Positions 1 to 64,000 of a stretch of 64,000 nucleotides of DNA are shown here, piece by piece. A program made the translations under genes and the position numbers. Positions within the stretch are counted from its first letter, which is position 1, and every line of letters starts with the position of its first letter. The DNA is from Octopus sinensis (taxonomy: Eukaryota). The stretch spans positions 5,084,001-5,148,000 of the forward strand of contig NC_043017.1 in assembly GCF_006345805.1 (NCBI RefSeq), read 5' to 3'. The notes below the pieces were generated by a model. That model ran no database searches. It had not been told where the DNA came from and worked only from the letters and a program-made list of their open reading frames with translations.

Positions 1-168
1 ATATATATATAATATATATATATATATATGTATGTGTATGTATGTGTGCATTGTGATTTGATTTTTCGTACTAGATTGAAGCTGATTGACAGAATGAAGA
101 TTTTTGAGTGAAAAATATTCTCTGATTCGAACGAGACAAATCGAAATAAAGATTGTTGTGTGGGCGAA

Positions 169-180
169 GGGGAATTTCCC
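169..180. promoter_or_regulatory. NF-kB/Rel consensus site GGGGAATTTCCC
   Basis: Exact match to GGGRNWYYCC in non-repetitive sequence; single motif, function unsupported. Confidence 0.2.
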
Positions 181-411
181 ATGATGCATTTCTGCATGAT
201 GAACCTCTAAGTCTGGGTTAAAAAGTTCTTTTTCTTTTATTTTTTATTTTTGTTTTTTGTTTTACGCCCAAAACCAATAATTCCATTGATGGTAAAATCT
301 CTCTTCTTTCTGATCCAATTCTTTGTATGTTTCTGTATTCTCTAAACATATGGTCATATTCTTCCGATTCTCTATCTTGCAGAGACTCTCTTGCTGGTTG
401 TACAAGTGTAG

Positions 412-1090
412 TTCTCTCTCTCTCTCTCTGTCTATCTATCTCCTTCTGTCTCCTATTCTCTCCCTCCTACTCTCCCTGTTTCTCTCTCTCTCTTGCTCTC
501 TCTTTCTCTGTTCCCCTTCTCTGTCTCTATCTCCTTCCTCTCTCTCTCTCCTCTCACTGTGTATCCCTTCCTCTCCGTCTCTCTCCTTTCTGCCTGTCTC
601 TCTCTCTCTCTCTCTCCCTCTGTATATCTATGTCTCTCTCTCCTTCCTCTCTGTCTCCCATGTCTGTCTGCCTTTCTCTCCTCACTCCCTCTGAATATCT
701 ATGTCTCTGTCTCCCCTCCCTCTCCATCTCTCTCTCCTCTCACATTCTCTCTCCTGTCTGTCTCTCCTCCCTCTCTGTCTCTCACCTCTCTCCCTCTATA
801 TATCTATGTCTCTGTCTCTCTCCTCTCCCTCTCTGTCTCTCCCCCTCCTCTCTGTCTCTCTCCTCATTCCCCTCATTGTGTATTTCTCTCTCTCTCCCTC
901 CCTTTTCTATCTCTCTCACCTCTCTCCTGTATATATCTGTATCTCTGTCTCCTCCCTCTCTGTCTCTCTCCTCTCTCCCCTCACTGTATCTCTCCCCCTT
1001 TCTGTCTGTCTCTCTCACCTCTCTCCCTCTATATATATATATCTCTCTCCCTCCCTCTCTGTCTGTCTATTTCTCTATCTTTTCTTTCTC
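412..1090. repeat. Compound CT-rich microsatellite / low-complexity tract
   Basis: (CT)n with CTGT/CTAT interruptions; source of the S/L-rich spurious ORFs. Confidence 0.95.
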
Positions 1091-1631
1091 CCCCCCCCCA
1101 GCTTATTTTCATTTCAGCTTACAATTGCAGATTCTTCCCCAGTCAATTCTATTTTAACCTAATTTACCGTTCTTAGAGAGAAAAACCTCTTTCATCTAGA
1201 AAATCTTTGAAGAGCAAATTCTTTTTTTTTTCATTATTATTATTATTATTATTGAAAAAAAATAGTCATTACATAGAAATTTTGGTCCTCTTTGAATCAC
1301 CAAACTCTTACTTCCATTGCAGAAAAAATTTAAAAAAAACATGAAATGGAAGAATTTACTGGTTCCATCAGAGTAGAATTTAGTGACTGTAAAACCTGAA
1401 AGTGTTTGGGTCGATGGGGGGGGGGGAGTACTTAGAAGAAAGAAAGAAAGGAAGAAATGAAAGAGACAGAGGAAGAATTATAATGGGTCAAAAAGTATGA
1501 TAGATCATACTTAATAGCCGTTTGTTACTGGGTGGGGGTTAATTAATCGAGCGTAAAGGAAGAATTGAGGTGATTTAATTATCTTGTAGATTTGGGGGAA
1601 AGAACAGACTGAAACGAAATCTCCATTGTTA

Positions 1632-1880
1632 CAAAAATTAACAAAAGTATTAAAAAAAATAAATATATATATATATGTAAAATTTAACAAAAGTATAAAA
1701 AAAAATAAATATATATATATGTAAAATTTAACAAAAGTATTAAAGAATAGAAATATAAAAAATTCACAAAAGCATTTAAAAATAGATATATAAAAAAGAT
1801 TAACAAAAGTATTAAAAAAATTAAAATATAAAAAATTAACAAAGGCATTTAAAAATAAATATATAAAAAATAAAAGTTAT

Positions 1881-1885
<5 letters not shown>
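1632..1885. repeat. Degenerate AT-rich tandem repeat (AAAATTAACAAAAGTATTAAAAAAATAAATATATA-like, about 33-43 bp units)
   Basis: TTAACAAAAGTAT core recurs about 6-7 times. Confidence 0.8.
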
Positions 1886-1923
<38 letters not shown>

Positions 1924-1926
<3 letters not shown>

Positions 1927-2024
1927 TGCAGGAGTGGCTGTGTGGTAAGTAACTTGCTTACCAACCACATGGTTCTCGGTTCAGTCCCACTGCGTGGCAC
2001 CTTGGGCAAGTGCTTCTACTATAG
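1924..2024 (+). mobile_element. 5' fragment of tRNA-derived SINE family S1
   Basis: GGAGTGGCTGTGTGGTAAGT...GGTTCAGTCCCACTGCGTGGCACCTTGGGCAAGTG, matches heads of full copies at 23565 and 41828. Confidence 0.85.
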
Positions 2025-2169
2025 CACTCTCCCTCCCACTGTGTCTCTCTCCCCTCACTGTATTTCTCTCTCCTCCTCTCTGTCTGTCTATCTCTCTATC
2101 TTTTCATTCTCCAGAATTATTTTTTTCTATAATTTACAAATAATTTGTGACTATTTAATGGCAAAAGGT

Positions 2170-2512
2170 GTATAGAATATAACAGTTGTTGGAGTATATA
2201 ATACTTCAATTATTGGTATATATAATATGGTTGATGACATATATAATATTATTGTTGGTATGTACAAAATATACTGTTCTTAGTATATATTATATTGCCA
2301 TTCATGGCACATAATTACTGTTGGTTTGTATGCTGGTATGTATAGTACAACTGTTGTTTGGTGTGTATATAATATTACTTTCAATAATGTAGATAGTATT
2401 ACTGTTAATGGCATATATAATGTTACTATTGATGGCATGTAAAATATTGCTGTCTGTAGTGTGTATAAAATTACTGTTTATGGTGTGTAAAATATTATTG
2501 CAGATAATATTT
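2170..2512. repeat. Degenerate minisatellite (AATATTACTGTTGTTGGTGTGTAT-like, about 25-29 bp), resumes at about 3585-3645 after the SINE/mariner insertions
   Basis: Recurring AATATTACTGTT core on both sides of the inserted elements. Confidence 0.7.
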
Positions 2513-2513
2513 A

Positions 2514-2782
2514 TGGAGGTGCAATGGCCCAGTGGTTAGGGCAGCAGACTCGCGGTTGGAGGATCACGGTTTCGATTCCCAGACTGGGCATTGTGTGTGT
2601 TTGTTGAGCGTAAACACCTAAAGCTCCACGAGGCTCTGGCAGGGGTTGGTGGCGAACCCTGTTGTACTCTTTTACCCCAACTTTCTTTCACTCTTTCTTC
2701 CTGTTTCTTGAGTAACGCTGCAATGGACTGGTGTCCTGTCCAGCTGGGGGGAACACATACACCATAGAAACCGAGAAACCGG
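2514..2782 (+). mobile_element. tRNA-derived SINE
   Basis: A-box TGGCCCAGTGG and B-box-like GTTTCGATTCC head; 3' part resembles 34365-34540. Confidence 0.8.
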
Positions 2783-2789
2783 TTTTTTT

Positions 2790-3581
2790 TCATCCAAATG
2801 ATTTTGAAGACTGCAGACTAAATGATAATCAGATGGGGCAATGTCTGGTGAAAATGGCAGGTGGGGCATCGTTTCCCATTCAAATTGTGCCAGCCTTTGG
2901 AATATCATCCTTGCTGTATGTGGCTGAACATTATCCTAATGGAAGAACACCTTTCCTCTTGAAATAAAGATGGTTGTTTTTCTACTAACGCTGACTTAAG
3001 CCACTCAAGCTGCTTACAGTGGATCTCTTTTGGTATCATTTGGTTTGTGAGGAACCCATTGACCCAATTTTCTGACTTTTCTGATGGCACGCGGGTGTTG
3101 ATGAATGGTTGAATGACCAATCCAAGATTCTCTGCTGGTTCCTCAACAGTTACGATGGTATTTTGTTCCACAGGGTTTGCAGGACATCCTTGTCGAGTTC
3201 TACAGATCTTCCAGGACAAGGCTTGTCTTCTAGGCTGCAGTTTCCGGCTTGGAATTTCTGGAACAACCATTGACATCGGCTTATGCTTATTGTCCGATCC
3301 CCATATACTGCATTAATATTCCTCGCACTTTCCATTGTTGCCTTTATTGAAATTACAAAGCAAAATGTGCTGAATATGTTCCTTTGTCACTTCCATTATA
3401 GCTTTGGTAAAATAACTGTTAAAATCAAGCTGCACTCTTCAGAACTTGCACTAAGAATAAGGCCAAGGTGAAATTACTACCTGCTTTAATAACAAGTTGA
3501 TGCAGGTAGTTTAACCCATCCCTCCTCTGACTTTTAGTTCGTGCATCTGAAAAAACTGCATTATTTATGGGATGACCCAAT
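2790..3581 (-). mobile_element. Decayed, internally deleted mariner DNA transposon (transposase pseudogene)
   Basis: Minus-strand ORF fragments: HTH-like ARNINAVYGDRTISISRCQWLFQKFQAGNCSLEDKPCPGR and catalytic-domain motif LPFSPDIAPSDYHLVCSLQNHL (cf. mariner YSPDLAPSDYHLFRSLQN); terminal-repeat-like TTGGGTCATCCCATAAATAATGC at about 3558-3580; frameshifts and stops. Confidence 0.9.
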
Positions 3582-4061
3582 GTGTAATATTACGGTTGAT
3601 GATGTAAATAATTTTACAGTTCCTGGTGTAAAGGATATTACTGATGAGACAATGTTTGATTGATGAGAAAATGAGAAAATAAGCATTACATTTAATAAAG
3701 TAACCTGAATGCTCACAGGTTTAGATATTTATATTTTCAGGCATACAAGTCACTGTAATATGTAATGTAAATATGTTGTGTAATCATCCAAGCATCGTCA
3801 TTATCTTTCTAAACTCTGCTGCATTTCACACGGAACTTTTGGTCCTTGAAAGTCAACTTAATGATTAAGTTAACCTGCTGATTTTTTTTTTCTTATAAAT
3901 TTTGGTCTGAAAAATTTGGCTTATATTCTGAAAAATATGGTACTAAAAATACTTTTACATTTCCCACATTCTTTTATGTATATTATGTATATATTTCTTC
4001 CCCCTTTTTTCCCCCTCTTCAAAAAAACAGAAATGTCTTTCTATTTGTAAATATTCAATAA

Positions 4062-4135
4062 TTTTTTTTTTCTTTTTTTCTCTTTGCAGGTAAGTTGACA
4101 ACTTCTCTCTATATCTCTGGGTCAATCAGGTAATA
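4062..4135 (+). other. Candidate recursive splice site (ratchet point) 1 with 40-nt cryptic RS-exon 4090-4129
   Basis: Long T-rich tract, TTGCAG|GTAAGT at 4089/4090, second donor CAG|GTAATA at 4129/4130; no AG between 4031 and 4087. Confidence 0.65.
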
Positions 4136-4803
4136 TAATATAATACATATCTATACATATATATATATAGTGTGAATGGATAAGGATATGAAATCCAGGC
4201 AGGTGGTACCTTACAAGTAACTATAGCATGATCCAATTTTTGGCTAACCAAATTGAATGAATTAAAACAAGGAGACCGTCCAGAAAAGTTGCAGGAGATT
4301 CCGAAGACGTCTGGAGGTCATAGTTGAATCCAATGTACCGCGATATCCTTTATGTTCTGTTTTTAATTGTATTTGTTATACACACACATGTGTATAGGTT
4401 TGGCAGAACAAACAGGAGAAATAGAACTCTCTACATCAGAATGTATATACTTTCTTATTTCTTATTTTTTAACTGATAGAAAGTTACCAAGGTGGCTCAG
4501 AAACCAAGAGTGTCTTGCATGGAATTTATGAAGCTTACTTTAAATCTGATAGTTCATTTCTTGTATTGATTGAATTTTAATTCTTTCTGGAATATTTGAT
4601 TAAAAATTAATTTTGGAGGGGGTCATGAGAAAATTGCAAATTTTCAAATAGACTGTCTGCTAAACAGAGAATAGTCTTGAGAGGAGATAAAGCTGTGTGT
4701 ATATACATATATATATTATATACATATTATATACATATATATATATATACATACACACACACATGCATATATATACATATGCATATATATATACATATAT
4801 ATA

Positions 4804-4872
<69 letters not shown>

Positions 4873-4925
4873 TATATATATATATATATACACACACATA
4901 TACATATATATATATATACACACAC

Positions 4926-4986
<61 letters not shown>

Positions 4987-5046
4987 TATATATATATATA
5001 CATACACACACATATACCTATATATATATATATATATATTATATAT

Positions 5047-5077
<31 letters not shown>

Positions 5078-5992
5078 ATATATATATATATATTATAATA
5101 TATATATATATATAATCTTCATCGTCATCATTATTTTAACATCCAATTTTCCATGCTTGCATATACACACAGAAATAGAAACATGTTACATTTTTATTTC
5201 TTTTCAAGATCACTCTCTGATTAACAGGAAGATTATTGAAAAATTTGCAATCCTCATGTGACCTTCATTTATTAATTTTTAATTTAGCATTCTAGAAGTA
5301 AAAAAAAAACCCTGTAATTTACTCTTTATAAGAAAGAGACTATCTACTTTGAAGTTAGTCTGATAAGTGGCAAGTACAAAACTCACTTCTCTTTGCACCA
5401 CTTTTGTAATTTCCGCTGATTAAAAATAAATAAGGTGTTTCTTATATAGGTAAAAAAAACCAAAAAAAAACCAAACAAGATGTATTAAGGTTGATGTGCA
5501 GGAAAATTGAAAGAATTGTTTAACGTTTGAAGTGAACATCTCGAAACAATGATGTGGTTGAGAATTTTGCTTCCCAATCTTGTACTTCGGGGTTTCAATT
5601 CCATTGTGTGGCACCTTGAGTCAGTGTCTTCAACTATAGCCCTAGGCGAACCAAAGCCTTGTGAGTGGATTTAGAAGGTGGAAACTGTAAGAAGCCTGTT
5701 ACATCTATGCATATATCCATATAACTATCTGTCTGTTGGTGTGTCTGTCTGCTTATTTGTTTATATGCTTCTATGGAAACAACAGATAAGAGAAAAAGGA
5801 CAGAAAAGAAATGTGTGTGTGTGTGTGTGTACATGCCCAAATATGGTATTGCTGTATTATTTCTTTTACTACTGGATGCTCTGTCGTATGCTAACCTTTG
5901 CCTGCTTTTGAAGTATTCCTCATGACTTCCAAGATATGAAGTGAACACACAAATCATTGACAGGAGAAATGCCATGAACAACACTGCTATAA

Positions 5993-6036
<44 letters not shown>

Positions 6037-6374
6037 ATGTGCACACACTTCAGAGGCTATTTTTTTTTTCAACTTCTGATATGAACTCATAAAAGTTATG
6101 GAATGGAAAATAGAATGAAATCTAATTACAGGATGTGATAAAAACAGGGAGTGCAGAATGTCTTTCAGCAAGAGTTTACATGCAAAGTATTTAAAATGAA
6201 AAGACAAATATAAACAAATAACTTCCCCTCATCAGCCATCAACTAAACTTTATTGTGGTTTTGAACACCTGTTAATGGGACTTCTCTGTAGCTGTAGTTA
6301 GAGCTATCAAAAATAAACCTTACAGAACAGGATAATAAAATAAAATAATCACAGGAACAGAACACAGTATACAC

Positions 6375-6416
<42 letters not shown>

Positions 6417-7475
6417 CAGTTAAAGTTTCTTCCATGGTAAGGTTTCATATGCAATGTTGTAGGTTGAAAAACTTTGATCAATTGAGATAATCCTAGTAAT
6501 TAATAGATAAAAACTCCCTCTAGGGTTATTTGGAATCTAAAAACCAAGCGAAGTAGATAATAACTCCAGTAAGGTCAGTTAATCGAAATTTTTCAACTCA
6601 CTGTATGTAATACCCTACTCTAATTCTGTTTAATATGCAGAATGTTCCCCTGAGGTGTTTTTCCTAAACCATATTGTTAAAATTGCATCTGGTTTTTATC
6701 TCTGCGGCTGGCAGCATATATTTGTAAACATGTTATTACAGTATATTTATGTTTATATGCATACATTCACAAACACATGTGTATGTGTGTGTGTGTGTGC
6801 ATGTGTGTCCATAACAATATAAAAGATACTTTCTCATATCCTGGAAGATAGCCAAACAAACACCAGTTATCAATGTAAAGACTTTATTGGGATGTAAACC
6901 ATCAGTCTGGTGGTATGATGACAGTAATGCAGCTTTATGCATCTCTTATCTCTCTCTCTCTTTTTTGCTTTCTTATTATCTCTCTTTCACGTTCTCTCTT
7001 TCCCTTTCTCATTATCTCTCTCATGCACTCACTTTCGCTCTCTCTCTCTTTCTCTCTCTCTCTATCTATCTTTCTCTCGTGTTATAGCTGGTAATAGAGA
7101 GAGATTGAGAGATCAGAGAAACTGATAGTAATTAACTGTATGGGTGTGTGTGTGTGAGAGAGAAAGAGACAGTAATTAACTGTTTGTGTATGAGAGAGAG
7201 CAAGTGGGCAAGTGGGAGAGAGAGAGACAGACAGACTGACAGAGAGAACAGAAGAACACAGAAGCAAAACCTTTTATTTTTTAACTGGGCAAAAATCAGA
7301 AAAAAATAATGAGAAAAAGTGCTGCACTAAATTTCCATAATTCTGATGAAAGGCAAAAACTGACCCAGATTTGAACTCAAATTGCAGAGATTCAAAACAA
7401 ATAGCACAGCACTTTCTATCTGATGTTCAAATGATTCTGCCACTTCTCCCCCTTATAAATACTACCACCACCACC

Positions 7476-7508
<33 letters not shown>

Positions 7509-7680
7509 TAACATTTCTTATGCATATCCACATTTATTTGAACTATTTGGTTATTTGAATTGACTATATATCTATCTATATATATATATCTATGTATATA
7601 TGTGCGTGTGTGTGTGTGTGTGTGTATAAATATGTATATATATGTGTGTGTGTATGTATATGTGTATATATATATATGTG

Positions 7681-7722
<42 letters not shown>

Positions 7723-7802
7723 TAGGGAGAGTTTACGAAAAAAACAAAATCTACCCGTAAATAATTGTTGGTTTTTTTTAAAATTAATAATTATTTACCC
7801 TT

Positions 7803-7848
<46 letters not shown>

Positions 7849-8233
7849 TACATACACATGTCACGAGATGGTGGTTTCAGTTCCTAGGCCAGATGGTGCG
7901 TTGTGTTCTTGAGCAAAACACTTCATCTCATGTTCCTCTGCGATCACTTTGGCACTTGAGCCACGGTACACCATGCACCTGTTCAGAAAATGTCAATTTC
8001 ACGGACGGAGTTTGATCACCATAAACAAATCCTTTATGTAGGTCGTTCAGCAAACCAGCTGAACACTCATACATCTTCGACGGGAGAGTCTGTCATATTG
8101 TTAATGAAATCATAAGCCTTCACTCTATATTGACAACAGAAAATAGTCTGATGTCAAAGCATAAAAATCCTCATAACATACTAATGCTCTTTGGAATTAC
8201 ATTCTCTACTATTATCATATATATATATATATA

Positions 8234-8453
8234 CCAATTAAGGACTGAACACGAAAAGTGGACAGTCAACATGCTAGATATAGACGTCAAATCGCCATTC
8301 TCCACAAAGATTATGTTCTCAAATAAAATAAAATTCAGCACAATTCAGCTGAATTTTATTTTATTTGAGAACATAATCTTTGTGGAGAATGGCGATTTGA
8401 CGTCTATATCTAGCATGTTGACTGTCCACTTTTCATGTTCAGTCCTTAATTGG
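8234..8453. repeat. Near-perfect 106-bp inverted repeat (8-nt loop) embedded in (TA)n
   Basis: 8234-8339 is the reverse complement of 8348-8453 with one CpG-type mismatch. Confidence 0.95.
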
Positions 8454-8541
8454 TATATATATATATTTTAATCTTCGTATTCTTTTTAATATGCTAGTCC
8501 ACTGGTTTTAATTGACTAATATCAATTTCTACCCTTAATTA

Positions 8542-8584
<43 letters not shown>

Positions 8585-8588
<4 letters not shown>

Positions 8589-8790
8589 AAAGGAATAGAA
8601 AAAAAACAACAATGCGAGGACATGGTACATTCAAAGTATTAATAAGACACTCAGGGAAGGAAAGAATGGGTGTTTTATGTTTCGAGCAAAGCTCTTCTTC
8701 AGGAACAGGAGACAGAGCAAAGTCCAAAAGAGGAGGAAGACAGAGGCAAAAAATCGCCAACAATCCACATGTAGTTACGTATGTTTATAT
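8585..8790 (-). mobile_element. Short (TA)n-inserted element with minimal hammerhead-like motif (Penelope-like derivative)
   Basis: Minus strand of 8671-8707: TGTTC CTGAAGA A GAGC TTT GCTC GAAAC ATA AAACA; homologous to 47175-47370 and 52160-52385. Confidence 0.65.
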
Positions 8791-9794
8791 ATAATGGTTT
8801 CATACATTGATATAGATCCATAAATTGGTAAGGATCATCACTGTGATTGCCGTGTTCTATGCTGGAGTGAGTTGAATGCTTCAACAGGATCTGACTAGCC
8901 TAAGGGCTGTTTTGGTTTCCATTGCCTGCTTTTGCAAGATCCCTCCAGCTGAATATCCTTCCTAGCACCACCTACTACAGAGTGTACTGGTTGCTTTTTG
9001 TTGTTAGAGCACCAGCACTAGTGGGTTACCAAGTAACATGCTAGACCCTTCAAAAAGTAGGGAGTGCAGAATAGGAAATGGAATTGTGCCAGGTGTTGAG
9101 AGAGACTAAAGTAAGATAAAGGGACAAGGGTGAGTGTCTTGCTGTAGAAGAAATACATGGGTACCCCAGTAGGAGAAAGGATGGTAGAGATGAGGACATA
9201 CTCTTAAGGTACAAGAAGGTGAGTAAAGAGAGAGCAGGAAGTGGGGGAGGAACATGCCTTTGTATTCTAAGTTCTAATCCTACTGGAATCGATATTGTCT
9301 TTTCTTCTGAGATTGATAGAATATATTTCAGACATAGAAGAGACATTAATGTGGGCAGGAAGAGAGAAACGGAATGGAATTTGTCAGAATTTACAATGGA
9401 ACTAGGTCACATGTCTTGTTTTTGAAAGCTTTGATTTAGCAGTTCATTAACAGCATTAATTAAATCTCTTCCAATCATTTTAGCTTGTAATTAATGGGTC
9501 TGTGATGGGGGAGAGACAGCGGAGGATAAGAGAGATGTTGTAGAAGCACCAGACGAAAATGTCTTTCAAAATCTAGCATGACCGGGTGGTTAAGAAGCTT
9601 GTTTTGGAACGATGTAGTCTGAAATTCGGTCTCACTGTACAGCACCTTGGGCATATTTCTTTCTACTATAGCCCTGGGTCAATCAATGTCTTATGAGTGG
9701 ATTTGATAGATGGAAACTTTGTGGAAGCCCATGCGTATATGTGTGTGTATAATGATATATGTATAGATTGTTTGAAGTGGTGTGCAAATTTTAT

Positions 9795-9935
9795 ATCTGT
9801 ATATATAAAGCTGAAGTTGTCTGTGTGTGTGTGGCAGGTTAGGTAGCCTTCAACTAACACTATCTCCTCCAAGACCCTGCGGTGCAAGTTGACCAAAATT
9901 GAAAGTATGAGAGAAGAAGGCTTGCTCTTCATTCT
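9795..9935 (+). mobile_element. Possible Helitron-like 5' fragment
   Basis: TCTGTATATATAAAGCTGAAGTTGTCTGTGTGTG start resembles non-autonomous Helitron 5' ends; no 3' CTRR hairpin seen. Confidence 0.35.
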
Positions 9936-10355
9936 GTAGAAAAAAAATCTTCTATATATATATATATGCAATGGGATTCTTCCAGTTTCCATCTACCAAA
10001 TCCACTCACAAGGCTTTGGTTGGTTCGAGGCTGTAGTAAAAGACACTTGCGCAAGGTACCACGCAGTAGGACTGAACTCAAAACCATGTGGTTGGGAAGC
10101 AACCTTCTTACCACACAGCCATGCCTGCGCCTATTTATTTATTTATTTATTTATTTAATCCAAAAGGGACAGCATAAAAAAAAGAATTTTATTTAGAGTT
10201 AATACTATAAAGTCAAAGGTTAGAAATATACTCATTGGTTTCTGTTGACCTCCAATAGTTAAGGGTCAAACTCTTGCAGATAACTTTAGAGAGTGTATCT
10301 TGACATTTAATATATTAGCTTTCACGTGATATTACGCATAACAAATACATCCATA

Positions 10356-10391
<36 letters not shown>

Positions 10392-10396
10392 TATAT

Positions 10397-10429
<33 letters not shown>

Positions 10430-10994
10430 TATATACATAGACATATATATATATATAGACACATACATACATATATATATATATTATATATATATATACA
10501 TGCACACAAATGCATGTGCATAGAGAAATATACATGCATATATGCACTGAAATGCAGATATGCACACGCACACAGGAGACCCCCACCCCCGGCTCCCCAT
10601 TCATTTTCAAATCTATTCGGTGGCAACAGTGAATAAAATATTATTTTCATTCTAAATGGATTAAAAAGACAATATGCAGGAGAGGGCGGCGGTGATGGTG
10701 GCACCAATATACCACCACCACCACCACCATCATCATCATCACAACCATCATCATCACCATGATCATCATCGTCATCACCTTCATCAGCATTTTGAAACAA
10801 GTTCCTGTTGATAACCTTCGTTATTAGAGAGCAAGTGCAATAATAAACAGCAATACGGTTCCCATGGTTACCAATGGTTAAATAATGGTTAGAAGGAAGG
10901 TTACCAAAATATTTTAAATGCGAGAGAAATGCTGTTGTTTCTTTCATTATTTTGCTTTATGTGTGTATGTGTGTATATATGTATGTGTATGTGT

Positions 10995-11038
<44 letters not shown>

Positions 11039-11497
11039 TGTGGGGGGGTTTGTTCATATCTCGTCTTTTGAGAATAAGGCTGTTTACTAATTTACTGATG
11101 AGTGACGATACCATTTATCCTCGTTTAATCAAGAGATAAGATAACGAAATAAAAGACAGAAAAAAGAGGTGGGACTCGTACTCTTAAATATTAAATGCTA
11201 ATTAGTAATATTTTTAATATCATATTGGCAACGAAGATCTCATCTAGAAGAATTAGAATAATAGAGGTGTGTGGGCGGGTGGGGGAGGTTGGGGTGGTGG
11301 TATTGGACATATTAATATTGGAACATTCTGGAAGTTTATATTTTATTTATATTTTGTCATCTAATTACGCTGACTCATCTGGAAATAAATCATCATCATC
11401 TTCGTTTAATAATGGCAATGTTTCCATTTTTGTTGGGGTTTAACACCTCTTTTTGGTACATTATTTGGCACTTTAATACTACTACTACTACTACTAC

Positions 11498-11719
11498 AAA
11501 GGTGGTGAGCTGGCAGAATCATTAAAATACCAGGCAAAATGCATAGCGGCATTTCATCTGTCTTCGGGTTCTGAGCTCAAACTCTGGCGTGGTTGACTTT
11601 GCCTTTCATCTTTTCTGGGTCGATAAAATAAATACCAGCCAAGCACTGGGGTTGATGTAATCTACTTGTCCCCTCCCACGAAATTGCTGGCCTTGTGCTA
11701 AAATTTGAAACCATTATTA

Positions 11720-11761
<42 letters not shown>

Positions 11762-11990
11762 TATTATTATTATGACAAAGGCAGCGAGCAGGTAGAATCA
11801 TTAGCATGCCAGGCAAAATACTTAGTGATATTTTATCTGTCTTTATGTTCTTGGTTCAAATCTTATTGTAGTCAACTTTGCCTTTTAACCTTTTGGGGGT
11901 CAGTCAATTAAGTACCAGTGAAACACTGGGGTCAATGTAGTCAACTAGTCCCCTCTCCCCAAATTTCAGGCCTTGTGCCTATAGTAGAAA
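11498..11990 (+). mobile_element. Two adjacent copies of SINE family S2 separated by (ATT)n
   Basis: AAGGYRGYGAGCTGGCAGAATC...GACTTTGCCTTTCATCCTTT...GGGGTC consensus at 11498-11712 and 11778-11990. Confidence 0.9.
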
Positions 11991-12104
11991 GTTTACTCAG
12001 CTGGCAAAAATGAGTCGCACCTGTAATTCAAAGGGACAGCCTTGCCACATTCCACTTCACGCTGAATCTCCCTGAGCGAATTATCAGCCGTACAGGCAAA
12101 TTAA

Positions 12105-12410
12105 TAAAATATATACATACAATATTAGATATGTACATATATACACAAGGGTAGTACATGAGTACCTATATCGCTAATGATAGATTAGCGAAACCGGTAC
12201 CGAGTTGACCAGCATTTACTTGTTCTGACCCATTTGATGTAAGACATTATTATTGTTCACTGATATTTTTTCCTATCTTGTCTGTAATAGATTTGTGACT
12301 ATTTGGTGGTACAGAAGTATTTTTTGACTTCTATCATTAGTGATATAGGTACTCATGTAGTACTCTTGTGTATATATGTACATATCTAATATTGTATGTA
12401 TATGTTTTAT
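12105..12410. mobile_element. Inverted-repeat element (about 80-bp arms, about 145-bp spacer) next to (TA)n, with degenerate hammerhead-like motif
   Basis: 12105-12184 pairs with 12330-12410; CTAATGA TAGATTAGC GAAAC CG GTA at about 12174-12199. Confidence 0.7.
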
Positions 12411-12430
12411 ATATATATGTATATATATAC

Positions 12431-12555
12431 CAACCACATGGTTCCGGGTTCAGTCCCCTGCGTGGCACCTTGGGCAAGTGTCTTCTACTATAGCCTCGGG
12501 CCGACCAAAGCCTTGTGAGTGGATTTGGTAGACGGAAACTGAAAGAAGCCCGTCG

Positions 12556-12627
<72 letters not shown>

Positions 12628-12853
12628 TGTGTGTGTTTGTGTGTCTGTGTTTGTCCCCCTAGCATTGCTTGACAACCGATGCTGGTGTGTTTATGTCCCC
12701 GTTACTTAGCGGTTCAGCAAAAGAGACCGATAGAATAAGTACTGGGCTTACAAAAGAATAAGTCCTGGGGTCGAGTTGCTTGATTAAAGGCAGTGCTCCA
12801 GCATGGCCGCAGTCAAATGACTGAAACAAGTAAAAGAGTAAAAGAGTAAAGAG
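12431..12853 (+). mobile_element. SINE family S1, nearly full length, with internal (TA)n
   Basis: Near-identical to 23565-23965; ends GACTGAAACAAGTAAAAGAGTAAAAGAG. Confidence 0.92.
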
Positions 12854-13421
12854 TATATGTATGTATGCATGTATGTATGTATGTATGTATGTATGTATCA
12901 AATATTAACCAAATTTCTGATTGATATTTGATACGAACCAATTGTGTAGAATTTGGGGATGTTTAAATGAATATTTCTGCAAGCAGAAACTTTTGAATGT
13001 GTTATTGTAATGATTTCAGATACAAACTCTTGTTTAGATCTGCAATATAGAAAATATTGATTCTTTATAGATCTATTGATCTCTAATAGACCAATTTCTA
13101 TCAATAAATACTCACATGATTGATTTTTTACTGCTGTTCAGCATTCCTACTTTAGACATTGCTGCACTGGGATTATTTTTGATAGGTTTTTTTTTTGTTT
13201 GGCGCAGGGCCGGCGGGGGGGGGGGTACAAATCAGTGGAGCATTTTGGTATTTGTGAAACATGGCAGTGTGGTTAAGAAGTTTGATTTCCAACCTGGTGG
13301 TTTGGGTTCAATTCCCCTGTGTGGCTCCTTGGACAAATAAAATGTCTTTTGCTATACTCTCAGGTTGACTAGATCCTTGTGAATAGATTTAATAGATGGA
13401 AACTGAAAGAAGCCTGTCACA

Positions 13422-13461
<40 letters not shown>

Positions 13462-13682
13462 AGTTCAAACTCTGCCGAGGTGAACTTTGCCTTTCATCCT
13501 TTGGGGGGTTGACAAAATGAGTACCAGTTGAGTATTGGGACCAATGTAATTGAATAATCCCCCTCCCCTCAAAATTTCAAGCATTATTGTCAAAGTTAGA
13601 AAGAATTATTATAGCTGTTGATAAAGCGGCAAGCTGGCGGAATCGTTAGCACGCTGGTGGTTCAAGTTCTGCTGAGGTCAAC

Positions 13683-13725
<43 letters not shown>

Positions 13726-13726
13726 G

Positions 13727-14195
13727 AGTGAGAGAGCAGTGCATGCCATCAAAGTGACACTGGGGTAAAATATACGAAGCCCAGTATACCCATCATGACT
13801 ACCCGTCTGATAAGGGTACACTAGGCACATGCATCACAACCATATGTGCGCGACATGGTGATCTCATATCAAGATAAACAGCACATGACCTTGTAGGTGG
13901 GGCCCAGTTAGGATTTTCTTCTGGTCGAGTAGCCCATCCCGCTCAAAAGGTCCCTAATAAGGGTTGTTTAAGGATGTTGAACGAACCACCCATGTTTCCA
14001 GAGGTGAATTATTCAAACCCCAAAGAATCCCTCTCAACACATGGCTATGATGCTCCCCCACTACTTCTGCTCGTGATCAGAGATGCACATACCGTGGGCC
14101 ACTAAGGGACATGCTCAACTGGTTAAGGTCAAACAACTGACAAGCAAATCTGTGGTACTGAGCAGAATATTTGCTGTAGCCCATCTTTTATACCA

Positions 14196-14196
<1 letters not shown>
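13727..14196 (-). mobile_element. Interspersed repeat family S4 inserted in (ATT)n
   Basis: High identity to 21972-22522; both flanked by (ATT)n; fragments at 21728-21760 (opposite orientation) and 58545-58650. Confidence 0.85.
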
Positions 14197-14241
<45 letters not shown>

Positions 14242-15703
14242 GTCATCATTATTATTTGTTTTTCTTTAATATTGTTTCCATTTTTGCTGAGTGCTTCCCT
14301 GATGCTTAGGGCAAAGAAACTTGCTGTATACATTGATAAGCTACTAAAATAAACACACCAGATGTTTTGCAAAACTCAAATAGAGTTATATAAAGACAAA
14401 AAAATCATTATTATTAAAAACAGTGAGCTGTCAGAATCATTAACACACCAGGTAAAATGCTTAACGGGCATTTAGTCTGTCTGTACATTCTGAGTTTAAA
14501 GGGATGATCTCTGCCTCTCATCCCTTTGCAGGTTGATAAACTATGTACCAGTTGATTGCTGGGGGTCGATGTAATTGACTGTCCTGTCCTGCCCTGAAGT
14601 TGCTGGTTTTATATCAAAATTTGAAACCGTTGTATGCAACTGGTACTTAATTTCTCTACCCCGAAAGGATGAAAGGTCGACTTTGCCTTTCATCCTTTCG
14701 GCATTAATAAATTAAGTACCAGTTGTGTACTGGTTCAATCAAATCAATTGGCTCCCTCCCACCAAAATTTTAGGTCATGTGCCTATTGTAGAAAGAATTA
14801 CGCTTCATAATCTTCTACTTATCATTATTATTATTGTTAGATTTTTTTCTGCTGGGATCGACTTTGCCTTTCATGTTTTCAGAGTCAATAAATTAAGTAC
14901 CAGTGAAACACTGGGGTCGATGTAATCAACTAGTCCCCTTTCCTCAACATTTCAGGCCTTGTACCTATAGTATGGGGTCAATGTAATTAACTGAACCCTT
15001 TCCTTGAAATTGCTGGCCTTGTGCCAAAATTTGAAACCACTCTTCTTCTTCTTCTTCTCCTCATTATTATTATTACACTGGGCAAAATGCTTGGCGGCAT
15101 TTTGTCCGTCTTTACATTCTTTACATTCTGCTGCGGTCCACTTTCATCCTTTCAGGGTCGCTTAAATAAGTAGCAGTTATGCACTGGGGTCAATGTAATC
15201 GACTTAATCCCTTCCCCCAAAATTTGAATCCTTGTGTTTCCAGTAGAAAGGATTGTTATCATCATCATCATCATCATCATCATCGTTATTATCATTATTA
15301 TTATCATTTCAAAAAATGACTAAGTATATACTCTTGCCTACTTTATAGCATACACTCTTACACCCCCTCCCTCTCTCCTGCTCTCACTTTTTCTCCCTCT
15401 CTCTCACACCCACACACCTATACACACATACGTACACATACTAATTAACCCACAGTAAAGTACCTGAAGCAGCTTACATCCACATTAATCTTAAACATCA
15501 CTTCGTCATAATTGGCTTCTCATAGGGGTGCGCATCGTATGGCACCGGTGGTGGTGAAGGGCTTATAAGTGGCCAATTACTATCATCATTATTATTATCA
15601 TTATTATTATTACCACCACCACCACCACCACCATCATCATCATCATTATTATTAATCATTGAATTAATTTCCCTCCTTTGCCCCCCCTCCTGCGGCCTTG
15701 CAG

Positions 15704-15837
15704 ACCCAAGTATGACACGGCAAAGTCTTCAGTTCCTTTCTATCATTTTACCAAAGCCAGTCTCCTAACAACATGTCTTGCTACCTCGATCTTATCTATT
15801 CTATTCATAGAGTTGCCAATCTTGATTGGCTCTTAAC
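15704..15837 (+). CDS. Candidate 134-nt exon; its only open frame encodes PKYDTAKSSVPFYHFTKASLLTTCLATSILSILFIELPILIGS-stop (GPI-signal-like tail), or it is a UTR exon
   Basis: Pyrimidine tract TTTCCCTCCTTTGCCCCCCCTCC...TTGCAG acceptor at 15703, donor AAC|GTAAGT at 15838, unique sequence between repeats. Confidence 0.45.
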
Positions 15838-16257
15838 GTAAGTTGGTCTTGTTGTTGTTGTTGTTACATGTTTTCGTTATTGCTGATTGTTTTTTTTTGT
15901 TGTAGTTTTTTTGTTGCTATTTCTAGAATTTTTATTCCATTTTTGCCCATATATGTCTTTATATATACATACATATATATATATATATGATGATGATGAT
16001 GATGATATTATTGTGAGGATATAGATTCCTCTCAAAAGGAATATGTACATATATATATATATATGTACACACACACACGCACACACGCACACACACACAC
16101 ACACACACACTTCTGTTCACCTAAGTGTGATTCTGTGTGGCTGTTACATAAATTTATTGAAATTATCAAAATGTTATTACATATACATATATACACATGT
16201 GTACGTGTATATAAGGGGGAGAGAAAGAGGAAACACTAAAAACACACACATAAACAC

Positions 16258-16298
<41 letters not shown>

Positions 16299-16530
16299 CA
16301 TTTATATATATATATATATATGTGTGTGTGTGCTTCTATTCTTTTACTTGTTTCAGTCATTTGACTGTGGCCATGCTGGAGCATCACATTTACTTGACCA
16401 GATTGACCCCAGGACTCATTCTTTATAAACCTAGTACTTATTTTATCATCTCTTTTGCTGAACTGCTAAGTTACGGGGACGTAAACGCACCACCATTGGT
16501 TGTCAAGTGATGTTGCGGGGACAAACACAC

Positions 16531-16565
<35 letters not shown>

Positions 16566-17330
16566 TATATATATGTATATACATACACACACACTCACAC
16601 ACACATGTATATGAATATATATATAGGGACAGATAGATATAAATGTATGTGTGTACATATTTGGCATACACACACACACATACACACACACAAATGTTAC
16701 CAACAACGGTTCTTTCTATCTTTTAAGAAGTGAAAGAAAGAAAGAAAAGAAAGACAGAAAGGGAGAGAGAGAGAAAAGAAAGATAGAAAGAAAGAAAGAA
16801 GTGAGATGGAAACAGTATCACTCCACTCCTTCCCCCCTTCAATAAAAAAACAAAAACAAAAATTAAACAAAAACAAGGAAAACTGCAGTAAAACCGTTCT
16901 TTGTCTCTTCTTCTCCATGTAAAATAACAAAGAAGATAGGCAAGAATCAGGAAATTGGAAACGATTTCAAGACATGTCCACCAAGCATAGAATAATAATA
17001 ATAATAATAATAAAAACAGTGATGATATCTCATTGTAGTGTGATAAAGTGTATCTGATACAGACTACCCAAACACAAACATACATACATACGCAATACAC
17101 ACACCTCTCTCTTTATATGTATGTATGTGTGCGTACACAAACATATGTGTGTATATATATATATAAATGTGTGTATATATGTGTGTATGTATGTGTGTGT
17201 ATATATATATGTGTATGTGTGTGTGTATATATATATAAATGTATGTCTGTATATGTACATATATGTGCGTGTGTATATATATATATGATTGTTAACAAAT
17301 TGCTCTATGCATCTGTCAACAATATATATA

Positions 17331-17386
<56 letters not shown>

Positions 17387-17503
17387 AAATGCATATCTGT
17401 ATCTGTCTATCAAAAATACAGACACACATACACACAGCACACATATATACATATATATATATATATCTATATATATATACATATATATCTGTATATACAT
17501 ACA

Positions 17504-17537
<34 letters not shown>

Positions 17538-17573
17538 AATGTATGTCTGTATATGTACATATATGTGCGTGTG

Positions 17574-17659
<86 letters not shown>

Positions 17660-18139
17660 CACATATACATCAGTGGATACCATTCCTGTTGTTACAGTCA
17701 GATTTCCTGCTTCCCAAACCATTTCACAAAGAAACTGATATAATTAGATTTAAAATTCTGACAAAAACGATTTTTCTTCCTCTTTCAAAATTTCTCTTTT
17801 GTAGAAATTATTTCTTCTTCTTTTTCTTTGTGTTTTTTTCTTCTTTTTTTCCACCTTCCCTCATCTCCAACTCACACAACTTTGCATTTCTATTTTATTT
17901 TCTTACCTTACGTATGTGTACACACACACCCACACACATGTAATATATATAGTTTAGCACACAAATTTACAGTCATATATATCTGTGTGAGTATACAAAT
18001 GCACATGTATATACACACACACACACACACACAGATACATAGAGAGCTACAGTTATAAGTGTATATGTATGTATGTATGTATGTATGTATAAATATGTAA
18101 GTATATATATATATATATATATATAATGAAATGGAAATT

Positions 18140-18405
18140 GTAGTTGTGATCCCCGTGCTGGTGGCACATAAAAAGCACCATCCTAATGTGGCTGATGCCA
18201 GCATCACCTTGACTGGCTTTCATGCCAGTGGCACGTGAAAACTACCCACTACACTCTTGAGTGGTTGGCATTAGGAAGGGCATCCAGCTGTAGAAACACT
18301 GCCAGATCAGACTGGAGCCCGATGCAGCCTCCTCGCTTCCCAGATGTCAGTTGAACCATCCAACTCATGCCAGCATGGAAAACGGACGTTAAACAATAAT
18401 GATGT
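18140..18405 (+). mobile_element. Retroposon family S3 (LINE-tail type, ends GCATGGAAARCGGACGTTAAAC + (GAT)n)
   Basis: Homologous copies at 30388-30572 (+), 26775-27140 (-), 40795-40915 (-) and 57990-58110 (+). Confidence 0.85.
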
Positions 18406-18744
18406 TTATGATATTGACACTTAGAGAGAAATCTACAAGTATATGTTTGTTGAATATATATGATGGCATGTGACCTAGTGGTTAGGCTGTTGCACTGACA
18501 ATCTCTAGATCATGGGTTTGATTCTCTGACAGGGTGGCACGTTGTATTCTTGAGCAAAACACTTCATTTCATTTTGTTTTGGTGCCCCCTTTCGATCAGA
18601 GGGGTAAAGTTGGCCTGCTCACCTAGCCAATTGGGTGACAGCCTTTGAAGGCTAAAACAATGCAAAAATCATATTGTGACCAGCAATGTATAACAACGTT
18701 TGATAGCCTGGTCAGTCACATGATATATATATATACACACATAT

Positions 18745-18925
18745 ATAGGGTTGAAATTTACAGAAAAACAAAAGATGAAGACAGATGTATAAACAACAAG
18801 CAAGTGTATTAGTTTGACACTCGGGAAGGTGAGAACGTCTTTTACGTTTCGAGCCTGTGCTCTTCAGCAGAAATGAACATGAGGAAATATACAGAGAGAG
18901 AATAAAAAAAAAAAACAGAGAGACA
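18745..18925 (-). mobile_element. (TA)n-inserted hammerhead-like element, subfamily A
   Basis: Minus strand: CATTT CTGCTGA A GAGC ACAG GCTC GAAAC GTA AAAG; homologous to 49972-50150 and 62709-62895. Confidence 0.65.
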
Positions 18926-19701
18926 CACATTGTCTGTGTATGTTTACATACACACATAGCTAAATGTTTCATGTTTCCTTATCTTAAATTTCTGATATTT
19001 TCTATTTTTCTAAGAAAGTTTCCTTATATTTGTTGTGTCAGTCATAAATCATGTTTTGAATTTAAAGTAGAAAGAAAGAAAGAAGGAAGGAAAGAAAGGA
19101 AAAGAAAGAAAGAAATAACCTAAGATAATCATTTCACCTCCAGTCCTCCTCCTTGTACTCTAAACCCCACCCCCAGACACACACACTTGCATACCTGCCA
19201 AATAACAATGAATATCAAGACCATGGTGGTGGTGGTTGTGGTAATAGGTATGATGTTGATGCTGCTGCTAATCATGATGATGATGATGGTGACAATGCCG
19301 ACGGTGTTGTTGGTGGGAATAGTGGTAGTGGTGATGGTGGTGATGATATCGATGACGATGATGATGCCGATGATGATGATGGTTACGGTGATGTTAAATG
19401 ATTCATTTTGCTATATTACTGCAAAATGCCGGATATGAAATATCATAAAATAAACAATAAAAATTTCCAAAAGTCGACAACTGGTTGTCTGTATCAGCAA
19501 AAATTATATTTAGACAGCAATAATCAGTCAATTAAATCAAACCCAGGTGCTTCATTGATATTTTATGTATTTGCTCTCCGAAAGATAAAAGGCAAATTTT
19601 GACCTTGCCAGGATTTGAACTCAGACAGGAACAACTGAAAGTAAATACCACAAGACATTTTGTCTAATGCTCTACCAGTTTTGCCAATGTAATATCTAAA
19701 C

Positions 19702-19983
19702 CAGTGATTCTCAACCGGGGCCCACATGACCCTTGGGGGTCTACATGACCTTTGAGGACCATATCTGGTTTTGTTATAATTTATGTACAATAAATTGGTT
19801 GTTCTTCAACAATTCATTAAATATTTTAACAGTTTGTTTTTTTATACAGTTCCTTAAGATATCTAATTATAAAAAATATAATAGGGCGTTTTTAAACATC
19901 AATTGGCTCTGGGGGTCCAGTAGAGTAAAGCAGGAATCAAAGAGATCCTTAGGTAAAAAAAAAAAAAGGGTTGAGAACTTCTG
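19702..19983. mobile_element. hAT-type MITE
   Basis: TIRs CAGTGATTCTCAACC / GGTTGAGAACTTCTG; 8-bp TSD ATCTAAAC / ATTTAAAC. Confidence 0.85.
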
Positions 19984-20427
19984 ATTTAAACTGGTCGAGT
20001 TTATGACAGACATTTGAGATAACCCTGCCCACCACAACAGAATTCTTGAACAGAATCCAACTTTAAGGACGTTTGCATGGTAGTTTCTGGTAGGTAAGCT
20101 CTGATGTTGCACTGCAATAACAAAACCTTCTGTTTCCCTCTTTTTTGTCGCCATTTATGTGTTAGATTTTGATCAATATCTGAGACAGGTGGTTAGGAAT
20201 TTACCTTTCCAGTTGTCTTCGATATTATTCATTATTAATGTTGTTGTTGTTGTTGTTTAGAAGTCTAGGATTTTTGTATCTGTTGTAGCAGCAGCAGCAC
20301 TGTTCTAGATGTGGGAGCAATAATATTGCATTGTGGGTTTTATGTGACCTTTGTATAGGGGTCAAGGGTCAGTAGTTGTGTGGAGCTGAAATATTTCCTG
20401 ATCTGCAACAGGAAGACCAGTCTTTGT

Positions 20428-20476
<49 letters not shown>

Positions 20477-20541
20477 CTTATCAGACTTTAGACTGTTTCA
20501 TAATTTACTTAAGAGTCTTCAGTCTCTGACTCATCTCTTTC

Positions 20542-20574
<33 letters not shown>

Positions 20575-20813
20575 CCTCTCTCAAGTCTGTCAATAGCCAT
20601 TATCTACTTGTGCTTTCTCTTCCTGGTTCTTTCTACTTGGGAGGTGATGGGCATATGGGTGTGTGTACATATATGTGTATGATTGTGTGTGTGTGTGTGT
20701 GTATATATGTATATATACATGCACACACATAAACATAGTATGTGTGTGTTTATATATATCTATATATGTATGAATGTCTATGTATGTACAAATCTCTGTC
20801 TGTCTCTCTCTCA

Positions 20814-20859
<46 letters not shown>

Positions 20860-20917
20860 GATTGAGTGTATATGTCTGTATATGTGTGGAATGTATGTAT
20901 ACACATACACGCATATA

Positions 20918-20959
<42 letters not shown>

Positions 20960-21380
20960 CTGAGTGTATATGTCTGTATATGTGTGAATGTATGTATACA
21001 CATACACGCATATATATATATATATATATATGCATGTGTGTGTGTGAATGTATGTATGGGCGTGTGTATGTATAAGGAAGTGTGTGTGTATATACCCTTG
21101 TCCCTACTTTTTGCTCTTTCCCTCCTTCTCACCCTTCCCTTTTCCCCCAGTGAACTTACTGACACATCTTCTCCTCCAACAGCAGCTAATTCCTCTGAAA
21201 ATGTCTTTGAACAGATCAGAAGAGTGTTCCAAATTCCATTTGTCTTTCAGGAAGTGTTTGTTCTTCCTTGAAGGACTTCAAGTTGAAACAGTGACCCAGA
21301 GGTCTACATTTATACACACTGACTAAGAAGTTTCGGTTGATAATGTTTAGTTTACATCATCCACTGTACCCTGCCTTAAT

Positions 21381-21414
<34 letters not shown>

Positions 21415-21436
21415 CCATCATCATCATCATTGTCAA

Positions 21437-21666
21437 TTAACCCTTTCATTACTGTATTTCTGTTGAGATGCTCTGTGTTTCTTTCAATTAATTTTAAATA
21501 CAACGAAGAATTTAGTAAAATAATTTAGTTATCATTAAGTTAGTGTTAGGAACATAAATTGTGGCTAAGGTTTGGTGGAAGATTTTAATTCAAAACTTAT
21601 GAAAGCAAGACATTTCTGCTACAGAGCCAGAGGCGGTTTCAACCAGGTTGGTCTCAAAAGAGTTAT
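21437..21666 (+). mobile_element. MITE with TTAACCCTT...AAGGGTTAA termini (piggyBac-like, TTAA target)
   Basis: Reverse-oriented copies at 35488-35717 (both termini intact) and 35278-35464 (truncated). Confidence 0.75.
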
Positions 21667-21683
21667 TAATAATAATAATAATG

Positions 21684-21720
<37 letters not shown>

Positions 21721-21785
21721 TAATAATTGCCCTGATGCAGTACCAGGCAATGGCTCTCATTTATTATCATTATTATTATTATTTA

Positions 21786-21945
21786 TTGTCTTTGCACAGC
21801 TTCTAATGCAGGAGATGTACCACGGTGCTAGCTGTTCACTACCAGTGAACACCCCTTCTTTTTGAGCAACATCCGGAGTATTCAAGCAATTCCAAGCAGT
21901 GCTGTTTTCTGCAAGTGCCCCCACCCTTATTGCAGCCCCTATTTG
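21786..21945 (-). mobile_element. 3' end of an R4/Dong-like RLE non-LTR retrotransposon in (TAA)n
   Basis: Minus strand translates HLQKTALLGIA*ILRMLLKK, matching the QKxxLLGTARILR C-terminal motif of R4/Dong ORFs; flanked by (TTA)n. Confidence 0.75.
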
Positions 21946-21971
21946 TTATTATTATTATCATTATCATTATT

Positions 21972-22522
21972 GAATGAGAGAGCAGTGCATGCTAAGTGAC
22001 ACTGGGGTAAAATATACAAAGCCTGGTATACCCATCATGACTACCCGTCTGATAAGAGTACACTAGGCACATGCATCATAACCATATGTGTGTGACATGG
22101 TGATCTCATATCAAGATAAACAGCACATGACCTTGCAGGTGGGGCCCAGTTAGAATTTTCTTCTGGTCGAGTAATCCATCCTGCTCAAAAGGTCCCTGAA
22201 TAAGAGTTGCTTAAGGATGTTGAAAGAACCACCCATGTTTCCAGAGGTGAATTATCCAAACCTCAAAGTATCCCTCTCAACACATGGCTATGATGCTCCC
22301 CCACTACTTCTGCTCGTGATCAGAGATGCACATATCGTCAGCCACTAAGGGACAAGCTCAACTGGTTAAGGTCAAACAACTGACAAGCAAATCTGTGGTA
22401 TTGAGCAGAATATTTGCTGTAGTCCATCTTTTATACCAAGACAAAACAACGTACACGATAACACTTCCAATCAGTTAAGATCAGAAGCCATGAGAGCCAT
22501 TGCCTGGTACTGCACAGGGCAT
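21972..22522 (-). mobile_element. Interspersed repeat family S4, longer copy
   Basis: High identity to 13727-14196; in an (ATT/ATC)n context. Confidence 0.85.
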
Positions 22523-22850
22523 CTATCATTATTATTATCATCATCATCATCCATCATCATCATCATTATTATTGTGGGTGCAAGACTTAGTGACTTCAGT
22601 TTCTCGACTGGGTGGGGCATTGTGTTCTTAAGCAAAACAATTCATTTGACATTGCTCTGCGGTCACCCCGACACCTGGCGTGTGGCACACGGTACACCTG
22701 TTCAGACAACATCGATCTGCTGGAGAGAGAGAGAGAGAGAGAGAGAGCAAGCTAATGTGTGGCACGAAGATTTGATCGCCATAAACAAACCATTGGTGCA
22801 GGTCATTTGGCAAAAGCTGAATGCTCGTACATTGTCTTCAATGGGAGAGT

Positions 22851-23078
22851 CCATCATCATCACCACTATCATCATCATCATCATCATCATCACCACCACC
22901 ACCACCACCATCATCACCATCATCGTCACCATCACCATCACCATCATCACCACCATCATCACCACCATCATCATCACCATCATCATCACCATCATCATCA
23001 TCATCATCATCACCACCACCACCATCATCACCATCACCATCATCATCATCATCACCATCATCACCATCATCATTATCA
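22851..23078. repeat. (CAT/CAC)n trinucleotide array
   Basis: About 75 triplets; source of the spurious poly-His/Ser/Asp ORFs. Confidence 0.95.
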
Positions 23079-23564
23079 TGTATTCTCTCTTCTTGTTTTC
23101 TTTTGTCTTCATTTTCTTTTGGCTTTGTAACCAATAAATAAAAAGTTCCACCACCACCATCACTACCATTACTCATCATCATCATCATTGATGTTGCTGT
23201 TGTTCTTCTTCTTCTTGTTCTTCTTCCTTCCACTTAATCCTAAATTATGAGCAACGTTCCTATGCTAATTTCTCTTCCGCAAACAAAATTCTGCTCACCA
23301 ACATTTACGAGAACAACAATGCATCTGTCAGAATTGCATAAAAGATTCCTTCAACATAGCAAGTCATGGCTCACATAATAAAAACTGCTGCTACTGCCTC
23401 CCTCCCTCCCTGGATAATTTCTCAATAGAAATGGTAAAAGTTCAAATGATTATTGTTAGTAATAGTGGTGATGATGATGATGATGATGATGATGAGGGTG
23501 GTAGTGGTCATGATGATGTTATGATGCTGATATGGTGATGTAGAGAGATTATTATTATTATTAC

Positions 23565-23963
23565 AGCAGGAGTGGCTGTGTGGTAAGTAGCTTGCTTACC
23601 AACTACTTGGTTCCGAGTTCATCCCACTGCGTGGCACCTTGGGCCAGTGCTTCCTACTATAGCCTTGGGCCGACCAAAGCCTTGTGAGTGGATTTGGTAG
23701 ACGGAAACTGAAAGAATCCCGTCGTATATATGTGTATATATGCATGTGTGTGCTTGTGTGTCTGTGTTTGTCCCCCTAGCATTGCTTGACAACTGATGCT
23801 GGTGTGTTTATGTCCCCGTTACTTAGCGGTTCGGCAAAAGAGACTGATACAATAAGTACTGGGCTTACAAAAGAATAAGTCCCGGGGTCGAGTTGCTCGA
23901 TTAAAGGCAGTGCTCCAGCATGGCCGCAGTCAAATGACTGAAACAAGTAAAAGAGAGAAAGAG

Positions 23964-23965
<2 letters not shown>
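23565..23965 (+). mobile_element. SINE family S1, full length
   Basis: tRNA-like head, internal TA/TG tract, AAGTAAAAGAG tail; further copies at about 24568-24988 (+), 27520-27870 (-), 41828-42204 (+), 47860-48235 (-) and 53810-54190 (+). Confidence 0.92.
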
Positions 23966-23999
<34 letters not shown>

Positions 24000-24725
24000 C
24001 ATTAGCATGCCGGGCGAAATGCGTCGCCGTATTTCGTCTGCCGTTAGGTTCTGAGTTCAAATTCCGCCAAGGTTGACTTTGCCTTTCATCCTTTCGGGGT
24101 CAATTAAATAATTACCAGTTATACACTGGGGTCGATGTAATTGACTTAATCCCTTTGTCTGTCCTTGACCAAACTTCTGTGTCTGTTTTGGCATGGTCTC
24201 TATGGCTGGATGCTCTTCCTGACACCAACCACCCAGCAGAGTGAACTGAGTGCTTTTTATGTGGCACAAGCACAAATGAGGTCAGTTTTGGCTTGGTTTT
24301 TTACAGCAGGATGCCCTTCCAAAAATGCCAACCACTGTGGACAGGATGTCTTTTTAAGTGACGCCAGCACTGGCAGGGTGCAACTTGCAAGATAAAGGAC
24401 CTCTAAGCGGGGTGGGGACATTGAAGGAGGTGATCTTGAGTCAGAAGATGAAGGCTTAGAGTGTGGCAGAGACAGAAACAGCTTTCTTGATGTAGAGGAG
24501 GTACAAGAACCTTGGAGAGGGGTTAGGGCATTGGAGGAGGTGACCTTGTGTCTTATATATACACAAGAATGGCTGTGTGGTAAATAGCTTGCTTACCAAT
24601 CACATGGTTCCGGGTTCAGTCCCACTGCGTAGCACCTTGAGCAAGTGTCTTCTACTATAGCCTCGGACCAACCAAAGTCTTGTGAGTGGATTTGGTAGAC
24701 GGAAACTGAAAGAAGCCTGTTGTAC

Positions 24726-24780
<55 letters not shown>

Positions 24781-24786
<6 letters not shown>

Positions 24787-25030
24787 TGTGTGTCTGTGTT
24801 TGTCCTCCCAGCATTGCTTGACAACTGATGCTGATGTGTTTACGTCCCCATAACTTAGTGGTTTGGCAAAAGAGGTCAATAGAATAAGTACTAGGCTTAC
24901 TAAGAATAAATCCTTGAGTCGATTTGGTCGACTAAAGGAAGTGCTCCAGCATGGCCACAGTCAAATAACTGACACAAATGAAAGAATACATATATATATA
25001 TATGCTAGCATGGAGAACGGACGTTAAACA

Positions 25031-25065
<35 letters not shown>

Positions 25066-25105
25066 ATATATATACACACACATATATATACATACAGAGA
25101 AAGAG

Positions 25106-25136
<31 letters not shown>

Positions 25137-25720
25137 AGAGGTGATAGTCATGATGATTGTGATGATAATGGTGATGATGATGGTTGCGGTATTAGTGAAA
25201 ATGGTGGACAACAATTATGATGATAAGTAAAAACCAAAATTATTGATTTTCCTCTCCATACACTAAAACTCATTACTTCTCTATTCAAAAATGACATTTC
25301 TTTTTAATTTCTGCGCGAGTGAGAGAGAGAGAGAGAAAGAGAAAGAGGAAGATTTCTGAAAGTGCTTGTTTTTTGAATCTTTACATATTTATTGAACTGT
25401 TTTAAACTAACAGCAAATTGCAACACACACACACACATTCATGTGTTGCTATGTATACATAGATACATACATATATGTGTGTGTGTAGGTGATGCATGGA
25501 AATTCTGCTACTGCGGTTAATACTATTGTTATTATCCTAATACAGCTACTAACACTACCACACAACATTCGCAACCACTTTTGTGACTACTACCAATACA
25601 AGTTCTACTACGACTGTGCTGTTTATATCGATTTCTTTCCACTAGGTACAACCTTTCTTCAGTCTCAACATGTAGTAAAGCATGTGATAAAATAACTGAA
25701 ATCTATTTTATATATGTGTG

Positions 25721-25788
<68 letters not shown>

Positions 25789-26034
25789 TGTGTGTCTGTG
25801 TTTGTCCTCCCAGCATTGCTTGACAACTGATGCTGATGTGTTTACGTCCCCATAACTTAGTGGTTTGGCAAAAGAGGTCAATAGAATAAGTACTAGGCTT
25901 ACTAAGAATAAATCCTTGAGTCGATTTGGTCGACTAAAGGAAGTGCTCCAGCATGGCCACAGTCAAATAACTGACACAAATGAAAGAATACATATATATA
26001 TATATATGCTAGCATGGAGAACGGACGTTAAACA

Positions 26035-26066
<32 letters not shown>

Positions 26067-26699
26067 ATATATATACACACACATATATATACATACAGAG
26101 AAAGAGAGAGAGAAAGAGAGAGAGGGAGAGAGGTGATAGTCATGATGATTGTGATGATAATGGTGATGATGATGGTTGCGGTATTAGTGAAAATGGTGGA
26201 CAACAATTATGATGATAAGTAAAAACCAAAATTATTGATTTTCCTCTCCATACACTAAAACTCATTACTTCTCTATTCAAAAATGACATTTCTTTTTAAT
26301 TTCTGCGCGAGTGAGAGAGAGAGAGAGAAAGAGAAAGAGGAAGATTTCTGAAAGTGCTTGTTTTTTGAATCTTTACATATTTATTGAACTGTTTTAAACT
26401 AACAGCAAATTGCAACACACACACACATTCATGTGTTGCTATGTTACATAGATACATACATATATGTGTGTGTGTAGGTGATGCATGGAAATTCTGCTAC
26501 TGCGGTTAATACTATTGTTATTATCCTAATACAGCTACTAACACTACCACACAACATTCGCAACCACTTTTGTGACTACTACCAATACAAGTTCTACTAC
26601 GACTGTGCTGTTTATATCGATTTCTTTCCACTAGGTACAACCTTTCTTCAGTCTCAACATGTAGTAAAGCATGTGATAAAATAACTGAAATCTATTTTA

Positions 26700-26710
<11 letters not shown>
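24781..26710. repeat. About 1.0-kb near-identical tandem duplication (about 24781-25720 and 25783-26710)
   Basis: Identical ORF translations at 25489 and 26478 (offset 989); differences are mainly microsatellite length and one 1-nt indel; junctions in (TA)n. Confidence 0.95.
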
Positions 26711-26742
<32 letters not shown>

Positions 26743-27159
26743 TATATTATATATATATATCATTATCATCATCATCATCGTTTAACATTCGCTTTCCATG
26801 CTAGCATGGGTTGGACGATTTGACTGAGGACTGGTGAACCAGATGGCTGCACCAGGCTCCAATCTGATCTGGCAGAGTTTCTACAGCTGGATGCCCTTCC
26901 TAACGCCAACCACTCCGAGAGTGTAGTGGGTGCTTTTATGTGCCAGTCAGGCGGTACTGGCAACGGCCATGCTCAAATGGTGCTTTTTATGTGCCACCTG
27001 CATGGAAGCCAGTCCAGCAGCACTGGCAACGACCTCGCTCAAATGTTTTTTTCACGTGCCACCAGCACAAGTGCCAGTGAGGCGATGCCGCCAGCTTGGA
27101 AGCCAGTTTGTTGCTCTGGCAATGATCATGCTCAGATGGTACTCTTAAAGCCCCATTAT

Positions 27160-27362
27160 TGTGTTAAACTATCATGTGTCCAAATTTGGCCAAATGCATT
27201 TTTTTTCCATATTTATTTTCACTTGCAATAGCCGGTTCTTTTGGTCAAACAGTTGTATCTTTAGCTGCTTCAGATGCCCAAAATATCAAAAATTGTCAAC
27301 GGTTTTGCTATGGAATGGTGAAACTATTTCTTTGTTTTCTGGGAAAAAAACGTTTTGGACAC
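27160..27362 (+). repeat. Interspersed repeat, with an opposite-orientation homolog at about 32615-32825
   Basis: Shared TGTCCAAATTTRGCCAAATG...CTTGCAATARCCGGTTCTTTTGGTCAA...TTTTGCTATGGAATGGTGAAACTAT. Confidence 0.8.
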
Positions 27363-28980
27363 TGCCCGAAACAGTCATGACATCTGGTACTTGACTGAAG
27401 AAAGAAGGCCTCAAACGACCCATCTTTTTTTTTGCCTGTCCTTCTAATTGTTGTTTCTCTTGTCCACCTTTGTATGAAAAAGTAGACATTACACTGAAAA
27501 CAGTGATGGTAATGACATCTTTGACATGTTTCAATCATTGGATTTTGGCCATGCTGGGGCAACACCGTGGATGATCTTAGTAATCATATTCTGGTCCTTA
27601 TTTTATTGGTCACTTTTGCTGGACTGCTAAGTTATGGGGTTGTAAGCAAATCAACACTAGTTATCAATCAGTGGGAGGGGATAAAGCACACACACACACA
27701 CAGTAGGCTTTCATTCAGTTTCTGCCTACCAAAAATCATCTACAAGGCATTGGTCAGCCCTGGAGGCTATAGTAGAAGACACCTGTCCCAAATGTCACAC
27801 CTGAGCAGTGGGACTGAACTTGAAATCACAGGGTTGCAAATGAAGCAAGCTTCTTCACCTCTCAGCCAACATATGCATATACATTTGTATGTGTGTGTGT
27901 GTGCCAGTGTGTGTGTGTGCCTGTGTGTGTGTGTGCCTCTGTGTGTGTGTGTGTGTGTGTGCCTCTGTGTGCGTGTGTGTATGTTTCTTGCAAATTTTCA
28001 AAAAAAATTTTTTTTCAGGTAGTAGTGTAAATGATTTAATTAACCCTTACTAATTATAGTTACATGTTTTTATGAACACTCATTACAAAGTGGGGTTGCA
28101 CAGGTGTGATTTGAACTCACATCATAACATGAGCAAAAGAGCGAGAGAGAGAGAGGTGGAGGGGTACCCCAATCCAATAGGATATTATTTGATGCTACGT
28201 TCTATGTTCTAAATGTTGCTTCCAACTGAAGAACAAGCAGCCAACTATTATTGATTTCAATATTCTAGATTAGATTTAAGATTCAGGACCTCACCTCTTG
28301 CCTTGTGCTCGCATGGAATGAAAATTTATGAGGTGAAAAGAAAAACTATACAATGTATATATAAAAGTTAAGTGTAAAAAAAGGTACTGACTTTATAGCT
28401 CAGCTTTTGTGAGAGAGAGAAATAGACGTATACATACTCACATGCAATGTGTACACACCTTCTCATTCGGTATCTTTATATATGCAATTTTTATTGCATA
28501 TATGTATATATGTGTGTAAGTCTGTTCATCTATGTATGTGTATACACATTTATGCTCAATATGTGCATGTGTGCACATTATATATATATATATATATACA
28601 TATATATTCATACATACACACACACACGATGTATATATAAATATATATGACTTTTGATTTATAATGTTGCATTCACATATATATACATTAATATGCCAAT
28701 ATATTTTGTGTATATGTGCATATAAATACACACTAAACTGTATTTGTGAATGAGTGTGTGTACATGTGTGTGTGTGTAATTGGATAGGGGTGTATATGTG
28801 CATGTATGTATAAGTTTATATTTGTGTATATCTACATACATGTATATGAAAAATACATTTGTTTCAGCACACAAATCCAGATCAAACCTTTAGACAAACA
28901 TTTAGTGTGTATATGTGTATGTATGTATGGATGCATGTATGTATACGTGTTATGTATGTGTGTAATATATATATATATTA

Positions 28981-29026
<46 letters not shown>

Positions 29027-29530
29027 CACTCACACAGAGTCCAACATATAATTCCTTTACGAACATAAAAGTAGTATATGTGTATGTGAATTTGTATATG
29101 TGTGAATTGTGTGTGTGTATGTGTGTATATATATATATATTTATCAAATGTATGTGCATGTATTTTATATATGTATGTGTGTGGGTTTTGATGTGTGCCT
29201 GCCACCCCCTATATGTATTTGACAATTCAATTCAGCACGAGGTTTACCACTGAAATTGATATTCATTATTCATTCTGCTTCGAGAAACGTAATTCATAAT
29301 TTACCCTCGAGACTTGGTTTGCATGTGTGTGTGCCTGTATCTACATGAGTGTCTGTGTGTGTGTGTATGTATGCATTCATGTGTTTATGTCTAATATTTA
29401 TATATGTGTGCATGTGTTTATCTCCATGTATGTGGTTCTGTGTGTGCTTGTAGCCACATTTGTGCCTGTGTAAGAAAAACAGAATAGCAAGATATATATA
29501 TAAATATGTACATATAAATATGTACATATA

Positions 29531-29565
<35 letters not shown>

Positions 29566-30589
29566 GTTTATATATATGTACATGTATATATATATGTATA
29601 TGTATATATATATGTATATGTTTATATATATGTATATATGTATATGTTTATATATATGTATATATATATGTTTATATATATATGTATATGTATATGTATA
29701 TGTGTATATATATAAATATATACATACATACATACATACATACATACATGTTTGTATGTATATAGTGTTCCCCCAGTTTTGTCAAATGCCTTCTGTCATA
29801 ATGTTCAGCTGTATTTCCAGTTAGTTTGTTAGTTCATCATGATAATAACCTTCAGCCATAATACAATTACTGTTTGATTGTAATATCATGTGATAGCAAC
29901 ATTCAATATTAATTAATGAAGGCAGTGAGCTGGCAGAATTGTTAGCATGTGGGGCAAAATACTTAGTGGCATGTTGTATAGCTTTACATTCCGGGTTCAA
30001 ATTCTGCTGAGGTCGGCTTTGCCTTTCACCCTTTTAGGGGTTGATAAAATTAAGTATCAGTTGAACGCAGGGGTCAGTATAAATGACTTCCCCACTCCCT
30101 TAAAATTGCGGGCCTTCCTCTTTTACTTGTTTCAGTCATTTGACTGTGGCCAAGCTGGAGCACCGTCTTTAGTCAAACGAATCAACCCCAGGACTCATTC
30201 TTTGTAAGCCTAGTAATTATTCTATCAGTCTCTTTTGCTGAACTGCTAGGTTACTTGTACATAATCACACCGCCATCAGTTGTCAAGTGGTGTTGAGGGG
30301 ACAAACACACACACATAAATATATTCATATATATATATGTGTATGTATGTATATATGTATATATATATAATGTATGTATATACATTACGGTGGCACGTAA
30401 AAAGCACCCACTACACTCATGGAGTGGCTGGCGTTAGGAAGGGCATCCAGCTGTAGAAACATTACTAGATCAGACTGGGCCTGGTGCAGCCTTCTGGCTT
30501 CCCAGACCCCAGTTGAACCGTCCAACCCATGCTAGCATGGAAAGCGGACGCTAAACGATGATGATGAAGATGATGTATGTATATCTTAT

Positions 30590-30735
30590 TCCTTTTCTTT
30601 TGGACTTTCCAATGTCTCCTATTTCTGAAGAAGAGCTGTGCTCAAAACATAAAACGACCACTCTTTCTTTCCTTCTCTGAGCATCTCAGTAGTACTTTGC
30701 ATATACCATGTCTTCATGTTGTCTTTTTCTGGGTT
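30590..30735 (+). mobile_element. Hammerhead-like short element, plus orientation
   Basis: 30621-30655: ATTT CTGAAGA A GAGC TGT GCTC AAAAC ATA AAAC (CpG-decayed). Confidence 0.55.
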
Positions 30736-32864
30736 TTTTTTTGTTATTAATTATATATATACACACACACACACAGACCTGCGCACATGCACATACCCAC
30801 ACATACCTCCTTCTCTTGCACTCTCTTGTCTTAGAAAGAACTTTTTCTTCACCCATTCCTTTCCGGTCATTTCAATATGTGACCGCGTGTGTATCATTGC
30901 AAGCTTCTTGCCACATAACCATGCCTGCACCTATATGTAGAAACATTTTCTTTGCTTTCCCTTTTCAGTGAAATACCTTCCCACACAGCTCTCTATATAT
31001 GTCCAGTTGTGGCTTTCTACTTTGCTTACATCACCAATAAACACACACCCCAAAATGACCAAACATCATATAATCTCATATAACTCTCCTGCCTATATAT
31101 ATACAGGATTCTTCTCTGTGTGTATTTGTACGTGCATTTGTTGTTGAAGCTGAGAGACTGTTGGAAGCAAAACAGTGTTTTTAAGGCTATAAACAGTATC
31201 TGAAGTGCCGTAGATCAAATATACATCAAACTGGATGTTTATCTTCAATTTATCATACTTCCTAAGAAATATGATATATATAAATATATATATATGTATA
31301 TATATATAACATGAAATATGATGAAATATAATAAATGGATATTTCATCATGGATAAAGGAAAGGATTTCTAATTTTGCCTCAAGGGCATAGTTTTGTGGT
31401 AGTTTGGTTTGTAGTTGCTTTGGTCAACACTGTTATGTAACTGGTGTTTGTTTTACATTTCTAAAAGAAGTGAAAGAAGCAAAAACAGCTTCAGCAGAAA
31501 TTATGGTTTGGACAGTTTGACAAGATGCGACAGGTCAGACATGCAAACATGTGACTCTCCTCTTGCATCTTAAACAAGTGACTCAGCTCATTCTTCAGAA
31601 GTTTGTTTGTCATTCAACTTGGCGGCAGTTCTTGCAGTCGTTAGTCTTTTCTTTTGTGAAGTGATTCAGTTTTCTTTAAGTGGTCTTAACTCAAACTGTG
31701 AACTAGTAGTAGCAATAATAGTGGCAGTAGTAGTAGTAGTAGTAGTTGTAGTTGTCGTCGTTGTTGTCATCGTCTTCCTGAGGCTTAAATTATAACTCAC
31801 TTCCAGTATGACTAACGATTACATAATTGAAACATGTCGTTCAGTCAATATGATGGCGGTGGGTCGGAAAAATCGGTGGAGCACCAAGTATGGTGCCTTG
31901 GAGTAATTATTTATGTCCCTTTATTCTCCAAGGTAAAATGCCACGAAAGTCAAATTTGTCTTTCGGTTTTCTTCATTTGAATATACCTGAACATACGATT
32001 CCAGTCAAAATTACTGACGCAGTGTGATAACGATAGTACTAATTATTATTATAAATTATTATCACTGTTTATTATCATTATTATTATTATTATCATTATT
32101 ATTAAGGTGGTGAGCTGGCAGAATCGTTAGCACGACAGGCAAAATGCTTAACAGCATTTCATCTGCTGCTATGTTCTGAGTTCAAATTCCGCCGAGGTTG
32201 ACTTTGCCTTTCATCCTTTAGGAGTCGATTAAATAACTAGCAGTTATGCATTGGGGTCGATGTAATTGGCTTAATCCCTTCCCCCAAATTTGAGGCCTTG
32301 TGCTTCCAGCAGAAAGAATTATCATTATAATTGTTGTTGTTGTTGTGTTGTTGTTGTTACTACTACTACTACTACTACTACTATCATTGTTATTGTTAAG
32401 GCAGCAAGCTGGCAGAATCGTTAGCTCACTGGGTGAACTGCTTAGCTGTATTTCGTCTGTCTCCATGTTCTGGTTTCGAATTCCTCCTAGGTTGACTTAT
32501 TTGACTAAATGGTGGTGCTCCAGCATGGCTGCAGACAAATGACTGGAACAAGTAAAAGACTAAAAACACACACACACACACACACATATTGTTGCTATTA
32601 TGCAAAAGTGTCGTAAGTCCAAAATGTTGCTTTTTCAGAAAATGAAAAAATAGTTTCACCATTCCATAGCAAAACCATCCTATTACACTTTGACAATCTT
32701 TGATACCTTGGCATCTGAAGAAGCTGGAGATACGATAGCTTGACCAAAAGAACCGGTTATTGCAAGCAAAAATAAATATTGTAAAAATCACATTTGGCTA
32801 AATTTGGACATACAACAGTTTAAAGTAATAGCAATGATATATATATCATCATCATCATCATCAT

Positions 32865-32898
<34 letters not shown>

Positions 32899-32954
32899 CT
32901 GAGATGTACTTGCATAGCAAGTGACGTGATCTGAGATCGTGTGCCGAAACAAAA

Positions 32955-33220
32955 ACAATTGCAGCGTGGTAGGTGTTTATAAGCCATTTAAAAACACACA
33001 AAAGCCATTAGATTCACTTCAACATTTAAATTTAATTTTTAAATTTAATTTGTCAAACTAGTTTCATCGCTTTGAAACTGCAGCCTGTTCACTGATAAAA
33101 TTCCATGCTTCATAAAAAAAAAAAGATATTTTTGAAAAATTACATTTAAATATTGAAGTGAATCTAACGGTTTTTGTATGTTTTTAAATGACTTATAAAC
33201 ACTTTCTACAGTGCAATTGT
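32955..33220. repeat. Imperfect inverted repeat (about 77-bp arms) in a (TA)n-flanked element
   Basis: 32955-33031 pairs with 33144-33220 (TTAGATTCACTTCAACATTTAAAT / ATTTAAATATTGAAGTGAATCTAA). Confidence 0.85.
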
Positions 33221-33333
33221 GTATGTATATATATCTATATATAAACTTAAATATATGTATATATAAACTTAGATATTTGTATATATAAACTTATATATAT
33301 GTAAATATATATAATCTTAGATATATAAACAAA

Positions 33334-33378
<45 letters not shown>

Positions 33379-33882
33379 AACATATACATAAAAATGTATA
33401 CATACACACACATATATATATATAAACTTATTCACAAGTGTGAATACACACACACACACACACACCATTCCATATAATAACCTGACATCTATCATTGTCC
33501 ATTATTCCTCACTTCACTAAACCAGATATGATTCCATCCATTTGTGTTTTTCTTACTGAAATATGGAGATGCAACCCCCATCATTCTTCTGCATGTCTTT
33601 GCCGATTAACAGAGGTAGGTGTGTGTGTGTGAGAGAGAGGGAGAGAGAATTTCTGTGTTACAGTGGGATTTGGAGATTAGGTTGGAAGGATTGTATATTA
33701 TTTAGCAGGATGTTGTTTTCTATAAGGTCAAGACTATGATATTGTCCTCTCATAAATCATATTACTTTGTATCTGTTTCTATCTTTTAATCTTATGTTTC
33801 TCTCTCTCTCTTCCTCTAGAAATAGTAGAAGGATAACTATCTAGCTATCCCTGTACTCTCTCTCTCTCTCTCTCTCCCTCTC

Positions 33883-33949
<67 letters not shown>

Positions 33950-34037
33950 CATAGTGGTTTGGACTTTAGCTGTTCTTTCTAGCGTAAATGATTCCTATGA
34001 GGGAAACCTCTTAATGTGTTTAAATGTACACTGTATT

Positions 34038-34077
<40 letters not shown>

Positions 34078-36099
34078 ATATATATATATATATATATACG
34101 TATTTACATACACCAACCCATGCCACCATGGAAACCAAATGTTAGCTGATGATGATGATATGCACACACACACACACACATTTATGTATAAATCTATACA
34201 TGATTATGTAAATATATTGTGGCTGTGTGGTAAGAAGCTTGCTTCTCAACCACACGATTCAGGGTTCAGTTCCACTGTGTGCGACTTTGGGCAAGTGTCC
34301 TCTACTTTTGCCTTGGGCTGATCAAAGCCTAGTGAGTAGATTTGGTAGACAGAATCTGAAAGCAGGCTCCGGCAGAAGGTAATGGCAAAACTTCTGCTGA
34401 CTCTTTCGCCACAACTTTCTCTCACTCTTTCCTCCTGCATCTTGCAGCTCACCTGCGTCCCGTCCAGGTGGGGAACCTATACGCCAAGGAAACCGGGAAA
34501 CCGGCCCTATGAGCCAGGCATGGCTTGAGAAGGAACAAACAACATGACACTTGTTGCACTAGACCAATGCAAGTTTGAGGGACAAGGGAATGGGTTTGGC
34601 CCTGCACAAACCATGCCCATTGTAATAATATTCATCATGTGTTGGTAGTGAATTTGGTTGATGGAAACTGTGAGGAAGCTCTTCATATGTGTGTGTGTGT
34701 GTGTGACTTTGTGAGTCACCACCATCACTTGACAACTGGTGCTGATTCACTTACAGTTTGGCGAAAGAGGTTGATAGGAATATATGCTGCAGTCTTCAAC
34801 TAAATGCTTCATGGACTCAGTCCATGCTTTTCTAATACTTTGACTTGGCATATTTATAAAACATGCCACGTTTCTCCAAACAAACTCTCAGCCTGTTTAT
34901 ATAACACACAAACAGAACCTGAAAGCTTGCTTTGAAATACAGGGTGTGTATTTTATAAATATGCCTTTTTATAGTATCATAAAAGCATGAAACTATTAGA
35001 GTAGCTCTTTTGGTTGTGAATCAAATTGATGTTTATCTCTCCTTGGATTCTACCTGCATTGGATCTTTTATCTATATCTATCTACCTATTTCTTTACTAC
35101 CCACAAGGAGCTAAACACAGAGGGGACAAACAAGGACAGACAAACGGATTAAGTCGATTATATCGACCCCAATGCGTAACTGGTACTTATTTAATCGACC
35201 GCAAAGGGCTGAAAGGCTAAGTCGACCTCGGCGGAATTTGAACTCAGAACGTAATGGCAGACGAAATACTGCTAAGCTCTGACTCTGTAGTACAAGTGTC
35301 TTGTTTTCATAAGTTCTGAATTAAAATCTTCCACCAAACCTTAGTCACAATTTATGTTCTAGCTTAATGATTACTAAGTTATTTTACTAAATTCTTTGTT
35401 ATATTTAAAATTAACTGAAAGAAACACAGAGCATCTCAACAGAAATATAGTAACAGAAGGGTTAAAATATATAATAGAGAAATAATTCTTAACCCTTATG
35501 ATACCAACCTGGCTGAAACCACCTCTGGCTCTGTAGTACAAATGTCTTGTTTTCATAAGTTCTGAATTAAAATCTTCCACCAAACCTTAGTCACAATTTA
35601 TATTCCTAACACTAGCTGAATGATAACTAAGTTATTTTACTAAATTCTTTGTTATATTTAAAATAACGGAAGGAAACACAAAGCATCTCAAAATAAATAC
35701 AGTAACGAAAGGGTTAAATACTGTTATTGCTTTTGTTGAATAAAATTTGTTGAAAAAGAGCCGCAATAATTATGCACCAACCCAGTATATACATAAACTT
35801 GCTGTTATAAATCTCTGCTCCTATCTGTCTGGAACCGCCTGCTTTGGTTTCTTCACAATCTACCCTGTGACATTTTGGCATGAAAGAAATCTTTCAACAG
35901 ATTCTCAAGTAAACTCTATGAATGCAGGATTTAACCAAAAAAGCATGCACAGCTTACCAAAATCCTTCCATTTCTTTCAGTATGATTCATGGGTGAATAT
36001 TGTGTGTATGTGTGTGTATATACATTCTTGTATTTATTAGTATATATATTTATGTGTGTGTGTATATATGTGTGTATGCATATATGTAATATAACGTGC

Positions 36100-36850
36100 A
36101 TATGTGCGTATATATGTATAAATATATGTATATATATATATTTGTGTATTTATGCGCGTGTTCATATACGCATGTATATATGTGTGTATGCATATATGTA
36201 ATATAACGTGTATATGTGTGTATGGTGGTGAGTTGGCAGAAACATTAGCATGCCTGGTGAAATGCTTAGTGGTATTTCATCTGTCTTTATGTTCTGAGTT
36301 CAAATTCTGCCGAGGTCGACTTTGCCTTTCATCCTTTCGGGGTCGGTTAATTAAGTATCAGTTGCATTCTGGGATTGATCTAATCGACTGGCTCCCTCCC
36401 CCCAAAGTTTCAGGCCTTGTGCCTAGAATAGAAAAGAACATGTATATGTGCACATATATGTATAAATATATGTATATATATATATTTGTGTATTTATGCG
36501 CGTGTTCATATACGCATGTATATATGTGTGTATGCATATATGTAATATAACGTGTATATGTGTGTATGGTGGTGAGTTGGCAGAAACATTAGCATGCCTG
36601 GTGAAATGCTTAGTGGTATTTCATCTGTCTTTATGTTCTGAGTTCAAATTCTGCCAAGGTCGACTTTGCCTTTCATCCTTTCGGGGTCGGTTAATTAAGT
36701 ATCAGTTGCATTCTGGGATTGATCTAATCGACTGGCTCCCTCCCCCCAAAGTTTCAGGCCTTGTGCCTAGAATAGAAAAGAACATGTATATGTGCACATA
36801 TATGTATAAATATATGTAAATATATGTATATATATTTGTGTATTTATGCG
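36100..36850. repeat. 344-bp tandem duplication carrying a SINE S2 copy in each unit
   Basis: ORFs 36152 and 36496 are almost identical (offset 344; one G/A difference seen). Confidence 0.93.
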
Positions 36851-37027
36851 TGTGTGCATATATGTATGTATACATATATGTAATATAACGTGTATATGTG
36901 CATATATATGAATATATATAGTGTATGTATACATGTGTGTGTGTGTATGTTTTTATATATATATATATATATGTATGTGTGTATGTATATATGTGTATAT
37001 GTGTGTATGTATATATATGTATATATG

Positions 37028-37076
<49 letters not shown>

Positions 37077-37179
37077 GTGCGATGTATATATGTGTATGTA
37101 TATAAGTATGTATGCGTGCATGTGTATGTATGTATATGTGTGTGTGTATATATGTATGTGTATCCATATTTTTTTGATG

Positions 37180-37213
<34 letters not shown>

Positions 37214-37583
37214 CAGTAGAACTGGAAGACAAATATGTTTACAATCAGCAAAGTGCTGAGGTTCTGTGTACATATATAGAGATGACAATTTACTTCATGA
37301 AATTTGGATATCTTCCATTAAAATCTTAAACCCAACATTGTAGCAGACTCTCTGTTAACTGCCAGGAAACCATAATTATTGGAATCAGCTGACATTTACA
37401 TCATTGCTGTTACAGTAGAATTCAAACATCTGGAGTGGTAGCATCATAACCAAAGTAGGAATAGAAGCTATTAACCAAAGAGATGAAGAATCAAGTTACC
37501 AATTTCAGGTCTTGTGTTCGTAACCACCCTTACCACCTGTGGTGTCTCAGGAGATTGTTAGAATTATTCTGAAAGCTGAAATC

Positions 37584-37898
37584 AAAGTTATGATCAACAT
37601 TGGGACCCAAAGTTGTGATCAGTGTTGTGACCAAAGTTGTGATCAAAGTTGTGATCAATGTTGTAACCAAAGTTATGATCAGTGTTGTGACCAAAGTTGT
37701 GGTTAACGTTGTGACTAAAGTTGTGATCAACATTGTGACCAAAGTTGTGATCAACATTGTAACCAACAGTGTGACCAAAGTTGTGATCAGTGTTGTGACC
37801 AAAGTTGTGATCAATGTTGTGACCAAAGTTGTGATCAATGTTGTGACCAAAGTTGGGATCAACGTTGTGACTAAAGTTGTGATCAACATTATGACCAA
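37584..37898. repeat. Minisatellite, 24-bp unit (AAAGTTGTGATC+AATGTTGTGACC) built from two 12-bp subunits, about 13 units
   Basis: Direct inspection; two lone 12-mers interrupt the phase; abuts a minus-strand SINE head at about 37901-37940. Confidence 0.95.
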
Positions 37899-38348
37899 AC
37901 AACCATACAATTGTGAGCCAAGTATCCTAACCACTTTGCCACAAGAACAACTCAACAACCATAGAGAAAGATAGAGATAAATGGATAGACAGACAGACAG
38001 ACAGATAGATAGATAGATACATAGAGAGAGAGAGGTTGGGTGAGGGACAGAGAGAGATAGAGGTGGGGGTGAGGGGCAGAGAGGGAGAGGTGGGGGTGAG
38101 GGACAGAGAGAGGAAGATGAGTTGCCTTTGGGTGTGTGTTTCATAATAACTTTCACTATTGATTCTGGGGAGAAATTTCAACTGTTTTCTGCTGCCAGTT
38201 CTTCCCAGAAGCGACCCAAAATAAAACCAATATTCAAAGAGTCATCTGAAGAAATAATCTTGGCAGGATTCTTTCATTTGTATTTCTAATTCATTAATTT
38301 AATTTCTCTGACAGAAGCTGAATAAATAATGAGGAAACAAGTGAAAGT

Positions 38349-38385
<37 letters not shown>

Positions 38386-40148
38386 TCTTTGTGTGTGTAT
38401 AAAGAGAGTGTATGTGTACGGACATGTGCTTCAGTGAGTGAGTGTGTGTGTGTGTCTGAGCTTGTCTATGTGTATATTCTTGAGACTCTGTGTGTGTGTG
38501 TGTGTGTGTGTGTACATGTGCTTCAGTGAGTGAGTATGTGTGGCTGAGCATGTTTGTGTGTGTGTGTGTGTGTGTGTGAGCTTGTCCATGTGTATATTCT
38601 TGAGACTGTGTGCGTGTACGTGTGCTTCAGTGAGTGAGTGTGTGTGTGCCTGAGTTTGTGTGTATATGTTTGAGAGAGAGTGTGTGTGCATACATGTGCT
38701 TGAATGAGTGTGTGTGTGTGTGTGATAAACTTGTTTGTTTGTGTGTGTATGTACGTGTGCTTGTATTAGTGTCTGTGTGCATATACTTCTAAGAATGTAT
38801 GTATGCACATGTGTACATGTTTGTGTGTATATATGTGCATATACTACTAACAATGTACCTCCATGTGTGTGTGCATATGTATTGTATAAACATGTATATA
38901 TGTGCATATACTTCTATTATGTGTATGTGCATGTATATGTACGTATTCATGTATGTGTGTGCTTGTATTTATGTCGAGTGTGCATACACATCGAATAATG
39001 TGCATATATATATGCACAAGTGCTTGCATGCGTTTGTAGAAGGAAGAACCATTAAAAAAAATACTTTTATCTTTTTTCATTAAATAATTAACAATTAATT
39101 AAATAAACACGGTGTTTACATGTTACTTTCCAAAGTGTTATGTTTTTTTTGTTGTTGTTTTCAAAGAGACAACATGAGAGGAAAAAAAAAAACTAAAAAC
39201 ACAAAAAACTCAAGTTTTTTTTTTTTTTGAAAAAAAAGCAAACTTTATAGCTCAAAGCAGTTTAGTTACAGGGTTTGAGGAGGGAGCAGTCCATTGGTGG
39301 TGGGGAAGAAGGACTGTGACATCACATGAATGACATAATATAATATTTGTGTATTGAAATTTGCTTCCAACTCTTGCTGTTTCACACCATTTAGGAATGT
39401 TTACCAACAAAAGTGCCATTCTGAGGAGAGGAATTTTTATGCATTCACTCAATTTTATTGTTTCTTTTCTACACAGTTGTGATGTGACACTTACTTCCAA
39501 TCTCTTTGTTGTATAACGGCAGGAAGAGCATCCTTCTCTCTCTCTCTGTCTCTCTCTCTCTCTATTTCTCTCTCTCTCCCTTACTGATAACTCTGCTGCT
39601 CTTCACTGTTGTTGAAAAACAGTGCAGCATTAGGAGACATTATTGCCTGGAATGTTGTAGAACAAAGAAATCCACAAAATCCTTTTTTTTTGTGTGTGAT
39701 ATGGCACTAATAATAATAATAATAATAATGGTTTCGAATTTTGCCACAAGGTCAGCAATTTTAGGGGTGAGGAGATGAATCGATTACATCGACCCCAATG
39801 CATAACTGGTACTTAATTTATCGACCCAGAAAGGATGAAAGGCAAAGTCGACCTCGGTGGAATCTGAACTCAGAACATAGCAGCAGACGAAACACTGTTA
39901 AGCATTTCGTCCAGCGTGCTAACGATTCTGCCATCTCGCCACTTTAATAATAATAATAATCTTTTCTACTATAGGTACAAGGCCTGAAATTTTGTGGGAG
40001 GTGACCAGTCAATTAGATTGACTCCTGTGTGCAGCTGGTACTTAGTTTATTGACCCTGAAAGGATGAAAGGCACCTCAGAATGTAGCATCATTTTGCTTC
40101 ACGTGCTAACGATTCTGCCAGCTTGCTGCCTTAATAATAATAATAATA

Positions 40149-40511
40149 GTACTCAGACAGCTCAAACTTCCACCAAGGCAGCACCAATGTCCTCTCAACA
40201 ATTAGCCAGAGATGATTTTTAAAATGAGAATATCTGAAATAAACTCGACTGCTTTCATAAATGAGAATACTAAAAATGAATCCAACTGCTCTCAAAAATT
40301 AAGTAAAAAACCCGGAAAAATAGTCCAGAATCCTTGTCCAGTACTGGATCGATCCCAAAATCTAATCAATTTGTGCCAGTCATGAGGCCAAATATCCCTG
40401 AAAGTTTAATCCGAATCCATCCAGTGGTTCTTGAGATATCTTGTCGACGGACAAACCAACAAACAAACATGACTGAAAACAATACCCCAGCCTTAGCAAA
40501 GGCAGAGGTAA
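40149..40511 (+). mobile_element. Helentron-associated (DINE-1/HINE-like) element
   Basis: Subterminal AACTTCCACCAAGG, ACAA/GACA simple repeat near the 3' end, terminal hairpin ACCCCAGCC-TTAGCAAA-GGCAGAGGT, inserted in (TAA)n. Confidence 0.6.
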
Positions 40512-40531
40512 TAATAACAATAATGATAATA

Positions 40532-40570
<39 letters not shown>

Positions 40571-40960
40571 GTAATAATAATAATAATAGTAATAATAATA
40601 ATAGTAATCCTTTATTTTGACTCAAGGTCAGGAATTTTCGAGGGATGGGGAAGTCAGTAAGTATTGACTCAGAGCTTATTGACGGAAGTTGAGCTCAGAA
40701 CGTAAACACGATAAAATGCCACTTAGCATTCTGCTTTGGTCTGCTAATGATTTTGTCAGCTCAACACCTCATCATCACCATCACCATCATTGTTTAACAT
40801 CCTCCTTCCATGCTGGCATGGGTTGGACGGCTTGACAGGAGCTGACCAGGCAGGAGCCTGCACCAAACTTCTCTGTCTGTTTTGGCTCAGCTTTTTATGG
40901 CCAGATGCCCTTCCTCTGTCTAAATAATAATAATAATAATGATAATAATAATAATAATAA

Positions 40961-41218
40961 AAGAAAAGATAGTGCTCATGGGAACTGCTCATATCCTACG
41001 CAAAATACTTTCTATGTAATCTCAAGTTTTAAAACAAACATAATTTTCGTTTTTTCTTTTTTTTTGGACATTCACTAGTACAACACTAAATACAAAACCA
41101 AATATATGGCACACTAAGCATAACAACATCACGAATTTCTAACCTGTTGTCTCTTGAGGTCGCTGGGTGAGACTTGGAGCCAACTTGTACAAATATAAAG
41201 CAGAAGTCAAACATAAAA
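40961..41218 (+). mobile_element. 3' end of an R4/Dong-like non-LTR retrotransposon in (TAA)n
   Basis: 40966-41019 translates KIVLMGTAHILRKILSM-stop (RLE C-terminal motif), followed by about 200 nt of 3' UTR; (TAA)n on both sides. Confidence 0.78.
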
Positions 41219-41435
41219 TAATAATAATAATTATTATTATTATTATTGTTAAGATTTCAAATTTTTGTACAAGTCCATCAGTTTCAGGTACTTATTTTAT
41301 CAACCCTGGAAAGGATGATAGACAAAGTTGACCTTGGTGGAATTTGAACTCAGAATGTGAAAATGGACAAAATGCTACACAGCGTTTTGTCTTGTGGGCT
41401 AACAATTCTGCCAGCTCACCACAATAATAATAATA

Positions 41436-41780
41436 AAGGGGTAAAGACCCCCTTCGGTCATGAATGACCATGGGATTGCACCTAGAAAGTTACCCTCCTA
41501 GACACAAGTCCGGGCAAGGTTGTTTATGGAAGACCAGCAGTCGCCCATGCATACCGGCCTCCCCTCTCCACGCCACCAGTGTTATCCAAGGGAAAGACAA
41601 AGGTCGATACAGCTTGGCACCTGTGACGTCGCAACTCATTTCTACAGGTGAGTGAACTGGAGCAACGTGAAAATAAAGTGTCTTGCTCAAGAACACAACA
41701 CTCAGCCCGGTCCGGGATTCGAGCTCACAACCTCGCGATCGTAAGCTCGACGCTCTAACCACTGAGCCATGCGCCTTCAC
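41436..41780 (-). mobile_element. tRNA-derived SINE family S5, young copy
   Basis: Head GGCGCATGGCTCAGTGGTTAGAGCGTCG...CTCGAATCCCGG with CpGs intact; second copy at 56341-56672 (+). Confidence 0.9.
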
Positions 41781-41782
41781 AC

Positions 41783-41821
<39 letters not shown>

Positions 41822-42654
41822 TATAGGAGAGGCTGTGTGGTAAGTAGCTTGCTTACCAGCCACATGGTTCCGGGTTCAGTCCCACTGCATGGCACCTTGG
41901 GCAAGTGTCTTCTACTATAGCCTCAGCCCAACCAAAGCCTTGTGAGTGGATTTGGTAGATGGAAACTGAAAGAAGCCTGTCATATACATATATATATGTG
42001 TGTGTGTGTGTGTCTGTGTTTGTCCCCCCAACATTGACAACCGATACTGGTGTGTTTACGTCCCCCATAACTTAGCGGTTCGGCAAAAAGAGACCGCTAG
42101 AATAAGTACTAGGCTTACGAAGAATAAGTGCTGGGGTCGATTTGCTCGGACTAAAGGCGGTGCTCCAGCATGGCCACAGTCAAATAACTGAAACAAGTAA
42201 AAGAGGGCGGTGCCCCAGCATGGCCGCAGCCCAGCGATTAAAAGCCAGTAAACGATACAATTACGGATGTGTCTTACTGAATATTTATTTACTGTCATCA
42301 ATTTCGTATTTTGCATTCGCTGAAGAATTATTGGCTGGAATGACCTAGAAAATAGTCTTTTAGGAGGAATTCTCATTTTTCGCCACAGTATCACTTTCTG
42401 CTTACGTCTGAAATATTGTTACAGTAGGGGGTGAAAAATAGGGTGCTGTTGATTCAATCCGCGGCCTGGCTTCCTGGGGGTATCCACGGCGATGTCCTGG
42501 ATTCTGACACACACACGCGCGCGCGCGTGCATATATACACACCGAAGCTGAACTATATCAGGAGGACGTAAACAAACGAACAGCGGTCCGGTTAACGTTT
42601 GGCGATAGGGAGATAAATGGATGAATATATACGTGTAGAAGATTTAATGTGAAA

Positions 42655-42716
42655 ATGAAAATCGCTGAAATGGGAATTGTTCCCAGAAATGGTTACTGTT
42701 CGACGGGGAAGAAAAG
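42655..42716 (+). CDS. Speculative alternative first coding exon, MKIAEMGIVPRNGYCSTGKK(R/S), phase 2
   Basis: AAAATG start context with in-frame upstream stop, donor AAG|GTAACT at 42717, inside a CpG-retaining unique region. Confidence 0.25.
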
Positions 42717-43002
42717 GTAACTCTTTATATGGAAAATCGACACACACGCACTTTGTGTGTGTACCCTTGCATGCATGTATTTATATACAAACCTATGTAT
42801 AATATATATCTGTATAATTATATATACGTGCGTGCGTGTGTGTGATTATATACGTTCATATATACACTCGTGTATTTTACGTAAAGCATGCATTGAGGGG
42901 AGGCATTCTTTTTATCAGCTATCGATTAGAGATTAACTCCAGTTTCGGCATCTTCTGATCTCTCTCCCTCTTCCTCCCTTCCCCTCTCTCTCTCTGTATG
43001 CC

Positions 43003-45258
43003 TATCTATCTATCTATCTATCTATCCATCCATCCATCCATCTTTCTCTTTCTCTCTCTCTATCTGTATACCTATCTATCCATCCATCCATCCATCTTTC
43101 TCTCTCTTCGTACGCACACACTCACACGCGCAGATGTACGTACATCGGCACAAATACGCGCGCGCTCTCTCTCGTGCGTATTATGTGCGTGCATTGATGT
43201 ACGTTGTGTGAGTGTGTCTGTGTTTGTATTGGTGATGTGTGTGTGTGTCTGTGTTGGTGAAATATAAACATCAAAGATACTTTGCCTCGGGCTGAAACTG
43301 CTGGAGTTACATAAAGATGTTGCAACCTCTTGTGTGTTTGTGTATATGCATCTTTTCCATTTGATCTATCTTTCAGTGTGTATGTGTGTATGTGAGTGTG
43401 TGTGTGCACGCGAGTGCATTCATACATACGCGCGCACACCCACACACAACTTGCTAACGCTCATACACAAAAGTGCACACACATACACCTAACATGCAAG
43501 CATGCACAGACACAAAACCGCACGCACACACACAAATATTCACACACCTGCACACACACACATACACACAACAGACACATACACACAACAGACACACACA
43601 CATACACACACACAACAGACCCGAGCGCGCACATTGTTTTATCTCGCTGAAATTATTTCCCATCCATCTACCTTACACTATCATAAATGAAATAGCTACC
43701 ACAATTTATCTACACAAGCGAAATATATTCCGTTTTATATTTTTACATTAAAATTTTTAAAACTGAAAAATTTCTAAAATTTATTATTTTAGAAGTGTTT
43801 TTCGCTTTTTTTTTTTTTTTTTCTATGTCAATTAACGACAACGAAACGAAATCAATTAATGTTGTCACTTATGAAATACAGAGTAATTCCCCTTGCACTG
43901 ACGCTTCGTAATCTGAGGCAAAAATTAAAGAAATTTTAAAGGGAAATCAAGGAATTAAGAAGGAAAAGAAGTTTAGAATCTACCCATTTATTTGTTTAAT
44001 GTGTTTTGCTTGTTTGTTTACCAATTAAGAAGTTCTTCAAATGTTTGCTGGTGTGTGTATATCTGACTGTCTGTCTATCAATCTCTCTATCTGTCTATTG
44101 TTCTGTCTGTGTGTCTGACTGTCTGTCTATCTATCTATCTATCTATCTATCTATCCATCCATCCATCCATCTTTCTCTTTCTCTCTCTCTATCTGTATAC
44201 CTATCTATCCATCCATCCATCCATCTTTCTCTCTCTTCGTACGCACACACTCACACGCGCAGATGTACGTACATCGGCACAAATACGCGCGCGCTCTCTC
44301 TCGTGCGTATTATGTGCGTGCATTGATGTACGTTGTGTGAGTGTGTCTGTGTTTGTATTGGTGATGTGTGTGTGTGTCTGTGTTGGTGAAATATAAACAT
44401 CAAAGATACTTTGCCTCGGGCTGAAACTGCTGGAGTTACATAAAGATGTTGCAACCTCTTGTGTGTTTGTGTATATGCATCTTTTCCATTTGATCTATCT
44501 TTCAGTGTGTATGTGTGTATGTGAGTGTGTGTGTGCACGCGAGTGCATTCATACATACGCGCGCACACCCACACACAACTTGCTAACGCTCATACACAAA
44601 AGTGCACACACATACACCTAACATGCAAGCATGCACAGACACAAAACCGCACGCACACACACAAATATTCACACACCTGCACACACACACATACACACAA
44701 CAGACACACACACACACAACAGACACACACACATACACACACACAACAGACCCGAGCGCGCACATTGTTTTATCTCGCTGAAATTATTTCCCATCCATCT
44801 ACCTTACACTATCATAAATGAAATAGCTACCACAATTTATCAACACAAGCGAAATATATTCCGTTTTATATTTTTACATTAAAATTTTTAAAACTGAAAA
44901 ATTTCTAAAATTTATTATTTTAGAAGTGTTTTTCGCTTTTTTTTTTTTTTTCTATGTCAATTAACGACAACGAAACGGAATCAATTAATGTTGTCACTTA
45001 TGAAATACAGAGTAATTCCCCTTGCACTGACGCTTCGTAATCTGAGGCAAAAATTAAAAAAATTTTAAAGGGAAATCAAGGAATTAAGAAGGAAAAGAAG
45101 TTTAGAATCTACCCATTTATTTGTTTAATGTGTTTTGCTTGTTTGTTTACCAATTAAGAAGTTCTTCAAATTTTTGCTGGTGTGTGTATATCTGACTGTC
45201 TGTCTATCAATCTCTCTATCTGTCTATTGTTCTGTCTGTGTGTCTGACTATCTGTCTG

Positions 45259-45260
<2 letters not shown>
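43003..45260. repeat. 1129-bp near-identical tandem duplication
   Basis: ORF pairs 43122/44251 and 44006/45135 are offset by 1129; junctions in (TCTA)n. Confidence 0.95.
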
Positions 45261-45337
<77 letters not shown>

Positions 45338-45490
45338 GCCTGTCTGTCTGCCTGTCTGTCTGCCCGTCTGTCCGTCCGTCCGTCTGTCTGTCAGTCTATC
45401 TATTTATCTATCTATATATCCATCTGTCTGCCTGTCTGTCTGTCTGTGTGTCCGTCCGTCCGTCCGTCCGTCTGTCTATCTATCTATCTA

Positions 45491-45556
<66 letters not shown>

Positions 45557-45622
45557 CGTCCGTCCGTCCGTCCGTCCGTCTGTCTATCTATCTGTCTGTC
45601 TGTCTGTCTATCAATCTATCCA

Positions 45623-45656
<34 letters not shown>

Positions 45657-45737
45657 AGTCTATCTATTTATCTATCTATCTATCCATCTGTCTGTCTGTC
45701 AGTCTATCTATATCTATCTATCCATCTATCTATCTCT
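45245..45737. repeat. Compound tetranucleotide array (TCTA/TCTG/TCCG)n
   Basis: Direct inspection. Confidence 0.95.
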
Positions 45738-46550
45738 CAATTCATTCAACTAAAATCCCTTTAAAGCAGTGCTCCAGCATGGCTGCAGTCATTAGACTGA
45801 AACAAGTAAAAGAATAAGAGAATATGATGTGTGTGAGGTCACATGGCCTAGTGGTTAGTGTGTTGCATTCATGATTGTAAGATTGTGGTTTCAATCCTTG
45901 GCCCAAGCGGTGTGTTGTGTTCTTGAACAAAACACTTCACTTCACATTGCTCTGTGATCACTCTCTGACACCTGAAACCTGGTACACTGCACACCTGTTC
46001 AGGTAACAGTAGTTTAATGGAAGGTGTGGGCTGATGTGCGGCACTTCAGACAAAATCCTCTGTGCAGATTGTTCTCTTCGATTGGAGGTGTGGCTGTGTG
46101 GTTAACCAGTTTGCTTCCCAACCACATAGTCTTGGGTTCAGTCCCACTGTGTGGCAATCTCAGCGAGTGTTTTCTGCTAAGGCCCTGGACTCACCAAAGC
46201 CTTGTGAGTGGGTTTGCAGTGTATGCGTGTGTGTGTGAGTATGTGTGTGTCTCCTTGTCTTCAGACTGCTTGATAATTGTAAATGATTGTCGCCATCGTA
46301 CAAGTAGAGTCATTCCTTTACCATATTCTGCAAGAAACATGTCTTGCTGTGGGTAATCTATAAATGCTCTAACAGCCTTGGTTTTTTTTATCTCATTATG
46401 AAATATAATTTTTATATACACATGCTAACATATGACCAATGTTGGACCCCTTATTCGCAAAATCACCGAACCTGGAACTTAACTGCGGTCCATCTATAGC
46501 ACTTATTCAGCATTACCTGACACCTTTGGGTCTCAATGATACCATTATCT

Positions 46551-46587
<37 letters not shown>

Positions 46588-46692
46588 TTATCAGTAATAA
46601 AATGGGGTAAAACTAATTAATTTGGAATAATCAATTAATTTCACCAAGTAGATTTCAGCATGTAAAAGCCCCATTCGAGGAAAGTTTAAGTA

Positions 46693-46960
46693 ATACTAAG
46701 TAATTAAGGGTTTAGCAACGATTTGCCTCACCACACACCGAATTTAGAAATAGCAGTCAAATAGTTATAGCTATTCCTTCTACTAAAAGGGAGATCTCAG
46801 TAAAACCACAGCACTTGAAAGGCGAACACAAAGCCTTTCAAGTGCTGTGGTTTTACTGAGATCTCCCTTTTAGTAGAAGGAATAGCTATAACTATTTGAC
46901 TGCTATTTCTAAATTCGGTGTGTGGTGAGGCAAATCGTTGCTAAACCCTTAATTACTTAG

Positions 46961-46963
<3 letters not shown>
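46693..46963. repeat. Perfect 131-bp inverted repeat with 9-nt loop, right part of a (TA)n-inserted element starting at about 46586
   Basis: 46693-46823 is the exact reverse complement of 46833-46963. Confidence 0.95.
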
Positions 46964-47002
<39 letters not shown>

Positions 47003-47012
47003 CATATATATA

Positions 47013-47080
<68 letters not shown>

Positions 47081-47174
47081 ATATATATGTATATATATAT
47101 AATATATATATTGTGTGTGTGTATATATATATATATATGTGTGTGTGTTATATATATATATATATATATATATA

Positions 47175-47370
47175 AAGTTAATCCCATCAAGAAAGCACAA
47201 AAAAACACAACAACGCGAGGACGTGGAACAAATATAGTATTATTGGACGCTCAGGAAAGAAGGAAAGAAGGAGGGTTTAACGTTTTGAGCGGAGCTCTTC
47301 GTTGGAAACATAGGAGAAGGAAAGATCCCGAGAAGGGAAGACAGAGGAAAAAAAATTGCCAACATTTACA
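47175..47370 (-). mobile_element. (TA)n-inserted hammerhead-like element, subfamily B
   Basis: Minus strand of 47275-47310: TGTTT CCAACGA A GAGC TCC GCTC AAAAC GTT AAAC. Confidence 0.6.
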
Positions 47371-47594
47371 CACGAGGTCCGTGCTGAAAAGTTTTTGGCT
47401 TTAAGGATATTGCGAAAGCCCTGGTCGGAGGCCCAACCTTCTGAGTTCTTTTAAGAGGGCTTAGAAAAACTGAAGGACCACTGCAATGAGTGTGTGAATC
47501 TGCGAGAGGAATATGTGGGATAAAATCATAATTCACTGATCTTCATGTATTTTCTTTTACCGAAACCCAAGAACTTCCCTGCCCCGCTTCTGTA
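47371..47594 (+). mobile_element. Mariner-derived miniature element retaining the transposase C-terminus
   Basis: Degenerate TIRs (CGAGG..GTGCTGAAAAGTT / AACTTCCCTGCCCC..GTA); internal frame EFF*EGLEKLKDHCNECVNLREEYVG-stop resembles mariner FYxxGIxKLxxRWxKCVxxxGxYVE. Confidence 0.75.
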
Positions 47595-48387
47595 TATATA
47601 TATGTATACACACCACAATCCGCTCATGTTTGCTGTTGTATATTTTATATTTAATCTGCAATGTTTACCCATCGTTCGTTCAGTGTAAGAAAGCATCAAC
47701 ACTCTCACAGTGGTGGACTTTCACTCTGTTTATATTTCTGAACAAATATTTAATTCTGTTTAAAATATTTGTTTGGTTTTGTTCTTGATAACAGGAAGTC
47801 AATTTGGTGGTTCATGGCCCACTTTTGATTTCAATTTCGTTATTTATCTCTCTTTTAAACGTTTTGTTTTCCTTGCTTTAGTCATTGAACTCTGGCCATG
47901 CTGGGGCACCACCTCGAAGGGTTTAGTCAAATAAATCAACCCCCTCAAGTACTCATTTTATGAAATCTGGTACTTATTCGATTGACCTCTTTCACTGAAC
48001 CATTGAGTCACAGGGATGTAAGCAAAGCAGCACCAGTTGTCCAGAAATGTGTGGGTGGGTCAAATACCCACCACACACACACACAAACAAACATATACAT
48101 GCCTGTATGTAACAGGCTATTTTTCAGTTTTGATCCACCAAATTCACTCCCAAGACATCGGTCGGCCCAAGGCTATAGTAGAAGACACTTGGCCAAGGTG
48201 CTGACCAAAATGAGCTTCTTGACCACACAACCAGTGCAAATATGAATACGTTTGTTGATTGGTGGGAGGTGGGAGAGTGAGAGAGTGGGATGAGCTAATC
48301 ACATGCTGTTGTGTGTGTGTGTGTGTGTGTGTTATTATGCATCCGTTCCCCCATCACCACACAGTTGCAAGTGGTATATAAAAAAAA

Positions 48388-48800
48388 GCGAGCTGCAGAA
48401 TCGTTAGCACGCCGGGCGAAATGCTTAGCGGTATTTCGTCTGCCGTTACGTTCTGAGTTCAAATTCCGCCGAGGTCGACTTTGCCTTTCATCCTTTCGGG
48501 GTCAATAAATTAAATACCAGTTACGCACTGGGGTCGATATAATCGACTTCATCCGTTTGTCTGTCCTTGTTTGTCCTCTCTTTGTTTAGCCCCTTGTGGG
48601 CAGTAAAGAAATAGGTAGTTCGTCTGCCGTTCCGTTCTGAGTTCAAATTCCACCGAGGTCAAGTTTACCTTTCATCCTTTTGGAGTCGATTAAATAAGTA
48701 CCAGTTACGCACTGGGGTCGATATAATCGACTTAATCCGTTTGTCTGTCCCTGTTTGTCCCCTCTAAGTTTAGCCCCTTGTGGGTAGTAAAGAAACAGGT
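48388..48800 (+). mobile_element. Tandem pair of young SINE S2 copies
   Basis: Consensus-like with CpGs intact; the second copy is 5'-truncated and directly follows the first. Confidence 0.9.
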
Positions 48801-49905
48801 ATATAAAAAAAAGGGGACAGAGCTCACTTGATTCCACTCCTATCCACCCACTATTTGAATTCCTCAGGCTGCTAATACCTCTGTGAAAGGCATGAACATC
48901 ACACCTTCTCGTTAATTCATTTATTTGTGACTCTGTGCTGACATAATCTTTCTCTTTCACCTCTTTCTCCCCCTCTCTCTTTTTCTCTGTGTCTTTTTCC
49001 CTCTCATTCCTTCTGTCTCTCTCCTACCCTCTCTCTCTTCCTCTGCATTTCCTTTCTCTTTCTCCATTCCACTCTTTCTCTCTCCCACTCTCTCTCACCC
49101 CCATGCCTCTCCCCTACTCCTCTCTCCTCTCTCTTTATCTCTTCCTCTTGTTGCCCTCTCTCTCTCTCCTCACCTATATATACAGAACACTTTGGTTTCC
49201 TAGCTTTATACGCTAAAATGATTGAAGCAATTAGCCTTACCTCCTAAATAACCAGTTAAATATTGCATCCACTCTGTTAGATATTCAGTTAAATGTATAT
49301 CTAAATAGGTTATACATACATATATGTGTATATACATACATATACACATGTATATAACTGTATATACACAAGAGTGAATTACACTTTAGTGCTTGTTTCG
49401 CGAGTGATTTCACAAAAGTAATTGTGAGGCCAATTTCCTCAAAGTACTCGTTAAATAGACAAAGTACTTGTTAAATAGTGACTCTTTTCTTAACCCTTTA
49501 TCATTCAGATTGTAATGTTTATTTATCTAAATTGCTTTCAATTAATTATGCAAGTTTTGCTGATGCGGTTGTTAGTTCTTAGACTGACATTGTAGGTCAA
49601 GTGTGATGGGTCAGATCTGTTAACCCCTTACCGTTCAGATTTCTTTCTGTCGAATGTGATGCTTATTTATTCACATTGCTTTGGATTAATCATTCATTAT
49701 CACTTTCTCAGCTTTGAGATTTCAATGATGTGATTGTCTATTTTTAAAATGACAATGCAGTGTAGTGGGAGAGGTCATGTCTGGCTGGTTTGAACCTAAA
49801 ATAGGCCAGTTTAACTGTTCTGTCAAGGTTTCTACAGCTAGATGCTTTGCCTAATGCCAACCACTTTACAGTGTGTTCTGAGTGACTTTTACATGGCATA
49901 TTATA

Positions 49906-49948
<43 letters not shown>

Positions 49949-49971
49949 CATATATATATATAATATATATA

Positions 49972-50150
49972 TAAGGGGAGAGTTCACAAAAAAACAAAAG
50001 ACGAAGACAGGTGGTGTAGACAACAAACAGATGTATTAGTATAACACTCGGGAAGTGAAAAAAGTCTTTAATGTTTCGAGCATACACTCTTCCACAGAAA
50101 GGAACATAGAAAGGAGAGAAAATAAAGAATGTGTAGTGGCTAGCAATCTA
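49972..50150 (-). mobile_element. (TA)n-inserted hammerhead-like element, subfamily A
   Basis: Minus strand of 50066-50101: CTTT CTGTGGA A GAGT GTAT GCTC GAAAC ATT AAAG. Confidence 0.62.
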
Positions 50151-50205
50151 TCGTGGGGAAACGCCACACATCCATTTCCAAGTTCACGTATATATATACA
50201 TATAT

Positions 50206-50242
<37 letters not shown>

Positions 50243-50430
50243 GTATAAGGCAGTAAGCTGGCTGAAATGCTTAGCGGTATTTCGCCTGTTGCTATGTTCT
50301 GAGATCAAATTCTGCTGAGGTCAACTTTGCCTTTCATCTTTTCGGGGTCAATAAGATAAGTACCAGCAAAACACAAGGATTGAAGTAATTGACTTGTCCT
50401 CTCCCCAAAATTTCAGGCCTTTGCCTATAC

Positions 50431-50648
50431 CAGTGCTTTTCAAACTTTTTGCTGGAGCGGAACCCCAAGGAAACATTCCACTGGCTCGGGGAACCCCTGT
50501 GCAATAATTTAATAGTCTTATGCACACATATCTGCACAGGAGAATTAAAAATTACTGCCGATTCTAGCAGTTTTGTAACTTCTTGCGGAACCTCTGGACT
50601 GTACTGGTGGAACCCTAGGTTCCGTGGAACCCTGGTTGAAAACCACTG
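50431..50648. mobile_element. hAT-type MITE nested in a SINE S2 tail
   Basis: TIRs CAGTGCTTTTCAA / TTGAAAACCACTG; perfect 8-bp TSD GCCTATAC at 50423-50430 and 50649-50656. Confidence 0.92.
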
Positions 50649-52159
50649 GCCTATACACACACACACAAACACACACAATGGGCTTTCGCATACTTTCCAT
50701 TTACCGAATTTGCTTACAAGGTATTGGTCAACCAGGGGCTGTAGTAGAAAGCACTTGCCCAAGGTGTCATGCAGTGTAACTGATCCTAAAAGCATGTTCT
50801 TGAAAAGATGATGTGTCCCCTAGTCATTAGGATGTCACACTGACGATCAGGGTTTCAATCCCTGGACTGGGCAGTGCCTTGTGTGTTTGTCCCAAACATT
50901 TCATTTCTTGTGTTCTCTCAGCTGTGAGTGAATTCCAACAGTAGCTGGGAAGTTAACTCTGTGAAGGACCAGTGTCCCATCCAGGGAGTACTCTCAGTTA
51001 ATCATATTCCAGTGGATCTGGCTTAGGGTCTAGCCTCATGAGTCCTATGACTCGTGATAGATTCAAGTCCTAAATGCCAAATGTTATAATATGTAACGTG
51101 TCACCTAGGACAGAATATGTGTCTTGAATTTATAAAAAGCTTTTAAAAATATTTCGATAGGCAGACAATGACAAACGTTGATTGTCCTGTGTTCTTGTGT
51201 GTATTTCATTGACTCTGGTGGGATTTGAACTCCAGGCATGGCTGTGTGATGAAGAAGGTTACTTTATGACCAAATGTCTTCAGGTTCAGTCCCACTGCAT
51301 GGCACCTTGGGGAGAGTGTCTTCTACAATAGCCTTGAACCTACCAATTCCTTGTGAGTGAGTTTGGTCAGTGGAAACTGTGTAGAAGCCTTTTGTGTTTT
51401 ATTCTGTCTGTGTGTGTGTGTGTGTGGTGTGTGTGTGTGTGTGTGCGTGTGCACACGGCTTATGGCTAAATCAGGAAAAATATCAATTCTGATAATGCAG
51501 CCCTAGATAAACTGACTAAATAACAAGGTGGGATGGTCGTGTTTGGAGTGTCTTTGATCTAATAAATGCCATCAAGAATATTTCAGCCATTTCTTTTCTG
51601 TTTTTTTTTTATATTTTGTTTTAAGTTTTCTTGTTTCGCTTTTTGTTTGTTTTTGTTTCAAATAATTATACTTAATGTAAAAAAAAAAGAAGCTTCCTTG
51701 TTGTTTTGGTGGGTTTTTTGTTGTTTGTTGTTTGTTTTACATTTATACATAGGACTGAAGTGATTTTAATTATCTTGTTTAGCTGAGTAGCGTGTGTGCA
51801 TATGTGTGCGTGTGTGTGTGTATATGCATATATATAATATATATATATATATGTACATATATACACACACACACACATTATATATATACATGTATATATA
51901 TACATATATAATGTATATACATATATATACATATATATACATATATAATGTATAGACATATATATACATATATAATATATATACATATATATACATATAT
52001 ATACATATATATTATATACATATATACATATGTATATACATATATATACATATGTATATACATATGTATTTATATGTATATACATATGTATTTATATATA
52101 TACATATGTATATATATATATATATATATATAAATTATATATTATATATATATATATAA

Positions 52160-52385
52160 TTTTATCCAAAAGGGAAACAAAAAAAAACAACAAACAACAG
52201 GAACAATTTACAGTATGATTATTAATAGGCGCTCAGGAGATGGAAGCAGGGAGGTATGACGTTTCGAGCGGAGCTCTTCGTCGGAAAACATAAAGAAGGA
52301 AAGAGAGAAGAAAGATCCCAGAGCGGGCAACAGGGAAAGAGAAAAAGACGACTGGTTGTTTACGAGTTGCACATGGTGAAAGGCG
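52160..52385 (-). mobile_element. (TA)n-inserted hammerhead-like element, subfamily B
   Basis: Minus strand of 52254-52290: TGTTTT CCGACGA A GAGC TCC GCTC GAAAC GTC ATAC. Confidence 0.62.
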
Positions 52386-52423
<38 letters not shown>

Positions 52424-52972
52424 TATAATATATATATATTATAAAATATTCATACATATTTCATCACTTTCAATGAAATTCTTAATTATTTCAAAACATT
52501 TTACATTTATTTGGCATTTCCATTAATTTTACGAACTTTTCTTAGAAATTTCAACTATTTTCATGGCAGAGTTTGTTATTCCAACACATATCTACTTCTA
52601 TTCTAAGGTTGGTAGGGGCCTCAATATTTTTGACATTGTGGTACGTTAAGAGATAAGATAGCAAGAATTTTGACCCCTAGGGAGAGAGAATATAACAAAA
52701 GTCCTTTTTTAAATTTTAACTTTCTTTCAGTTATTGAACTGCGGCCATGCTGGGGCACTCTCATGAAGGGACTTTAGATATAAATTGACCCCTGTACTTA
52801 TGTTGTATGATGTTGGCTTTTTTTGTTTCTTTTTAAATCTGGCACTTAGTCTGTCTGTTTTTTTTACCGAACTACTAATTTGTGGGGACATAAACAAACA
52901 AACATAGGTTGTCAAGCAGTGGTTGTGAACAAACAGAAACACACACACATACATACATATCTGTTTATTAAC

Positions 52973-53567
52973 ATGGATTGACTAGATAGGGAATTAAGAA
53001 AGAGAACAGGGGCTGAGCTTGATGTGGACTGACTAGGGGCTGAACTTGGTGTGGACTGACTAGACAGGGAGTTAAGAGAAAGAACAGGGGCCAAGCTTAC
53101 TGTGGACTGACTAGACAAGGAGTTAAGGGAGAGAACAGGAGCCAAGCCAAATGTGGTCTGACTAGACAAGGAGTTAAGAGGGAGAACAGGGGCTGAGCTT
53201 AATGTGGACTGACTAGGGGCCGAGTTTGATGTGGACTGACTAGACAGGGAGTTAAGAGAAAGAACAGGGGCCAAGCTTACTGTGGACTGACTAGACAAGG
53301 AGTTAAGGGAGAGAACAGGGGCCAAGCCAAATGTGGTCTGACTAGACAAGGAGTTAAGAGGGAGAACAGGGGCTGAGCTTAATGTGGACTGACTAGGGGC
53401 CGAGTTTGATGTGGACTGACTAGACAGGGAGTTAAGAGAAAGAACAGGGGCCAAGCTTACTGTGGACTGACTAGACAAGGATTTAAGGGAGAGAACAGGG
53501 GCCAAGCCAAATGTGGTCTGACTAGACAAGGAGTTAAGAGGGAGAACAGGGGCTGAGCTTAATGTGG
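52973..53567. repeat. Higher-order tandem repeat: 180-bp unit = 51+51+51+27 bp subunits, about 3.3 copies
   Basis: GTGGACTGACTAG-anchored subunits; the 180-bp units are near-identical while subunits within a unit are diverged. Confidence 0.95.
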
Positions 53568-54320
53568 TTGATTTGCATTTATGAATGTTTGAAGTTTATT
53601 AGTTTGGGAAGGGGTAAATGCAGAAGGAAGGGTTATACACAAAACGTGTTGGTGGTGGTGGTGATGTTGGCGGTGGGCCCTCATAAAGAAAACTGTTTTG
53701 TGGGGTTTGAAAATTAAGTCAAGTGGTGGTGGTGGGTGGTGGAGGAGAGATTTTGATGCAGAAAGGATGATGGCTATATGGGTAGGAATATTGGCAATAT
53801 AAGAAGGTAGGGTCGTATGATTAAGAAGCTTGCTTTGCATCACATGGTCTTGGGTTAGTTTCACTGCCCAGCATCTTGGGCAAGTGTCTCCTATTATACA
53901 CTCGGACCAATTTGGTAGATGGAAACTATGTTGAAGCCCATTGTAGGTAGGTGTGTGTCTTTGTGGTTGTGATTGTCTCATTACCACCACTGCTTGACAA
54001 CTGGTATTGGTTTATTTACATCCCCATAACATAGCGGTGTGGCAAAAGGGACCAACAGAGTAAGTGCCAAACTTAAAGGAAAATATACTGGGTGGGTGGG
54101 AGGGGTGCAGATTGTTTGACTAAAAAAAAAACCGTCAAGGCAGTGCTCCAGCATGGCTGTAGTCCAGTGACTGAAAATGGGTAAAAAGATAAATGAAAAG
54201 TCGAGGTTAATGTTGTAGATGTGGAAAGAGAGAGAGAGTGAGATAAAGAAACACAGAGACAGACAAACAGAAACACAGGCAGACAGGCTGAGAGAGAGAG
54301 AGACAGAGAGAGACAGACAG

Positions 54321-54359
<39 letters not shown>

Positions 54360-54680
54360 GGAAGAGAGAGAGAGAGAGGAGAGAGACAGAGAGAGAGACA
54401 GACAGGGAAGAGAGAGAGAGAGAGACAGAGAGAAGACACAGACACAGAGAGAAAGAAAGACAGTGAAAGACAGACAGAGATGACAGCTTATTTCTGAGAA
54501 ATGGTTGCAAAGAACCAGCTGTTCTGTCTGGGAAATAGATTTTTATTTTAAATATATGGTTATATTTTTATATAATTATATATATTTTTTCATTATATAT
54601 TCAACCATATTTTCATAAAAATAAAACTCATTTGACTATTTCAGCAAAATATTTTATTTCTTCAAGAAATTGTACATTTT

Positions 54681-54762
54681 CTAATCCCTGTCTTTTTTTT
54701 TTCTTTCTCTTTTGCAGGTGAGTATTCAATATTTTTACAAGTTTCAATGAGACCAGGTAAAA
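54681..54762 (+). other. Candidate recursive splice site (ratchet point) 2 with 39-nt cryptic RS-exon 54718-54756
   Basis: Branch-point-like CTAAT at 54681-54685, about 28-nt pyrimidine tract, TTGCAG|GTGAGT at 54717/54718, second donor CAG|GTAAAA at 54756/54757. Confidence 0.68.
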
Positions 54763-55294
54763 TTTACAGACATCTAATTGTACCTATGTCAAGTGAAAAG
54801 AAAAAAAAAAGAAAAATTAATTCATTAAGAATTGGCCATTTGCATCATTTAAAATACCTTAACGTGATACTCTAACAGTAAATAAATTACACTTTATAGT
54901 CAAGACTCAACTATGAGCCCACTGCATCTTATAGCAGAAACGGCTGTAAGCCAATGAAGTTCATAAGTTAATAATTTATTCTTTTGTCATATATATATTT
55001 ATATATACATCATCAACATATATGCATGTGTATGTATATATTAGTGTATATATATATGTACGTATATATGTATGTATGTATATATGTATATATGCATACG
55101 TATGTACATATGTGTGTGTATATATATAAGTATGTGTGTGTATGTATGTATGTATATATATATATATATATGTATGTATATATATAAATTCAATTAGAGG
55201 ATGTGTGAACCTCGTGAAGGGATGGTTTCATCCAAGGAAATACTGGTTCAATACCTAGTATTTTGAGGGAATTTAATTTCCTTAGATAATAGGT

Positions 55295-55337
<43 letters not shown>

Positions 55338-55356
55338 ATAGTTTATATTCATTTAA

Positions 55357-55733
55357 AAGAAGAAAAGAAAATGGAGGTTAGGAAGTTAATAATTGTTTAT
55401 TATTAACACAAAATTGGTTGTCTTCACTTACAGCCGTTTCAATTAATACTCAATAAACAATAAATTTACATTAATATTACATGAACACTATATCACCAGA
55501 GGAAAAAGGATGTACATTTGGATGTTATATGGGTGCTTATGAATTCATTTTAGCAGACATATAACATCCAAATGTACATCTTTTTCTCCTCTGATGATAT
55601 GGTGTTCATATAACATAAATGTAAATTTAATGTTTATTGAGCATTAACTGAAACAGCTGTAAGGGAAGATAATTAATTTGCTGTTAATAATAAACAACTA
55701 TTCACTTCCTAATCTCCATTTTCTTTTCTTCTT
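55357..55733. mobile_element. About 175-bp imperfect inverted repeat whose arms contain a type I hammerhead-like motif (Penelope-like inverted pLTR remnant)
   Basis: 55357-55531 pairs with 55558-55733; plus strand 55587-55665: TCCT CTGATGA [long hairpin] GAAAC AGCT GTA AGGG. Confidence 0.7.
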
Positions 55734-55769
55734 ATATGTGTGTGTGTGTGTGTTTCATTTTAGGTTGAT

Positions 55770-55955
55770 TTACAATAAAAACAATTTTACATTAAAGTGA
55801 AGGATTCCACTGTACTTTTGGTAGAGTACATATATTCTTTTACAAGAACAGAGGTGACAGTGCCTTCGAAGTTTTGGCCTGCTGGCCAACATTGGAGTGT
55901 TTGATGAAAGCATGCAGGTTGAAACTTCGAAGTTACTATCACCACCCTTCTTGTA
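55770..55955 (+). repeat. Hairpin-containing interspersed repeat; homolog at about 61970-62175
   Basis: Shared AATTTTACATTAA..TGAA.G.TTCC.CTGTACTT leader and a GACAG..ACTTCGAAGTT-type stem. Confidence 0.7.
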
Positions 55956-56018
55956 AAAATATAACACACATATATATATACATACATATCTACATATGTT
56001 TATGTATATATGTATGTA

Positions 56019-56054
<36 letters not shown>

Positions 56055-59000
56055 TGAGAGGGAGAGACACACACACACACACACATGTACAGATTGTGAA
56101 AAATATTTAAAAACCTGACTCAACTTGTTTATAAATCTTTTATAATTTCTTTTTTTTTTTGTGTGTGTGTCAAGAAATTTGCTAAGTTGAGTGAAATGAG
56201 ATGTGAATTCTAGTTTAATTTTCTTTAGAACACCCACATGCATTCGCATACACACACACTTGCCGCCCTGATAATAATAAGATGATAATAATAATAATAA
56301 TAATAATGATAATAATAATAATAATAATAATAATTTATAGTGAAGGTTCAGTGGTTAGAGTGTCGAGCTTATGATTGTGAGGTTGTGAGTTCGAATCTCG
56401 GACTGGGCTGTGTGTTGTGTTCTTGAGCAAGGCACTTTATTTCTCTTTGCTCCAGTTCACTCAGCTGTAGAAATGGGTTGCGACATCAGTGGTGCCAAGC
56501 TGTATCGACCCCTTTGCCTTTCCCTTGGATAAAATCAGTGGTGGGGAGAGGGGGAGGCTGGTATGCATGGGTGACTGCTGGTCTTCCATAAACAACCTTT
56601 GCTTGGACTTGTGCCTGGGAGGGTAACTTTCTAAGTGCAATCCCACGGTCAGTCATGACCGAAAGGGGTCTCAGCAATAATGTGTGTGTGTGTTTATGTG
56701 TGTATATATATTTGTTGATGTGTTTTTGTTCTTTGATTGTCATCATAACATCAGCATGTGCTGTGAGCTAAACACAACTCTTTATACATTGTATTGTATG
56801 TATAATTACTTAATTATGACTTGCCTAATTAAAACTTATGCTACAAGCAGATAAATAACTAGTGCTAATTAGTAGTGGTGTTGGATTATGTGGGCCAGCC
56901 TCATTATTGTGCTTTTCGTCTGTTTACTGTGTTTATTTAGGGCAAAAGGAGTGGTACAGAAATGGTGACACAACATACTAAATATACTATTACATGCTAA
57001 CATCCTTTCAACTTCTGAGGTTAACTGCTACATCACTCGACTGAGATGGGGGGCGGGCAATAAAATAGGGACCTATCGTGTTCTGCAAATGAATTGGTTT
57101 TTCTGGGCGTGGGTGTGTAGAGGGGCTCAGGCGTGGTGTGTGTGTGTGTGTGTGTGAAGATTGCTTCCCAGTTTGCGTGGTTCTGGGTTCAGTCCCCAGT
57201 GTGTGTGTGTGTGTGTGGCACCATGGGCAAATGTCTTCTACTATAGCTCCAGGTCAACTTTCGAAAGCCTTGTGAGTGTATTTGGTAGGTAGACAGGAAT
57301 TGAAACGAGCCCATCATACAAGTGTGTGTGTGTGTGTGTGTGTGTATATGTATATGTGTGTGTATATGTATGTGTATATGTGTGTGTGTATGTGTGTGTG
57401 TATGTGTGTGTATATGTGTGTGTATGTGTATATGTGTGTGTATGTATGTGTGTATATGTATGTGTATATGTGTGTGTGTATGTGTATATGTGTGTTTATG
57501 TGTGTGTATGTGTATATATGTGTGTGTATGTCTTCTTGTCTTGACTTTGTGTGATAGTTGTAAAAGAAACGTCATCATCCTCTTGCAAGTGCTGTCATTC
57601 ATTTCCCATCTTGCATGGGAACCCGTCTGGTTCATCATCATCATCATCATCATTATCATTATCATTCTTTAATGCTAGCATGAGTTAGGCAGTTTAACCA
57701 GGTCCCAGTCTGATTTGGCCTGCTTTCAACAGCTGGATGCCCTTCCTAATGGTAACCACTCTACAGTGTGTGCTTGGTGCTTTTAATGTGGCAGTGGTAC
57801 ATGTGCCTTTACATAACATCAGCATGAGTTCTGGCACTGACACGGTGCCATTGCAAACCAATCCTCCCCATCAGGAAAAGCAGCATTAACACTTCTGTTG
57901 TGTTGGGGATGGGTCTTCTTGAGTGATCCTTTGTCATCTCTTTTGTAGGGCTCAGTGTCTGGAGGTCATCCTCCAGGGAAATATTACCATATTTTGAAAA
58001 CAGGTGAGGGTTGGCAGCAGGAAGGGCATCAAGCCATAGAAAAATCCACCTCAACAAATTCTGTCCAACCCATGCAAGCATAGAAAAGTGGATGTTAAAA
58101 TTATGATGATGAGGATGGTGATGACTACCTCTAAATGTGTCTGTTAAAACTAGTTATCATCACCAGCCAGGTGCTCTCCCAGTCTCAGTGGGGTGGCTTC
58201 TCAAAGACTCTACAGTTCTGTTTAGACCAGTATTTCTCAGCAATTTTTTTTTTCCTATAGGCCCCTTCAAGCCCTGTTTTACTGGATGGACCCTCATAGT
58301 TATTCAGTGTTGGAAAAAAAATCTTTTTATATTCTTATAATTAAATATTATTAAAAGTTGTATAAAAAAAAAAAATTGATTCATAATTATTTCTTACCCA
58401 TGACCCCGTTTTGTTTCCTGTTTTACTCAGATGGACCCTCATGGCCATTCGATGCTTACAAAATCCCTTTATATTGTACAAAAAATGTTAAAATACTTTG
58501 TGTACTCTTTTACTCTTTTACTTGTTTCAATCATTTGACTGTGGCCAAGCAACTGACAATCAAATCTGTGGTATTGAGCAGAATATTTGCTGTAGGCCAT
58601 CTATTATACCAAGACAAAACAATGTACATGATAACACTTCCAATCAGTTAGACACTTGCCCAAGGTACCATGCAGTGGGACTGAACATGGATCCATGTGG
58701 TTGGGAAGCAAGCTCTCTTACCACACAGCCACAAGCCTTCCACACAGTTTCCCTCTTTCAAATTCACTCTCAAGGCATTGATTGGCTCAGTGGTCTACGG
58801 AAAAAGACACTTGCCGAAAGTGTCATATAGTAGGACTTGAACCTGAAACCAGCTGGTTGCAAAGCAAGCTCCTTAACCACACAGCCACACCTGCCTGAGT
58901 ACATAGGAAAAAAAAAACAAAAATGACAGAGTGGGTGGTCATGACTGGGGTGGCCCTTTGATTGCAAGGTCTGCTAAAACAGTGTTTGATAGCTTGGCCT

Positions 59001-59504
59001 TTGATTACAAGGCCTGCTCCACTAAAAGGACTGACCTTGGGCTAAACACACCAACACTACAGCCACCACACCGTCACCACCTCCACCACCACCACGCCAT
59101 CATCACCACCACCATCACCACCACCTTCATCACCACCACCTTACTGCTATCATACTCTAGTGATGACAATAGAAGGAGAGTCAAGTTCTCTTAATATAAC
59201 CAACTACAACTTAGTAATGCAGCTTAATGAAAGAGAGAGAGAGAGACAGAGAGAGACAGAGTAGTGGGGGGATGTGGAATATTGAGTAGCGGGTAGAGGT
59301 GTGTCTCAATAAGAAAGTGTTTCTCCGATGAAGAAGTAAAGAAAGTGAGAGAGAGAGACAAAAAGAGAGGGGGAGAATGCTATGTTGTTGTAAGTGCAGA
59401 GAGAGAGAGAGAGAGAGAGAGAGTATGTGACCAGCCATCTGTTGCTTACGTTTCTTGAGAGGACATTTGTGTTTATCTAAGTGTTGTTCATCCAGTCATT
59501 GATT

Positions 59505-59536
<32 letters not shown>

Positions 59537-59569
59537 ACACTCTATCTCTTTCTTTCTATCTTTCTATCA

Positions 59570-59600
<31 letters not shown>

Positions 59601-59988
59601 TTTCTCTGTATAGTTTTCCTTTCCTTGATAAATGCAGAGAACTGAGAGAGAGAAAGAGAGGGAAGTTAGGATTGTGTAATATATTGTTCATACACGTGAC
59701 ACTGTACGTGTGTGTGTGTGTGTACGTACATAAGTATGTGGGTGTGTGTACGTATACATATACGTGCACATATGTGTATGTCTGTCTGTTAATTTATGTA
59801 TGTATGTTAAGTATATATGTGTGTGTGTGTATGTATGCATATGTGCACATATGTGTATGTGTGTTTGCATGTATGTATATATGTATATGCATATATGTGC
59901 TCATGTGTGTTTGCATGTGCATATGTATATGCATGTGTGTACATTTGCATACATGTGCACATGTGTATGTGTGTTTGTGTATGTATAA

Positions 59989-60025
<37 letters not shown>

Positions 60026-60399
60026 TGTGTGTGTGTATATACATATGTATGTATAGATATATACATATGTGTATGTGTGTTTGTGTATGTATAAATGTGT
60101 GTATGTATATATATATATGCATGTGTATGTGTATATACATATGTATGTATAGATATATGCATATGTGTATGTGTGTTTGTGTATGTATAAATGTGTGTAT
60201 GTATATATATATATGCATGTGTGTGTATGTACATATGTATGTATAGATATATATATATGTGTGTATGTGTTTGAGACATTATGCAACAGTGTATTATTAA
60301 ATAATTGCATATGTGTGTGTGTGTGCAAGAGAAAGAGGAACTACATTAATGTGTGTGTGTGTGAGTAAGCATATGTGAGTAAGTATGTATATGTGTGTA

Positions 60400-60439
<40 letters not shown>

Positions 60440-60640
60440 AAATATGCAACAGTGTTTTAGCTTGAATGTGGGTGCGTTGACTGAATTACATGTGTGTGTG
60501 TGTGGTGCATGGTTACATATATACATATACATATATACACACACATGTATATGCATACACACATGTCAAGCCATCAGTGCTAATGGTTATTTAGTCAGAA
60601 GAGAGAGAGAGCAACAAGTTTCTATTGACTAAGAAAACAA

Positions 60641-60676
<36 letters not shown>

Positions 60677-60883
60677 TACTACTACCACTGCCATCGCTGC
60701 CACCACCACCACCAGTGACATGACTAGAGAAAAAAGAGAGAGAGAGAGAGACCTCATTGTCAATCAGTCAGTGAATGACCCACCCAGGAACACAGCTAAC
60801 CTCATACATATCTACCTACCTACCGACCTACCTGCCTGCCTACCTGTTTACCTGGCAGTCTTTCCCAGGTAGTTAGATCAACA

Positions 60884-61068
60884 ATGTTAGCAGCATGTTT
60901 GCAGCTGTCCAACAGCACTCCAATGTTGATGTGTCCGAACGTGGCCGAGGAGGTCAATACGTTGACACAACCCGTGGACAAACCTTGGTACGATACATGG
61001 GGTGGCAGCCTGCCGAGGAAGCGACGCAGGCCTTTTGGCACCACAGGTAGCAAAGGGCCTAATCCCAG
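60884..61068 (+). CDS. Candidate first coding exon of an unidentified protein: MLAACLQLSNSTPMLMCPNVAEEVNTLTQPVDKPWYDTWGGSLPRKRRRPFGTTGSKGPNP(R/S), phase 2
   Basis: GC-rich unique island; CAACAATG start context; the ORF stop TGA lies inside donor CAG|GTGAGA at 61069; upstream CTAAC (60796-60800), pyrimidine-rich tract and AG acceptors at 60858 or 60868. Confidence 0.6.
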
Positions 61069-62660
61069 GTGAGAGCATTCTTTTTGCTTTATCTTTTATA
61101 TGAGAAAGAATGACAAACACTTCAGCTTGGTTCTTTGTTTTAGTAGTAGTAGTAGTGGTGGTGGTGGTAGTATGGTTGTAGTGTAGTGGTTGTACTAGTT
61201 GCCATGTGCTGTAGTAGGGGTGATGGTGTTATTGTTGTGAAGAAATATAACACTAACTTCCTTGAAACGTGTTCGATTGAATATACACACCTGTCATAAT
61301 GTTTATATATATATACAGATATATATACACAGACACACACATCTGTATATGTGCATATATATTTATATATACATACATATATTCACATTTGTATGTGTGT
61401 GTATATATCTATATGTACAAACATGTACATCACTTCTGTTTGTGAATGTGTATATTTGTATATATTAATACATATATAAATATATATATATATATATATA
61501 CACATACATCGCATCTGTTTGTAAGTGTGTATATTTTGTATATATTTATACATATATATATACAAATTTTATATATTTATAAATAAGTATATATATAAAC
61601 ACCTGTATGTGTGCATATATATATATATATATGCATACACACACATACACACACATTCGTATGTGTGTATATATTTATATATATATATATATACATACAC
61701 ATACATCACATCTGTTTGTGAATGTGTATATTTGTATATAAACCCATGCTAGCATGGAAAGCGGACGTTAAACGATGATGATACATATATATATAAGCAC
61801 ACATCTGTATGTGTGTGTATATATTTATATATACATGTACATACGTCTGTTTGTGTTTGTATATATTTGTATATATTTATGTAAAAATATATATATATAT
61901 ACAAATGTGTGTCTGTCTGTGTGTCAGTGTTTGTTTTTATTTTCAGTTATAATAATAATAATTAAAAAAAAAGGGTAATTTTACATTAATCTGAACGGTT
62001 CCTCTGTACTTCAGTAAAGTACAAATTTATTATTCTTCAACAAAAATATTACGGACGGACAGCAACTTTTGAAATTTAGGCCAATTAAGCCACCGTTGTT
62101 GTTGTACTGCAGTTTGACAATGACTTAAATGGCCGGAACTTCGAAGTTGCTGTCAATAATAATCTGGTTTAAAAATAATATATTCACACATATAACTAGA
62201 GTCAGAGGGAGAGACAGGATAAAACAGATACATCATACACAATTTGAATATCTATCATTATTGACCAATTAATTGATTATCAAATATTGTTAATTATTTT
62301 TATTGTTATTGTTGTTGCTGCTGCTGCTAATAATAATAATAATAACAGTCCTTTCTACTGGGGGCACAAGGCCACAGATTTGTGGGGAGGGGACTAGTTG
62401 ATTACATCAGTCCCAGTACGCAACTGGTACTTAATTTATGAAAGGCTAGGTTGACCTCGCTCAAATGTTTTTTCACGTGCCACTGGCACAAGTGTCAGGA
62501 AGGAGACGCTGGTAACAATCACACTCGAATGGTGCATTTTATGTGCCACTGGCACAGAAGCCAGTTACCTGCTCTGGCAACGATCACTCTCTTCTGCTAT
62601 AGCCTAAGGCCAACCAAAGTCTTGTGAGTGGATTTGGTAGATGGAAACTGAAAGAAGCCC

Positions 62661-62701
<41 letters not shown>

Positions 62702-62708
62702 GTATATA

Positions 62709-62895
62709 TGGTGAGAATCTACAAAAAAACAAAAGACGAAGACAGGTGTGTAAACAACAAACAGATGTATTAGTTTAACGATCGGGAAGTGAGAAAGTCT
62801 TTTACATTTTGAGCCTATGCTTTTCGACAGAAAGGAACACAGAAATAAACAGGGAGAGAAAATAGAAAAAGGTTTAGTGGCTAGCAATCTACCAT
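62709..62895 (-). mobile_element. Hammerhead-like element subfamily A nested in the internal (TA)n of a SINE S1 (about 62590-63172)
   Basis: Minus strand of 62799-62834: CTTT CTGTCGA A AAGC ATAG GCTC AAAAT GTA AAAG; S1 halves lie on both sides. Confidence 0.65.
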
Positions 62896-63284
62896 TGCGA
62901 ATTCATATATATATATATATATATATATACATGCGTGTATGTATGTATGTATGTATATATTTGTGGGGGTGTGTTTATGTTTGTCCCCACCTCCATCACT
63001 TGACAACTGATGCTGGTGTATTTATGTCCCCGTAACTTAGCGGTTTGGCAAAAGTGACTGATAGAACAACTACCAGACTTACAAGGTATAAATCCTGGTG
63101 TCATTTTCTTTGGCTAACACTTTTTAAGACAGTGCTCCAGCATGGCCGCAGTCAAATGACAGAAACAAGTAAAAAAAAAATGTAAAAAGGAATAATGATA
63201 ATAATGATAACATAGGCACAAAGCCAGAAATTTGGCGGGAGAAACCAGTTAATTAAAATTACACCTGACCCAACCTGTTATTTG

Positions 63285-63288
<4 letters not shown>

Positions 63289-63322
<34 letters not shown>

Positions 63323-63813
63323 GTAATGACAACAAAAGTAGTTTTCACATTAGTATGGTGGGGATGGGGAAGAATAAATTGTAGAGGAACATTCATAGTG
63401 AAGGAAGACTGACAGCACTTTTAGTACCATTGTTGTCTACTAGCACAAGGATTGAATACTAAGCGGTTATTTGTTGTTGACACTGCGGCACAAAGTTGGG
63501 CTGAGTGGGGTTTGAACTCTGCGTAGGCATGGCTGTGTGGTAAGAAGCTTACCACCACGGCGAGCTGGCAGAAACGTTAGCACGCCGGGCGAAATGCTTA
63601 GCGGCATTTAGTCTGCCGTTATGTTCTGAGTTCAAATTCCACTGAGGTCGACTATGCCTTTCATCCTTTCGGGGGTCGATAAATTAAGTACCAGTTACGC
63701 ACTGGGATCGATGTAATCGACTCGATCCCTTTGTCTGTCCTTGTTTGTCCCCTCTATGTTTGCCGCTAAGGATTTCGTCAATCTTCACATTCCAAGTTCA
63801 AATGATGATGATG

Positions 63814-63852
<39 letters not shown>

Positions 63853-64000
63853 GTAATGACAACAAAAGTAGTTTTCACATTAGTATGGTGGGGATGGGAA
63901 GAATAAATTGTAGAGGAACATTCATAGTGAAGGAAGACTGACAGCACTTTTAGTACCATTGTTGTCTACTAGCACAAGGATGAATACTAAGCGGTTATTG
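63289..64000. repeat. Direct duplication (about 63289-63470 repeated from about 63816 to the window end, offset about 530) with SINE fragments between
   Basis: TAGTAATGACAACAAAAGTAGTTTTCACATTAG...CTAAGCGGTTAT present twice, each after (AAT)n. Confidence 0.9.

Follow-up and report, generated by a model that had tools for sequence, protein, structure and literature searches.

The locus raises the question of how an octopus might remove a 286.8-kb intron, and whether sites at which a strong acceptor runs directly into a consensus donor take part in its removal. The initial annotation of the window, the 64,000-nt stretch of Octopus sinensis DNA analyzed here, described a pair of such sites and proposed a giant plus-strand intron around them. 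The intron was identified. A phase-2 intron of 286,774 nt (C21:5007113-5293886, plus strand) in nGAP, a SynGAP/DAB2IP-type RasGAP gene, contains the entire window (1..64000), as assigned by mapping of protein P0001 and by Pfam PH_RASGAP. It interrupts the PH domain, with PH_RASGAP positions 9-34 in the upstream exon and 50-120 in the downstream exon, and the annotated protein P0001 matches both flanking exons letter for letter and joins them. A 30- or 16-residue cassette present at the same junction in the relatives P0004/P0005 was sought in the octopus region without a convincing hit (best E 0.18, minus strand), and the open reading frames of at least 100 aa in the window are translated simple repeats.

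Five annotated alternative first exons lie within the nGAP intron. Three of these are in the window and had been overlooked in the initial annotation; they are short and were recovered through protein records alone. Their coding parts, all on the plus strand and all ending at phase-2 donors, are at 15773..15837 for isoform X7 (P0015; AAC|GTAAGT at 15838), 42655..42716 for isoform X8 (P0006; AAG|GTAACT at 42717), and 60884..61068 for isoform X4 (P0007; CAG|GTGAGA at 61069).

The two sites in the window share the architecture originally described. The acceptor half of site 1 (4031..4089, plus strand) consists of a 57-nt AG-free zone (4031-4087), a pyrimidine tract, and CAG, and leads into TTGCAG|GTAAGT with the GT at 4090; that of site 2 (54667..54717, plus strand) has a 49-nt AG-free zone (54667-54715) and leads into TTGCAG|GTGAGT with the GT at 54718. 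In both cases, the upstream 20 nt are all pyrimidines, of which 17 are T. A branch-like CTAAT is present at site 2 (A at 54684, -34), and no YTRAY motif occurs in the 70 nt upstream of site 1. Behind each junction lies a predicted cryptic RS-exon on the plus strand, of 40 nt at site 1 (4090..4129) and 39 nt at site 2 (54718..54756), which opens with the donor that would be regenerated, GTAAGT and GTGAGT, respectively, and would bring an immediate in-frame stop if included. These predicted exons end at second donors, CAG|GTAATA at +40 (4130..4135, 3.3 bits) and CAG|GTAAAA at +39 (54757..54762, 3.5 bits), as scored with a generic matrix. The stretch at site 1 has no second match in the genome in a search that ignores simple repeats, in agreement with its reported uniqueness, and a repeat begins directly after its second donor. 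Six YAG|GTRAG motifs occur on the plus strand of the window and three on the minus strand, and a strong tract accompanies sites 1 and 2 only, so that the claimed lack of a minus-strand equivalent was borne out.

The two sites are real as a pair in the window, but the count had to be revised to three for the intron as a whole. A third site is located on the same strand 79 kb beyond site 2, outside the window; it has no good second donor, the best being 2.65 bits at +107. The three sites split the intron into pieces of 81, 51, 79, and 76 kb, and no strong site was found in the upstream nGAP intervals of 76 kb and 41 kb. An AG-free pyrimidine tract of 49-76 nt precedes all three sites, whose acceptors are equal to or stronger than the real acceptors of the gene. 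At the strictest cut, the three strongest sense acceptor-like sites in the intron are all followed by GTRAGT (3/3 sense compared to 0/2 antisense). At a loose cut across the 286.8-kb intron, GTRAGT follows 3 of 64 sense acceptor-like sites, where 0.04 would be expected (P = 1e-5), and none of 69 antisense ones. Because two of the three sites were the reason for choosing the window, the evidence free of selection bias is that from the third site and from the genome-wide counts. Sites 1-3 in the nGAP intron are not the product of chance.

Genome-wide enrichment of the motif and a downstream donor peak, both of which the initial annotation had suggested looking for, were found. Among 866 strong acceptor+GTR sites in the genome, 57 continue with AGT compared to 12.9 expected (P = 5e-20), and the ratio of AGT to AGV is 57:36 compared to a local 0.52:1 (P = 1e-7), with background rates drawn from the local 464 kb rather than the whole genome. 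A reversed-pattern control (6 vs 57) is weak, and the GTR and GTRAGV counts were used in its place. Sites also cluster by strand. In the first 100 of 140 sites, 9 near pairs (5-300 kb) were found compared to 1.65 expected, and the partners lie on the same strand in all 9, compared to 31 of 69 far pairs; when the GTRAGV set was added, 1 of 14 near pairs was on opposite strands. A second donor is located at +30..80 in 9 of 30 loci (0.96 expected; antisense, 1), and this peak was repeated in 48 separate loci (15 compared to 1.7 expected; antisense, 0), with a donor of at least 3 bits at +30..80 in only 27 of the 78 loci. By strict patterns, the excess of sites in the octopus genome amounts to at least several dozen and up to more than 100.

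Host exons were identified for two of the five clusters examined. The 257.9-kb first intron of PDE3 contains two sites in sense orientation and none in antisense, and its first piece is 113 kb; with the three sense and no antisense sites of nGAP, the proposed sense-only placement holds in both giant introns. On C12, another minus-strand site follows 94 kb past a minus-strand pair, and the same stretch also has two weaker sites on the opposite strand. No host exons were detected at C8:57.4-57.8 Mb, C8:24.18-24.38 Mb, or C12:6.3-6.5 Mb (200-400 kb each) by an exon finder that misses short, AT-rich, and weak-donor exons.

We conclude that sites 1-3 are probably ratchet points of recursive splicing, through which the 287-kb nGAP intron could be excised as four pieces of 51-81 kb. 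Because three signals divide this intron, the motif is enriched genome-wide, and the sites cluster by strand, it is likely that the octopus removes giant introns stepwise in a fly-like manner. By analogy to flies and vertebrates, a short cryptic exon (40 and 39 nt at sites 1 and 2) would be defined by its strong acceptor together with the downstream donor, and the upstream exon would be joined to the AG of the site while transcription is still in progress. The exon|GTRAGT junction regenerated in this way would then serve as a donor toward the next ratchet point or the next real exon, and use of the regenerated donor would leave no part of the site in the mRNA. If the cryptic donor were used instead, the message would read xxG-TAA/TGA and be a predicted target of nonsense-mediated decay. 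A single ladder of sites would serve the main upstream exon together with four of the alternative first exons, of which the intron holds five. The donors of these upstream exons are at C21:5007113, 5031557, 5099838, 5126717, and 5145069, and the AGs of sites 1-3 are at C21:5088089, 5138717, and 5217552.

Annotated messages are consistent with such removal: the proteins connect the two flanking exons to each other directly. No exon starts at, ends at, or includes a site in the listed isoforms, which comprise 15 of the 19 cluster members and are protein models, in which decay-sensitive isoforms would be invisible. A different reading takes the pieces of 40 and 39 nt as ordinary poison cassette exons for decay, whose GTRAGT start is kept as a stop codon and is not used for re-splicing. 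All upstream exons are in phase 2, so that a stop codon follows at once when any of them is spliced to a site, as a poison exon would require, and a downstream donor peak is expected for any short exon. On a rough generic matrix, moreover, the donor regenerated behind the main upstream exon or another AAC-ending exon scores 3.15 bits, and the cryptic donors at 3.3 and 3.5 bits score as high; after AAG- or CAG-ending exons, the regenerated donor scores 7.9-8.9 bits. However, a stop needs just G-TAA or G-TGA, and the enrichment runs through +6, favoring AGT over AGA, AGC, and AGG, in line with the consensus for U1 pairing. Site 3 lacks the good second donor that a cassette would need, and poison exons do not predict near-even spacing over the intron. 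We therefore regard this reading as very unlikely.

In its genomic context, CAG|GTRAGT is a perfect donor (8.85 bits), and each site could instead be the plain donor of a non-coding first exon or lncRNA exon that is missing from the annotation and has a T-rich 3' end by chance. Five alternative first exons do sit in the intron, but none of their five donors coincides with a site, a comparison based on protein records, which cannot reveal non-coding exons. Neither the 49-76 nt AG-free pyrimidine tract at all three sites nor the second donor at 30-80 nt genome-wide is expected of first exons, which makes plain donors extremely unlikely. Hardly credible, finally, are chance or repeat-derived motifs without splicing use. 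The T-rich genome abounds in AT and microsatellites, chance alone would yield about 13 of the 57 strict matches, and the 78 loci include one duplicate pair and three members of one small repeat family, but the remaining loci have little in common except the motif. Chance also falls far short of accounting for any one of the following: the agreement in strand, the clustering, the sense orientation within two giant introns, and the donor peak that was seen again in a second set.

Recursive splicing by way of ratchet points thus remains the favored reading, and a wider version of it can be put forward tentatively, although as a whole we consider it unlikely. The octopus would then possess a genome-wide, fly-like system that advances 50-140 kb per step, severalfold more than in the fly, and the nGAP ladder serving five upstream exons would act as a promoter-specific switch. 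The AAC-ending exons would form a weak regenerated donor and leak into the stop-bearing cryptic exon, and AAG- or CAG-ending exons would form a strong one, so that promoter choice would set the amount of message lost to decay. A possible ratchet point in the fly orthologue raskol would, as part of this same tentative reading, suggest that the habit goes far back among bilaterians in this gene family. For FBgn0261570, presumably CG42684/raskol, a recursive site of medium confidence is recorded in an intron of 25 kb (PMC6110457 supplement). Within nGAP, the same three sites follow upstream exons with differing last bases, which provides a natural test of donor competition.

Recursive splicing has been demonstrated experimentally in flies and vertebrates, and motif counts point to it in other insects and sea urchin. 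If true, a fly-like mollusc system with cryptic RS-exons would add a third large bilaterian branch and would favor an ancestral origin of the exon-definition route. Because octopus introns are vertebrate-sized, steps of 50-80 kb are relevant to the question of whether steps lengthen in proportion to the genome. Annotation can also draw on the list of sites, which flags the strand and extent of giant genes. The term undescribed system, used in the initial annotation, was too strong, since the mechanism is known in flies and vertebrates and ratchet-point enrichment has been described in four insects and in sea urchin (PMC2773006). Its statement that recursive splicing is not known to have been characterized in cephalopods or molluscs agrees with our finding no mollusc report. 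The novelty lies in the phylum and the locus, not in the mechanism.

The relevant sections of PMC2773006 compute ratchet-point enrichment for the large introns of five invertebrates, namely fly, mosquito, bee, beetle, and sea urchin. As in octopus, combined acceptor-donor sites are in excess there, in sense over antisense and in introns of >50 kb; in contrast, those five invertebrates include no mollusc or other lophotrochozoan, and the downstream cryptic donor is not treated in these sections. Vertebrate RS-sites (2015 study, as summarized in PMC5126111 and PMC8605326) likewise lie in very long introns with two competing donors, and inclusion of their RS-exons leads to a premature stop. Only nine fully suppressed sites have been noted in mammals, and octopus site numbers are closer to the insect and sea-urchin picture. 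The closest likeness is to the Drosophila ratchet points with cryptic RS-exons in Ubx, kuz, Bx, and luna (PMC8605326; bioRxiv 10.1101/006163; PMC6110457). The octopus counterpart is predicted from sequence, and its regenerated donors score no higher or higher than the cryptic ones depending on the last bases of the upstream exon. In both, (Y)nCAG|GTRAGT sites occur on the sense strand of very long introns, several to an intron, and are absent from annotated mRNA, and both have a short cryptic exon with a downstream donor (about 50 nt in flies, 40 and 39 nt in octopus). By contrast, the octopus pieces of 51-81 kb compare to 2.6-63.6 kb (mean 18 kb) in the fly, and three of the four nGAP pieces are longer than the longest fly piece.

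Reading 200 kb on either side of the window (G000:C21:5084001-5148000), we found an exon 77 kb upstream that matches positions 9-34 of Pfam PH_RASGAP and an exon 146 kb downstream that matches positions 50-120, and a later exon of the same gene matches RasGAP and SynGAP. The protein P0001 (NCBI 'ras GTPase-activating protein nGAP isoform X5 [Octopus sinensis]') agrees letter-for-letter on these exons and joins them directly. The giant intron that the initial annotation had inferred was thereby found in the nGAP gene: 286,774 nt around the window, phase 2, plus strand. A further upstream exon (G000:C21:4889785 in the O. sinensis assembly; L003:5785-5929) matches the relatives P0004 and P0005 and is absent from the listed O. 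sinensis isoforms; given this exon, nGAP may extend further 5' than those isoforms.

Two plus-strand sites in the window have the anatomy reported in the initial annotation, which we reproduced in full. At site 1 (GT at 4090), TTGCAG is followed directly by GTAAGT, behind a tract of 20/20 pyrimidines and an AG-free zone of 57 nt, and a second donor, CAG/GTAA, stands at +40; at site 2 (GT at 54718), TTGCAG is followed by GTGAGT, with 20/20 pyrimidines, an AG-free zone of 49 nt, and CAG/GTAA at +39. YAG/GTRAG occurs nine times in the window (six plus, three minus), with a strong tract at sites 1 and 2 only, and the rest of the window consists of simple and dispersed repeats. Apparent local tandem duplications of ~1.13 kb and ~344 nt (~42960-43460 with ~44070-44590; ~36120-36820) are visible as repeated ORF translations.

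A third site, found blind at C21:5217553, is built like sites 1 and 2. Both members of the previously proposed pair are real, but the count is three, and the sites form a ladder that cuts the intron into pieces of 80,977, 50,628, 78,835, and 76,334 nt. Branch-like motifs lie at -34 of site 2 and at -31/-27 of site 3, and none was found upstream of site 1; in flies, branch points are located between -36 and -21 (10.1101/006163). GTRAGT follows 3 of the 64 acceptor-like sites on the sense strand of the intron (expected 0.04, P 1e-5) and 0 of 69 on the antisense strand, and a stricter cut, chosen post hoc, gives 3/3 and 0/2. The P values for the intron are inflated, since two of the three sites were the reason for choosing the window. 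Separately, six or more units of a 31-nt tandem repeat at G000:C21:4921340-4921526 (L006) contain TAG/GTAAGT together with a weak pyrimidine tract.

The motif excess that the initial annotation proposed to look for genome-wide was also found. Y16-N-CAG-GTRAGT has 57 matches in the assembly, among 866 Y16-N-CAG-GTR sites, compared to 12.9 expected (P 5e-20) from a local 464-kb background in which AGT follows GTR in 1.5% of cases. The same pattern ending in GTRAGV has 36 matches, and the resulting AGT:AGV ratio of 57:36 compares to 0.52:1 locally (P 1e-7). Clustering was analyzed for the first 100 of 140 matches to a Y11 pattern, estimating each chromosome's span from the highest coordinate observed and excluding a pair separated by 1 kb. 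Nine neighbour pairs lay 5-300 kb apart, compared to 1.65 expected (P 5e-5), and in all nine the two members shared a strand, as they did in 31 of 69 pairs more than 1 Mb apart. Same-strand near pairs numbered 11/11 when a further site set (37 loci) was added and 13/14 when the GTRAGV set was included too.

A donor peak near +40 nt, likewise anticipated, appeared in two locus sets. Donors of at least 4 bits at +30..80 numbered 9 in the 30 strict loci examined (of 57; 0.96 expected from flanks) and 15 in 48 other loci (18/18 of one list and 30/37 of another; 1.7 expected), compared to 1 and 0 in the antisense control; counts at +10..30 and +100..200 were at background level. Of the 48 loci, two duplicate each other and three others are copies of a small repeat; none of these five has such a donor. 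A donor of at least 3 bits at +30..80 is present in only 27/78 loci, and none was found within 200 nt downstream of site 3. A small dispersed repeat family (L182, L190, L196) carries a pyrimidine tract and CCAG/GTGAGT, and might give rise to new ratchet-like sites.

Host genes were established for two of five clusters. The second host is PDE3, whose 257,938-nt first intron contains a sense pair (G000:C2:204276747 and 204326347; L090:6747 and L095:6347) 113 and 162 kb into the intron and no antisense ratchet-like sites; the exons on either side are contiguous in an O. vulgaris protein. No host exons were found at the three other clusters (200-400 kb each). On C12, minus-strand sites at 6402801 (L211:2801), 6497244, and 6632319 are spaced 94 and 135 kb apart in a stretch that also carries two weaker plus-strand sites, and this ladder of three could point to an intron that is very long or missing from the annotation. 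At C8:57.41-57.68 Mb (L114:4924, L127:1090, L140:8798), a strong site on the plus strand faces two on the minus strand, and no recognisable host exon was found in 400 kb.

The nGAP intron contains five alternative first coding exons, identified among the listed isoforms (15/19 members of the P0001 cluster) and all on the plus strand with phase-2 donors: window 15773-15837, 42655-42716, and 60884-61068, and G000:C21:5031459-5031556 and 5250666-5250700, the last encoding a peptide that also occurs in the relatives P0002 and P0003. All five share the same downstream partner exon and truncate the PH domain, and none ends at any of the three sites. Joining any upstream nGAP exon to a site yields T-stop or R-stop. 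By an approximate, generic matrix, the regenerated donor scores 3.15-3.17 bits after three AAC-ending exons, 7.9 after an AAG exon, and 8.85 after a CAG exon, compared to 3.3 and 3.5 bits for the cryptic donors of sites 1 and 2; because of that matrix, exon-dependent donor strength is a lead and not a measurement.

The anatomy and statistics of these sites are direct observations, and we consider it probable that the three nGAP sites are recursive-splicing ratchet points. In a stepwise model taken from flies (PMC8605326), a cryptic exon would be defined at the site, the upstream exon would be spliced to the site's AG, and the regenerated GTRAGT would then be spliced onward, leaving no trace of the site in the mRNA; use of the cryptic donor would instead give a stop-bearing message. 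By this analogy, we infer these splicing steps, donor competition, and decay at the octopus sites.

Donor competition aside, the nGAP sites share with intronic ratchet points every sequence-level feature tested. Ratchet-site enrichment has been reported in five invertebrates, namely fly, mosquito, bee, beetle, and sea urchin, none of which is a mollusc (PMC2773006). In the literature searched, which covers few subscription journals, we found no report of recursive splicing in octopus, cephalopods, or molluscs, and the one paper that mentions both cephalopods and recursive splicing does so only in its reference list; a report may exist elsewhere in print. These are probably a known kind of site in a phylum for which no report was found. 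The fly relative of the octopus nGAP RasGAP is presumably raskol/CG42684 (FBgn0261570). For FBgn0261570, a recursive site within a 25-kb intron is rated medium-confidence (PMC6110457 supplement). Finally, the nGAP pieces measure 50,628-80,977 nt, and three of the four are longer than the longest piece in flies, where pieces span 2.6-63.6 kb with a mean of 18 kb (10.1101/006163).
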